Source: Auanema rhodensis
Lineage: Eukaryota > Animalia > Nematoda
NCBI GenBank assembly: GCA_964057225.1
Contig: OZ059899.1
Coordinates: 17,608,001 to 17,672,000 of the forward strand
DNA length: 64,000 bases
Reading direction: 5' to 3'
Part shown: one piece after another, positions 1-64,000 of the stretch
How the letters are laid out: the number at the start of each line of letters is the position of its first letter
Numbering within the stretch: the stretch's first letter is position 1
Program-made: the position numbers and the translations under genes
Notes under the pieces: generated by a model
Seen by the model: only the letters and a program-made list of their open reading frames with translations
Told to the model about the DNA's origin: nothing
The model's database searches: none

Positions 1-779
1 TCAAAATGTTTTTGGAAGCAATGTTGAGTGTACATGGAAACTCAACATACACTAATGCATCATTTTTCAAACGATCATGACTAATTTTTGTATTGAGGGT
101 TTCTCAATGTAGTATAGTGCATTCGATGCGGATTTTTAAGCTGCGTCGATCTGTGTTATCAGATTTGCGCTAGCTTAAAAATGCACCGAGATATCAACTG
201 ATATAAGTTCACACTTATAATCTCGATTTTCACCCTGAAGAATTAATTTTTTTGTTGAATAACATTGTCCATCGTCTTCACCTTGAAAAAAGGAATCTAA
301 AAACATCTACTTTTTGTAAAATTATTTTGAAATTTTTAGGGAAAATTTTTGTCAAAATGTTTTTGGAAGCAATGTTGAGTGTACATGGAAACTCAACATA
401 CACTAATGCATCATTTTTCAAACGATCATAACTAATTTTTGTATTAAGAGTTTCTCAATGTAGTATAGTGCATTCGATGCGGATTTTTAAGCTGCGTCGA
501 TCTGTGTTATCAGATTTGCGCTAGCTTAAAAAAGCACCGAGATATCAACTGATATAAGTTCACACTTATATCCTCGATTTTCACCCTGAAGAATTAATTT
601 TTTTGTTGAATAACATTGTCCATCGTCTTCGCCTTGAAAAAAGGAATCTAAAAACATCTACTTTTCGTGAAATTATTTCGAAATTTTTAGGTAAAATTTT
701 TGTCAAAATGTTTTTGAAAGCAATGTTGAGTGTACATGGAAACTCAACATACACTAATGCATCATTTTTCAAACGATCA

Positions 780-2200
780 TAACTAATTTTTGTATTAAGA
801 GTTTCTCAATGTAGTATAGTGCATTTGATGCGGATTTTTAAGCTGCGTCGATCTGTGTTATCAGATTTGCGCTAGCTTAAAAATGCACCAAGATATCAAC
901 TGAAATAAGTTAACACATATATCCTCGATTTTCACCCTGAAGAATTAATTTTTTCGTTGAATAACATTGTCCATCGTCTTCGCCTTGAAAAAAGGAATCT
1001 AAAAACATCTACTTTTTGTGAAATTATTTTGAAACTTTTAGGGAAAATTTTTGTCAAAATGTTTTTGGAAGCAATGTTGAGTGTACATGGAAACTCAACA
1101 TACACTAATGCATCATTTTTCAAACGATCATAACTAATTTTTGTATTAAGAGTTTCTCAATGTAGTATAGTGCATTCGATGCGGATTTTTAAGCTGCGTC
1201 GATCTGTGTTATCAGATTTGCGCTAGCTTAAAAAAGCACCGAGATATCAACTGTTATAAGTTCACACTTATATCCTCGATTTTCACCCTGAAGAATTAAT
1301 TTTTTTGTTGAATAACATTGTCCATCGTCTTCGCCTTGAAAAAAGAAATCTAAAAACATCTACTTTTTGTGAAATTATTTTGAAATTTTTAGGCAAAATT
1401 TTTGTCAAAATGTTTTTGAAAGCAATGTTGAGTGTACATGGAAACTCAACATACACTAATGCATCATTTTTCAAACGATCATAACTAATTTTTGTATTAA
1501 GAGTTTCTCAATGTAGTATAGTGCATTCGATGCGGATTTTTAAGCTGCGTCGATCTGTGTTATCAGATTTGCGCTAGCTTAAAAATGCACCAAGATATCA
1601 ACTGAAATAAGTTAACACATATATCCTCGATTTTCACCCTGAAGAATTAATTTTTTCGTTGAATAACATTGTCCATCGTCTTCGCCTTGAAAAAAGGAAT
1701 CTAAAAACATCTACTTTTTGTGAAATTATTTTGAAACTTTTAGGGAAAATTTTTGTCAAAATGTTTTTGGAAGCAATGTTGAGTGTACATGGAAACTCAA
1801 CATACACTAATGCATCATTTTTCAAACGATCATAACTAATTTTTGTATTAAGAGTTTCTCAATGTAGTATAGTGCATTCGATGCGGATTTTTAAGCTGCG
1901 TCGATCTGTGTTATCAGATTTGCGCTAGCTTAAAAAAGCACCGAGATATCAACTGTTATAAGTTCACACTTATATCCTCGATTTTCACCCTGAAGAATTA
2001 ATTTTTTTGTTGAATAACATTGTCCATCGTCTTCGCCTTGAAAAAAGGAATCTAAAAACATCTACTTTTTGTGAAATTATTTTGAAATTTTTAGGCAAAA
2101 TTTTTGTCAAAATGTTTTTGAAAGCAATGTTGAGTGTACATGGAAACTCAACATACACTAATGCATCATTTTTCAAACGATCATAACTAATTTTTGTATT
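780..2200 (-). repeat. Local dimeric (702-bp) higher-order repeat of 351-mers
   Basis: Monomer types alternate. The rare alleles gaaacttt, gcaccaag and tgaaataagttaacacata (monomers 932/1634) and actgttata, aggcaaaa (monomers 1283/1985) recur at 702-bp spacing. Confidence 0.8.
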
Positions 2201-3199
2201 AAGCGTTTTTCAATGTAGTATAGTGCATTCGATGCTGATTTTTAAGCTGCGTCGATCTGTGTTATCAGATTTGCGCTAGCTTAAAAATGCACCGAGATAT
2301 CAACTGATATAAGTTTACACTTATATCCTCGATTTTCACCCTGGAGAATTAATTTTTTCGTTGAATAACATTGTCCATCGTCTTCGCCTTGAAAAAAGGA
2401 ATCTAAAAACATCTACTTTTTGTGAAATTATTTTGAAATTTTTAGGGAAAATTTTGGTCAAAATGTTTTTGGAAGCAATGTTGAGTGTACATGGAAACTC
2501 AACATACACTAATGCATCATTTTTCAAACGATCATGACTAATTTTTGTATTGAGGGTTTCTCAATGTAGTATAGTGCATTCGATGCGGATTTTTAAGCTG
2601 CGTCGATCTGTGTTATCAGATTTGCGCTAGCTTAAAAATGCACCGAGATATCAACTAATATAAGTTCACACTTATATCCTCGATTTTCACCCTGAAGAAT
2701 TAATTTTTTTGTTGAATAACATTGTCCATCGTCTTCGCCTTGAAAAAAGGAATCTAAAAACATCTACTTTTCGTGAAATTATTTCGAAATTTTTAGGTAA
2801 AATTTTTGTCAAAATGTTTTTGAAAGCAATGTTGAGTGTACATGGAAACTCAACATACACTAATGCATCATTTTTCAAACGATCATGACTAATTTTTGTA
2901 TTGAGGGTTTCTCAATGTAGTATAGTGCATTCGATGCGGATTTTTAAGCTGCGTCGATCTGTGTTATCAGATTTGCGCTAGCTTAAAAATGCACCGAGAT
3001 ATCAACTGAAATAAGTTAACACATATATCCTCGATTTTCACCCTGAAGAATTAATTTTTTCGTTGAATAACATTGTCCATCGTCTTCGCCTTGAAAAAAG
3101 GAATCTAAAAACATCTACTTTTTGTGAAATTATTTTGAAATTTTTAGGGAAAATTTTTGTCAAAATGTTTTTGGAAGCAATGTTGAGTGTACATGGAAA

Positions 3200-4990
3200 C
3201 TCAACATACACTAATGCATCATTTTTCAAACGATCATAACTAATTTTTGTATTAAGAGTTTCTCAATGTAGTATAGTGCATTTGATGCGGATTTTTAAGC
3301 TGCGTCGATCTGTGTTATCAGATTTGCGCTAGCTTAAAAATGCACCGAGATATCAACTGTTATAAGTTCACACTTATATCCTCGATTTTCACCCTGAAGA
3401 ATTAATTTTTTTGTTGAATAACATTGTCCATCGTCTTCGCCTTGAAAAAAGAAATCTAAAAACATCTACTTTTTGTGAAATTATTTTGAAATTTTTCGGG
3501 AAAATTTTTGTCAAAATGTTTTTGAAAGCAATGTTGAGTGTACATGGAAACTCAACATACACTAATGCATCATTTTTCAAACGATCATAACTAATTTTTG
3601 TATCAAGCGTTTCTCAATGTTGTATAGTGCATTCGATGCGGATTTTTAAGCTGCGTCGATCTGTGTTATCAGATTTGCGCTAGCTTAAAAATGCACCGAG
3701 ATATCAACTGATATAAGTTTACACTTATATCCTCGATTTTCACCCTGGAGAATTAATTTTTTCGTTGAATAACATTGTCCATCGTCTTCGCCTTAAAAAA
3801 AGGAATCTAAAAACATCTACTTTTTGTGAAATTATTTTGAAATTTTTAGGGAAAATTTTGGTCAAAATGTTTTTGGAAGCAATGTTGAGTGTACATGGAA
3901 ACTCAACATACACTAATGCATCATTTTTCAAACGATCATGACTAATTTTTGTATTGAGGGTTTCTCAATGTAGTATAGTGCATTCGATGCGGATTTTTAA
4001 GCTGCGTCGATCTGTGTTATCAGATTTGCGCTAGCTTAAAAATGCACCGAGATATCAACTGATATAAGTTCACACTTATATCCTCGATTTTCACCCTGAA
4101 AAATTGATTTTTTCGTTGAATAACATTGTCCATCGTCTTTGCCTTGAAAAAAGGAATCTAAAAACATCTACTTTTTGTGAAATTATTTTGAAATTTTTAG
4201 GGAAAATTTTTGTCAAAATGTTTTTGGAAGCAATGTTGAGTGTACATGGAAACTCAACATACACTAATGCATCATTTTTCAAACGATCATAACTAATTTT
4301 TGTATTAAGAGTTTCTCAATGTAGTATAGTGCATTTGATGCGGATTTTTAAGCTGCGTCGATCTGTGTTATCAGATTTGCGCTAGCTTAAAAATGCACCG
4401 AGATATCAACTGTTATAAGTTCACACTTATATCCTCGATTTTCACCCTGAAGAATTAATTTTTTTGTTGAATAACATTGTCCATCGTCTTCGCCTTGAAA
4501 AAAGAAATCTAAAAACATCTACTTTTTGTGAAATTATTTTGAAATTTTTCGGGAAAATTTTTGTCAAAATGTTTTTGAAAGCAATGTTGAGTGTACATGG
4601 AAACTCAACATACACTAATGCATCATTTTTCAAACGATCATAACTAATTTTTGTATCAAGCGTTTCTCAATGTAGTATAGTGCATTCGATGCGGATTTTT
4701 AAGCTGCGTCGATCTGTGTTATCAGATTTGCGCTAGCTTAAAAATGCACCGAGATATCAACTGATATAAGTTTACACTTATATCCTCGATTTTCACCCTG
4801 GAGAATTAATTTTTTCGTTGAATAACATTGTCCATCGTCTTCGCCTTGAAAAAAGGAATCTAAAAACATCTACTTTTTGTGAAATTATTTTGAAATTTTT
4901 AGGGAAAATTTTGGTCAAAATGTTTTTGGAAGCAATGTTGAGTGTACATGGAAACTCAACATACACTAATGCATCATTTTTCAAACGATC
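3200..4990 (-). repeat. Partial trimeric (1053-bp) repeat of 351-mers
   Basis: The allele run gcatttgatg / actgttata / tttttcggg / ctggag / ttttggtc recurs at +1053 (monomers 3389,3740 vs 4442,4793) with about two SNPs. Confidence 0.7.
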
Positions 4991-5547
4991 ATAACTAATT
5001 TTTGTATCAAGCGTTTCTCAATGTAGTATAGTGCATTCGATGCGGATTTTTAAGCTGCGTCGATCTGTGTTATCAGATTTGCGCTAGCTTAAAAAAGCAC
5101 CGAGATATCAACTGATATAAGTTCACACTTATATCCTCGATTTTCACCCTGAAGAATTAATTTTTTTGTTGAATAACATTGTCCATCGTCTTCGCCTTGA
5201 AAAAAGGAATCTAAAAACATCTACTTTTCGTGAAATTATTTCGAAATTTTTAGGTAAAATTTTTGTCAAAATGTTTTTGGAAGCAATGTTGAGTGTACAT
5301 GGAAACTCAACATACACTAATGCATCATTTTTCAAACGATCATGACTAATTTTTGTATTGAGGGTTTCTCAATGTTGTATAGTGCATTCGATGCGGATTT
5401 TTAAGCTGCGTCGATCTGTGTTATCAGATTTGCGCTAGCTTAAAAAAGCACCGAGATATCAACTGATATAAGTTCACACTTATATCCTCGATTTTCACCC
5501 TGAAGAATTAATTTTTTTGTTGAATAACATTGTCCATCGTCTTCACT

Positions 5548-8500
5548 TTGAAAAAAGGAATCTAAAAACATCTACTTTTTGTAAAATTATTTTGAAATTT
5601 TTAGGGAAAATTTTTGTCAAAATGTTTTTGGAAGCAATGTTGAGTGTACATGGAAACTCAACATACACTAATGCATCATTTTTCAAACGATCATAACTAA
5701 TTTTTGTATCAAGCGTTTCTCAATGTAGTATAGTGCATTCGATGCGGATTTTTAAGCTGCGTCGATCTGTGTTATCAGATTTGCGCTAGCTTAAAAAAGC
5801 ACCGAGATATCAACTGATATAAGTTCACACTTATATCCTCGATTTTCACCCTGAAGAATTAATTTTTTTGTTGAATAACATTGTCCATCGTCTTCGCCTT
5901 GAAAAAAGGAATCTAAAAACATCTACTTTTTGTGAAATTATTTTGAAATTTTTAGGGAAAATTTTTGTCAAAATGTTTTTGGAAGCAATGTTGAGTGTAC
6001 ATGGAAACTCAACATACACTAATACATCATTTTTTAAACGATCATAACTAATTTTTGTATTGAGGGTTTCTCAATGTAGTATAGTGCATTCGATGCGGAT
6101 TTTTAAGCTGCGTCGATCTGTGTTATCAGATTTGCGCTAGCTTAAAAAAGCACCGAGATATCAACTGATATAAGTTCACACTTATATCCTCGATTTTCAC
6201 CCTGAAAAATTGATTTTTTCGTTGAATAACATTGTCCATCGTCTTCGCCTTGAAAAAAGGAATCTAAAAACAACTACTTTTTGTGAAATTATTTCGAAAT
6301 TTTTAGGTAAAATTTTTGTCAAAATGTTTTTGAAAGCAATGTTGAGTGTACATGGAAACTCAACATACACTAATGCATCATTTTTCAAACGATCATGACT
6401 AATTTTTGTATTGAGCGTTTCTCAATGTAGTATAATGCACTCGATGCGGATTTTTAAGCTGCGTCGATCTGTGTTATCAGATTTGCGCTATCTTTAAAAT
6501 GCACCGATATATCAACTGATATAAGTTCACACTTATATCCTCGATTTTCACCCTGAAAATTTGATTTTTTCGTTGAATAACATTGTCCATCGTCTTCGCC
6601 TTGAAAAAAGGAATCTAAAAACATCTACTTTTTGTGAAATTATTTTGAAATTTTTAGGGAAAATTTTGGTCAAAATGTTTTTGGAAGCAATGTTGAGTGT
6701 ACATGGAAACTCAACATACACTAATGCATCATTTTTCAAACGTAAGCTGCGTCGATCTGTGTTATCAGATTTGCGCTAGCTTAAAAAAGCACCGAGATAT
6801 CAACTGATATAAGTTCACACTTATATCCTCGATTTTCACCCTGAAAAATTGATTTTTTCGTTGAATAACATTGTCCATCGTCTTCGCCTTGAAAAAAGGA
6901 ATCTAAAAACAACTACTTTTTGTGAAATTATTTCGAAATTTTTAGGTAAAATTTTTGTCAAAATGTTTTTGAAAGCAATGTTGAGTGTACATGGAAACTC
7001 AACATACACTAATGCATCATTTTTCAAACGATCATGACTAATTTTTGTATTGAGCGTTTCTCAATGTAGTATAATGCACTCGATGCGGATTTTTAAGCTG
7101 CGTCGATCTGTGTTATCAGATTTGCGCTATCTTTAAAATGCACCGATATATCAACTGATATAAGTTCACACTTATATCCTCGATTTTCACCCTGAAAATT
7201 TGATTTTTTCGTTGAATAACATTGTCCATCGTCTTCGCCTTGAAAAAAGGAATCTAAAAACATCTACTTTTTGTGAAATTATTTTGAAATTTTTAGGGAA
7301 AATTTTGGTCAAAATGTTTTTGGAAGCAATGTTGAGTGTACATGGAAACTCAACATACACTAATGCATCATTTTTCAAACGATCATAACTAATTTTTGTA
7401 TTAAGCGTTTCTCAATGTTGTATAGTGCATTCGATGCGGATTTTTAAGCTGCGTCGATCTGTGTTATCAGATTTGCGCTAGCTTAAAAATGCACCGAGAT
7501 ATCAACTGATATAAGTTCACACTTATATCCTCGATTTTCACCCTGAAAAATTGATTTTTTCGTTGAATAACATTGTCCATCGTCTTTGCCTTGAAAAAAG
7601 GAATCTAAAAACAACTACTTTCTGTGAAATTATTTCGAAATTTTTAGGGAAAATTTTTGTCAAAATGTTTTTGGAAGCAATGTTGAGTGTACATGGAAAC
7701 TCAACATACACTAATGCATCATTTTTCAAACGATCATAACTAATTTTTGTATTGAGCGTTTCTCAATGTTGTATAGTGCATTCGATGCGGATTTTTAAGC
7801 TGCGTCGATCTATGTTATCAGATTTGCGCTATCTTAAAAATGCACCGAGATATCAACTGATATAAGTTCACACTTATAATCTCGATTTTCACCCTGAAGA
7901 ATTAATTTTTTTGTTGAATAACATTGTCCATCGTCTTCACCTTGAAAAAAGGAATCTAAAAACATCTACTTTTTGTAAAATTATTTTGAAATTTTTAGGG
8001 AAAATTTTTGTCAAAATGTTTTTGGAAGCAATGTTGAGTGTACATGGAAACTCAACATACACTAATGCATCATTTTTCAAACGATCATAACTAATTTTTG
8101 TATCAAGCGTTTCTCAATGTAGTATAGTGCATTCGATGCGGATTTTTAAGCTGCGTCGATCTGTGTTATCAGATTTGCGCTAGCTTAAAAAAGCACCGAG
8201 ATATCAACTGATATAAGTTCACACTTATATCCTCGATTTTCACCCTGAAGAATTAATTTTTTTGTTGAATAACATTGTCCATCGTCTTCGCCTTGAAAAA
8301 AGGAATCTAAAAACATCTACTTTTTGTGAAATTATTTTGAAATTTTTAGGGAAAATTTTTGTCAAAATGTTTTTGGAAGCAATGTTGAGTGTACATGGAA
8401 ACTCAACATACACTAATACATCATTTTTTAAACGATCATAACTAATTTTTGTATTGAGGGTTTCTCAATGTAGTATAGTGCATTCGATGCGGATTTTTAA

Positions 8501-10585
8501 GCTGCGTCGATCTGTGTTATCAGATTTGCGCTAGCTTAAAAAAGCACCGAGATATCAACTGATATAAGTTCACACTTATATCCTCGATTTTCACCCTGAA
8601 AAATTGATTTTTTCGTTGAATAACATTGTCCATCGTCTTCGCCTTGAAAAAAGGAATCTAAAAACAACTACTTTTTGTGAAATTATTTCGAAATTTTTAG
8701 GTAAAATTTTTGTCAAAATGTTTTTGAAAGCAATGTTGAGTGTACATGGAAACTCAACATACACTAATGCATCATTTTTCAAACGATCATGACTAATTTT
8801 TGTATTGAGCGTTTCTCAATGTAGTATAATGCACTCGATGCGGATTTTTAAGCTGCGTCGATCTGTGTTATCAGATTTGCGCTATCTTTAAAATGCACCG
8901 ATATATCAACTGATATAAGTTCACACTTATATCCTCGATTTTCACCCTGAAAATTTGATTTTTTCGTTGAATAACATTGTCCATCGTCTTCGCCTTGAAA
9001 AAAGGAATCTAAAAACATCTACTTTTTGTGAAATTATTTTGAAATTTTTAGGGAAAATTTTGGTCAAAATGTTTTTGGAAGCAATGTTGAGTGTACATGG
9101 AAACTCAACATACACTAATGCATCATTTTTCAAACGTAAGCTGCGTCGATCTGTGTTATCAGATTTGCGCTAGCTTAAAAAAGCACCGAGATATCAACTG
9201 ATATAAGTTCACACTTATATCCTCGATTTTCACCCTGAAAAATTGATTTTTTCGTTGAATAACATTGTCCATCGTCTTCGCCTTGAAAAAAGGAATCTAA
9301 AAACAACTACTTTTTGTGAAATTATTTCGAAATTTTTAGGTAAAATTTTTGTCAAAATGTTTTTGAAAGCAATGTTGAGTGTACATGGAAACTCAACATA
9401 CACTAATGCATCATTTTTCAAACGATCATGACTAATTTTTGTATTGAGCGTTTCTCAATGTAGTATAATGCACTCGATGCGGATTTTTAAGCTGCGTCGA
9501 TCTGTGTTATCAGATTTGCGCTATCTTTAAAATGCACCGATATATCAACTGATATAAGTTCACACTTATATCCTCGATTTTCACCCTGAAAATTTGATTT
9601 TTTCGTTGAATAACATTGTCCATCGTCTTCGCCTTGAAAAAAGGAATCTAAAAACATCTACTTTTTGTGAAATTATTTTGAAATTTTTAGGGAAAATTTT
9701 GGTCAAAATGTTTTTGGAAGCAATGTTGAGTGTACATGGAAACTCAACATACACTAATGCATCATTTTTCAAACGATCATAACTAATTTTTGTATTAAGC
9801 GTTTCTCAATGTTGTATAGTGCATTCGATGCGGATTTTTAAGCTGCGTCGATCTGTGTTATCAGATTTGCGCTAGCTTAAAAATGCACCGAGATATCAAC
9901 TGATATAAGTTCACACTTATATCCTCGATTTTCACCCTGAAAAATTGATTTTTTCGTTGAATAACATTGTCCATCGTCTTTGCCTTGAAAAAAGGAATCT
10001 AAAAACAACTACTTTCTGTGAAATTATTTCGAAATTTTTAGGGAAAATTTTTGTCAAAATGTTTTTGGAAGCAATGTTGAGTGTACATGGAAACTCAACA
10101 TACACTAATGCATCATTTTTCAAACGATCATAACTAATTTTTGTATTGAGCGTTTCTCAATGTTGTATAGTGCATTCGATGCGGATTTTTAAGCTGCGTC
10201 GATCTATGTTATCAGATTTGCGCTATCTTAAAAATGCACCGAGATATCAACTGATATAAGTTCACACTTATAATCTCGATTTTCACCCTGAAGAATTAAT
10301 TTTTTTGTTGAATAACATTGTCCATCGTCTTCACCTTGAAAAAAGGAATCTAAAAACATCTACTTTTTGTAAAATTATTTTGAAATTTTTAGGGAAAATT
10401 TTTGTCAAAATGTTTTTGGAAGCAATGTTGAGTGTACATGGAAACTCAACATACACTAATGCATCATTTTTCAAACGATCATAACTAATTTTTGTATCAA
10501 GCGTTTCTCAATGTAGTATAGTGCATTCGATGCGGATTTTTAAGCTGCGTCGATCTGTGTTATCAGATTTGCGCTAGCTTAAAAA
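5548..10585 (-). repeat. 7-mer higher-order repeat, 2394 bp (6x351+288), about 2.1 near-identical copies
   Basis: ORF positions 6197/8591, 6548/8942, 6836/9230, 7187/9581 and 7538/9932 all differ by 2394. The truncated-monomer junction recurs at 6742 and 9136. Identity breaks at 8192 vs 10586. Confidence 0.92.
6104..7381 (-). repeat. Out-of-register 639-bp tandem duplication creating a 288-bp monomer (second instance 8498-9775)
   Basis: 6104-6742 (taagctgcg...caaacg) is repeated at 6743-7381. The junction caaacg|taagctg lacks 63 bp of the normal monomer. Confidence 0.9.
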
Positions 10586-11024
10586 TGCACCGAGATATCA
10601 ACTGATATAAGTTTACACTTATATCCTCGATTTTCACCCTGGAGAATCAATTTTTTCGTTGAATAACATTGTCCATCGTCTTCGCCTTGAAAAAAGGAAT
10701 CTAAAAACATCTACTTTTTGTGAAATTATTTTGAAATTTTTAGGGAAAATTTTGGTCAAAATGTTTTTGGAAGCAATGTTGAGTGTACATGGAAACTCAA
10801 CATACACTAATGCATCATTTTTCAAACGATCATGACTAATTTTTGTATTGAGGGTTTCTCAATGTAGTATAGTGCATTCGATGCGGATTTTTAAGCTGCG
10901 TCGATCTGTGTTATCAGATTTGCGCTAGCTTAAAAATGCACCGAGATATCAACTGATATAAGTTCACACTTATATCCTCGATTTTCACCCTGAAAAATTG
11001 ATTTTTTCGTTGAATAACATTGTG

Positions 11025-13544
11025 TACATGTCATGTGTTTACTGCTCTAGCTGGTTTTCAATTTTTATGAGATTTTGCATCATCTTACAACAAATTCAAT
11101 TAAATCTAACATGAAATATTTTTTCGTTTTGAAAAGCATTGAATATCATTGTTCCTTATAATATTGGATTTGAATATTGCTTCGTTAGTTTTATGATTTT
11201 TGCTACTACATGTCATGTGTTTACTGCTCTAGCTGGATTTCAATTTTTATGAGATTTTTCATCATCTTACAACAAATTCAATTGAATCTAACATGAGTTA
11301 TTTTTTCGTTTTGAAAAGCATTGAATATCATTGTTCCTTGTAATATTGGATTTGATTATTGCTTTGTTAGCTTTATGATTTTTGCTACTGTGTAGCTTCA
11401 GTTTGCTGCTCTAGCTGGTTTTCAATTTTTATGAGATATTTCATCATCTTACAACAAATTCAATTGAATCTAACATGAAATATTTTTTCGTTTTGAAAAG
11501 CATTGAATATCATTGTTCCTTGTAATATTGGATTTGATTATTGCTTTGTTAGCTTTATGATTTTTGCTACTGTGTAGCTTCAGTTTGCTGCTCTAGCTGG
11601 TTTTCAATTTTTATGAGATATTTCATCATCTTACAACAAATTCAATTGAATCTAACATGAAATATTTTTTCGTTTTGAAAAGCATTGAATATCATTGTTC
11701 CTTGTAATATTGGATTTGATTATTGCTTTGTTAGCTTCATGATTTTTGCTACTGTATAGCTTCAGTTTGCTGCTCTAGCTGGTTTTCAATTTTTATGAGA
11801 TTTTTCATCATCTTACAAGAAATTCAATTGAATCTAACATGAATTTTTTTTTCGTTTTGAAAAGCATTGAATATCATTGTTCCTTGTAATATTGGATTTG
11901 AATATTGCTTCGTTAGTTTTATGATTTTTGCTACTATATGTCATTTGTTTACTGCTCTAGCTGCTGTTCACTTTTTATGAGATTTTTCATCATCTTACAA
12001 CAAATTCAATTGAATCTAACATGAAATATTTTTTCGTTTTGAAAAGCATTGAATATCATTGTTCCTTATAATATTGGATTTGAATATTGCTTCGTTAGTT
12101 TTATGATTTTTGCTACTGTATAGCTTCAGTTTGCTGCTCTAGCTGGTTTTCAATTTTTATGAGATTTTTCATCATCTTACAACAAATTCAATTGAATCTA
12201 ACATGAGTTATTTTTTCGTTTTGAAAAGCATTGAATATCATTGTTCCTTGTAATATTGGATTTGATTATTGCTTTGTTAGCTTTATGATTTTTGCTACTG
12301 TATAGCTTCAGTTTGCTGCTCTAGCTGGTTTTCAATTTTTATGAGATTTTGCATCATCTTACAACAAATTCAATTAAATCTAACATGAAATATTTTTTCG
12401 TTTTGAAAAGCATTGAATATCATTGTTCCTTATAATATTGGATTTGAATATTGCTTCGATAGTTTTATGATTTTTGCTACTACATGTCATGTGTTTACTG
12501 CTCTAGCTGGTTTTCAATTTTTATGAGATTTTTCATCATCTTACAACAAATTCAATTGAATCTAACATGAGTTATTTTTTCGTTTTGAGAAGCATTGAAT
12601 ATCATTGTTCCTTGTAATATTGGATTTGATTATTGCTTTGTTAGCTTTATGATTTTTGCTACTGTGTAGCTTCAGTTTGCTGCTCTAGCTGGTTTTCAAT
12701 TTTTATGAGATTTTTCATCATCTTACAACAAATTCAATTGAATCTAACATGAAATATTTTTTCGTTTTGAAAAGCATTGAATATCATTGTTCCTTGTAAT
12801 ATTGGATTTGATTATTGCTTTGTTAGCTTTATGATTTTTGCTACTGTATAGCTTCAGTTTGCTGCTCTAGCTGGTTTTCACTTTTTATGAGATTTTTCAT
12901 CATCTTACAACAAATTCAATTGAATCTCATGTGAATTATTTTTTTTTTTAAAAAAGCATTGAATATCATTGTTCCTTATAATATTGGATTTGAATATTGC
13001 TTTGTTAGCTTTAAGATGTTTGCTTATGCATAGCTTCAGTTTGCTGCTCTAGCTGGTTTTCACTTTTTATGAGATTTTTCATCATCTTACAACAAATTCA
13101 ATTGAATCTCATGTGAATTATTTTTTTTTTTAAAAAAGCATTGAATATCATTGTTCCTTATAATATTGGATTTGAATATTGCTTTGTTAGCTTTATGATT
13201 TTTGCTACTGTTTAGCTTCAGTTTGCTGCTCTAGCTGGTTTTCACTTTTTATGAGATTTTTCATCATCTTACAACAAATTCAATTGAATCTCATGTGAAT
13301 TATTTTTTTTTTTAAAAAAGCATTGAATTTCATTGTTTCTTGTAATGATGGATTTGAATATTGCTTTGTTAGCTTTATGATTTTTGCTACTGTTTAGCTT
13401 CAGTTTGCTGCTCTAGCTGGTTTTCAATTTTTATGAGATTTTTCATCATCTTACAACAAATTCAATTGAATCTAACATGAAATATTTTTTCGTTTTGAAA
13501 AGCATTGAATTTCATTGTTTCTTGTAATGATGGATTTGAATATT
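11025..13544 (+). repeat. 182-bp satellite array, orientation 1 (about 13.8 monomers)
   Basis: gctctagctgg occurs at 11044, 11226, 11408... (period 182). No extended similarity to the 351-mer is visible by eye. Confidence 0.97.
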
Positions 13545-13546
13545 CA
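13537..13546. other. Inversion junction in the 182-bp satellite; perfect 10-bp palindrome TGAATATTCA
   Basis: The forward monomer matches to ...gatttgaatatt (13544), then one extra C, then the reverse-complement monomer starts atctcataaaaattg (13546). Confidence 0.95.
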
Positions 13547-16500
13547 TCTCATAAAAATTGAAAACCAGCTAGAGCAGCAAACTGAAGCTATACAGTAGCA
13601 AAAATCATGAAGCTAACAAAGCAATAATCAAATCCAATATTACAAGGAACAATGATATTCAATGCTTTTCAAAACGAAAAAATAACTCATGTTAGATTCA
13701 ATTGAATTTGTTGTAAGATGATGAAAAATCTCATAAAAATTGAAATCCAGCTAGAGCAGTAAACACATGACATGTAGTAGCAAAAATCATAAAACTAACA
13801 AAGCAATATTCAAATCCAATATTACAAGAAACAATTATATTCACTACTATTTGAAACGAAAAAATAGTTCATATTAGATTCAAATGAATTTGTTGCAAGA
13901 TTATGAAAAATCTCATAATAATAGAAAACCAGCTAGAAGCAAACTGAAGCTATGCAGTAGCAAAATCTTAAAACAAACGAAGCAATATTCAAATCAATTA
14001 TTACAAGAAATAATGATATTCAATGCTTTTTAAAAAGAAAAAATAATTCATCTTAGATTCAATTGAATTTGTTGTGAGATTATGAAAAATCTAATAAAAA
14101 GTGAAAACCAGCTAAAGCAGCAAACTGAAGCTATGCAGAAGCAAAAATGTTAAAGGTAACAAAGCAATATTCAAATCCATCATTACAAGAAACAATGAAA
14201 TTCAATGCTTTTTAAAAAAAAAAAATTCATATTAGATTCAAATGAATTTGTTGTCACAGGACGATTATTCTCATAAAAATGGAAAACTAGCTAGAGCAGC
14301 AAACTGAAGCTATACAGTAGCAAAAATCATAAAGCTAACAAAGCAATAATCAAATCCAATATTACAAGGAACAATGATATTCAATGCTTTTCAAAACGAA
14401 AAAATAACTCATGTTAGATTCAATTGAATTTGTTGTAAGATGATGAAAAATCTCATAAAAATTGAAAACCAGCTAGAGCAGTAAACACATGACATGTAGT
14501 AGCAAAAATCATAAAACTATCGAAGCAATATTCAAATCCAATATTATAAGGAACAATGATATTCAATGCTTTTCAAAACGAAAAAATATTTCATGTTAGA
14601 TTCAATTGAATTTGTTGTAAGATGATGAAATATCTCATAAAAATTGAAAACCAGCTAGAGCAGTAAACACATGACATGTAGTAGCAAAAATCATAAAACT
14701 ATCGAAGCAATATTCAAATCCAATATTATAAGGAACAATGATATTCAATGCTTTTCAAAACGAAAAAACATTTCATGTTAGATTTAATTGAATTTGTTGT
14801 AAGATGATGCAAAATCTCATAAAAATTGAAAACCAGCTAGAGCAGCAAACTGAAGCTATACAGTAGCAAAAATCATGAAGCTAACAAAGCAATAATCAAA
14901 TCCAATATTACAAGGAACAATGATATTCAATGCTTTTCAAAACGAAAAAATATTTCATGTTAGATTCAATTGAATTTGTTGTAAGATGATGAAATATCTC
15001 ATAAAAATTGAAAACCAGCTAGAGCAGCAAACTGAAGCTACACAGTAGCAAAAATCATAAAGCTAACAAAGCAATAATCAAATCCAATATTACAAGGAAC
15101 AATGATATTCAATGCTTTTCAAAACGAAAAAATAACTCATGTTAGATTCAATTGAATTTGTTGTAAGATGATGAAAAATCTCATAAAAATTGAAATCCAG
15201 CTAGAGCAGTAAACACATGACATGTAGTAGCAAAAATCATAAAGCTAACAAAGCAATAATCAAATCCAATATTACAAGGAACAATGATATTCAATGCTTT
15301 TCAAAACGAAAAAATAACTCATGTTAGATTCAATTGAATTTGTTGTAAGATGATGAAAAATCTCATAAAAATTGAAATCCAGCTAGAGCAGTAAACACAT
15401 GACATGTAGTAGCAAAAATCATAAAACTAACGAAGCAATATTCAAATCCAATATTATAAGGAACAATGATATTCAATGCTTTTCAAAACGAAAAAATATT
15501 TCATGTTAGATTCAATTGAATTTGTTGTAAGATGATGAAATATCTCATAAAAATTGAAAAACAGCTAGAGCAGTAAACACATGACATGTAGTAGCAAAAA
15601 TCATAAAACTATCGAAGCAATATTCAAATCCAATATTATAAGGAACAATGATATTCAATGCTTTTCAAAACGAAAAAACATTTCATGTTAGATTTAATTG
15701 AATTTGTTGTAAGATGATGCAAAATCTCATAAAAATTGAAAACCAGCTAGAGCAGCAAACTGAAGCTATACAGTAGCAAAAATCATGAAGCTAACAAAGC
15801 AATAATCAAATCCAATATTACAAGGAACAATGATATTCAATGCTTTTCAAAACGAAAAAATATTTCATGTTAGATTCAATTGAATTTGTTGTAAGATGAT
15901 GAAATATCTCATAAAAATTGAAAACCAGCTAGAGCAGCAAACTGAAGCTACACAGTAGCAAAAATCATAAAGCTAACAAAGCAATAATCAAATCCAATAT
16001 TACAAGGAACAATGATATTCAATGCTTTTCAAAACGAAAAAATAACTCATGTTAGATTCAATTGAATTTGTTGTAAGATGATGAAAAATCTCATAAAAAT
16101 TGAAATCCAGCTAGAGCAGTAAACACATGACATGTAGTAGCAAAAATCATAAAGCTAACAAAGCAATAATCAAATCCAATATTACAAGGAACAATGATAT
16201 TCAATGCTTTTCAAAACGAAAAAATAACTCATGTTAGATTCAATTGAATTTGTTGTAAGATGATGAAAAATCTCATAAAAATTGAAATCCAGCTAGAGCA
16301 GTAAACACATGACATGTAGTAGCAAAAATCATAAAACTAACGAAGCAATATTCAAATCCAATATTATAAGGAACAATGATATTCAATGCTTTTCAAAACG
16401 AAAAAATATTTCATGTTAGATTTAATTGAATTTGTTGTAAGATGATGCAAAATCTCATAAAAATTGAAAACCAGCTAGAGCAGCAAACTGAAGCTATACA

Positions 16501-19500
16501 GTAGCAAAAATCATAAAGCTAACAAAGCAATAATCAAATCCAATATTACAAGGAACAATGATATTCAATGCTTTTCAAAACGAAAAAATAACTCATGTTA
16601 GATTCAATTGAATTTGTTGTAAGATGATGAAAAATCTCATAAAAATTGAAAACCAGCTAGAGCAGTAAACACATGACATGTAGTAGCAAAAATCATAAAA
16701 CTATCGAAGCAATATTCAAATCCAATATTATAAGGAACAATGATATTCAATGCTTTTCAAAACGAAAAAATATTTCATGTTAGATTCAATTGAATTTGTT
16801 GTAAGATGATGAAATATCCCATAAAAATTGAAAACCAGCTAGAGCAGTAAACACATGACATGTAGTAGCAAAAATCATAAAACTATCGAAGCAATATTCA
16901 AATCCAATATTATAAGGAACAATGATATTCAATGCTTTTCAAAACGAAAAAACATTTCATGTTAGATTTAATTGAATTTGTTGTAAGATGATGCAAAATC
17001 TCATAAAAATTGAAAACCAGCTAGAGCAGCAAACTGAAGCTATACAGTAGCAAAAATCATGAAGCTAACAAAGCAATAATCAAATCCAATATTACAAGGT
17101 ACAATGATATTCAATGCTTTTCAAAACGAAAAAATATTTCATGTTAGATTCAATTGAATTTGTTGTAAGATGATGAAAAATCTCATAAAAAGTGAACACC
17201 AGCTAGAGCAGCAAACTGAAGCTATGCATAAGCAAACATCTTAAAGCTAACAAAGCAATATTCAAATCCAATATTACAAGGAACAATGATATTCAATGCT
17301 TTTCAAAACGAAAAAATATTTCATGTTAGATTCAATTGAATTTGTTGTAAGATGATGAAAAATCTCATAAAAATTGAAAACCAGCTAGAGCAGCAAACTG
17401 AAGCTATACAGTAGCAAAAATCATAAAGCTGACAAAGCAATATTCAAATCCATCATTACAAGAAACAATGAAATTCAATGCTTTTTTAAAAAAAAAAATA
17501 ATTCACATGAGATTCAAATGAATTTGTTGTAAGATGATGAAAAATCTCATAAAAATTGAAAACTAGCTAGAGCAGTAAACACAGGGCATGTAGTAGCAAA
17601 AATCTTAAAGCAAACAAAGCAATATTCAAATCCAATATTACAAGAAACATAGAAATTCAATGCTTTTTAAAACGAAAAAATAGTTCATGTTAGATTCAAA
17701 TGAATTTGTTGTAAGATGATGAAAAATCTCATAAAAATTGAAAACCAGCTAGAGCAGCAAACTGAAGCTATACAGTAGCAAAAATCATAAAGCTAACAAA
17801 GCAATATTCAAATCCAATATTACAAGGAACAATGATATTCAATGCTTTTCAAAACGAAAAAATATTTCATGTTAGATTCAAATGAATTTGTTGTAAGATG
17901 ATGAAAAATCTCATAAAAATTGAAAACCAGCTAGAGCAGCAAACTGAAGCTATACAGTAGCAAAAATCATAAAGCTAACAAAGCAATATTCAAATCCATC
18001 ATTACAAGAAACAATGAAATTCAATGCTTTTTTAAAAAAAAAAATAATTCACATGAGATTCAAATGAATTTGTTGTAAGATGATGAAAAATCTCATAAAA
18101 ATTGAAAACCAGCTAGAGCAGCAAACTGAAGCTATACAGTAGCAAAAATCATAAAGCTAACAAAGCAATATTCAAATCCAATATTACAAGGAACAATGAT
18201 ATTCAATGCTTTTCAAAACGAAAAAATATTTCATGTTAGATTCAATTGAATTTGTTGTAAGATGATGAAAAATCTCATAAAAAGTGAAAACCAGCTAGAG
18301 CAGCAAACTGAAGCTATGCATAAGCAAACATCTTAAAGCTAACAAAGCAATATTCAAATCCAATATTACAAGGAACAATGATATTCAATGCTTTTCAAAA
18401 CGAAAAAATAATTCATGTTAGATTCAATTGAATTTGTTGTAAGATGATGAAAAATCTCATAAAAATTGAAAACCAGCTAGAGCAGCAAACTGCAGCTATA
18501 CAGTAGCAAACATCTTAAAGCTAACAAAGCAATAATCAAATCCAATATTACAAGGAACAATGATATTCAATGCTTTTCAAAACGAAAAAATAATTCATGT
18601 TAGATTCAATTGAATTTGTTGTAAGATGATGAAAAATCTCATAAAAATTGAAAACCAGCTAGAGCAGTAAACACATGACATGTAGTAGCAAAAATCATAA
18701 AACTAACAAAGCAATATTCAAATCCAATATTATAAGGAACAATGATATTCAATGCTTTTCAAAACGAAAAAATATTTCATGTTAGATTCAATAGAATTTG
18801 TTGTAAGATGATGAAAAATCTCATAAAAATTGAAAACCAGCTAGAGCAGCAAACTGAAGCTATACAGTAGCAAAAATCATAAAGCTAACAAAGCAATATT
18901 CAAATCCATCATTACAAGAAACAATGAAATTCAATGCTTTTTTAAAAAAAAAAATAATTCACATGAGATTCAAATGAATTTGTTGTAAGATGATGAAAAA
19001 TCTCATAAAAATTGAAAACTAGCTAGAGCAGTAAACACAGGGCATGTAGTAGCAAAAATCATAAAGCTAACAAAGCAATATTCAAATCCAATATTACAAG
19101 GAACAATGATATTCAATGCTTTTCAAAACGAAAAAATATTTCATGTTAGATTCAATTGAATTTGTTGTAAGATGATGAAAAATCTCATAAAAAGTGAAAA
19201 CCAGCTAGAGCAGCAAACTGAAGCTATACAGTAGCAAAAATCATAAAGCTAACAAAGCAATATTCAAATCCAATATTACAAGGAACAATGATATTCAATG
19301 CTTTTCAAAACGAAAAAATATTTCATGTTAGATTCAAATGAATTTGTTGTAAGATGATGAAAAATCTCATAAAAATTGAAAACCAGCTAGAGCAGTAAAC
19401 ACATGACATGTAGTAGCAAAAATCATAAAACTAACAAAGCAATATTCAAATCCAATATTATAAGGAACAATGATATTCAATGCTTTTCAAAACGAAAAAA

Positions 19501-22500
19501 TATTTCATGTTAGATTCAATAGAATTTGTTGTAAGATGATGAAAAATCTCATAAAAATTGAAAACCAGCTAGAGCAGCAAACTGAAGCTATGCATAAGCA
19601 AACATCTTAAAGCTAACAAAGCAATATTCAAATCCAATATTACAAGAAACATAGAAATTCAATGCTTTTTAAAACGAAAAAATAGTTCATGTTAGATTCA
19701 AATGAATTTGTTGTAAGATGATGAAAAATCTCATAAAAATTGAAAACCAGCTAGAGCAGCAAACTGAAGCTATACAGTAGCAAAAATCATAAAGCTAACA
19801 AAGCAATATTCAAATCCATCATTACAAGAAACAATGAAATTCAATGCTTTTTTAAAAAAAAAAATAATTCACATGAGATTCAAATGAATTTGTTGTAAGA
19901 TGATGAAAAATCTCATAAAAATTGAAAACCAGCTAGAGCAGCAAACTGAAGCTATACAGTAGCAAAAATCATAAAGCTAACAAAGCAATATTCAAATCCA
20001 ATATTACAAGGAACAATGATATTCAATGCTTTTCAAAACGAAAAAATATTTCATGTTAGATTCAATTGAATTTGTTGTAAGATGATGAAAAATCTCATAA
20101 AAAGTGAAAACCAGCTAGAGCAGCAAACTGAAGCTATGCATAAGCAAACATCTTAAAGCTAACAAAGCAATATTCAAATCCAATATTACAAGGAACAATG
20201 ATATTCAATGCTTTTCAAAACGAAAAAATAATTCATGTTAGATTCAATTGAATTTGTTGTAAGATGATGAAAAATCTCATAAAAATTGAAAACCAGCTAG
20301 AGCAGCAAACTGCAGCTATACAGTAGCAAACATCTTAAAGCTAACAAAGCAATAATCAAATCCAATATTACAAGGAACAATGATATTCAATGCTTTTCAA
20401 AACGAAAAAATAATTCATGTTAGATTCAATTGAATTTGTTGTAAGATGATGAAAAATCTCATAAAAATTGAAAACCAGCTAGAGCAGCAAACTGAAGCTA
20501 TACAGTAGCAAAAATCATAAAGCTAACAAAGCAATATTCAAATCCATCATTACAAGAAACAATGAAATTCAATGCTTTTTTAAAAAAAAAAATAATTCAC
20601 ATGAGATTCAAATGAATTTGTTGTAAGATGATGAAAAATCTCATAAAAATTGAAAACTAGCTAGAGCAGTAAACACAGGGCATGTAGTAGCAAAAATCTT
20701 AAAGCAAACAAAGCAATATTCAAATCCAATATTACAAGAAACATAGAAATTCAATGCTTTTTAAAACGAAAAAATAGTTCATGTTAGATTCAAATGAATT
20801 TGTTGTAAGATGATGAAAAATCTCATAAAAATTGAAAACCAGCTAGAGCAGCAAACTGAAGCTATACAGTAGCAAAAATCATAAAGCTAACAAAGCAATA
20901 TTCAAATCCAATATTACAAGGAACAATGATATTCAATGCTTTTCAAAACGAAAAAATATTTCATGTTAGATTCAATTGAATTTGTTGTAAGATGATGAAA
21001 AATCTCATAAAAAGTGAAAACCAGCTAGAGCAGCAAACTGAAGCTATGCATAAGCAAACATCTTAAAGCTAACAAAGCAATATTCAAATCCAATATTACA
21101 AGGAACAATGATATTCAATGCTTTTCAAAACGAAAAAATAATTCATGTTAGATTCAATTGAATTTGTTGTAAGATGATGAAAAATCTCATAAAAATTGAA
21201 AACCAGCTAGAGCAGCAAACTGCAGCTATACAGTAGCAAACATCTTAAAGCTAACAAAGCAATAATCAAATCCAATATTACAAGGAACAATGATATTCAA
21301 TGCTTTTCAAAACGAAAAAATAATTCATGTTAGATTCAATTGAATTTGTTGTAAGATGATGAAAAATCTCATAAAAATTGAAAACCAGCTAGAGCAGTAA
21401 ACACATGACATGTAGTAGCAAAAATCATAAAACTAACAAAGCAATATTCAAATCCAATATTATAAGGAACAATGATATTCAATGCTTTTCAAAACGAAAA
21501 AATATTTCATGTTAGATTCAATAGAATTTGTTGTAAGATGATGAAAAATCTCATAAAAATTGAAAACCAGCTAGAGCAGTAAACACAGGGCATGTAGTAG
21601 CAAAAATCATAAAGCTAACAAAGCAATATTCAAATCCAATATTACAAGGAACAATGATATTCAATGCTTTTCAAAACGAAAAAATATTTCATGTTAGATT
21701 CAATTGAATTTGTTGTAAGATGATGAAAAATCTCATAAAAATTGAAAACCAGCTAGAGCAGCAAACTGAAGCTATGCATATGCAAACATCTTAAAGCTAA
21801 CAAAGCAATATTCAAATCCAATATTATAAGGAACAATGATATTCAATGCTTTTCAAAACGAAAAAATAATTCATGTTAGATTCAATTGAATTTGTTGTAA
21901 GATGATGAAAAATCTCATAAAAATTGAAAACCAGCTAGAGCAGCAAACTGAAGCTAAACAGTAGCAAAAATCATAAAGCTAACAAAGCAATATTCAAATC
22001 CATCATTACAAGAAACAATGAAATTCAATGCTTTTTTAAAAAAAAAAATAATTCACATGAGATTCAAATGAATTTGTTGTAAGATGATGAAAAATCTCAT
22101 AAAAATTGAAAACTAGCTAGAGCAGTAAACACAGGGCATGTAGTAGCAAAAATCTTAAAGCAAACAAAGCAATATTCAAATCCAATATTACAAGAAATAA
22201 TGATATTCAATGCTTTTTAAAAAGCAAAAATAATTCATCTTAGATTCAATTGAATTTGTTGTGAGATTATGAAAAATCTAATAAAAAGTGAAAACCAGCT
22301 AGAGCAGCAAACTGAAGCTATGCATAAGCAAACATCTTAAAGCTAACAAAGCAATATTCAAATCCAATATTACAAGGAACAATGATATTCAATGCTTTTC
22401 AAAACGAAAAAATAATTCATGTTAGATTCAATTGAATTTGTTGTCACAGGACGATTATTCTCATAAAAATTGAAAACTAGCTAGAGCAGTAAACACAGGG

Positions 22501-23810
22501 CATGTAGTAGCAAAAATCTTAAAGCAAACAAAGCAATATTCAAATCCAATATTACAAGAAACAATGATATTCACTAGTATTTGAAACGAAAAAATAGTTC
22601 ATGTTAGATTCAAATGAATTTGTTGTAAGATGATGAAAAATCTCATAAAAATTGAAAACCAGCTAGAGCAGCAAACTGAAGCTATACAGTAGCAAAAATC
22701 ATAAAGCTAACAAAGCAATATTCAAATCCAATATTACAAGGAACAATGATATTCAATGCTTTTCAAAACGAAAAAATATTTCATGTTAGATTCAATTGAA
22801 TTTGTTGTAAGATGATGAAAAATCTCATAAAAATTGAAAACCAGCTAGAGCAGCAAACTGAAGCTATACAGTAGCAAAAATCATAAAACTAACGAAGCAA
22901 TATTCAAATCCAATATTATAAGGAACAATGATATTCAATGCTTTTCAAAACGAAAAAATATTTCATGTTAGATTCAATTGAATTTGTTGTAAGATGATGA
23001 AAAATCTCATAAAAATTGAAAACCAGCTAGAGCAGCAAACTGAAGCTATGCATAAGCAAACATCTTAAAGCTAACAAAGCAATATTCAAATCCAATATTA
23101 CAAGGAACAATGATATTCAATGCTTTTCAAAACGAAAAAATATTTCATGTTAGATTCAATTGAATTTGTTGTAAGATGATGAAAAATCTCATAAAAATTG
23201 AAAACCAGCTTGAGCAGCAAACTGAAGCTATACAGTAGCAAAAATCATAAAACTAACGAAGCAATATTCAAAACCATCATTACAAGAAACAATGAAATTC
23301 AATGCTTTTTTAAAAAAAAAATAATTCACATGAGATTCAATTGAATTTGTTGTAAGATGATGAAAAATCTCATAAAAAGTGAAAACCAGCTAGAGCAGCA
23401 AACTGAAGCTATGCATAAGCAAACATCTTAAAGCTAACAAAGCAATATTCAAATCCAATATTACAAGGAACAATGATATTCAATGCTTTTCAAAACGAAA
23501 AAATATTTCATGTTAGATTCAATTGAATTTGTTGTAAGATGATGAAAAATCTCATAAAAATTGAAAACCAGCTAGAGCAGCAAACTGAAGCTAAACAGTA
23601 GCAAAAATCATAAAGCTAACAAAGCAATATTCAAATCCATCATTACAAGAAACAATGAAATTCAATGCTTTTTTAAAAAAAAAATAATTCACATGAGATT
23701 CAATTGAATTTGTTGTAAGATGATGAAAAATCTCATAAAAAGTGAAAACCAGCTAGAGCAGCAAACTGAAGCTATGCATAAGCAAACATCTTAAAGCTAA
23801 CAAAGCAATA
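13546..23810 (-). repeat. 182-bp satellite array, orientation 2 (about 56.4 monomers)
   Basis: Reverse complement of the 11025-13544 monomer (ccagctagagcagc...), period 182. It ends at ...caaagcaata (23810). Confidence 0.97.
14520..16420 (-). repeat. 5-mer (910-bp) higher-order duplication of 182-mers
   Basis: The rare allele cgaaaaaaca is at 14761 and 15671, and flanking allele runs match at +910. Confidence 0.85.
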
Positions 23811-23936
23811 GCTAGCGCAAATCTGATAACACAGATCGACGCAGCTTAAAAATCCGCATCGAATGCACTATACTACATTGAGAAACGCTTAATACAAAAA
23901 TTAGTTATGATCGTTTGAAAAAAGATGCATTAGTGT

Positions 23937-23964
23937 ATGTTGAGTTTCCATGTACACTCAACAT
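23937..23964. other. Example of the 28-bp dyad ATGTTGAGT-N10-ACTCAACAT present in each 351-mer
   Basis: Perfect 9-bp inverted repeat with a 10-nt spacer, read directly from the sequence. Confidence 0.92.
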
Positions 23965-24146
23965 TGCTTCCAAAAACATTTTGACAAAAATTTTTCCGAA
24001 AAATTTCAAAATAATTTCGCAAAAAGTAGATGTTTTTAGATTTCTTTTTTCAAGGCAAAGACGATGGACAAAGTTATTCAACGAAAAAATTAATTCTGCA
24101 GGGTGAAAATCGAGGATATATGTGTGAACTTATATCAGTTGATATC

Positions 24147-24213
24147 TCGGTGCATTTTTAAGCTAGCGCAAATCTGATAACACAGATCGACGCAGCTTAA
24201 AAATCCGCATCGA
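24147..24213. other. Example of the 67-nt interrupted inverted repeat present in each 351-mer
   Basis: tcggtgc ATTTTTAAGCT a gcg caa ATCTG ataaca CAGAT cga cgc AGCTTAAAAAT cc gcatcga; 11-bp perfect stem 24154-24164 with 24194-24204. Confidence 0.9.
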
Positions 24214-27200
24214 ATGCACTATACTACATTGAGAAACGCTTAATACAAAACTTAGTTATGATCGTTTGAAAAATGATGCATTAGCGTATGTTGAGTTTCC
24301 ATGTACACTCAACATTGCTTCCAAAAACATTTTTACAAAAATTTTTCCGAAAAATTTCGAAATAATTTCGCAAAAAGTAGATGTTTTCAGATTTCTTTTT
24401 TCAAGGCAAAGACGATGGACATTGTTATTCAACGAAAAAATTGATTCTGCAGGGTGAAAATCGAGGATATAAGTGTGAACTTATATCAGTTGATATCTCG
24501 GTGCATTTTTAAGCTAGCGCAAATCTGATAACACAGATCGACGCAGCTTAAAAATCCGCATCGATTGCACTATACTACATTGAGAAACGCTTAATACAAA
24601 AATTAGTTATGATCGTTTGAAAAAAGATGCATTAGTGTATGTTGAGTTTCCATGTACACTCAACATTGCTTCCAAAAACATTTTGACAAAAATTTTTCCG
24701 AAAAATTTCAAAATAATTTCGCAAAAAGTAGATGTTTTTAGATTTCTTTTTTCAAGGCAAAGACGATGGACAAAGTTATTCAACGAAAAAATTAATTCTG
24801 CAGGGTGAAAATCGAGGATATAAGTGTGAACTTATATCAGTTGATATCTCGGTGCATTTTTAAGCTAGCGCAAATCTGATAACACAGATCGACGCAGCTT
24901 AAAAATCCGCATCGAATGCACTATACTACATTGAGAAACGCTTAATACAAAAATTAGTTATGATCGTTTGAAAAAAGATGCATTAGTGTATGTTGAGTTT
25001 CCATGTACACTCAACATTGCTTCCAAAAACATTTTGACAAAAATTTTTCCGAAAAATTTCAAAATAATTTCGCAAAAAGTAGATGTTTTTAGATTTCTTT
25101 TTTCAAGGCAAAGACGATGGACAAAGTTATTCAACGAAAAAATTAATTCTGCAGGGTGAAAATCGAGGATATAAGTGTGAACTTATATCAGTTGATATCT
25201 CGGTGCATTTTTAAGCTAGCGCAAATCTGATAACACAGATCGACGCAGCTTAAAAATCCGCATCGAATGCACTATACTACATTGAGAAACGCTTAATACA
25301 AAACTTAGTTATGATCGTTTGAAAAATGATGCATTAGTGTATGTTGAGTTTCCATGTACACTCAACATTGCTTCCAAAAACATTTTGACAAAAATTTTTC
25401 CGAAAAATTTCAAAATAATTTCGCAAAAAGTAGATGTTTTTAGATTTCTTTTTTCAAGGCAAAGACGATGGACAAAGTTATTCAACGAAAAAATTAATTC
25501 TGCAGGGTGAAAATCGAGGATATAAGTGTGAACTTATATCAGTTGATATCTCGGTGCATTTTTAAGCTAGCGCAAATCTGATAACACAGATCGACGCAGC
25601 TTAAAAATCCGCATCGAATGCACTATACTACATTGAGAAACGCTTAATACAAAACTTAGTTATGATCGTTTGAAAAATGATGCATTAGTGTATGTTGAGT
25701 TTCCATGTACACTCAACATTGCTTCCAAAAACATTTTGACAAAAATTTTTCCGAAAAATTTCAAAATAATTTCGCAAAAAGTAGATGTTTTTAGATTTCT
25801 TTTTTCAAGGCAAAGACGATGGACAAAGTTATTCAACGAAAAAATTAATTCTGCAGGGTGAAAATCGAGGATATAAGTGTGAACTTATATCAGTTGATAT
25901 CTCGGTGCATTTTTAAGCTAGCGCAAATCTGATAACACAGATCGACGCAGCTTAAAAATCCGCATCGAATGCACTATACAACATTGAGAAACGCTCAATA
26001 CAAAAATTAGTTATGATCGTTTGAAAAATGATGCATTAGTGTATGTTGAGTTTCCATGTACACTCAACATTGCTTCCAAAAACATTTTGACAAAAATTTT
26101 TCCGAAAAATTTCAAAATAATTTCGCAAAAAGTAGATGTTTTTAGATTTCTTTTTTCAAGGCAAAGACGATGGACAAAGTTATTCAACGAAAAAATTAAT
26201 TCTGCAGGGTGAAAATCGAGGATATAAGTGTGAACTTATATCAGTTGATATCTCGGTGCATTTTTAAGCTAGCGCAAATCTGATAACACAGATCGACGCA
26301 GCTTAAAAATTCGCATCGAATGCACTATACAACATTGAGAAACGCTCAATACAAAAATTAGTTATGATCGTTTGAAAAATGATGCATTAGTGTATGTTGA
26401 GTTTCCATGTACACTCAACATTGCTTCCAAAAACATTTTGACAAAAATTTTTCCGAAAAATTTCAAAATAATTTCGCAAAAAGTAGATGTTTTTAGATTT
26501 CTTTTTTCAAGGCAAAGACGATGGACAAAGTTATTCAACGAAAAAATTAATTCTGCAGGGTGAAAATCGAGGATATAAGTGTGAACTTATATCAGTTGAT
26601 ATCTCGGTGCATTTTTAAGCTAGCGCAAATCTGATAACACAGATCGACGCAGCTTAAAAATCCGCATCGAATGCACTATACTACATTGAGAAACGCTTAA
26701 TACAAAACTTAGTTATGATCGTTTGAAAAATGATGCATTAGTGTATGTTGAGTTTCCATGTACACTCAACATTGCTTCCAAAAACATTTTGACAAAAATT
26801 TTTCCGAAAAATTTCAAAATAATTTCGCAAAAAGTAGATGTTTTTAGATTTCTTTTTTCAAGGCAAAGACGATGGACAAAGTTATTCAACGAAAAAATTA
26901 ATTCTGCAGGGTGAAAATCGAGGATATAAGTGTGAACTTATATCAGTTGATATCTCGGTGCATTTTTAAGCTAGCGCAAATCTGATAACACAGATCGACG
27001 CAGCTTAAAAATCCGCATCGAATGCACTATACTACATTGAGAAACGCTTAATACAAAAATTAGTTATGATCGTTTGAAAAAAGATGCATTAGTGTATGTT
27101 GAGTTTCCATGTACACTCAACATTGCTTCCAAAAACATTTTGACAAAAATTTTTCCGAAAAATTTCAAAATAATTTCGCAAAAAGTAGATGTTTTTAGAT

Positions 27201-30200
27201 TTCTTTTTTCAAGGCAAAGACGATGGACAAAGTTATTCAACGAAAAAATTAATTCTGCAGGGTGAAAATCGAGGATATAAGTGTGAACTTATATCAGTTG
27301 ATATCTCGGTGCATTTTTAAGCTAGCGCAAATCTGATAACACAGATCGACGCAGCTTAAAAATCCGCATCGAATGCACTATACAACATTGAGAAACGCTT
27401 AATACAAAAATTAGTTATGATCGTTTGAAAAATGATGCATTAGTGTATGTTGAGTTTCCATGTACACTCAACATTGCTTCCAAAAACATTTTGACAAAAA
27501 TTTTTCCGAAAAATTTCGAAATAATTTCGCAAAAAGTAGATGTTTTCAGATTCCTTTTTTCAAGGCAAAGACGATGGACATTGTTATTCAACGAAAAAAT
27601 TGATTCTGCAGGGTGAAAATCGAGGATATAAGTGTGAACTTATATCAGTTGATATCTCGGTGCATTTTTAAGCTAGCGCAAATCTGATAACACAGATCGA
27701 CGCAGCTTAAAAATCCGCATCGAATGCACTATACTACATTGAGAAACGCTTAATACAAAACTTAGTTATGATCGTTTGAAAAATGATGCATTAGTGTATG
27801 TTGAGTTTCCATGTACACTCAACATTGCTTCCAAAAACATTTTGACAAAAATTTTTCCGAAAAATTTCAAAATAATTTCGCAAAAAGTAGATGTTTTTAG
27901 ATTTCTTTTTTCAAGGCAAAGACGATGGACAAAGTTATTCAACGAAAAAATTAATTCTGCAGGGTGAAAATCGAGGATATAAGTGTGAACTTATATCAGT
28001 TGATATCTCGGTGCATTTTTAAGCTAGCGCAAATCTGATAACACAGATCGACGCAGCTTAAAAATCCGCATCGAATGCACTATACTACATTGAGAAACGC
28101 TTAATACAAAACTTAGTTATGATCGTTTGAAAAATGATGCATTAGTGTATGTTGAGTTTCCATGTACACTCAACATTGCTTCCAAAAACATTTTTACAAA
28201 AATTTTTCCGAAAAATTTCGGAATAATTTCGCAAAAAGTAGATGTTTTTAGATTCCTTTTTTCAAGGCAAAGACGATGGACATTGTTATTCAACGAAAAA
28301 ATTGATTCTGCAGGGTGAAAATCGAGGATATAAGTGTGAACTTATATCAGTTGATATCTCGGTGCATTTTTAAGCTAGCGCAAATCTGATAACACAGATC
28401 GACGCAGCTTAAAAATCCGCATCGAATGCACTATACAACATTGAGAAACGCTTAATACAAAAATTAGTTATGATCGTTTGAAAAATGATGCATTAGTGTA
28501 TGTTGAGTTTCCATGTACACTCAACATTGCTTCCAAAAACATTTTGACAAAAATTTTTCCGAAAAATTTCGAAATAATTTCGCAAAAAGTAGATGTTTTC
28601 AGATTCCTTTTTTCAAGGCAAAGACGATGGACATTGTTATTCAACGAAAAAATTGATTCTGCAGGGTGAAAATCGAGGATATAAGTGTGAACTTATATCA
28701 GTTGATATCTCGGTGCATTTTTAAGCTAGCGCAAATCTGATAACACAGATCGACGCAGCTTAAAAATCCGCATCGAATGCACTATACTACATTGAGAAAC
28801 GCTTAATACAAAAATTAGTTATGATCGTTTGAAAAAAGATGCATTAGTGTATGTTGAGTTTCCATGTACACTCAACATTGCTTCCAAAAACATTTTGACA
28901 AAAATTTTTCCGAAAAATTTCAAAATAATTTCGCAAAAAGTAGATGTTTTTAGATTTCTTTTTTCAAGGCAAAGACGATGGACAAAGTTATTCAACGAAA
29001 AAATTAATTCTGCAGGGTGAAAATCAAGGATATAAGTGTGAACTTATATCAGTTGATATCTCGGTGCATTTTTAAGCTAGCGCAAATCTGATAACACAGA
29101 TCGACGCAGCTTAAAAATCCGCATCGAATGCACTATACTACATTGAGAAACGCTTAATACAAAACTTAGTTATGATCGTTTGAAAAATGATGCATTAGTG
29201 TATGTTGAGTTTCCATGTACACTCAACATTGCTTCCAAAAACATTTTGACAAAAATTTTTCCGAAAAATTTCAAAATAATTTCGCAAAAAGTAGATGTTT
29301 TTAGATTTCTTTTTTCAAGGCAAAGACGATGGACAATGTTATTCAACGAAAAAATTAATTCTGCAGGGTGAAAATCGAGGATATAAGTGTGAACTTATAT
29401 CAGTTGATATCTCGGTGCATTTTTAAGCTAGCGCAAATCTGATAACACAGATCGACGCAGCTTAAAAATCCGCATCGAATGCACTATACTACATTGAGAA
29501 ACGCTTAATACAAAAATTAGTTATGATCGTTTGAAAAAAGATGCATTAGTGTATGTTGAGTTTCCATGTACACTCAACATTGCTTCCAAAAACATTTTGA
29601 CAAAAATTTTTCCGAAAAATTTCAAAATAATTTCGCAAAAAGTAGATGTTTTTAGATTTCTTTTTTCAAGGCAAAGACGATGGACAAAGTTATTCAACGA
29701 AAAAATTAATTCTGCAGGGTGAAAATCGAGGATATAAGTGTGAACTTATATCAGTTGATATCTCGGTGCATTTTTAAGCTAGCGCAAATCTGATAACACA
29801 GATCGACGCAGCTTAAAAATCCGCATCGAATGCACTATACTACATTAAGAAACGCTTAATACAAAACTTAGTTATGATCGTTTGAAAAATGATGCATTAG
29901 TGTATGTTGAGTTTCCATGTACACTCAACATTGCTTCCAAAAACATTTTGACAAAAATTTTTCCGAAAAATTTCAAAATAATTTCGCAAAAAGTAGATGT
30001 TTTTAGATTTCTTTTTTCAAGGCAAAGACGATGGACAAAGTTATTCAACGAAAAAATTAATTCTGCAGGGTGAAAATCGAGGATATAAGTGTGAACTTAT
30101 ATCAGTTGATATCTCGGTGCATTTTTAAGCTAGCGCAAATCTGATAACACAGATCGACGCAGCTTAAAAATCCGCATCGAATGCACTATACTACATTGAG

Positions 30201-33200
30201 AAACGCTTAATACAAAACTTAGTTATGATCGTTTGAAAAATGATGCATTAGTGTATGTTGAGTTTCCATGTACACTCAACATTGCTTCCAAAAACATTTT
30301 GACAAAAATTTTTCCGAAAAATTTCAAAATAATTTCGCAAAAAGTAGATGTTTTTAGATTTCTTTTTTCAAGGCAAAGACGATGGACAAAGTTATTCAAC
30401 GAAAAAATTAATTCTGCAGGGTGAAAATCGAGGATATAAGTGTGAACTTATATCAGTTGATATCTCGGTGCATTTTTAAGCTAGCGCAAATCTGATAACA
30501 CAGATCGACGCAGCTTAAAAATCCGCATCGAATGCACTATACTACATTGAGAAACGCTTAATACAAAACTTAGTTATGATCGTTTGAAAAATGATGCATT
30601 AGTGTATGTTGAGTTTCCATGTACACTCAACATTGCTTCCAAAAACATTTTGACAAAAATTTTTCCGAAAAATTTCAAAATAATTTCGCAAAAAGTAGAT
30701 GTTTTTAGATTTCTTTTTTCAAGGCAAAGACGATGGACAAAGTTATTCAACGAAAAAATTAATTCTGCAGGGTGAAAATCGAGGATATAAGTGTGAACTT
30801 ATATCAGTTGATATCTCGGTGCATTTTTAAGCTAGCGCAAATCTGATAACACAGATCGACGCAGCTTAAAAATCCGCATCGAATGCACTATACAACATTG
30901 AGAAACGCTTAATACAAAAATTAGTTATGATCGTTTGAAAAATGATGCATTAGTGTATGTTGAGTTTCCATGTACACTCAACATTGCTTCCAAAAACATT
31001 TTGACAAAAATTTTTCCGAAAAATTTCAAAATAATTTCGCAAAAAGTAGATGTTTTTAGATTTCTTTTTTCAAGGCAAAGACGATGGACAAAGTTATTCA
31101 ACGAAAAAATTAATTCTGCAGGGTGAAAATCGAGGATATAAGTGTGAACTTATATCAGTTGATATCTCGGTGCATTTTTAAGCTAGCGCAAATCTGATAA
31201 CACAGATCGACGCAGCTTAAAAATCCGCATCGAATGCACTATACTACATTGAGAAACGCTTAATACAAAACTTAGTTATGATCGTTTGAAAAATGATGCA
31301 TTAGTGTATGTTGAGTTTCCATGTACACTCAACATTGCTTCCAAAAACATTTTGACAAAAATTTTTCCGAAAAATTTCAAAATAATTTCGCAAAAAGTAG
31401 ATGTTTTTAGATTTCTTTTTTCAAGGCAAAGACGATGGACAAAGTTATTCAACGAAAAAATTAATTCTGCAGGGTGAAAATCGAGGATATAAGTGTGAAC
31501 TTATATCAGTTGATATCTCGGTGCATTTTTAAGCTAGCGCAAATCTGATAACACAGATCGACGCAGCTTAAAAATCCGCATCGAATGCACTATACAACAT
31601 TGAGAAACGCTTAATACAAAAATTAGTTATGATCGTTTGAAAAATGATGCATTAGTGTATGTTGAGTTTCCATGTACACTCAACATTGCTTCCAAAAACA
31701 TTTTGACAAAAATTTTTCCGAAAAATTTCGAAATAATTTCGCAAAAAGTAGATGTTTTCAGATTCCTTTTTTCAAGGCAAAGACGATGGACATTGTTATT
31801 CAACGAAAAAATTGATTCTGCAGGGTGAAAATCGAGGATATAAGTGTGAACTTATATCAGTTGATATCTCGGTGCATTTTTAAGCTAGCGCAAATCTGAT
31901 AACACAGATCGACGCAGCTTAAAAATCCGCATCGAATGCACTATACTACATTGAGAAACGCTTAATACAAAACTTAGTTATGATCGTTTGAAAAATGATG
32001 CATTAGTGTATGTTGAGTTTCCATGTACACTCAACATTGCTTCCAAAAACATTTTGACAAAAATTTTTCCGAAAAATTTCAAAATAATTTCGCAAAAAGT
32101 AGATGTTTTTAGATTTCTTTTTTCAAGGCAAAGACGATGGACAAAGTTATTCAACGAAAAAATTAATTCTGCAGGGTGAAAATCGAGGATATAAGTGTGA
32201 ACTTATATCAGTTGATATCTCGGTGCATTTTTAAGCTAGCGCAAATCTGATAACACAGATCGACGCAGCTTAAAAATCCGCATCGAATGCACTATACTAC
32301 ATTGAGAAACGCTTAATACAAAAATTAGTTATGATCGTTTGAAAAAAGATGCATTAGTGTATGTTGAGTTTCCATGTACACTCAACATTGCTTCCAAAAA
32401 CATTTTGACAAAAATTTTTCCGAAAAATTTCAAAATAATTTCGCAAAAAGTAGATGTTTTTAGATTTCTTTTTTCAAGGCAAAGACGATGGACAAAGTTA
32501 TTCAACGAAAAAATTAATTCTGCAGGGTGAAAATCGAGGATATAAGTGTGAACTTATATCAGTTGATATCTCGGTGCATTTTTAAGCTAGCGCAAATCTG
32601 ATAACACAGATCGACGCAGCTCAAAAATCCGCATCGAATGCACTATACTACATTGAGAAACGCTTAATACAAAACTTAGTTATGATCGTTTGAAAAATGA
32701 TGCATTAGTGTATGTTGAGTTTCCATGTACACTCAACATTGCTTCCAAAAACATTTTGACAAAAATTTTTCCGAAAAATTTCAAAATAATTTTGCAAAAA
32801 GTAGATGTTTTTAGATTCCTTTTTTCAAGGCAAAGACGATGGACAAAGTTATTCAACGAAAAAATTAATTCTGCAGGGTGAAAATCGAGGATATAAGTGT
32901 GAACTTATATCAGTTGATATCTCGGTGCATTTTTAAGCTAGCGCAAATCTGATAACACAGATCGACGCAGCTTAAAAATCCGCATCGATTGCACTATACT
33001 ACATTGAGAAACGCATAATACAAAACTTAGTTATGATCGTTTGAAAAAAGATGTATTAGTGTATGTTGAGTTTCCATGTACACTCAACATTGCTTCCAAA
33101 AACATTTTTACAAAAATTTTTCCGAAAAATTTCGAAATAATTTCGCAAAAAGTAGATGTTTTTAGATTCCTTTTTTCAAGGCAAAGACGATGGACAAAGT

Positions 33201-36200
33201 TATTCAACGAAAAAATTAATTCTGCAGGGTGAAAATCGAGGATATAAGTGTGAACTTATATCAGTTGATATCTCGGTGCATTTTTAAGCTAGCGCAAATC
33301 TGATAACACAGATCGACGCAGCTCAAAAATCCGCATCGAATGCACTATACTACATTGAGAAACGCTTAATACAAAACTTAGTTATGATCGTTTGAAAAAT
33401 GATGTATTAGTGTATGTTGAGTTTCCATGTACACTCAACATTGCTTCCAAAAACATTTTTACAAAAATTTTTCCGAAAAATTTCGAAATAATTTCGCAAA
33501 AAGTAGATGTTTTTAGATTCCTTTTTTCAAGGCAAAGACGATGGACAAAGTAATTCAACGAAAAAATTAATTCTGCAGGGTGAAAATCGAGGATATAAGT
33601 GTGAACTTATATCAGTTGATATCTCGGTGCATTTTTAAGCTAGCGCAAATCTGATAACACAGATCGACGCAGCTTAAAAATCCGCATCGATTGCACTATA
33701 CTACATTGAGAAACGCATAATACAAAACTTAGTTATGATCGTTTGAAAAAAGATGCATTAGTGTATGTTGAGTTTCCATGTACACTCAACATTGCTTCCA
33801 AAAACATTTTTACAAAAATTTTTCCGAAAAATTTCGAAATAATTTCGCAAAAAGTAGATGTTTTTAGATTCCTTTTTTCAAGGCAAAGACGATGGACAAA
33901 GTAATTCAACGAAAAAATTAATTCTGCAGGGTGAAAATCGAGGATATAAGTGTGAACTTATATCAGTTGATATCTCGGTGCATTTTTAAGCTAGCGCAAA
34001 TCTGATAACACAGATCGACGCAGCTTAAAAATCCGCATCGATTGCACTATACTACATTGAGAAATGCTTGATACAAAAATTAGTTATGATCGTTTGAAAA
34101 AAGATGCATTAGTGTATGTTGAGTTTCCATGTACACTCAACATTGCTTCCAAAAACATTTTGACAAAAATTTTTCCGAAAAATTTCAAAATAATTTTGCA
34201 AAAAGTAGATGTTTTTAGATTCCTTTTTTCAAGGCAAAGACGATGGACAAAGTTATTCAACGAAAAAATTAATTCTGCAGGGTGAAAATCGAGGATATAA
34301 GTGTGAACTTATATCAGTTGATATCTCGGTGCATTTTTAAGCTAGCGCAAATCTGATAACACAGATCGACGCAGCTTAAAAATCCGCATCGAATGCACTA
34401 TACTACATTGAGAAACGCTTAATACAAAACTTAGTTATGATCGTTTGAAAAATGATGCATTAGTGTATGTTGAGTTTCCATGTACACTCAACATTGCTTC
34501 CAAAAACATTTTGACAAAAATTTTTCCGAAAAATTTCGAAATAATTTCGCAAAAAGTAGATGTTTTCAGATTTCTTTTTTCAAGGCAAAGACGATGGACA
34601 TTGTTATTCAACGAAAAAATTGATTCTGCTGGGTGAAAATCGAGGATATAAGTGTGAACTTATATCAGTTGATATCTCGGTGCATTTTTAAGCTAGCGCA
34701 AATCTGATAACACAGATCGACGCAGCTTAAAAATCCGCATCGAATGCACTATACAACATTGAGAAACGCTTAATACAAAAATTAGTTATGATCGTTTGAA
34801 AAATGATGCATTAGTGTATGTTGAGTTTCCATGTACACTCAACATTGCTTCCAAAAACATTTTTACAAAAATTTTTCCGAAAAATTTCGAAATAATTTCG
34901 CAAAAAGTAGATGTTTTTAGATTCCTTTTTTCAAGGCAAAAACGATGGACATTGTTATTCAACGAAAAAATTGATTCTGCAGGGTGAAAATCGAGGATAT
35001 AAGTGTGAACTTATATCAGTTGATATCTCGGTGCATTTTTAAGCTAGCGCAAATCTGATAACACAGATCGACGCAGCTTAAAAATCCGCATCGATTGCAC
35101 TATACTACATTGAGAAACGCTTAATACAAAAATTAGTTATGATCGTTTGAAAAATGATGCATTAGTGTATGTTGAGTTTCCATGTACACTCAACATTGCT
35201 TCCAAAAACATTTTGACAAAAATTTTTCCGAAAAATTTCGAAATAATTTCGCAAAAAGTAGATGTTTTCAGATTTCTTTTTTCAAGGCAAAGACGATGGA
35301 CATTGTTATTCAACGAAAAAATTGATTCTGCAGGGTGAAAATCGAGGATATAAGTGTGAACTTATATCAGTTGATATCTCGGTGCATTTTTAAGCTAGCG
35401 CAAATCTGATAACACAGATCGACGCAGCTTAAAAATCCGCATCGATTGCACTATACTACATTGAGAAACGCTTAATACAAAACTTAGTTATGATCGTTTG
35501 AAAAAAGATGCATTAGTGTATGTTGAGTTTCCATGTACACTCAACATTGCTTCCAAAAACATTTTTACAAAAATTTTTCCGAAAAATTTCGAAATAATTT
35601 CGCAAAAAGTAGATGTTTTTAGATTCCTTTTTTCAAGGCAAAGACGATGGACATTGTTATTCAACGAAAAAATTGATTCTGCAGGGTGAAAATCGAGGAT
35701 ATAAGTGTGAACTTATATCAGTTGATATCTCGGTGCATTTTTAAGCTAGCGCAAATCTGATAACACAGATCGACGCAGCTTAAAAATCCGCATCGATTGC
35801 ACTATACTACATTGAGAAATGCTTGATACAAAAATTAGTTATGATCGTTTGAAAAAAGATGCATTAGTGTATGTTGAGTTTCCATGTACACTCAACATTG
35901 CTTCCAAAAACATTTTGACAAAAATTTTTCCGAAAAATTTCAAAATAATTTTGCAAAAAGTAGATGTTTTTAGATTCCTTTTTTCAAGGCAAAGACGATG
36001 GACAAAGTTATTCAACGAAAAAATTAATTCTGCAGGGTGAAAATCGAGGATATAAGTGTGAACTTATATCAGTTGATATCTCGGTGCATTTTTAAGCTAG
36101 CGCAAATCTGATAACACAGATCGACGCAGCTTAAAAATCCGCATCGATTGCACTATACTACATTGAGAAACGCATAATACAAAACTTAGTTATGATCGTT

Positions 36201-39200
36201 TGAAAAAAGATGCATTAGTGTATGTTGAGTTTCCATGTACACTCAACATTGCTTCCAAAAACATTTTTACAAAAATTTTTCCGAAAAATTTCGAAATAAT
36301 TTCGCAAAAAGTAGATGTTTTTAGATTCCTTTTTTCAAGGCAAAGACGATGGACAAAGTAATTCAACGAAAAAATTAATTCTGCAGGGTGAAAATCGAGG
36401 ATATAAGTGTGAACTTATATCAGTTGATATCTCGGTGCATTTTTAAGCTAGCGCAAATCTGATAACACAGATCGACGCAGCTTAAAAATCCGCATCGAAT
36501 GCACTATACTACATTGAGAAATGCTTGATACAAAAATTAGTTATGATCGTTTGAAAAAAGATGCATTAGTGTATGTTGAGTTTCCATGTACACTCAACAT
36601 TGCTTCCAAAAACATTTTGACAAAAATTTTTCCGAAAAATTTCAAAATAATTTTGCAAAAAGTAGATGTTTTTAGATTCCTTTTTTCAAGGCAAAGACGA
36701 TGGACAAAGTTATTCAACGAAAAAATTAATTCTGCAGGGTGAAAATCGAGGATATAAGTGTGAACTTATATCAGTTGATATCTCGGTGCATTTTTAAGCT
36801 AGCGCAAATCTGATAACACAGATCGACGCAGCTTAAAAATCCGCATCGAATGCACTATACTACATTGAAAAACGCTTAATACAAAAATTAGTTATGATCG
36901 TTTGAAAAAAGATGCATTAGTGTATGTTGAGTTTCCATGTACACTCAACATTGCTTCCAAAAACATTTTGACAAAAATTTTTCCGAAAAATTTCAAAATA
37001 ATTTTGCAAAAAGTAGATGTTTTTAGATTTCTTTTTTCAAGGCAAAGACGATGGACAAAGTTATTCAACGAAAAAATTAATTCTGCAGGGTGAAAATCGA
37101 GGATATAAGTGTGAACTTATATCAGTTGATATCTCGGTGCATTTTTAAGCTAGCGCAAATCTGATAACACAGATCGAAGCAGCTTAAAAATCCGCATCGA
37201 TTGCACTATACTACATTGAGAAACGCATAATACAAAACTTAGTTATGATCGTTTGAAAAAAGATGCATTAGTGTATGTTGAGTTTCCATGTACACTCAAC
37301 ATTGCTTCCAAAAACATTTTTACAAAAATTTTTCCGAAAAATTTCGAAATAATTTCGCAAAAAGTAGATGTTTTTAGATTCCTTTTTTCAAGGCAAAGAC
37401 GATGGACATTGTTATTCAACGAAAAAATTGATTCTGCAGGGTGAAAATCGAGGATATAAGTGTGAACTTATATCAGTTGATATCTCGGTGCATTTTTAAG
37501 CTAGCGCAAATCTGATAACACAGATCGACGCAGCTTAAAAATCCGCATCGATTGCACTATACTACATTGAGAAACGCTTAATACAAAACTTAGTTATGAT
37601 CGTTTGAAAAAAGATGCATTAGTGTATGTTGAGTTTCCATGTACACTCAACATTGCTTCCAAAAACATTTTTACAAAAATTTTTCCGAAAAATTTCGAAA
37701 TAATTTCGCAAAAAGTAGATGTTTTTAGATTCCTTTTTTCAAGGCAAAGACGATGGACATTGTTATTCAACGAAAAAATTGATTCTGCAGGGTGAAAATC
37801 GAGGATATAAGTGTGAACTTATATCAGTTGATATCTCGGTGCATTTTTAAGCTAGCGCAAATCTGATAACACAGATCGACGCAGCTTAAAAATCCGCATC
37901 GATTGCACTATACTACATTGAGAAATGCTTAATACAAAAATTAGTTATGATCGTTTGAAAAAAGATGCATTAGTGTATGTTGAGTTTCCATGTACACTCA
38001 ACATTGCTTCCAAAAACATTTTGACAAAAATTTTTCCGAAAAATTTCAAAATAATTTTGCAAAAAGTAGATGTTTTTAGATTCCTTTTTTCAAGGCAAAG
38101 ACGATGGACAAAGTTATTCAACGAAAAAATTAATTCTGCAGGGTGAAAATCGAGGATATAAGTGTGAACTTATATCAGTTGATATCTCGGTGCATTTTTA
38201 AGCTAGCGCAAATCTGATAACACAGATCGACGCAGCTTAAAAATCCGCATCGATTGCACTATACTACATTGAGAAACGCATAATACAAAACTTAGTTATG
38301 ATCGTTTGAAAAAAGATGCATTAGTGTATGTTGAGTTTCCATGTACACTCAACATTGCTTCCAAAAACATTTTTACAAAAATTTTTCCGAAAAATTTCGA
38401 AATAATTTCGCAAAAAGTAGATGTTTTTAGATTCCTTTTTTCAAGGCAAAGACGATGGACAAAGTAATTCAACGAAAAAATTAATTCTGCAGGGTGAAAA
38501 TCGAGGATATAAGTGTGAACTTATATCAGTTGATATCTCGGTGCATTTTTAAGCTAGCGCAAATCTGATAACACAGATCGACGCAGCTTAAAAATCCGCA
38601 TCGATTGCACTATACTACATTGAGAAACGCATAATACAAAACTTAGTTATGATCGTTTGAAAAAAGATGCATTAGTGTATGTTGAGTTTCCATGTACACT
38701 CAACATTGCTTCCAAAAACATTTTTACAAAAATTTTTCCGAAAAATTTCGAAATAATTTCGCAAAAAGTAGATGTTTTTAGATTCCTTTTTTCAAGGCAA
38801 AGACGATGGACAAAGTAATTCAACGAAAAAATTAATTCTGCAGGGTGAAAATCGAGGATATAAGTGTGAACTTATATCAGTTGATATCTCGGTGCATTTT
38901 TAAGCTAGCGCAAATCTGATAACACAGATCGACGCAGCTTAAAAATCCGCATCGAATGCACTATACTACATTGAGAAATGCTTGATACAAAAATTAGTTA
39001 TGATCGTTTGAAAAAAGATGCATTAGTGTATGTTGAGTTTCCATGTACACTCAACATTGCTTCCAAAAACATTTTGACAAAAATTTTTCCGAAAAATTTC
39101 AAAATAATTTTGCAAAAAGTAGATGTTTTTAGATTCCTTTTTTCAAGGCAAAGACGATGGACAAAGTTATTCAACGAAAAAATTAATTCTGCAGGGTGAA

Positions 39201-42200
39201 AATCGAGGATATAAGTGTGAACTTATATCAGTTGATATCTCGGTGCATTTTTAAGCTAGCGCAAATCTGATAACACAGATCGACGCAGCTTAAAAATCCG
39301 CATCGAATGCACTATACTACATTGAAAAACGCTTAATACAAAAATTAGTTATGATCGTTTGAAAAAAGATGCATTAGTGTATGTTGAGTTTCCATGTACA
39401 CTCAACATTGCTTCCAAAAACATTTTGACAAAAATTTTTCCGAAAAATTTCAAAATAATTTTGCAAAAAGTAGATGTTTTTAGATTTCTTTTTTCAAGGC
39501 AAAGACGATGGACAAAGTTATTCAACGAAAAAATTAATTCTGCAGGGTGAAAATCGAGGATATAAGTGTGAACTTATATCAGTTGATATCTCGGTGCATT
39601 TTTAAGCTAGCGCAAATCTGATAACACAGATCGAAGCAGCTTAAAAATCCGCATCGATTGCACTATACTACATTGAGAAACGCATAATACAAAACTTAGT
39701 TATGATCGTTTGAAAAAAGATGCATTAGTGTATGTTGAGTTTCCATGTACACTCAACATTGCTTCCAAAAACATTTTTACAAAAATTTTTCCGAAAAATT
39801 TCGAAATAATTTCGCAAAAAGTAGATGTTTTTAGAATCCTTTTTTCAAGGCAAAGACGATGGACATTGTTATTCAACGAAAAAATTGATTCTGCAGGGTG
39901 AAAATCGAGGATATAAGTGTGAACTTATATCAGTTGATATCTCGGTGCATTTTTAAGCTAGCGCAAATCTGATAACACAGATCGACGCAGCTTAAAAATC
40001 CGCATCAAATGCACTATACTACATTGAAAAACGCTTAATACAAAAATTAGTTATGATCGTTTGAAAAAAGATGCATTAGTGTATGTTGAGTTTCCATGTA
40101 CACTCAACATTGCTTCCAAAAACATTTTGACAAAAATTTTTCCGAAAAATTTCAAAATAATTTCGCAAAAAGTAGATGTTTTTAGATTCCTTTTTTCAAG
40201 GCAAAGACGATGGACAATGTTATTCAACGAAAAAATTAATTCTGCAGGGTGAAAATCGAGGATATAAGTGTGAACTTATATCAGTTGATATCTCGGTGCA
40301 TTTTTAAGCTAGCGCAAATCTGATAACACAGATCGACGCAGCTTAAAAATCCGCATCGAATGCACTATACTACATTGAAAAACGCTTAATACAAAAATTA
40401 GTTATGATCGTTTGAAAAATGATGCATTAGTGTATGTTGAGTTTCCATGTACACTCAACATTGCTTCCAAAAACATTTTGACAAAAATTTTTCCAAAAAA
40501 TTTCAAAATAATTTCGCAAAAAGTAAAAGTTTTTAGATTTCTTTTTTCAAGGCAAAGACGATGGACAATGTTATTCAACGAAAAAATTAATTCTGCAGGG
40601 TGAAAATCGAGGATATAAGTGTGAACTTATATCAGTTGATATCTCGGTGCATTTTTAAGCTAGCGCAAATCTGATAACACAGATCGACGCAGCTTAAAAA
40701 TCCGCATCGATTGCACTATACTACATTGAGAAATGCTTGATACAAAAATTAGTTATGATCGTTTGAAAAATGATGCATTAGTGTATGTTGAGTTTCCATG
40801 TACACTCAACATTGCTTCCAAAAACATTTTGACAAAAATTTTTCCGAAAAATTTCAAAATAATTTTGCAAAAAGTAGATGTTTTTAGATTCCTTTTTTCA
40901 AGGCAAAGACGATGGACAAAGTTATTCAACGAAAAAATTAATTCTGCAGGGTGAAAATCGAGGATATAAGTGTGAACTTATATCAGTTGATATCTCGGTG
41001 CATTTTTAAGCTAGCGCAAATCTGATAACACAGATCGACGCAGCTTAAAAATCCGCATCGATTGCACTATACTACATTGAGAAACGCATAATACAAAACT
41101 TAGTTATGATCGTTTGAAAAAAGATGCATTAGTGTATGTTGAGTTTCCATGTACACTCAACATTGCTTCCAAAAACATTTTGACAAAAATTTTTCCGAAA
41201 AATTTCAAAATAATTTTGCAAAAAGTAGATGTTTTTAGATTCCTTTTTTCAAGGCAAAGACGATGGACAAAGTTATTCAACGAAAAAATTAATTCTGCAG
41301 GGTGAAAATCGAGGATATAAGTGTGAACTTATATCAGTTGATATCTCGGTGCATTTTTAAGCTAGCGCAAATCTGATAACACAGATCGACGCAGCTTAAA
41401 AATCCGCATCGATTGCACTATACTACATTGAGAAACGCATAATACAAAACTTAGTTATGATCGTTTGAAAAAAGATGCATTAGTGTATGTTGAGTTTCCA
41501 TGTACACTCAACATTGCTTCCAAAAACATTTTTACAAAAATTTTTCCGAAAAATTTCGAAATAATTTCGCAAAAAGTAGATGTTTTTAGATTCCTTTTTT
41601 CAAGGCAAAGACGATGGACAAAGTAATTCAACGAAAAAATTAATTCTGCAGGGTGAAAATCGAGGATATAAGTGTGAACTTATATCAGTTGATATCTCGG
41701 TGCATTTTTAAGCTAGCGCAAATCTGATAACACAGATCGACGCAGCTTAAAAATCCGCATCGATTGCACTATACTACATTGAGAAACGCATAATACAAAA
41801 CTTAGTTATGATCGTTTGAAAAAAGATGCATTAGTGTATGTTGAGTTTCCATGTACACTCAACATTGCTTCCAAAAACATTTTTACAAAAATTTTTCCGA
41901 AAAATTTCGAAATAATTTCGCAAAAAGTAGATGTTTTTAGATTCCTTTTTTCAAGGCAAAGACGATGGACAAAGTAATTCAACGAAAAAATTAATTCTGC
42001 AGGGTGAAAATCGAGGATATAAGTGTGAACTTATATCAGTTGATATCTCGGTGCATTTTTAAGCTAGCGCAAATCTGATAACACAGATCGACGCAGCTTA
42101 AAAATCCGCATCGATTGCACTATACTACATTGAGAAATGCTTGATACAAAAATTAGTTATGATCGTTTGAAAAAAGATGCATTAGTGTATGTTGAGTTTC

Positions 42201-45200
42201 CATGTACACTCAACATTGCTTCCAAAAACATTTTGACAAAAATTTTTCCGAAAAATTTCAAAATAATTTTGCAAAAAGTAGATGTTTTTAGATTCCTTTT
42301 TTCAAGGCAAAGACGATGGACAAAGTTATTCAACGAAAAAATTAATTCTGCAGGGTGAAAATCGAGGATATAAGTGTGAACTTATATCAGTTGATATCTC
42401 GGTGCATTTTTAAGCTAGCGCAAATCTGATAACACAGATCGACGCAGCTTAAAAATCCGCATCGAATGCACTATACTACATTGAGAAACGCTTAATACAA
42501 AACTTAGTTATGATCGTTTGAAAAATGATGCATTAGTGTATGTTGAGTTTCCATGTACACTCAACATTGCTTCCAAAAACATTTTGACAAAAATTTTTCC
42601 GAAAAATTTCAAAATAATTTCGCAAAAAGTAGATGTTTTTAGATTTCTTTTTTCAAGGCAAAGACGATGGACAAAGTTATTCAACGAAAAAATTAATTCT
42701 GCAGGGTGAAAATCGAGGATATAAGTGTGAACTTATATCAGTTGATATCTCGGTGCATTTTTAAGCTAGCGCAAATCTGATAACACAGATCGACGCAGCT
42801 CAAAAATCCGCATCGAATGCACTATACTACATTGAGAAACGCTTAATACAAAACTTAGTTATGATCGTTTGAAAAATGATGCATTAGTGTATGTTGAGTT
42901 TCCATGTACACTCAACATTGCTTCCAAAAACATTTTTACAAAAATTTTTCCGAAAAATTTCGAAATAATTTCGCAAAAAGTAGATGTTTTTAGATTCCTT
43001 TTTTCAAGGCAAAGACGATGGACATTGTTATTCAACGAAAAAATTGATTCTGCAGGGTGAAAATCGAGGATATAAGTGTGAACTTATATCAGTTGATATC
43101 TCGGTGCATTTTTAAGCTAGCGCAAATCTGATAACACAGATCGACGCAGCTTAAAAATCCGCATCGAATGCACTATACAACATTGAGAAACGCTTAATAC
43201 AAAAATTAGTTATGATCGTTTGAAAAATGATGCATTAGTGTATGTTGAGTTTCCATGTACACTCAACATTGCTTCCAAAAACATTTTGACAAAAATTTTT
43301 CCGAAAAATTTCGAAATAATTTCGCAAAAAGTAGATGTTTTCAGATTTCTTTTTTCAAGGCAAAGACGATGGACATTGTTATTCAACGAAAAAATTGATT
43401 CTGCAGGGTGAAAATCGAGGATATAAGTGTGAACTTATATCAGTTGATATCTCGGTGCATTTTTAAGCTAGCGCAAATCTGATAACACAGATCGACGCAG
43501 CTTAAAAATCCGCATCGATTGCACTATACTACATTGAGAAACGCTTAATACAAAACTTAGTTATGATCGTTTGAAAAAAGATGCATTAGTGTATGTTGAG
43601 TTTCCATGTACACTCAACATTGCTTCCAAAAACATTTTTACAAAAATTTTTCCGAAAAATTTCGAAATAATTTCGCAAAAAGTAGATGTTTTTAGATTCC
43701 TTTTTTCAAGGCAAAGACGATGGACATTGTTATTCAACGAAAAAATTGATTCTGCAGGGTGAAAATCGAGGATATAAGTGTGAACTTATATCAGTTGATA
43801 TCTCGGTGCATTTTTAAGCTAGCGCAAATCTGATAACACAGATCGACGCAGCTTAAAAATCCGCATCGAATGCACTATACAACATTGAGAAACGCTTAAT
43901 ACAAAAATTAGTTATGATCGTTTGAAAAATGATGCATTAGTGTATGTTGAGTTTCCATGTACACTCAACATTGCTTCCAAAAACATTTTGACAAAAATTT
44001 TTCCGAAAAATTTCGAAATAATTTCGCAAAAAGTAGATGTTTTCAGATTTCTTTTTTCAAGGCAAAGACGATGGACATTGTTATTCAACGAAAAAATTGA
44101 TTCTGCAGGGTGAAAATCGAGGATATAAGTGTGAACTTATATCAGTTGATATCTCGGTGCATTTTTAAGCTAGCGCAAATCTGATAACACAGATCGACGC
44201 AGCTTAAAAATCCGCATCGATTGCACTATACTACATTGAGAAACGCTTAATACAAAACTTAGTTATGATCGTTTGAAAAAAGATGCATTAGTGTATGTTG
44301 AGTTTCCATGTACACTCAACATTGCTTCCAAAAACATTTTTACAAAAATTTTTCCGAAAAATTTCGAAATAATTTCGCAAAAAGTAGATGTTTTTAGATT
44401 CCTTTTTTCAAGGCAAAGACGATGGACATTGTTATTCAACGAAAAAATTGATTCTGCAGGGTGAAAATCGAGGATATAAGTGTGAACTTATATCAGTTGA
44501 TATCTCGGTGCATTTTTAAGCTAGCGCAAATCTGATAACACAGATCGACGCAGCTTAAAAATCCGCATCGATTGCACTATACTACATTGAGAAATGCTTG
44601 ATACAAAAATTAGTTATGATCGTTTGAAAAAAGATGCATTAGTGTATGTTGAGTTTCCATGTACACTCAACATTGCTTCCAAAAACATTTTGACAAAAAT
44701 TTTTCCGAAAAATTTCAAAATAATTTTGCAAAAAGTAGATGTTTTTAGATTCCTTTTTTCAAGGCAAAGACGATGGACAAAGTTATTCAACGAAAAAATT
44801 AATTCTGCAGGGTGAAAATCGAGGATATAAGTGTGAACTTATATCAGTTGATATCTCGGTGCATTTTTAAGCTAGCGCAAATCTGATAACACAGATCGAC
44901 GCAGCTTAAAAATCCGCATCGATTGCACTATACTACATTGAGAAACGCTTAATACAAAACTTAGTTATGATCGTTTGAAAAAAGATGCATTAGTGTATGT
45001 TGAGTTTCCATGTACACTCAACATTGCTTCCAAAAACATTTTTACAAAAATTTTTCCGAAAAATTTCGAAATAATTTCGCAAAAAGTAGATGTTTTTAGA
45101 TTCCTTTTTTCAAGGCAAAGACGATGGACATTGTTATTCAACGAAAAAATTGATTCTGCAGGGTGAAAATCGAGGATATAAGTGTGAACTTATATCAGTT

Positions 45201-46799
45201 GATATCTCGGTGCATTTTTAAGCTAGCGCAAATCTGATAACACAGATCGACGCAGCTTAAAAATCCGCATCGATTGCACTATACTACATTGAGAAATGCT
45301 TGATACAAAAATTAGTTATGATCGTTTGAAAAATGATGCATTAGTGTATGTTGAGTTTCCATGTACACTCAACATTGCTTCCAAAAACATTTTGACAAAA
45401 ATTTTTCCGAAAAATTTCAAAATAATTTTGCAAAAAGTAGATGTTTTTAGATTCCTTTTTTCAAGGCAAAGACGATGGACAAAGTTATTCAACGAAAAAA
45501 TTAATTCTGCAGGGTGAAAATCGAGGATATAAGTGTGAACTTATATCAGTTGATATCTCGGTGCATTTTTAAGCTAGCGCAAATCTGATAACACAGATCG
45601 ACGCAGCTTAAAAATCCGCATCGATTGCACTATACTACATTGAGAAACGCTTAATACAAAACTTAGTTATGATCGTTTGAAAAAAGATGCATTAGTGTAT
45701 GTTGAGTTTCCATGTACACTCAACATTGCTTCCAAAAACATTTTTACAAAAATTTTTCCGAAAAATTTCGAAATAATTTCGCAAAAAGTAGATGTTTTTA
45801 GATTCCTTTTTTCAAGGCAAAGACGATGGACATTGTTATTCAACGAAAAAATTGATTCTGCAGGGTGAAAATCGAGGATATAAGTGTGAACTTATATCAG
45901 TTGATATCTCGGTGCATTTTTAAGCTAGCGCAAATCTGATAACACAGATCGACGCAGCTTAAAAATCCGCATCGATTGCACTATACTACATTGAGAAATG
46001 CTTGATACAAAAATTAGTTATGATCGTTTGAAAAAAGATGCATTAGTGTATGTTGAGTTTCCATGTACACTCAACATTGCTTCCAAAAACATTTTGACAA
46101 AAATTTTTCCGAAAAATTTCAAAATAATTTTGCAAAAAGTAGATGTTTTTAGATTCCTTTTTTCAAGGCAAAGACGATGGACAAAGTTATTCAACGAAAA
46201 AATTAATTCTGCAGGGTGAAAATCGAGGATATAAGTGTGAACTTATATCAGTTGATATCTCGGTGCATTTTTAAGCTAGCGCAAATCTGATAACACAGAT
46301 CGACGCAGCTTAAAAATCCGCATCGATTGCACTATACTACATTGAGAAACGCATAATACAAAACTTAGTTATGATCGTTTGAAAAAAGATGCATTAGTGT
46401 ATGTTGAGTTTCCATGTACACTCAACATTGCTTCCAAAAACATTTTTACAAAAATTTTTCCGAAAAATTTCGAAATAATTTCGCAAAAAGTAGATGTTTT
46501 TAGATTCCTTTTTTCAAGGCAAAGACGATGGACAAAGTAATTCAACGAAAAAATTAATTCTGCAGGGTGAAAATCGAGGATATAAGTGTGAACTTATATC
46601 AGTTGATATCTCGGTGCATTTTTAAGCTAGCGCAAATCTGATAACACAGATCGACGCAGCTTAAAAATCCGCATCGATTGCACTATACTACATTGAGAAA
46701 CGCATAATACAAAACTTAGTTATGATCGTTTGAAAAAAGATGCATTAGTGTATGTTGAGTTTCCATGTACACTCAACATTGCTTCCAAAAACATTTTTA

Positions 46800-48320
46800 C
46801 AAAAATTTTCCCTAAAAATTTCAAAATAATTTTACAAAAAGTAGATGTTTTTAGATTCCTTTTTTCAAGGTGAAGACGATGGACAATGTTATTCAACAAA
46901 AAAATTAATTCTTCAGGGTGAAAATCGAGATTATAAGTGTGAACTTATATCAGTTGATATCTCGGTGCATTTTTAAGCTAGCGCAAATCTGATAACACAG
47001 ATCGACGCAGCTTAAAAATCCGCATCGAATGCACTATATTACATTGAGAAACCCTCAATACAAAAATTAGTTATGATCGTTTAGAAAATGATGTATTAGT
47101 GTATGTTGAGTTTCCATGTACACTCAACATTGCTTCCAAAACATTTTGACAAAAATTTTCCCGAAAAATTTCAAAATAATTTCACAAAAAGTAGATGTTT
47201 TTAGATTTCTTTTTTCAAGGCAAAGACGATGGACAATGTTATTCAACAAAAAAATTAATTCTTCAGGGTGAAAATCGAGGATATAAGTGTGAACTTATAA
47301 CAGTTGATATCTCGGTGCATTTTAAAGATAGCGCAAATCTGATAACATAGATCGACGCAGCTTAAAAATCCCCATCGAATGCACTATACTACATTGAGAA
47401 ACGCTCAATACAAAAATTAGTTATGATCGTTTGAAAAATGATGCATTAGTGTATGTTGAGTTTCCATGTACACTCAACATTGCTTCCAAAAACATTTTGA
47501 CAAAAATTTTCCCTAAAAATTTCAAAATATTTTCACAAAAAGTAGATGTTTTCAGATTTTTTTTTTAAGGCGAAGACGATGGACATTGTTATTCAACGAA
47601 AAAATTAATTCTCCAGGGTGAAAATCGAGGATATAAGTGTAAACTTATATCAGTTGATATCTCGGTGCATTTTAAAGATAGCGCAAATCTGATAACACAG
47701 ATCGACGCAGCTTAAAAATCCGCATCGAATGCACTATACTACATTGAGAAACGCTTGATACGAAAATTAGTTATGATCGTTTGAAAAATGATGCATTAGT
47801 GTATGTTGAGTTTCCATGTACACTCAACATTGCTTCCAAAAACATTTTGACAAAAATTTTCCCTAAAAATTTCAAAATAATTTTACAAAAAGTAGATGTT
47901 TTTAGATTCCTTTTTTCAAGGTGAAGACGATGGACAAGGTTATTCAACAAAAAAATTAATTCTTCAGGGTGAAAATCGAGGATATAAGTGTGAACTTATA
48001 TCAGTTGATATATCGGTGCATTTTAAAGATAGCGCAAATCTGATAACATAGATCGACGCAGCTTAAAAATCCGCATCGAAGGCACTATACTACATTGAGA
48101 AACGCTCAATACAAAAATTAGTCATGATCGTTTGAAAAATGATGCATTAGTGTATGTTGAGTTTCCATGTACACTCAACATTGCTTTCAAAAACATTTTG
48201 ACAAAAATTTTACCTAAAAATTTCAAAATAATTTTACAAAAAGTAGATGTTTTTAGATTCCTTTTTTCAAGGCAAAGACGATGGACAATGTTATTCAACG
48301 AAAAAATCAATTTTTCAGGG
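46800..48320 (+). repeat. Island of divergent left-type 351-mers within the right array (net 1402 bp, two 1-bp deletions)
   Basis: Alleles cttcaggg/ctccaggg/tttcaggg, ccctaaa, ttcacaaaa, aaggtgaag, aaagatagc and gtcatg match the reverse complement of left-array alleles. Phase shifts by -2 (48132 instead of 48134). Confidence 0.92.
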
Positions 48321-51009
48321 TGAAAATCGAGGATATAAGTGTGAACTTATATCAGTTGATATCTCGGTGCATTTTTAAGCTAGCGCAAATCTGATAACAC
48401 AGATCGACGCAGCTTAAAAATCCGCATCGAATGCACTATACTACATTGAGAAATGCTTGATACAAAAATTAGTTATGATCGTTTGAAAAAAGATGCATTA
48501 GTGTATGTTGAGTTTCCATGTACACTCAACATTGCTTCCAAAAACATTTTGACAAAAATTTTTCCGAAAAATTTCAAAATAATTTTGCAAAAAGTAGATG
48601 TTTTTAGATTCCTTTTTTCAAGGCAAAGACGATGGACAAAGTTATTCAACGAAAAAATTAATTCTGCAGGGTGAAAATCGAGGATATAAGTGTGAACTTA
48701 TATCAGTTGATATCTCGGTGCATTTTTAAGCTAGCGCAAATCTGATAACACAGATCGACGCAGCTTAAAAATCCGCATCGAATGCACTATACTACATTGA
48801 AAAACGCTTAATACAAAAATTAGTTATGATCGTTTGAAAAAAGATGCATTAGTGTATGTTGAGTTTCCATGTACACTCAACATTGCTTCCAAAAACATTT
48901 TGACAAAAATTTTTCCGAAAAATTTCAAAATAATTTTGCAAAAAGTAGATGTTTTTAGATTCCTTTTTTCAAGGCAAAGACGATGGACAAAGTTATTCAA
49001 CGAAAAAATTAATTCTGCAGGGTGAAAATCGAGGATATAAGTGTGAACTTATATCAGTTGATATCTCGGTGCATTTTTAAGCTAGCGCAAATCTGATAAC
49101 ACAGATCGACGCAGCTTAAAAATTCGCATCGATTGCACTATACTACATTGAGAAACGCATAATACAAAACTTAGTTATGATCGTTTGAAAAAAGATGCAT
49201 TAGTGTATGTTGAGTTTCCATGTACACTCAACATTGCTTCCAAAAACATTTTTACAAAAATTTTTCCGAAAAATTTCGAAATAATTTCGCAAAAAGTAGA
49301 TGTTTTTAGAATCCTTTTTTCAAGGCAAAGACGATGGACATTGTTATTCAACGAAAAAATTGATTCTGCAGGGTGAAAATCGAGGATATAAGTGTGAACT
49401 TATATCAGTTGATATCTCGGTGCATTTTTAAGCTAGCGCAAATCTGATAACACAGATCGACGCAGCTTAAAAATCCGCATCAAATGCACTATACTACATT
49501 GAAAAACGCTTAATACAAAAGTTAGTTATGATCGTTTGAAAAAAGATGCATTAGTGTATGTTGAGTTTCCATGTACACTCAACATTGCTTCCAAAAACAT
49601 TTTGACAAAAATTTTTCCGAAAAATTTCAAAATAATTTCGCAAAAAGTAGATGTTTTTAGATTCCTTTTTTCAAGGCAAAGACGATGGACAATGTTATTC
49701 AACGAAAAAATTAATTCTGCAGGGTGAAAATCGAGGATATAAGTGTGAACTTATATCAGTTGATATCTCGGTGCATTTTTAAGCTAGCGTAAATCTGATA
49801 ACACAGATCGACGCAGCTTAAAAATCCGCATCGAATGCACTATACTACATTGAAAAACGCTTAATACAAAAATTAGTTATGATCGTTTGAAAAATGATGC
49901 ATTAGTGTATGTTGAGTTTCCATGTACACTCAACATTGCTTCCAAAAACATTTTGACAAAAATTTTTCCAAAAAATTTCAAAATAATTTCGCAAAAAGTA
50001 AAAGTTTTTAGATTTCTTTTTTCAAGGCAAAGACGATGGACAATGTTATTCAACGAAAAAATTAATTCTGCAGGGTGAAAATCGAGGATATAAGTGTGAA
50101 CTTATATCAGTTGATATCTCGGTGCATTTTTAAGCTAGCGCAAATCTGATAACACAGATCGACGCAGCTTAAAAATCCGCATCGAATGCACTATACTACA
50201 TTGAAAAACGCTTAATACAAAAATTAGTTATGATCGTTTGAAAAAAGATGCATTAGTGTATGTTGAGTTTCCATGTACACTCAACATTGCTTCCAAAAAC
50301 ATTTTGACAAAAATTTTTCCAAAAAATTTCAGAATAATTTCGCAAAAAGTAAATGTTTTTAGATTCCTTTTTTCAAGGCAAAGACGATGGACAATGTTAT
50401 TCAACGAAAAAATTAATTCTGCAGGGTGAAAATCTAGGATATAAGTGTGAACTTATATCAGTTGATATCTCGGTGCATTTTTAAGCTAGCGCAAATCTGA
50501 TAACACAGATCGACGCAGCTTAAAAATCCGCATCGAATTCACTATACTACATTGAAAAACGCTTAATACAAAAATTAGTTATGATTGTTTGAAAAAAGAT
50601 GCATTAGTGTATGTTGAGTTTCCATGTACACTCAACATTGCTTCCAAAAACATTTTGACAAAAATTTTTCCGAAAAATTTCAAAATAATTTTGCAAAAAG
50701 TAGATGTTTTTAGATTCCTTTTTTCAAGGCAAAGACGATGGACAAAGTTATTCAACGAAAAAATTAATTCTGCAGGGTGAAAATCGAGGATATAAGTGTG
50801 AACTTATATCAGTTGATATCTCGGTGCATTTTCAAGCTAGCGCAAATCTGATAACACAGATCGACGCAGCTTAAAAATCCGCATCGATTGCACTATACTA
50901 CATTGAGAAACGCATAATACAAAACTTAGTTATGATCGTTTGAAAAAAGATGCATTAGTGTATGTTGAGTTTCCATGTACACTCAACATTGCTTCCAAAA
51001 ACATTTTTA

Positions 51010-54000
51010 CAAAAATTTTTCCGAAAAATTTCGAAATAATTTCGCAAAAAGTAGATGTTTTTAGAATCCTTTTTTCAAGGCAAAGACGATGGACATTGTT
51101 ATTCAACGAAAAAATTGATTCTGCAGGGTGAAAATCGAGGATATAAGTGTGAACTTATATCAGTTGATATCTCGGTGCATTTTTAAGCTAGCGCAAATCT
51201 GATAACACAGATCGACGCAGCTTAAAAATCCGCATCAAATGCACTATACTACATTGAAAAACGCTTAATACAAAAATTAGTTATGATCGTTTGAAAAAAG
51301 ATGCATTAGTGTATGTTGAGTTTCCATGTACACTCAACATTGCTTCCAAAAACATTTTGACAAAAATTTTTCCAAAAAATTTCAAAATAATTTCGCAAAA
51401 AGTAAAAGTTTTTAGATTTCTTTTTTCAAGGCAAAGACGATGGACAATGTTATTCAACGAAAAAATTAATTCTGCAGGGTGAAAATCGAGGATATAAGTG
51501 TGAACTTATATCAGTTGATATCTCGGTGCATTTTTAAGCTAGCGCAAATCTGATAACACAGATCGACGCAGCTTAAAAATCCGCATCGATTGCACTATAC
51601 TACATTGAGAAACGCTTAATACAAAAATTAGTTATGATCGTTTGAAAAAAGATGCATTAGTGTATGTTGAGTTTCCATGTACACTCAACATTGCTTCCAA
51701 AACATTTTGACAAAAATTTTTCCAAAAAATTTCAAAATAATTTCGCAAAAAGTAAATGTTTTTAGATTCCTTTTTTCAAGGCAAAGACGATGGACAATGT
51801 TATTCAACGAAAAAATTAATTCTGCAGGGTGAAAATCTAGGATATAAGTGTGAACTTATATCAGTTGATATCTCGGTGCATTTTTAAGCTAGCACAAATC
51901 TGATAACACAGATCGACGCAGCTTAAAAATCCGCATCGAATTCACTATACTACATTGAAAAACGCTTAATACAAAAATTAGTTATGATTGTTTGAAAAAA
52001 GATGCATTAGTGTATGTTGAGTTTCCATGTACACTCAACATTGCTTCCAAAAACATTTTGACAAAAATTTTTCCAAAAAATTTCAAGATAATTTCGCAAA
52101 AAGTAAATGTTTTTAGATTCCTTTTTTCAAGGCAAAGACGATGGACAATGTTATTCAACGAAAAAATTAATTCTGCAGGGTGAAAATCGAGGATATAAGT
52201 GTGAACTTATATCAGTTGATATCTCGGTGCATTTTTAAGCTAGCGCAAATCTGATAACATAGATCGACGCAGCTTAAAAATCCGCATCGAATGCACTATA
52301 CTACATTAAAAAACGCTTAATACAAAAATTAGTTATGATCGTTTGAAAAATGATGCATTAGTGTATGTTGAGTTTCCATGTACACTCAACATTGCTTCCA
52401 AAAACATTTTGACAAAAATTTTTCCGAAAAATTTCAAAATAATTTCGCAAAAAGTAGATGTTTTTAGATTCCTTTTTTCAAGGCAAAGACGATGGACAAT
52501 GTTATTCAACGAAAAAATTAATTCTGCAGGGTGAAAATCGAGGATATAAGTGTGAACTTATATCAGTTGATATCTCGGTGCATTTTTAAGCTAGCGCAAA
52601 TCTGATAACACAGATCGACGCAGCTTAAAAATCCGCATCGAATGCACTATACTACATTGAAAAACGCTTAATACAAAAATTAGTTATGATCGTTTGAAAA
52701 AAGATGCATTAGTGTATGTTGAGTTTCCATGTACACTCAACATTGCTTCCAAAAACATTTTGACAAAAATTTTTCCGAAAAATTTCGAAATAATTTCGCA
52801 AAAAGTAGATGTTTTTAGAATCCTTTTTTCAAGGCAAAGACGATGGACATTGTTATTCAACGAAAAAATTGATTCTGCAGGGTGAAAATCGAGGATATAA
52901 GTGTGAACTTATATCAGTTGATATCTCGGTGCATTTTTAAGCTAGCGCAAATCTGATAACACAGATCGACGCAGCTTAAAAATCCGCATCAAATGCACTA
53001 TACTACATTGAAAAACGCTTAATACAAAAATTAGTTATGATCGTTTGAAAAAAGATGCATTAGTGTATGTTGAGTTTCCATGTACACTCAACATTGCTTC
53101 CAAAAACATTTTGACAAAAATTTTTCCAAAAAATTTCAAAATAATTTCGCAAAAAGTAAAAGTTTTTAGATTTCTTTTTTCAAGGCAAAGACGATGGACA
53201 ATGTTATTCAACGAAAAAATTAATTCTGCAGGGTGAAAATCGAGGATATAAGTGTGAACTTATATCAGTTGATATCTCGGTGCATTTTTAAGCTAGCGCA
53301 AATCTGATAACACAGATCGACGCAGCTTAAAAATCCGCATCGATTGCACTATACTACATTGAGAAACGCTTAATACAAAAATTAGTTATGATCGTTTGAA
53401 AAAAGATGCATTAGTGTATGTTGAGTTTCCATGTACACTCAACATTGCTTCCAAAACATTTTGACAAAAATTTTTCCAAAAAATTTCAAAATAATTTCGC
53501 AAAAAGTAAATGTTTTTAGATTCCTTTTTTCAAGGCAAAGACGATGGACAATGTTATTCAACGAAAAAATTAATTCTGCAGGGTGAAAATCTAGGATATA
53601 AGTGTGAACTTATATCAGTTGATATCTCGGTGCATTTTTAAGCTAGCACAAATCTGATAACACAGATCGACGCAGCTTAAAAATCCGCATCGAATTCACT
53701 ATACTACATTGAAAAACGCTTAATACAAAAATTAGTTATGATTGTTTGAAAAAAGATGCATTAGTGTATGTTGAGTTTCCATGTACACTCAACATTGCTT
53801 CCAAAAACATTTTGACAAAAATTTTTCCAAAAAATTTCAAGATAATTTCGCAAAAAGTAAATGTTTTTAGATTCCTTTTTTCAAGGCAAAGACGATGGAC
53901 AATGTTATTCAACGAAAAAATTAATTCTGCAGGGTGAAAATCGAGGATATAAGTGTGAACTTATATCAGTTGATATCTCGGTGCATTTTTAAGCTAGCGC

Positions 54001-54530
54001 AAATCTGATAACATAGATCGACGCAGCTTAAAAATCCGCATCGAATGCACTATACTACATTAAAAAACGCTTAATACAAAACTTAGTTATGATCGTTTGA
54101 AAAATGATGCATTAGTGTATGTTGAGTTTCCATGTACACTCAACATTGCTTCCAAAAACATTTTGACAAAAATTTTTCCGAAAAATTTCAAAATAATTTC
54201 GCAAAAAGTAGATGTTTTTAGATTCCTTTTTTCAAGGCAAAGACGATGGACAATGTTATTCAACGAAAAAATTAATTCTGCAGGGTGAAAATCGAGGATA
54301 TAAGTGTGAACTTATATCAGTTGATATCTCGGTGCATTTTTAAGCTAGCGCAAATCTGATAACACAGATCGACGCAGCTTAAAAATCCGCATCGAATGCA
54401 CTATACTACATTGAAAAACGCTTAATACAAAAATTAGTTATGATCGTTTGAAAAAAGATGCATTAGTGTATGTTGAGTTTCCATGTACACTCAACATTGC
54501 TTCCAAAAACATTTTGACAAAAATTTTTCC
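51010..54530 (+). repeat. 5-mer higher-order repeat, 1754 bp (5x351-1), two copies
   Basis: A shared 1-bp deletion (ttccaaaacattt, about 51700 and 53454) and the alleles agcacaaatc, gaattcact, ataacatagat and cattaaaaaacg all recur at +1754. Confidence 0.9.
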
Positions 54531-57500
54531 AAAAAATTTCAAAATAATTTCGCAAAAAGTAAATGTTTTTAGATTCCTTTTTTCAAGGCAAAGACGATGG
54601 ACAATGTTATTCAACGAAAAAATTAATTCTGCAGGGTGAAAATCTAGGATATAAGTGTGAACTTATATCAGTTGATATCTCGGTGCATTTTTAAGCTAGC
54701 GCAAATCTGATAACACAGATCGACGCAGCTTAAAAATCCGCATCGAATGCACTATACTACATTGAAAAACGCTTAATACAAAAATTAGTTATGATTGTTT
54801 GAAAAAAGATGCATTAGTGTATGTTGAGTTTCCATGTACACTCAACATTGCTTCCAAAAACATTTTGACAAAAATTTTTCCGAAAAATTTCAAAATAATT
54901 TCGCAAAAAGTAGATGTTTTTAGATTCCTTTTTTCAAGGCAAAGACGATGGACAATGTTATTCAACGAAAAAATTAATTCTGCAGGGTGAAAATCGAGGA
55001 TATAAGTGTGAACTTATATCAGTTGATATCTCGGTGCATTTTTAAGCTAGCGCAAATCTGATAACACAGATCGACGCAGCTTAAAAATCCGCATCGAATG
55101 CACTATACTACATTGAAAAACGCTTAATACAAAAATTAGTTATGATTGTTTGAAAAAAGATGCATTAGTGTATGTTGAGTTTCCATGTACACTCAACATT
55201 GCTTCCAAAAACATTTTGACAAAAATTTTTCCAAAAAATTTCAAAATAATTTCGCAAAAAGTAAATGTTTTTAGATTCCTTTTTTCAAGGCAAAGACGAT
55301 GGACAATGTTATTCAACGAAAAAATTAATTCTGCAGGGTGAAAATCTAGGATATAAGTGTGAACTTATATCAGTTGATATCTCGGTGCATTTTTAAGCTA
55401 GCGCAAATCTGATAACACAGATCGACGCAGCTTAAAAATCCGCATCGAATGCACTATACTGCATTGAGAAACGCTTAATACAAAAGTTAGTTATGATCGT
55501 TTGAAAAATGATGCATTAGTGTATGTTGAGTTTCCATGTACACTCAACATTGCTTCCAAAAACATTTTGACAAAAATTTTTCCGAAAAATTTCAAAATAA
55601 TTTCGCAAAAAGTAGATGTTTTTAGATTCCTTTTTTCAAGGCAAAGACGATGGACAATGTTATTCAACGAAAAAATTAATTCTGCAGGGTGAAAATCGAG
55701 GATATAAGTGTGAACTTATATCAGTTGATATCTCGGTGCATTTTTAAGCTAGCGCAAATCTGATAACACAGATCGACGCAGCTTAAAAATCCGCATCGAA
55801 TGCACTATACTACATTGAAAAACGCTCAATACAAAAATTAGTTATGATCGTTTGAAAAAAGATGCATTAGTGTATGTTGAGTTTCCATGTACACTCAACA
55901 TTGCTTCCAAAAACATTTTGACAAAAATTTTTCCAAAAAATTTCAAAATAATTTCGCAAAAAGTAAATGTTTTTAGATTCCTTTTTTCAAGGCAAAGACG
56001 ATGGACAATGTTATTCAACGAAAAAATTAATTCTGCAGGGTGAAAATCGAGGATATAAGTGTGAACTTATATCAGTTGATATCTCGGTGCATTTTTAAGC
56101 TAGCGCAAATCTGATAACACAGATCGACGCAGCTTAAAAATCCGCATCGAATGCACTATACTACATTGAAAAACGCTTAATACAAAAATTAGTTATGATT
56201 GTTTGAAAAAAGATGCATTAGTGTATGTTGAGTTTCCATGTACACTCAACATTGCTTCCAAAAACATTTTGACAAAAATTTTTCCAAAAAATTTCAAAAT
56301 AATTTCGCAAAAAGTAAATGTTTTTAGATTCCTTTTTTCAAGGCAAAGACGATGGACAATGTTATTCAACGAAAAAATTAATTCTGCAGGGTGAAAATCT
56401 AGGATATAAGTGTGAACTTATATCAGTTGATATCTCGGTGCATTTTTAAGCTAGCGCAAATCTGATAACACAGATCGACGCAGCTTAAAAATCCGCATCG
56501 AATGCACTATACTACATTGAAAAACGCTTAATACAAAAATTAGTTATGATCGTTTGAAAAAAGATGCATTAGTGTATGTTGAGTTTCCATGTACACTCAA
56601 CATTGCTTCCAAAAACATTTTGACAAAAATTTTTCCAAAAAATTTCAAAATAATTTCGCAAAAAGTAAATGTTTTTAGATTCCTTTTTTCAAGGCAAAGA
56701 CGATGGACAATGTTATTCAACGAAAAAATTAATTCTGCAGGGTGAAAATCTAGGATATAAGTGTGAACTTATATCAGTTGATATCTCGGTGCATTTTTAA
56801 GCTAGCGCAAATCTGATAACACAGATCGACGCAGCTTAAAAATCCGCATCGAATGCACTATACTACATTGAAAAACGCTTAATACAAAAATTAGTTATGA
56901 TCGTTTGAAAAAAGATGCATTAGTGTATGTTGAGTTTCCATGTACACTCAACATTGCTTCCAAAAACATTTTGACAAAAATTTTTCCAAAAAATTTCAAA
57001 ATAATTTCGCAAAAAGTAAATGTTTTTAGATTCCTTTTTTCAAGGCAAAGACGATGGACAATGTTATTCAACGAAAAAATTAATTCTGCAGGGTGAAAAT
57101 CTAGGATATAAGTGTGAACTTATATCAGTTGATATCTCGGTGCATTTTTAAGCTAGCGCAAATCTGATAACACAGATCGACGCAGCTTAAAAATCCGCAT
57201 CGAATGCACTATACTACATTGAAAAACGCTTAATACAAAAATTAGTTATGATCGTTTGAAAAATGATGCATTAGTGTATGTTGAGTTTCCATGTACACTC
57301 AACATTGCTTCCAAAAACATTTTGACAAAAATTTTTCCGAAAAATTTCAAAATAATTTCGCAAAAAGTAGATGTTTTTAGATTCCTTTTTTCAAGGCAAA
57401 GACGATGGACAATGTTATTCAACGAAAAAATTAATTCTGCAGGGTGAAAATCGAGGATATAAGTGTGAACTTATATCAGTTGATATCTCGGTGCATTTTT

Positions 57501-60500
57501 AAGCTAGCGCAAATCTGATAACACAGATCGACGCAGCTTAAAAATCCGCATCGAATGCACTATACTACATTGAAAAACGCTTAATACAAAAATTAGTTAT
57601 GATCGTTTGAAAAAAGATGCATTAGTGTATGTTGAGTTTCCATGTACACTCAACATTGCTTCCAAAAACATTTTGACAAAAATTTTTCCAAAAAATTTCA
57701 AAATAATTTCGCAAAAAGTAAATGTTTTTAGATTCCTTTTTTCAAGGCAAAGACGATGGACAATGTTATTCAACGAAAAAATTAATTCTGCAGGGTGAAA
57801 ATCTAGGATATAAGTGTGAACTTATATCAGTTGATATCTCGGTGCATTTTTAAGCTAGCGCAAATCTGATAACACAGATCGACGCAGCTTAAAAATCCGC
57901 ATCGAATGCACTATACTACATTGAAAAACGCTTAATACAAAAATTAGTTATGATCGTTTGAAAAATGATGCATTAGTGTATGTTGAGTTTCCATGTACAC
58001 TCAACATTGCTTCCAAAAACATTTTGACAAAAATTTTTCCGAAAAATTTCAAAATAATTTCGCAAAAAGTAGATGTTTTTAGATTCCTTTTTTCAAGGCA
58101 AAGACGATGGACAATGTTATTCAACGAAAAAATTAATTCTGCAGGGTGAAAATCGAGGATATAAGTGTGAACTTATATCAGTTGATATCTCGGTGCATTT
58201 TTAAGCTAGCGCAAATCTGATAACACAGATCGACGCAGCTTAAAAATCCGCATCGAATGCACTATACTACATTGAAAAACGCTTAATACAAAAATTAGTT
58301 ATGATCGTTTGAAAAAAGATGCATTAGTGTATGTTGAGTTTCCATGTACACTCAACATTGCTTCCAAAAACATTTTGACAAAAATTTTTCCAAAAAATTT
58401 CAAGATAATTTCGCAAAAAGTAAATGTTTTTAGATTCCTTTTTTCAAGGCAAAGACGATGGACAATGTTATTCAACGAAAAAATTAATTCTGCAGGGTGA
58501 AAATCTAGGATATAAGTGTGAACTTATATCAGTTGATATCTCGGTGCATTTTTAAGCTAGCGCAAATCTGATAACACAGATCGACGCAGCTTAAAAATCC
58601 GCATCGAATGCACTATACTACATTGAAAAACGCTTAATACAAAAATTAGTTATGATCGTTTGAAAAATGATGCATTAGTGTATGTTGAGTTTCCATGTAC
58701 ACTCAACATTGCTTCCAAAAACATTTTGACAAAAATTTTTCCAAAAAATTTCAAAATAATTTCGCAAAAAGTAAATGTTTTTAGATTCCTTTTTTCAAGG
58801 CAAAGACGATGGACAATGTTATTCAACGAAAAAATTAATTCTGCAGGGTGAAAATCTAGGATATAAGTGTGAACTTATATCAGTTGATATCTCGGTGCAT
58901 TTTTAAGCTAGCGCAAATCTGATAACACAGATCGACGCAGCTTAAAAATCCGCATCGAATGCACTATACTACATTGAAAAACGCTTAATACAAAAATTAG
59001 TTATGATCGTTTGAAAAAAGATGCATTAGTGTATGTTGAGTTTCCATGTACACTCAACATTGCTTCCAAAAACATTTTGACAAAAATTTTTCCAAAAAAT
59101 TTCAAAATAATTTCGCAAAAAGTAAATGTTTTTAGATTCCTTTTTTCAAGGCAAAGACGATGGACAATGTTATTCAACGAAAAAATTAATTCTGCAGGGT
59201 GAAAATCTAGGATATAAGTGTGAACTTATATCAGTTGATATCTCGGTGCATTTTTAAGCTAGCGCAAATCTGATAACACAGATCGACGCAGCTTAAAAAT
59301 CCGCATCGAATGCACTATACTACATTGAAAAACGCTTAATACAAAAATTAGTTATGATCGTTTGAAAAAAGATGCATTAGTGTATGTTGAGTTTCCATGT
59401 ACACTCAACATTGCTTCCAAAAACATTTTGACAAAAATTTTTCCAAAAAATTTCAAAATAATTTCGCAAAAAGTAAATGTTTTTAGATTCCCTTTTTCAA
59501 GGCAAAGACGATGGACAATGTTATTCAACGAAAAAATTAATTCTGCAGGGTGAAAATCTAGGATATAAGTGTGAACTTATATCAGTTGATATCTCGGTGC
59601 ATTTTTAAGCTAGCGCAAATCTGATAACACAGATCGACGCAGCTTAAAAATCCGCATCGAATGCACTATACTACATTGAAAAACGCTTAATACAAAAATT
59701 AGTTATGATCGTTTGAAAAAAGATGCATTAGTGTATGTTGAGTTTCCATGTACACTCAACATTGCTTCCAAAAACATTTTGACAAAAATTTTTCCAAAAA
59801 ATTTCAAAATAATTTCGCAAAAAGTAAATGTTTTTAGATTCCTTTTTTCAAGGCAAAGACGATGGACAATGTTATTCAACGAAAAAATTAATTCTGCAGG
59901 GTGAAAATCTAGGATATAAGTGTGAACTTATATCAGTTGATATCTCGGTGCATTTTTAAGCTAGCGCAAATCTGATAACACAGATCGACGCAGCTTAAAA
60001 ATCCGCATCGAATGCACTATACTACATTGAAAAACGCTTAATACAAAAATTAGTTATGATCGTTTGAAAAAAGATGCATTAGTGTATGTTGAGTTTCCAT
60101 GTACACTCAACATTGCTTCCAAAAACATTTTGACAAAAATTTTTCCAAAAAATTTCAAAATAATTTCGCAAAAAGTAAATGTTTTTAGATTCCCTTTTTC
60201 AAGGCAAAGACGATGGACAATGTTATTCAACGAAAAAATTAATTCTGCAGGGTGAAAATCTAGGATATAAGTGTGAACTTATATCAGTTGATATCTCGGT
60301 GCATTTTTAAGCTAGCGCAAATCTGATAACACAGATCGACGCAGCTTAAAAATCCGCATCGAATGCACTATACTACATTGAAAAACGCTTAATACAAAAA
60401 TTAGTTATGATCGTTTGAAAAAAGATGCATTAGTGTATGTTGAGTTTCCATGTACACTCAACATTGCTTCCAAAAACATTTTGACAAAAATTTTTCCAAA

Positions 60501-63500
60501 AAATTTCAAAATAATTTCGCAAAAAGTAAATGGTTTTAGATTCCTTTTTTCAAGGCAAAGACGATGGACAATGTTATTCAACGAAAAAATTAATTCTGCA
60601 GGGTGAAAATCGAGGATATAAGTGTGAACTTATATCAGTTGATATCTCGGTGCATTTTTAAGCTAGCGCAAATCTGATAACACAGATCGACGCAGCTTAA
60701 AAATCCGCATCGAATGCACTATACTACATTGAAAAACGCTTAATACAAAAATTAGTTATGATTGTTTGAAAAAAGATGCATTAGTGTATGTTGAGTTTCC
60801 ATGTACACTCAACATTGCTTCCAAAAACATTTTGACAAAAATTTTTCCAAAAAATTTCAAGATAATTACGCAAAAAGTAAATGTTTTTAGATTCCTTTTT
60901 TCAAGGCAAAGACGATGGACAATGTTATTCAACGAAAAAATTAATTCTGCAGGGTGAAAATCGAGGATATAAGTGTGAACTTATATCAGTTGATATCTCG
61001 GTGCATTTTTAAGCTAGCGCAAATCTGATAACACAGATCGACGCAGCTTAAAAATCCGCATCGAATGCACTATACTACATTGAAAAACGCTTAATACAAA
61101 AATTAGTTATGATCGTTTGAAAAATGATGCATTAGTGTATGTTGAGTTTCCATGTACACTCAACATTGCTTCCAAAAACATTTTGACAAAAATTTTTCCG
61201 AAAAATTTCAAAATAATTTCGCAAAAAGTAGATGTTTTTAGATTCCTTTTTTCAAGGCAAAGACGATGGACAATGTTATTCAACGAAAAAATTAATTCTG
61301 CAGGGTGAAAATCGAGGATATAAGTGTGAACTTATATCAGTTGATATCTCGGTGCATTTTTAAGCTAGCGCAAATCTGATAACACAGATCGACGCAGCTT
61401 AAAAATCCGCATCGAATGCACTATACTACATTGAAAAACGCTTAATACAAAAATTAGTTATGATTGTTTGAAAAAAGATGCATTAGTGTATGTTGAGTTT
61501 CCATGTACACTCAACATTGCTTCCAAAAACATTTTGACAAAAATTTTTCCAAAAAATTTCAAGATAATTACGCAAAAAGTAAATGTTTTTAGATTCCTTT
61601 TTTCAAGGCAAAGACGATGGACAATGTTATTCAACGAAAAAATTAATTCTGCAGGGTGAAAATCGAGGATATAAGTGTGAACTTATATCAGTTGATATCT
61701 CGGTGCATTTTTAAGCTAGCGCAAATCTGATAACACAGATCGACGCAGCTTAAAAATCCGCATCGAATGCACTATACTACATTGAAAAACGCTTAATACA
61801 AAAATTAGTTATGATCGTTTGAAAAAAGATGCATTAGTGTATGTTGAGTTTCCATGTACACTCAACATTGCTTCCAAAAACATTTTGACAAAAATTTTTC
61901 CAAAAAATTTCAAAATAATTTCGCAAAAAGTAAATGTTTTTAGATTCCTTTTTTCAAGGCAAAGACGATGGACAATGTTATTCAACGAAAAAATTAATTC
62001 TGCAGGGTGAAAATCTAGGATATAAGTGTGAACTTATATCAGTTGATATCTCGGTGCATTTTTAAGCTAGCGCAAATCTGATAACACAGATCGACGCAGC
62101 TTAAAAATCCGCATCGAATGCACTATACTACATTGAAAAACGCTTAATACAAAAATTAGTTATGATCGTTTGAAAAAAGATGCATTAGTGTATGTTGAGT
62201 TTCCATGTACACTCAACATTGCTTCCAAAAACATTTTGACAAAAATTTTTCCAAAAAATTTCAAAATAATTTCGCAAAAAGTAAATGTTTTTAGATTCCT
62301 TTTTTCAAGGCAAAGACGATGGACAATGTTATTCAACGAAAAAATTAATTCTGCAGGGTGAAAATCTAGGATATAAGTGTGAACTTATATCAGTTGATAT
62401 CTCGGTGCATTTTTAAGCTAGCGCAAATCTGATAACACAGATCGACGCAGCTTAAAAATCCGCATCGAATGCACTATACTACATTGAAAAACGCTCAATA
62501 CAAAAATTAGTTATGATCGTTTGAAAAATGATGCATTAGTGTATGTTGAGTTTCCATGTACACTCAACATTGCTTCCAAAAACATTTTGACAAAAATTTT
62601 TCCAAAAAATTTCAAGATAATTTCGCAAAAAGTAAATGTTTTTAGATTCCTTTTTTCAAGGCAAAGACGATGGACAATGTTATTCAACGAAAAAATTAAT
62701 TCTGCAGGGTGAAAATCGAGGATATAAGTGTGAACTTATATCAGTTGATATCTCGGTGCATTTTTAAGCTAGCGCAAATCTGATAACACAGATCGACGCA
62801 GCTTAAAAATCCGCATCGAATGCACTATACTACATTGAAAAACGCTTAATACAAAAATTAGTTATGATCGTTTGAAAAATGATGCATTAGTGTATGTTGA
62901 GTTTCCATGTACACTCAACATTGCTTCCAAAAACATTTTGACAAAAATTTTTCCGAAAAATTTCAAAATAATTTCGCAAAAAGTAGATGTTTTTAGATTC
63001 CTTTTTTCAAGGCAAAGACGATGGACAATGTTATTTAACGAAAAAATTAATTCTGCAGGGTGAAAATCGAGGATATAAGTGTGAACTTATATCAGTTGAT
63101 ATCTCGGTGCATTTTTAAGCTAGCGCAAATCTGATAACACAGATCGACGCAGCTTAAAAATCCGCATCGAATGCACTATACTACATTGAAAAACGCTTAA
63201 TACAAAAATTAGTTATGATCGTTTGAAAAAAGATGCATTAGTGTATGTTGAGTTTCCATGTACACTCAACATTGCTTCCAAAAACATTTTGACAAAAATT
63301 TTTCCAAAAAATTTCAAAATAATTTCGCAAAAAGTAAATGTTTTTAGATTCCTTTTTTCAAGGCAAAGACGATGGACAATGTTATTCAACGAAAAAATTA
63401 ATTCTGCAGGGTGAAAATCTAGGATATAAGTGTGAACTTATATCAGTTGATATCTCGGTGCATTTTTAAGCTAGCGCAAATCTGATAACACAGATCGACG

Positions 63501-64000
63501 CAGCTTAAAAATCCGCATCGAATGCACTATACTACATTGAAAAACGCTTAATACAAAAATTAGTTATGATCGTTTGAAAAAAGATGCATTAGTGTATGTT
63601 GAGTTTCCATGTACACTCAACATTGCTTCCAAAAACATTTTGACAAAAATTTTTCCAAAAAATTTCAAAATAATTTCGCAAAAAGTAAATGTTTTTAGAT
63701 TCCTTTTTTCAAGGCAAAGACGATGGACAATGTTATTCAACGAAAAAATTAATTCTGCAGGGTGAAAATCTAGGATATAAGTGTGAACTTATATCAGTTG
63801 ATATCTCGGTGCATTTTTAAGCTAGCGCAAATCTGATAACACAGATCGACGCAGCTTAAAAATCCGCATCGAATGCACTATACTACATTGAAAAACGCTT
63901 AATACAAAAATTAGTGATGATCGTTTGAAAAAAGATGCATTAGTGTATGTTGAGTTTCCATGTACACTCAACATTGCTTCCAAAAACATTTTGACAAAAA

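Follow-up and report, generated by a model that had tools for sequence, protein, structure and literature searches.

How two tandem repeats came to be nested and reversed within each other is the question raised by the window analysed here, a 64-kb stretch of Auanema rhodense DNA lying at 17.608-17.672 Mb of the 21.47-Mb autosome scaffold C7. Block limits were determined by TRF, together with BLAST searches using one monomer per satellite family, and this gave the order 351b(-), 182(-), 182(+), 351a(+). The first block (positions 1-11023, minus strand; 34 BLAST hits, ~31 monomers) consists of the 'b' subfamily of a 351-bp satellite, and is followed by the minus arm (11037-13544; 13.8 monomers) and the plus arm (13546-23810; 56.4 monomers) of a 182-bp satellite, after which the 'a' subfamily of the 351-bp satellite fills the remainder on the plus strand (23810-64000; 115 hits, 114.5 monomers). 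TRF scores of these arrays ranged from 3501 to 75986. AT skew changed sign at the same block edges: in the 351 blocks it went from about -0.08 to +0.09, and in the 182 blocks from -0.15/-0.18 to +0.27. The left array extends at least 110 kb leftward beyond the window, and the right one runs on to C7:17754714. No tRNA and no open reading frame of 120 aa or more was found in the 64 kb, and lag profiles revealed no clear higher-order repeat in the 182 array, with values of 0.92-0.94 at every lag. The two satellites share no sequence relationship: their best local alignment scored 27, whereas shuffled sequences gave 21.8 ± 3.1 with a maximum of 41. A relationship of the 351 unit to a 182 dimer (364 bp) was likewise rejected.

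The three junctions between these blocks are almost bare. At J1 (11024-11036), the 351 satellite is left at consensus 35 and the 182 satellite entered at consensus 126 across 13 nt of filler; among the scored candidates, a full-length match to this junction was obtained for the window alone. At the 182 strand switch, J2, the minus arm exits at consensus 167, the end of an AATATT site, and the plus arm enters at consensus 90, the spacer being one orphan C at 13545. J3 (23810/23811) joins 182 consensus 170 directly to 351 consensus 128. Its 182-side exit lies within the same AATATT site as the minus exit of J2, while its 351-side entry falls in the left arm of a perfect 11-nt inverted repeat, separated by a 29-nt loop, that is present in the 351 unit. 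The 29-nt pattern spanning J2 and the 30-nt pattern spanning J3 each had exactly two occurrences in the genome. No transposon sequence, terminal repeats or target-site duplication was detected at J1-J3, where the fillers measure 13, 1 and 0 nt, and the description given in the initial annotation, of two satellites that both switch strand across near-bare junctions, was thus borne out by the block limits and junctions alike. About 6 of 8 breakpoints in the 351 unit fell within or beside inverted-repeat arms, which was not a significant excess over the ~45% unit coverage (hand-estimated binomial p ~0.1), and the grouping of 182 breakpoints at consensus 159-175 was marginal by hand estimate after dependent ends had been merged.

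The arrangement is not confined to the window. At least 13 copies of the module were found, of which 11 have an asymmetric centre termed S2 (five on C7, three on C6 and three on C3, the flanks of the C6 and C3 islands being sampled) and two have the J2 centre together with J3, namely the window copy (W) and a paralog (P) located 164-168 kb downstream on C7. The five S2 islands of C7 (A, D, E, G and F) show the same block order as the window; A, D, E and F have a common left junction, and the S2 centre was present, where fetched, in all five including G. The centre spacers of the two centre types are 1 nt and 21 nt, and the minus arm of the S2 family enters at phase 159 and exits at phase 160. 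Every one of the ten 182 islands of C7 and C6 occupies a switch from 351(-) to 351(+), so that the co-location of 351 strand switches with 182 islands raised in the initial annotation was upheld; it is explained by common descent of one module, with its shared S2 centre, and not by a recurrent hub. No S2 spacer is left in W or P, and all three of their junctions are unlike those of the S2 family; their common descent with it is accordingly argued from the architecture, the order of monomers and the subfamilies of the flanks, and not from a shared junction.

The relationship between W and P is far closer. Both lie on the plus strand with four blocks in the same order, their J2 copies being 164,218 bp and their J3 copies 168,223 bp apart. 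Around J3 they are 99.59% identical over 4,167 bp (0.4% divergence), and, compared one monomer at a time, the plus arms run collinear at ~100%, with 57 monomers in W and 79 in P. The 182 minus arm measures 2.5 kb in W and 17.8 kb in P, with monomer types common to both. A 351(+)|351(-) junction at C7:17754714, J0', is single-copy in the genome and would represent the novel head-to-tail join of a duplication that gave rise to the two copies. The left 182 arms are identical for only ~60-140 nt from J2, and the left 351 arms are out of register, reaching 98.9% at best over 1.9 kb and 96.9% overall; we infer the left extent of the recent duplication for these two reasons. In the 351a flank, no in-register signal of the duplication was obtained past ~2 kb (99.0% vs 98.8% in other registers), and the right 351 flank of P spans at most 90 kb, compared with the 123 kb expected from a simple tandem duplication.

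Given these comparisons, we consider it fairly probable, albeit with appreciable doubt, that the window is one inherited copy of an old composite module that spread by segmental duplication and, in the lineage of the window, underwent an inversion of 182 monomers in place, a duplication of ~165 kb and a deletion that formed J1. The starting point would have been an S2-type ancestor carrying a long 182(-) arm. A two-break end-joining inversion of ~10-14 kb of this arm would then have created J2 and J3 together, with one break in the AATATT site (consensus 167-170) and the other adjoining the old centre. Loss of this centre would have taken the short plus arm and the former right junction with it. 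The direct segmental duplication of ~165 kb would have followed, yielding W and P and the new join J0', after which a deletion across the left boundary of W would have produced J1 and left the minus arm of 2.5 kb, with subsequent gains and losses of whole monomers accounting for the 57 and 79 monomers of the plus arms.

The minus-arm exit at 167 (J2) and the plus-arm exit at 170 (J3) overlap by 3-4 nt within one AATATT site, and re-inversion therefore restores an in-phase array. Furthermore, the plus arm of W followed by its minus arm ran collinear with the minus arm of island A, which is uninverted: the chain score was 9.0, compared with 3.4 ± 0.7 in shuffles. The same chain with the plus arm reversed scored 4.7 and was not collinear. 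The 3-4-nt inverted overlap and the order reversed in place are also the features by which the event resembles a known end-joining two-break inversion with staggered ends. It differs in that the reciprocal pair of the second break is missing in W and P: the plus entry at consensus 90 is without a phase partner, since J3 goes straight into 351(+), and a simultaneous or later deletion must therefore be assumed. It differs, too, in lying wholly within satellite, so that the breakpoints are known by repeat phase alone. The predicted pre-inversion 182(-)|351(+) junction was absent genome-wide at up to 3 mismatches, and hence no uninverted relic of the W/P lineage exists in the assembly.

A single palindromic fold-back, producing an inverted duplication over a 182|351 boundary whose symmetry was later erased by array turnover, would also account for the nested mirror order, as this is what one fold-back over a compound boundary is expected to give. 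The two arms of each satellite were compared in all registers. When reverse-complemented, the left 182 arm aligned with the right one at 93.5-93.8% whatever the register, and the 351 arms likewise matched each other at ~96.0% throughout, so that neither satellite has a privileged mirror register. The monomer type strings of the two arms are not alike, and a mirror order from the centre outward was not observed. Since single linkage at 99.4% lumped most 351 monomers into one type, these were typed by diagnostic columns instead: the consensuses of the 351 arms differ at six columns (24, 65, 241, 313, 316 and 337), which represent subfamily alleles and distinguish every minus-strand 351 domain from every plus-strand one between 17.0 and 20.65 Mb of C7 (~3.6 Mb). 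Arm lengths and junction phases of the window are likewise unequal between left and right, and its outer junctions, J1 (351:35|182:126) and J3 (182:170|351:128), are not mirrored, all of which agrees with the statement in the initial annotation that the arms are not mirror copies.

The outer junctions of P speak for a fold-back. Here J1' (351:160|182:175) and J3 are near mirror images, with 182 phases of 175 and 170 and 351 phases of 160 and 128 (offsets of 5 and 32 positions), and the latter phases flank the 11-nt inverted repeat and its 29-nt loop; the tiny centre spacers of 1 and 21 nt point in the same direction. However, besides the missing mirror register, the 351 arms belong to different subfamilies in every sampled module, the monomer order suits the in-place inversion of an array that was once minus throughout, and the entry at 159 and exit at 160 of the S2-family minus arm are unpredicted by a fold-back. 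This explanation is consequently regarded as unlikely for the window, although a fold-back may instead explain how the ancestral module arose.

The extended plus arm seen in W and P could also have come from homologous recombination between inverted 182 arms: a flip, and then three separate deletions through which the centre and both outer junctions were replaced. An instance of such a flip is available in island E, the centre of which is exactly reverse-complementary to the centre shared by A, D, G and F, and the plus arm of which contains monomers that are centre-proximal in the minus arms of A and D (chain score 16.6 vs 2.8 ± 0.5). In island E, inverted arms drove an inversion. The monomer order expected after a flip is identical to that expected after an end-joining inversion; more events are needed, however, the 3-4-nt phase overlap of J2 and J3 is left as a coincidence of ~4%, and the S2 spacer is missing from W and P, making this route decidedly improbable for these two copies. 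Flip-flop inversion through inverted-repeat recombination occurs in plastid genomes and in the yeast 2-micron plasmid. The reversed centre and exchanged arm material of island E are as expected from comparable crossing-over between inverted arms, but island E represents one fixed difference between paralogs, not an equilibrium of isomers, and the island arms are made up of satellite monomers that are ~92-93% identical rather than of long identical repeats.

It was also considered whether the end-joining inversion and duplication proposed above might be mimicked by assembly error, through chimeric joins or the false duplication of one locus in a satellite block. Megabase satellite blocks are hard to assemble at ~29-fold read depth, and 11 Mb of the assembly is unplaced. 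The two copies of J2 and J3 nevertheless occur in unlike surroundings (57 vs 79 monomers, 2.5 vs 17.8 kb of minus arm, 0.4% divergence), and junctions of the S2 type were found again in 11 places. Moreover, joins of unrelated satellites with untemplated filler presumably could not come from overlap-based assembly and would have to exist in the reads. An artefact of this kind is therefore thought very unlikely.

The chromosomal setting bears on the remaining explanation. The germline assembly comprises 180,911,798 bases, in keeping with the published 180.9 Mb. The chromosome map was drawn from 400-bp samples at 10-150 kb spacing, a density at which smaller islands or switches can be missed. On C7, samples at 16.6 and 16.8 Mb were non-satellite, and 77 of the 78 samples between 17.0 and 21.47 Mb were satellite (57 of the 351-bp repeat, 18 of AT-1 and 2 of the 182-bp repeat), which places the window ~0.7 Mb into the right-terminal satellite block. 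The published AT-1 FISH probe matched 153,090 genome sites at 176-bp spacing and the published XT-2 probe 31,326 sites at ~342-bp spacing, with none for the reversed control of either. According to a preprint, autosome ends of A. rhodense consist almost wholly of two tandem repeats, AT-1 and AT-2, and are germline-restricted (bioRxiv 10.64898/2026.08.27.747507); the window lies in the same genome and in the same kind of two-repeat autosome end. On the basis of this preprint and of its position, the window DNA reportedly belongs to a terminal block discarded from the soma, and the 351-bp repeat, given the 57 samples of it beside 18 of AT-1, is a candidate for AT-2. No discussion of repeat orientation, inversions or islands was found in a word search of the main text of that preprint, and a literature search for paired 351-bp and 182-bp satellites returned none.

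The proposal in the initial annotation that the window marks a rearrangement hub or chromatin-domain boundary in a (peri)centromere, with centromere-type or otherwise distinct chromatin on the 182 core, is barely credible: human peri/centromeric arrays do typically contain strand switches and islands of one satellite within another (10.1101/2021.07.12.452052) and 351 switches do coincide with 182 islands here, but the (peri)centromere reading fails because rhabditid nematodes are holocentric (10.1101/2020.09.04.283127) and because the block is terminal and of a class reported as soma-eliminated. The module, moreover, has at least 13 copies on three scaffolds and so marks no single locus. What stands of the hub is that the module is prone to rearrangement, as seen from the inversion in island E.

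The centromere reading is thereby corrected to one in which the structure sits in DNA that the body cells of a holocentric worm reportedly throw away. The germline-restricted blocks consist of large tandem superunits, made up of AT-1, 351b in minus orientation, a 182 island and 351a in plus orientation, rather than of uniform arrays, and such superunits are spread within and between chromosome ends, providing a first view of how these multi-megabase blocks are built in A. rhodense. The module probably has no function of its own and preserves a trace of mistakes in replication and repair within weakly constrained DNA. That the 182 core and its opposed 351 arrays are kept at ~13 sites on three chromosomes for some germline role is regarded as very unlikely; read-through transcription of the inverted arms might yield hairpin RNA and small RNAs that help to label the terminal blocks as heterochromatic or as destined for elimination, or the module might serve structurally, as a landmark when germline-restricted ends pair or cohere in meiosis.

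The module and its rearrangement are of an already known kind of satellite rearrangement. Long homogeneous human peri/centromeric arrays (T2T-CHM13; 10.1101/2021.07.12.452052) likewise contain clean, transposon-free strand switches and a second satellite embedded in the first, and breakpoints recur within one array family. In contrast to human HSat1A insertions, the flanks of which are in concordant orientation, the flanks in the A. rhodense window are inverted; the DNA is, furthermore, terminal, reportedly germline-restricted and from a holocentric host, and the switch and island together form a propagated module with shared junctions. Such junction 'fossils' let the order of inversion, duplication and deletion be read, and the germline-restricted blocks may be used as a natural archive of errors made in repair and replication where constraint is weak. 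J0', J1, J2, J3 and S2 could serve as markers for validation in reads, for FISH or for PCR in otherwise unmappable DNA.

Within the left 351b array of the window, two 288-bp monomers carrying a 63-bp deletion (consensus 167-229) were identified from the period-288 rows of TRF (6455-9424, minus strand). They lie 2,394 bp apart and constitute a local higher-order repeat of 6 x 351 + 288 bp, with the array restarting in TRF at 6743 and 9137 and partial monomers at 6621-6742/6743 and 9015/9137.

The window consisted of four satellite blocks, delimited by TRF and by one-monomer BLAST: a 351-bp array on the minus strand at 1-11023, a 182-bp array on the minus strand at 11037-13544, the reverse complement of the 182-bp array on the plus strand at 13546-23810 and the reverse complement of the 351-bp array on the plus strand at 23810-64000. 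The strand blocks were cross-checked by BLAST with one monomer per family as the query, which agreed with TRF, and sign flips in AT skew coincided with the block boundaries. Direct reading of the junctions against consensus coordinates placed the first (J1) between 351(-) position 35 and 182(-) position 126, with 13 nt of filler; the second (J2), at which the 182-bp satellite switches strand, between 182(-) position 167 and 182(+) position 90, with one base between; and the third (J3) between 182(+) position 170 and 351(+) position 128, with no filler. TRF, BLAST, AT skew and direct junction reading therefore concurred with the initial annotation, in which both satellites had been said to switch strand at clean junctions. 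Its further statement that the arms are not mirror copies also held, as reverse-complemented left arms compared with right arms gave the same background identity in every register (93.5-93.8% for the 182-bp arms and ~96.0% for the 351-bp arms). The observation was thus correct in all particulars tested. A comparison of the 351-bp and 182-bp unit sequences revealed no relatedness. TRF split the array at 1-11023 into three rows because it is interrupted by two 288-bp monomers (63-bp deletion, consensus 167-229) spaced 2,394 bp apart, which form a local higher-order repeat at 6455-9424; the same 2,394-bp periodicity was seen in the 351(-) arm of the downstream paralog described below. Within the plus-strand 351-bp array, the interval ~33000-48500 contained many variant monomer types in semi-regular order, between homogeneous flanks.

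A 29-nt pattern for J2 and a 30-nt pattern for J3 each occurred exactly twice genome-wide, in every case on the plus strand of C7, with spacings of 164,218 bp and 168,223 bp, respectively. The second occurrences belong to a paralog of the window's dyad, designated P (C7:17752001-17802000), in which 351(+) extends to 17754714 and is followed by 13.2 kb of 351(-), 17.8 kb of 182(-), J2, 14.3 kb of 182(+), J3 and 351(+). The two copies were 99.59% identical over 4,167 bp around J3, and their plus arms were collinear from J2 to J3, with gains and losses of whole monomers (57 versus 79 monomers, typed at 99% identity). A direct duplication of ~165 kb would have generated the pair, and the junction with which P opens (J0', 351(+)|351(-), C7:17754714), which is single-copy in the genome, would represent the one new join expected from such an event. 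The left junction of P (J1') joined 351 consensus 160 to 182 consensus 175, unlike J1, which was found in the window only. The short minus arm of the window matched those monomers of P's minus arm that lie nearest the centre, with some missing, and J1 probably arose through a subsequent deletion that spanned the left edge of this copy. The left 351-bp arms of the two copies had no common register, identity left of J2 dropped to background within ~140 nt, and P's right 351-bp flank fell short of the length expected from simple tandem duplication.

All remaining C7 islands of the 182-bp satellite with fetched edges were ordered 351(-), 182(-), 182(+), 351(+). These islands were A (17.3987-17.410 Mb), D (18.372-18.3845 Mb), E (19.4999-19.5122 Mb), G (left boundary between 19.6254 and 19.629 Mb, end at 19.6455 Mb) and F (20.4568-20.4836 Mb), and their junctions were unlike those of the window and P at all three positions. 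The left junction (351:304 to 182:159, 5 nt of filler) was fetched for A, D, E and F and was common to these four. All five carried an asymmetric centre, termed S2, in which the minus arm is left at 160, 21 nt of non-satellite spacer follow and the plus arm is entered at 17. Right junctions, fetched for four islands, came in three versions (89|84 in D and E, 126|253 in G and 72|253 in F), and plus arms were short, at 0.4-0.8 kb except in E (3.0 kb). The centre of island E (C7:19509110-19512157) was the exact reverse complement of those of A, D, G and F. In E's plus arm lay the first 13-14 monomers of the A/D minus arm (collinear chain score of 16.6 versus 2.8 ± 0.5); island E is an inversion via recombination between inverted 182-bp arms. 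A 30-nt S2 pattern occurred 11 times genome-wide, five times on C7 and three times each on C6 and C3. In flank samples, all three C6 modules ran from 351(-) at left to 351(+) at right, whereas all three C3 modules had 351(-) at left, followed by 182(-), 182(+) and, by 13 kb rightward, AT-1, a named A. rhodense repeat. On one side of the C3 modules (C3:20.44-21.99 Mb), AT-1(-) was present within 13 kb in place of a 351-bp array at the sampled points. Larger 182-bp arrays were observed on C5 (C5:1215704-1218754; 0.91-0.95, 1.216-1.244 and 1.61-1.63 Mb), with a 351(-)|182(-) junction of a different kind and one or more additional strand switches around 1233500-1233800; genome-wide searches with the S2 and J2 patterns gave no match at these arrays.

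The initial annotation had asked whether 351-bp strand switches co-locate with 182-bp islands across the genome. On a sampled map, a minus-to-plus 351 switch was found at 10/10 islands on C7 and C6, a co-location that results from shared descent, while plus-to-minus return switches held an AT-1 block or nothing (J0'). Between 17.35 and 20.65 Mb of C7, a superunit of AT-1(-), 351b(-), 182-bp island and 351a(+), with b and a denoting the minus and plus 351-bp subfamilies, was tandemly repeated at least seven times, at ~0.15-1.2 Mb each. The consensuses of the window's 351-bp arms differed at six columns, five of which separated all minus from all plus 351 domains where sampled in C7 17.0-20.65 Mb (G24, T65, C313, T316 and A337 in minus domains; A, G, T, G and G, respectively, in plus domains). 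These columns were derived from the window arms, and the domains outside the window's dyad and P are independent of that derivation. Diagnostic scores were 0.75-1.0 for minus domains and 0-0.05 for plus domains bar four exceptions, among them the lone partial monomer at 17.0 Mb (0.33) and monomers adjoining islands E and G (0.36 and 0.2). The subfamily state at C7 20.95-21.40 Mb was intermediate.

In the S2 family, the minus arm was entered at 159 in the islands with a fetched left junction (A, D, E and F) and left at 160 (A, D, G and F), with 17 as the minus-arm exit and 160 as the plus-arm entry in the flipped island E. Island E apart, an arm entered at 159 and left at 160 contains an integral number of units with one common cut point. 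It resembles an array that was inserted or formed locally more than the outcome of a fold-back and, again with the exception of E, would fit either integration of a linearized circular multimer or array birth in situ. A fold-back spanning a 182|351 boundary would, as a single event, have produced the nested order, and P's outer junctions are near mirror images on either side of a perfect inverted repeat of 11 nt (29-nt loop) in the 351-bp unit. However, the 351-bp arms belonged to different subfamilies in every module sampled, and the single cut point of the S2-family minus arm also argues against this origin, which is considered unlikely.

For the long plus arm of the window, an in-place inversion of 13546-23810 was tested in two ways, through repeat phase and monomer order. 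The minus arm ended at 167 and the plus arm at 170, both in one AATATT site, so that re-inversion of the plus arm restores an in-phase 182-bp array with a 3-4-nt overlap; the probability of such a phase overlap by chance is roughly 4%. As the uninverted reference for monomer order, the complete minus arm of island A was read centre-outward. When the plus arm of the window (J2 to J3) and then its minus arm (J2 to J1) were chained against this reference, the collinear score was 9.0 (shuffles 3.4 ± 0.7, maximum 5.8), while the control with the plus arm reversed scored 4.7, inside its own shuffle range (maximum 6.4). P's plus arm alone was also collinear with that of A (7.3; shuffles 2.9 ± 0.5). 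A recombination flip between inverted arms followed by three deletions would predict the same monomer order, and flips do occur, as in island E; this route leaves the phase overlap unpredicted, however, and is judged quite improbable. The long plus arm of the window and P more likely derives from in-place inversion of part of a 182-bp minus array. As S2, the short old plus arm and the old right junction were absent from both copies, that segment would have been lost during or after the inversion; the predicted intermediate junction was absent genome-wide. Each of the mechanisms invoked (inversion with a small overlap, flipping between inverted repeats, segmental duplication of blocks of satellite) is already known, and the novelty here is descriptive.

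No functional hints were found in the 64-kb window, which contained no genes, RNA genes or transposon, and searches for tRNA genes and ORFs of ≥120 aa gave none. The module was variable, with four right-junction versions and arm lengths of 0.4-17.8 kb, and is probably a by-product, without function, of errors of repair and replication in reportedly eliminated DNA with little constraint. Any function, for instance through hairpin or small RNAs or as a landmark for pairing, the last having been speculated for other repeats in the A. rhodense preprint (bioRxiv 10.64898/2026.08.27.747507), is very unlikely. Strand switches and satellite-in-satellite arrangements such as those seen here are well documented in human peri/centromeric arrays (10.1101/2021.07.12.452052). 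The (peri)centromeric frame proposed by the initial annotation is nevertheless inapplicable, as rhabditid nematode chromosomes are holocentric (10.1101/2020.09.04.283127).

The assembly (180,911,798 bases, 112 contigs) was compared with the preprint on the 180.9-Mb A. rhodense germline assembly, in which FISH probes are printed and the main text, to which the search was confined, contains no discussion of repeat orientation or inversions (bioRxiv 10.64898/2026.08.27.747507). The AT-1 probe had 153,090 matches in the genome at a spacing of 176 bp and the probe for XT-2, another named repeat, 31,326 matches at ~342 bp on C8; reversed control patterns of both gave zero matches genome-wide. The genome is thus the published assembly or a near-identical one. 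C7 (21,466,504 bases) was mapped discontinuously in 400-bp samples, which were non-satellite at 16.6 and 16.8 Mb; of 78 samples from 17.0-21.47 Mb, 57 were 351-bp repeat, 18 AT-1, two 182-bp repeat and one other. The window (C7:17608001-17672000) therefore lies ~0.6-0.8 Mb inside a right-terminal repeat block. From position, the block may be germline-restricted and the 351-bp repeat may correspond to the preprint's AT-2. Within the block, C7:17430001-17430400 was non-repetitive (22% G+C), with 351(+) samples on both sides. At C7:20800001-20800400, a diverged 182(-) sample (88.8% to consensus) had 351(+) to its left (20.65 Mb) and 351(-) to its right (20.95 Mb), flanks in the opposite arrangement to those of all other islands.

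What the first reader, a model, noticed from the sequence alone, without database searches (positions are those of the whole stretch)
13537..23815. Breakpoints at 13544 and 23810 fall in the same AATATT site: in-place 10.3-kb inversion with a 3-4 bp staggered overlap
Seen: the forward block stops at ...gatttgaaTATT (13544). The reverse complement of the far end (23810 backwards) begins TATTgctttgttagc, which is the in-register continuation with TATT duplicated. Haplotypes agree at domain level: 12850-13544 carries ctcatgtgaatt after caattg, the poly-T/A tract, gcttatgcata and ctgtttagc, which match 23200-23810 rather than the adjacent 13546-17100. Inference: 13546-23810 was flipped in place after a staggered break. 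Flipping it back restores one unidirectional array joined to the right 351 array, so the 351 strand switch would be a separate event. Caveat: the exact restored monomer haplotype is not seen elsewhere in the window.
Basis: partly seen in the sequence, partly recalled or inferred. Interest (0 to 1): 0.8.

Follow-up and report, generated by a model that had tools for sequence, protein, structure and literature searches.

The report
Old 10-kb inversion inside a satellite
A 10.3-kb stretch of a 182-bp tandem repeat was most likely cut out at one repeat-internal AATATT site, turned round and rejoined; it is a cleanly resolved but ordinary kind of rearrangement in repeat DNA, and it is older than a 164-kb duplication that copied both scars.

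Summary
The forward 182-bp array ends at ...GATTTGAATATT (13544). The reverse complement of the far end of the reversed array (23810 backwards) starts TATTGCTTTG, so the two ends are in register with a 4-nt TATT overlap.

Tests that support the two ends once being neighbours:
- The last 3-4 monomers before 13544 match the far end of the reversed block best: rank 1 of 54 windows here, rank 1 of 76 in a second copy.
- There is no mirror similarity across 13545, so this is not a fold-back.
- A same-strand sister array 3.2 Mb away carries the predicted neighbour order. Its last complete monomer in the fetched stretch is identical to the far-end monomer.

New facts:
- Both joints occur exactly twice in the genome, here and 164 kb downstream.
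- The two reversed blocks are 99.9% identical over their collinear parts, so the event predates a recent large duplication.
- The flanking 351-bp arrays belong to two subfamilies about 4.5% apart, with no mirror order.

Weak points:
- The second break must coincide with the 182/351 border.
- The predicted ancestral joint is absent from the assembly.
- One further array border lies in the same 9-mer.
- Reads could not be shown to bridge the joint.

Verdict: in-place inversion about 0.6; known kind; modest interest. The scan has already noted many strand switches in other satellites of this genome.

The parts
1..11023 (+). 351-bp satellite array, subfamily 'alpha', forward orientation
   Evidence: TRF period 351, 96% matches. 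About 16/351 differences from the right-hand 351 array and no mirror order.
11024..11036 (.). Left 351/182 border (i), ...AACATTGT|G|TACATGTCATGTG; unique in the genome; probably a later deletion joint
   Evidence: L01-L09 are collinear with M78-M86 of module 2, whose own left border differs.
11037..13544 (+). Forward 182-bp array L (13.8 monomers), ending in AATATT
12817..13362 (+). Monomers L10-L12 of the rare 'CTCATGTGAATT' family next to the joint
   Evidence: Motif map; clade with S01/S03/T01/T03/M87/M95, support 0.95
13539..13545 (.). Joint J1: AATATT (13539-13544) plus orphan C (13545); forward 182-mer phase 182 meets reversed 182-mer phase 77
   Evidence: The exact 29-mer occurs twice in the genome.
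13546..23810 (-). Reversed 182-bp array S' (56.4 monomers), the block inferred to have been flipped
13805..14344 (-). Divergent monomers S53-S55 (two of them 179 nt), typical of an old array edge
   Evidence: Distance to consensus 18-22, against 1-14 for most monomers and up to 24 for a few mid-array types; lengths
23263..23806 (-). Monomers S01-S03, the far end of the flipped block and the best match of the L end
23807..23816 (.). Joint J2: AATA (23807-23810, reverse complement of TATT) followed by GCTAGC of the 351 unit; 1-nt shared A at 23810
   Evidence: The exact 30-mer occurs twice in the genome.
23810..64000 (-). 351-bp satellite array, subfamily 'beta', reverse orientation; runs on to about 146.7 kb from the window start

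Best explanation
A once unidirectional 182-bp satellite array was broken at a 4-nt staggered cut inside AATATT. The other break was at, or just beyond, the array's distal edge next to a reverse-oriented 351-bp array. The intervening block was rejoined backwards by end joining. It now measures 10.3 kb here and 14.3 kb in the sister copy. Filling in the stagger left TATT on both products: ...AATATT at 13544 and AATA at 23807-23810. One orphan C was added at 13545, and the far joint shares 1 nt. The rearranged module (351+ / 182+ / 182- / 351-) was later duplicated about 164 kb downstream, and both copies then changed length by unequal exchange in steps of 182 nt. Shown: the joint sequences, the phase match, the similarity ranks, the two copies and the sister-array order. 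Inferred: the former contiguity, the staggered cut, end joining and the order of events.
For: Phase and 4-nt overlap. The last 3-4 monomers before J1 match the far end of the flipped block best: rank 1 of 54 at k=3 in module 1, and rank 1 of 76 and 1 of 75 in module 2. The present neighbours across J1 are 2.5-3.7 times more distant. In module 2, M95 = T01 with 0 differences, M94 is within 1 of T04/T06 and M96 within 2 of T07. The rare CTCATGTGAATT family forms one clade, support 0.95; in the forward blocks it is found only in L10-L12 and, in M, in the last 11 of 97 monomers (M87, M95). There is no mirror similarity of the arms at J1. Sister array L028 (C7:20.79 Mb, one orientation) has the order I-d-N: L028_13 is 7 differences from M96, L028_14 is 7 from M97 and L028_15 is identical to T01. 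This is the adjacency that flipping back predicts. J1 and J2 each occur exactly twice, in the same order and orientation. S and T are collinear at 99.9%, so one event gave both joints before the duplication. The edge-like divergent monomers S53-S55 fit a former array edge.
Against: A strict two-break flip needs break 2 within about 1 nt of the earlier 182/351 border, unless sequence was lost there. The predicted ancestral joint is not in the assembly. Border (ii) of module 2 also lies in TTGAATATT, so a preferred break site could explain part of the phase match. In module 1 the rank falls with larger windows (3 of 53 at k=4, 7 of 51 at k=6), and L12's closest partners in S are mid-array monomers. 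The rare family also occurs in other arrays and includes S53/T75 near J1. Reads were short contigs only, so bridging of J1 was not shown.
Confidence: 0.6

Rival explanations
1. Replicative template switching (break-induced or MMBIR type). A strand copying the forward array stalled or broke at AATATT and re-primed on the opposite strand at phase 77 of a downstream monomer. It copied back to the broken end, overlapping it by 4 nt, ran off, and re-primed in a reverse-oriented 351-bp array. This gives the same former contiguity but a copy-based mechanism, and the 351 border at J2 arises in the same event.
For: It explains why the reversed block stops exactly where the forward block stopped and why J2 sits exactly at a 182/351 transition with 1-nt microhomology. 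The orphan base at J1 fits. Earlier notes of the scan report many fold-back or template-switch scars in this genome's satellites (unchecked leads).
Against: No retained forward copy of the reversed block and no duplicated segment is seen in 264 kb. There is no microhomology at J1. The 351 arrays on the two sides are old, distinct subfamilies. The junction sequences alone cannot separate this from cut-and-rejoin.
Confidence: 0.17
2. Two unrelated joints. J2 is an old border where a 351-bp array meets the first monomer of a 182-bp array, and J1 is a separate head-to-head fusion or a breakpoint of a larger inversion. The phase match then reflects chance or a preferred break site at AATATT.
For: A third border, (ii), starts at TTGAATATT, 5 nt from the J2 break, so the M block is exactly 97 monomers plus 9 nt. 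Chance of register within +/-4 nt is about 5%. Array edges often hold divergent monomer types, and arrays on C5 carry dimers 94-95% identical to the L12-L13 dimer near their starts.
Against: It does not predict the rank-1 similarity of the L/M end to the S/T start in both modules, M95 = T01, or the I-d-N order in sister array L028. No symmetric fold-back at AATATT exists in the genome. Other strand switches of the family lie at other phases: the C5 forward blocks run at least 22 nt past AATATT, and the C7:20.80 Mb centre is near phase 35. The monomer has no significant secondary structure, z = 0.03.
Confidence: 0.17
3. Assembly artefact: a chimeric or fold-back read or a mis-join created the strand switch.
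For: Satellite blocks are hard to assemble. I could not show reads bridging J1. The two near-identical modules could in principle be an assembly duplication.
Against: J1 and J2 recur in a second module with a different left flank (only 62 nt shared to the left of J1) and a different block length, 14.3 against 10.3 kb. Short contigs from four runs in three studies cover the bins at J1, and no loose end is listed at 13544/13545.
Confidence: 0.06

Closest known systems
Cut-and-rejoin chromosomal inversions with staggered breaks (short duplications in inverted orientation at the two breakpoints, as described for Drosophila inversions; from my own knowledge, not checked in a paper here)
   Same: Two joints. 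Flipping the block back restores register. A short sequence (TATT) is present at both ends in inverted orientation. Filler base and minimal microhomology are typical of end joining.
   Different: The duplication is only 4 nt and lies in a palindromic hexamer, so it is weak evidence on its own. The event is inside a satellite array. The second break sits at an array border, and no uninverted allele is available.
Fold-back inverted duplications / strand switches in satellite arrays
   Same: An orientation switch inside a tandem array, with a clean joint and 0-3 nt of homology.
   Different: Here the arms next to the joint are not mirror copies, the two sides are at different monomer phases (182 and 77), and the block has a second, in-register end 10.3 kb away.
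Inversions within centromeric or pericentromeric satellite arrays of complete assemblies (human alpha satellite, Arabidopsis CEN180; own knowledge)
   Same: Kilobase-scale flipped blocks inside otherwise unidirectional arrays, later carried along by array expansion or duplication.
   Different: The probable host is a holocentric nematode, and the DNA is probably germline-restricted tandem repeat, if the genome is Auanema rhodense (bioRxiv 10.64898/2026.08.27.747507). Here both breakpoints are resolved to the base.

Membership tests
Two-break in-place inversion | Flipping the block restores collinearity (monomer phase) at the proximal joint | tested here: met
   L ends at anchor offset 9 and the flipped S starts at offset 5, a 4-nt overlap with strict 182-nt register on both sides
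Two-break in-place inversion | Sequences at the two ends of the block were former neighbours (local haplotype continuity) | tested here: met
   Rank 1 of 54 and 1 of 76 windows; M95 = T01; sister array L028 has the predicted I-d-N order
Two-break in-place inversion | The distal joint also restores a plausible ancestral adjacency | tested here: inconclusive
   The ancestral join would be 182-mer phase 77 to 351-beta at GCTAGC. That junction is absent from the genome. It needs the break at the array border or loss of sequence.
Two-break in-place inversion | Uninverted arrangement seen in another individual or species | not testable with these tools
Staggered-break signature | Same short sequence at both breakpoints in inverted orientation | tested here: met
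   TATT at 13541-13544 and AATA at 23807-23810. The four bases fit the 182-mer 4/4 and the 351-mer 1/4.
Fold-back inverted duplication | Arms flanking the switch are mirror copies of each other | tested here: not met
   The five full monomers nearest J1 on each side (M93-M97 v T74-T78) differ by 6-29 of 182 when paired in mirror order; the two sides are at phases 182 and 77
NAHR inversion between inverted repeats | Homologous inverted repeats at the two breakpoints | tested here: not met
   J1 joins 182-mer phases 182 and 77 with an orphan C. J2 joins a 182-mer to a 351-mer. Homology is at most 1 nt.
Recurrent break hotspot at AATATT | Independent block ends of the family cluster at the site | tested here: inconclusive
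   One further border, (ii), lies in TTGAATATT. Border (i) is near phase 33, J1-right at phase 77, and the C5 and C7:20.80 Mb switches are elsewhere. There is no AATATT-centred fold-back in the genome.

The most novel reading that the evidence does not exclude
AATATT (or TTGAATATT) in the 182-bp unit is a preferred site of 4-nt staggered double-strand cleavage in this probably germline-restricted satellite, for example by a type II topoisomerase or another nuclease. Three of the five 182-mer block ends in module 2 lie in this 9-mer, so the satellite's block architecture would be shaped by site-specific breakage rather than by random breaks.
Probability: 0.1. Interest if true: 0.5.

Novelty: new member of a known kind. 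Interest (0 to 1): 0.3.

Why it matters
It gives a base-resolved example of how a block inside a tandem-repeat array comes to lie backwards. It has a datable order of events: inversion, then a 164-kb duplication, then unequal exchange in 182-nt steps. The setting is probably the massively expanded, soma-eliminated repeat blocks of Auanema rhodense. It can serve as a marker for the history of these blocks and as a check on assembly quality. It does not reveal a new mechanism.

Tried and rejected
1. Simple palindrome. The left 351/182 border is not the mirror of J2, and the 351 arms are different subfamilies without mirror order. Rejected.

2. Fold-back at J1. There is no mirror similarity. Rejected.

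3. Similarity of L00-L09 and M01-M07 to S38-S52 and T61-T73, with up to 864 nt exact, looked like evidence against the flip. The same higher-order repeat is shared exactly (up to 950 nt) with arrays 2-3 Mb away, so it is uninformative.

4. Predicted ancestral joint: not in the genome.

5. Hotspot scan with GATTTGAATATT followed by a non-G base. It was swamped by unique-DNA hits and by a C5 subfamily that carries an A there, and the C7 rows were cut off.

6. My guess that the C5 strand switch is a symmetric fold-back at the 12-nt palindrome ATTCAATTGAAT: no match at up to 3 mismatches, so its phase is known only roughly from BLAST coordinates.

7. AATATT-centred fold-back: none in the genome.

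8. Hairpin at the break site: the monomer fold is no better than shuffles.

9. Reads. The 1.8-kb request gave only 60-222-nt contigs.

11. Paper search for 351/182-bp satellites: nothing.

Full report
**Layout.** The window holds four tandem arrays:
- a 351-bp satellite in forward orientation, 1-11023;
- a 182-bp satellite in forward orientation, 11037-13544 (L, 13.8 monomers);
- the same 182-bp satellite reversed, 13546-23810 (S', 56.4 monomers);
- the 351-bp satellite reversed, 23810-64000.

The window is G000:C7:17608001-17672000 of a 180.9-Mb assembly. Earlier notes of the scan name the nematode Auanema rhodense. A preprint describes a 180-Mb germline genome of seven chromosomes for that species, made mostly of tandem repeats of 167-504 nt that are eliminated from somatic cells (bioRxiv 10.64898/2026.08.27.747507).

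**The observation.**
- L ends ...GATTTGAATATT at 13544, followed by an orphan C at 13545, and the reversed monomers start with ATCTCAT.
- The far end reads ...CAAAGCAATA up to 23810 and then GCTAGCGCAAATC of the 351 unit.
- Its reverse complement begins TATTGCTTTGTTAGC.
- With a 20-nt anchor, all monomers are in strict 182-nt register. L stops at anchor offset 9 and the flipped block starts at offset 5, a 4-nt overlap.
- The four bases AATA at 23807-23810 fit the 182-mer 4/4 and the 351-mer 1/4.

Two independent breaks would be in register within +/-4 nt about 5% of the time.

**Not a palindrome and not a fold-back.**
- The left 351/182 border (...AACATTGT|G|TACATGTC..., about 11023-11037) differs in both repeat phases from the mirror of J2.
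- The 351 monomers on the left (alpha) and on the right (beta) differ by about 16 of 351 and show no mirror order. Left-left and right-right comparisons are much closer.
- Monomers flanking J1 are unlike one another in mirror order: the five full monomers nearest J1 on each side (M93-M97 against T74-T78) differ by 6-29 of 182.
- The two sides of J1 are at phases 182 and 77.

**A second copy.** The exact J1 29-mer and J2 30-mer each occur twice in the genome, here and at C7:17785750 and C7:17800019. I fetched 200 kb to the right of the window and mapped 264 kb:

| Segment | Size or position |
|---|---|
| 351+ | 11 kb |
| L | 2.5 kb |
| J1 | |
| S' | 10.3 kb |
| J2 | |
| 351- | 123 kb |
| clean 351-/351+ switch | 146714 from the window start |
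| 351+ | 13 kb |
| border (ii) | |
| M (182+) | 97 monomers, 17.8 kb |
| J1 | |
| T' (182-) | 78 monomers, 14.3 kb |
| J2 | |
| 351- | at least 72 kb |

- S and T are collinear. The first 12 monomers differ by 1 mismatch and 1 gap in 2180 nt. The tails differ by 2 mismatches plus a 546-nt (three-monomer) gap.
- The whole rearranged module was therefore duplicated recently, and both copies then changed length by whole monomers.
- To the left of J1 the copies share only 62 nt.
- L01-L09 equal M78-M86, and L13 is a hybrid of a B-type 5' part and the M97 3' part.
- Module 1 looks like a shortened derivative. Its unique left border (i) is probably a later deletion joint.

**Were the L/M end and the S/T start neighbours?**
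- I phased and aligned all 244 monomers.
- Using a symmetric nearest-monomer distance between windows, the last 3-4 monomers before J1 find their best partner in the reversed block at its far end. The rank is 1 of 76 and 1 of 75 in module 2, and 1 of 54 at k=3 in module 1.
- In module 1 the rank weakens to 3 of 53 at k=4 and 7 of 51 at k=6.
- The present neighbours across J1 are 2.5-3.7 times more distant.
- In module 2, M95 equals T01 exactly, M94 is within 1 of T04/T06 and M96 within 2 of T07.
- The CTCATGTGAATT family forms a clade with support 0.95. It contains L10-L12, M87, M95, S01, S03, T01 and T03, some mid-array T monomers, and S53/T75. In M it occurs only among the last 11 of 97 monomers.

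**A counter-signal that fell away.** L00-L09 and M01-M07 share up to 864 nt exactly with S38-S52 and T61-T67, which now lie beside J1. The same higher-order repeat is shared exactly, up to 950 nt, with arrays 2-3 Mb away. It therefore says nothing about local adjacency.

**An independent check from a sister array.** Array L028 (C7:20790085-20793205) runs in one orientation. Three consecutive monomers there match the restored order M96-M97|T01. They show 7, 7 and 0 differences. A monomer identical to T01 follows an M97-like monomer there, which is the adjacency that flipping back predicts. Inside M, the same d-type monomer is followed by another type.

**Hotspot test.**
- Border (ii) of module 2 reads ...GCGGATTGTTAAG|TTGAATATTGCTTCG, so the M block is 97 monomers plus 9 nt. 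A third block end lies 5 nt from the J2 break.
- Against a hotspot: border (i) is near phase 33 and J1-right at phase 77.
- Other forward-to-reverse switches of the family lie elsewhere. They are at C5 about 955,040 and about 1,629,430, and at C7 about 20,801,620. The C5 forward blocks continue at least 22 nt past AATATT, and the C7 centre is near phase 35.
- No AATATT-centred fold-back exists in the genome.
- The monomer folds no better than shuffles.

One extra hit among about seven other breakpoints is close to chance expectation.

**What remains open.** Alternatively, some sequence was lost there. The divergent, edge-like monomers S53-S55 suggest that this end was indeed an old array edge. 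The predicted ancestral joint is absent from the assembly. A copy-based template-switch route gives the same joints and explains the border coincidence naturally, and I cannot separate the two routes.

**Reads.** Only short Logan contigs (60-222 nt) were available, from 4 runs in 3 studies under 3 coded organism labels. They cover the bins at J1, and no loose end is listed at 13544/13545. They also carry the private divergent monomers at 99% identity or more, for example 13958-14179 in X4. Bridging of J1 could not be demonstrated.

**Verdict.** The reading as an in-place inversion with a 4-nt staggered break is the best-supported one, at about 0.6. It is older than, and was copied by, a 164-kb duplication. 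The 351 strand difference is unrelated to it. This is a well-resolved member of a known kind of rearrangement, in a genome where the scan has already noted many satellite strand switches.

Noticed in passing
window 13544/23810 and C7:17785762/17800033 (164 kb downstream, outside the window): The whole module 351+/182+/182-/351- is present twice with identical J1 and J2. The reversed blocks are 99.9% identical apart from whole-monomer length changes (10.3 against 14.3 kb), and the forward block is 2.5 kb here against 17.8 kb there.
   Followed up: yes
C7:17754714 (146714 from window start; locus L026): Clean 351-/351+ orientation switch (...GTATGTTGAGT|CTTCGCCTTG...), unique in the genome. It may be the junction of the module duplication.
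   Followed up: partly
C7:17767920 (locus L027): Border (ii), 351-alpha to 182-mer at ...GTTAAG|TTGAATATTGC. The M block is therefore exactly 97 monomers plus 9 nt, with both ends in the same 9-mer.
   Followed up: partly
window 6455-7030 and 8849-9424: Two places in the left 351 array with a 288-nt period, that is, monomers lacking 63 nt, spaced 2394 nt apart. This suggests a higher-order repeat of about 7 units.
   Followed up: no
G000:C5:953332-955732, about 1246176, and 1623181-1630121: A diverged subfamily of the 182-mer (AATATT followed by A). Its arrays end in forward-to-reverse switches with a 681-nt reversed tail. The variant ...GTTATGAGATTTT marks the last forward monomer at three sites, so this junction also seems to be multi-copy. 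No sequence could be fetched.
   Followed up: partly
G000:C7:20801487-20801755: Another strand switch of the 182-mer family. It matches the J1 probe on both strands at about 80%, and its centre is near monomer phase 35.
   Followed up: no
L028-L031 (C7:19.63 and 20.79 Mb): Arrays 2-3 Mb away share exact higher-order repeat blocks of up to 950 nt with the M and T blocks, so there has been very recent exchange or dispersal of array segments along the chromosome.
   Followed up: partly
every 182-bp monomer, e.g. window 13460-13471: A perfect 12-nt palindrome ATTCAATTGAAT lies inside the repeat unit. No strand switch centred on it was found at up to 3 mismatches.
   Followed up: partly
window 12700-14500 in runs X1-X6: Word depth in run X1 is about 50-100 times that of the other runs. 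This could reflect a germline-rich against a somatic sample if the repeat is eliminated from the soma.
   Followed up: no

Follow-up and report, generated by a model that had tools for sequence, protein, structure and literature searches.

A donor-matched 1.5-kb tract in a satellite array of the nematode Auanema rhodensis is consistent with non-crossover ectopic gene conversion from an inverted array 93 kb away

Results

The stretch of DNA analyzed here (the window) is 64 kb long and corresponds to C7:17,608,001-17,672,000, where C7 is contig OZ059899.1 of a 180.9-Mb assembly in 112 contigs. It consists of satellite DNA throughout and is AT-rich, with a G+C content of ~31%. Arrays in the window were delimited with TRF (Table 1). 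The near end of a minus-oriented array of a 351-bp repeat (L type, the general subfamily) is followed by a 182-bp satellite and then by a plus-oriented array of a second 351-bp subfamily (R type), which bears a PstI site. Most of the minus array lies outside the window, and the donor described below is located within it, ~47 kb past the left window edge. The satellite block is probably germline-restricted DNA of a nematode with programmed DNA elimination.

TABLE 1 Positions of the arrays, the sister copies, the tract, and its junctions in the window
Feature	Position	Strand	Details
L-type 351-bp array, near end	1..11023	minus	TRF; whole array C7:17501577-17619023
182-bp satellite, two orientations	11037-13544 and 13546-23810		TRF; between the 351-bp arrays
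R-subfamily 351-bp array (recipient), PstI-bearing	23810..64000	plus	TRF, PstI spacing, variable-site matrix
Sister copy A, uninterrupted	37431..40710	plus	~8 kb upstream; both island flanks match
Island copy B, left flank	45504..46798	plus	Sister 37431-38725, offset 8073; 1 difference in 1295 bp
Island copy B, right flank	48375..50185	plus	Sister 38900-40710, offset 9475; 5 differences in 1811 bp
Four whole donor-type monomers	46911..48312	plus	350+350+351+351 = 1402 bp net gain
Captured tract, maximal	46799..48374	plus	1576 bp; reverse complement of C7:17,560,097-17,561,672
Captured tract, minimal	46810..48315	plus	1506 bp; outermost sites where B follows donor against sister
Left switch window	46799..46809	plus	11 bp common to donor and recipient; columns 240-250
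Right switch window	48316..48374	plus	59 bp common to donor and recipient; columns 4-62; contains the 9-bp-stem inverted repeat

The 182-bp satellite flips orientation at ~13545. The R array adjoins this repeat at column 66 of the 351-bp monomer and the L array stops at column 324; the two junctions are therefore not mirror images. Within the L array, a monomer that lacks 63 internal bp (seed positions 105-167) is present twice, at 6455-7030 and 8849-9424 (6743-9136). The two copies lie 2394 bp apart and mark a recent duplication of ~6.8 monomers.

The L and R consensus sequences differ at eight diagnostic columns (3, 146, 179, 251, 254, 275, 313, and 339). Over 317 kb, subfamily tracks orientation: 236 plus monomers are R type at columns 3, 275, and 313, and minus monomers are L type. 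An 18-mer bearing the PstI site of the R subfamily has 532 forward copies, and all forward matches listed (the first 100 places) are on C7; among the matches listed, the R subfamily appears to be small and local.

PstI sites in the R array recur every 351 bp from 24096 to 46560, and the next site is found at 48664. The resulting interval of 2104 bp is the sole gap in the R array and comprises five monomers without the site. An earlier note on this DNA, made from the sequence, had described an island of monomers here that lack PstI, had placed them after a chimeric monomer, and had reported that the surrounding monomer series recurs from ~8 kb upstream with a gain of 1402 bp. All three observations were confirmed. 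In a variable-site matrix built from an alignment of 142 monomers, L-type alleles extend from column 251 of the monomer at 46560 to column 3 of the monomer at 48313, covering the four island monomers, the final third of the monomer before them, and three bases at the start of the monomer after them. The monomer preceding the island is thus chimeric, with R alleles up to 46798 and L alleles from 46810. The island monomers start at 46911, 47261, 47611, and 47962 (350, 350, 351, and 351 bp), and their identity to the R seed monomer is 94.9-95.7%, versus 97-100% for their neighbors.

The sister copy matches both flanks of the island without interruption. At an offset of 8073, positions 37500-38799 match 45573-46872; at an offset of 9475, positions 38900-40700 match 48375-50175. 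The difference between the offsets is the 1402-bp net gain of the island copy, which is the length of the four donor monomers taken together, two of them 350 bp long. The sister segment 38726-38899 is recipient-type sequence that is displaced by the tract in the island copy, and 104-174 bp of recipient sequence were overwritten. The sister copy is a paralogue that serves as a proxy for the pre-event state and is not the true pre-event allele.

To locate the donor, exact 23-mers carrying island alleles were counted genome-wide and then examined for co-occurrence at the island spacing. These 23-mers have between 35 and 1925 genome copies each, mostly in minus arrays. Three rarer alleles co-occur at the island spacing at only two other sites genome-wide, both in the upstream minus array of C7, and one of these two sites matches the entire tract. 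Over 1576 bp, the tract and this site differ by 0 mismatches and 0 gaps, the first mismatches being found at 46798 and 48375; the tract spans 4.3-4.5 monomers. The donor site is on the same contig, 93 kb upstream of the island, inside the inverted array, and the orientation switch lies 61 kb from the donor and 33 kb from the recipient. Donor and recipient diverge by 4-5%. The earlier note had assigned the island alleles to the left subfamily, in agreement with the variable-site matrix, and had additionally described private SNPs; the latter are not private, given their 23-mer counts, and the donor carries every one of them.

Among 253 kb of L arrays, the second-best alignment of the tract contains 30 mismatches. 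Furthermore, the island/donor pair is the longest exact inverted match in the contiguous 317 kb. The other long inverted matches of the 351-bp repeat in this region, of 1290 and 1139 bp, are partial and lead to paralogues of the donor series. The neighborhood of the donor (C7:17560000-17566000) is a local higher-order repeat with a 351+350+350-bp unit and a spacing of 1051 bp, which explains the partial exact matches. A shift of 12 monomers (4207 bp) is also seen in this higher-order repeat. For every whole island monomer, twins with zero differences are confined to the minus array, at C7:17.560-17.582 Mb, and the nearest plus-oriented monomers differ from the island monomers at 14-44 sites. 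Since the twins are native to the L array, copying proceeded from L to R.

Sister copy A, island copy B, and donor D were compared site by site. B is identical to A up to 46798 and from 48375 and is identical to D over 46810-48315; no sites matching neither A nor D and no interleaved A/D alleles were found in this three-way comparison. Both junctions are in monomer register, and each falls within sequence shared by donor and recipient. The tract is accordingly a contiguous donor-identical stretch with recipient sequence on either side. The donor site retains the tract and its L-type flanks and has gained no recipient alleles, which rules out reciprocal exchange. A crossover is likewise excluded, since the island flanks remain collinear with those of the sister copy and the 93-kb interval has kept its orientation. 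No target-site duplication, terminal repeats, or coding capacity was found in the tract, which is pure in-register satellite. Insertion of a transposable element was ruled out, as the tract replaces rather than duplicates sequence.

The right switch window contains an inverted repeat with a 9-bp perfect stem and a 4-base loop, in a 22-base stretch at 48332-48353 that corresponds to columns 20-41 of most monomers. It is found in 127 monomers of the window (110 plus and 17 minus) and is not specific to the island. It may be a cruciform or fork-stalling site.

The three-way comparison also bears on whether the island is ancestral and was lost from the sister copy by unequal crossing-over. In-register deletions of whole monomers are common in arrays. 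However, a one-breakpoint deletion would have left L alleles behind, and the sister copy is R type at 10 of 10 discriminating sites on the left and 12 of 12 on the right. In A coordinates, such a deletion demands a breakpoint that precedes 38737 and at the same time follows 38839, which is impossible; the island is therefore not ancestral on this account. Equally, because the tract overwrote 104-174 bp of recipient sequence, the sister copy is not derivable from the island copy by deletion. An old relic would also not be 100% identical to a single site in arrays whose monomers differ by 3-5%, and a paralogue 168 kb downstream (see below) has no island. We thus regard an ancestral island, which the earlier note had named among the outcomes that would overturn its reading, as extremely improbable. 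In line with this, the central claim of the note, that the island was captured by homology from an ectopic donor and is not an old relic, is supported by the exact donor, the in-register junctions, and a sister copy that deletion cannot produce.

The lengths of tract and gain were informative about a donor in the form of eccDNA excised from the L array. Circles made of whole numbers of satellite monomers are widespread and have been put forward as a route by which satellites spread (PMC7403614, PMC3225859). Integration of a circle by a single crossover requires that the tract equal the gain and that it start and end at the same column. In contrast, the tract measures at least 1506 bp and the gain 1402 bp. 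The tract begins in columns 240-251 but terminates in columns 3-62, and six sites distinguish the 104 bp at one end of it from the 104 bp at the other. Integration of a four-monomer circle through one crossover is refuted by a tract that is at least 104 bp longer than the gain and does not end at the column where it begins. Only a circle of at least five monomers acting as a conversion template would fit, and this extra step explains nothing more, because the linear chromosomal donor matches over the full length. We consider the eccDNA route very unlikely. Among the submechanisms listed in the earlier note, simple circle reintegration therefore fails, while long-tract conversion and template switching are both compatible with the data.

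Between the sister copies, 6 of 3106 flank sites differ, a rate at which ~3 differences would be expected between island and donor; 0 were found (P value of about 0.05). The capture is thus probably younger than the local duplication that produced the sister copies, as judged from these counts.

A 34-mer across the junction between the 182-bp and 351-bp repeats has exactly two copies, at C7:17,631,793 and 17,800,016 (168,223 bp apart), indicating a segmental duplication of ~168 kb of the L / 182 / R module. Upstream on C7, orientation blocks at 17355001-17398684 (minus), 17410211-17474633 (plus), and 17501577-17619023 (minus) suggest at least one further copy of this module. In the 18 kb of the downstream paralogue that was examined (C7:17812001-17830000), PstI sites recur every 351 bp, with no gap, no L-type monomer, and no island. 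This paralogue is only 98-99.6% alike and is locally rearranged, and it shows the absence of the island rather than the exact pre-event state.

The island is the sole L block among ~255 plus monomers in the 317 kb examined. No transfer from R to L was seen. A minus monomer at C7:17567884 (98.3% identity to the R consensus) was considered as a candidate for reverse transfer and rejected, not being an R-type insert: it carries the L base at five of the eight diagnostic columns (3, 179, 251, 254, and 275) and the R base at columns 146, 313, and 339. The earlier note had concluded that the subfamilies exchange sequence. This is borne out for one event in one direction and does not hold as a generality.

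Ten reverse matches of the PstI-bearing 18-mer are found on C5 and have only the column-3 G in common with R. In the minus 351-bp array at C5:2011001-2018000, the PstI site created by this G is present in about one-third of the monomers, in an alternating higher-order pattern. Interchromosomal transfer of R monomers was rejected as their origin, as they are non-R at four to six of the eight diagnostic columns. The PstI site of the C5 array was acquired independently.

Discussion

The product of the event, a donor tract of 1506-1576 bp that replaces 104-174 bp and adds 1402 bp, can be read directly from the compared sequences. Collectively, the findings suggest one recent, non-reciprocal, homology-directed repair event, namely a non-crossover ectopic gene conversion, probably by SDSA, accompanied by a four-monomer expansion. 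We assign this reading a probability of roughly 0.75. A break would have occurred in the R-type array, somewhere from column 240 of one monomer to column 62 of the following one. A broken end would then have invaded the inverted L-type array 93 kb away on the same chromosome, where ~1.5 kb would have been copied off the L template. The new strand would have re-annealed to the other end in monomer register, four monomers out of step, resulting in a longer array, an intact donor, and no inversion. SDSA is the most likely pathway, its break, strand invasion, and re-annealing all being reconstructed from the product. Divergence of 4-5% between donor and recipient usually suppresses homeologous recombination, which counts against the proposed repair event.

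In terms of sequence, three routes could lead to the same product: SDSA, a replication-based template switch with return, and a double crossover involving an extrachromosomal copy of larger size. In a template switch of the BIR/FoSTeS type, a fork that had stalled or broken would move to the inverted array, copy 1.5 kb, and return in register. It predicts the same contiguous, non-reciprocal tract with switches in the 11- and 59-bp shared stretches, and inversions and orientation switches have occurred in this region before. However, microhomology-mediated switching typically leaves out-of-register or complex junctions, and none are present here: each switch keeps exact register and falls inside extended homology. 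We therefore consider a template switch unlikely.

A further explanation is that the island is an assembly or library artefact and is absent from the DNA of the animal. The structure is seen in the assembly alone, and 100% identity to the donor would be expected equally from an artefact. A 33-mer spanning the left junction is unique in the 181-Mb assembly; together with the 0 differences from the donor, this leaves no evolutionary mark of an existence in vivo, and satellite arrays are difficult to assemble. On the other hand, to produce this structure by artefact, two in-register switches would be required within 1.6 kb, the second leading back to the exact series of the sister copy, whereas ligation chimeras consist of a single junction at a random position. 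The germline genome of Auanema rhodense has been described from a HiFi/hifiasm assembly with terminal multi-megabase repeat blocks, in which most reads in repeats map uniquely (preprint 10.64898/2026.08.27.747507). If the assembly used here is the published one, reads of the 15-kb class would span the structure. Taken together, we judge an artefact to be slightly less probable still than a template switch.

Ectopic gene conversion with repeat expansion has precedents in several systems. In yeast, SDSA reportedly expands and contracts tandem repeats (work of Paques, Leung and Haber in 1998). Like the SDSA induced there by double-strand breaks, the event described here is non-crossover, has a contiguous tract, leaves the donor unchanged, and alters length by whole units through out-of-step re-annealing. 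Unlike the yeast work, which used an induced break and a designed donor, it is natural and concerns a metazoan satellite, the donor being inverted, 4-5% diverged, and 93 kb distant, and the break is deduced from its product. The arms of inverted repeats and palindromes, such as those of the human Y chromosome, undergo arm-to-arm gene conversion. Similarly, the exchange at this locus is non-reciprocal, involves inverted repeats of a single chromosome, and leaves the spacer in its orientation. It differs in that the arrays are not mirror-image arms, lying 61 and 33 kb from the orientation switch, and in that copy number changes in addition to homogenization. SDSA has been reviewed (PMC2062477).

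Satellite spread has been attributed to interlocus gene conversion or eccDNA in Drosophila (Sproul et al. 2020, PMC7403614) and Tribolium (PMC11610590). As in those insects, satellite variants move here between arrays over long distances, and the same two mechanisms are candidates. The Drosophila satellite literature leaves interlocus conversion and circle reintegration as alternatives (PMC7403614), and the authors of the Drosophila and Tribolium work, as they state themselves, could neither separate the mechanisms nor pin down single donors. In contrast, a donor, junctions, and a pre-event proxy are present at this locus, and a simple circle fails. The event is thus of a known kind, ectopic non-crossover conversion with repeat expansion, and is unusually well resolved because donor, recipient, pre-event proxy, and both junctions have all been identified.

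The tract itself is without function and documents the overwriting of a young local satellite subfamily by the general type. Evidence for the concerted evolution of satellites usually comes from population patterns, and single events with a known donor, recipient, and pre-event state and with junctions at base level are rare. As this locus shows, a template can be provided by a diverged, inverted array at a distance of 93 kb, and copy number can be altered along with sequence. The locus may also serve as a model for counting events of this kind across the genome, in the DNA that body cells discard. A broader and rather doubtful possibility is that break repair from inverted arrays with copy gain is a frequent route in the germline-restricted terminal blocks, by which the general type may overwrite local subfamilies and the blocks of every autosome may be kept alike, with breaks perhaps falling at a preferred position in the monomer, such as the hairpin of the right switch window. 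If this were true, the island would be the first example of the process caught in the act, and the mechanism would be measurable genome-wide.
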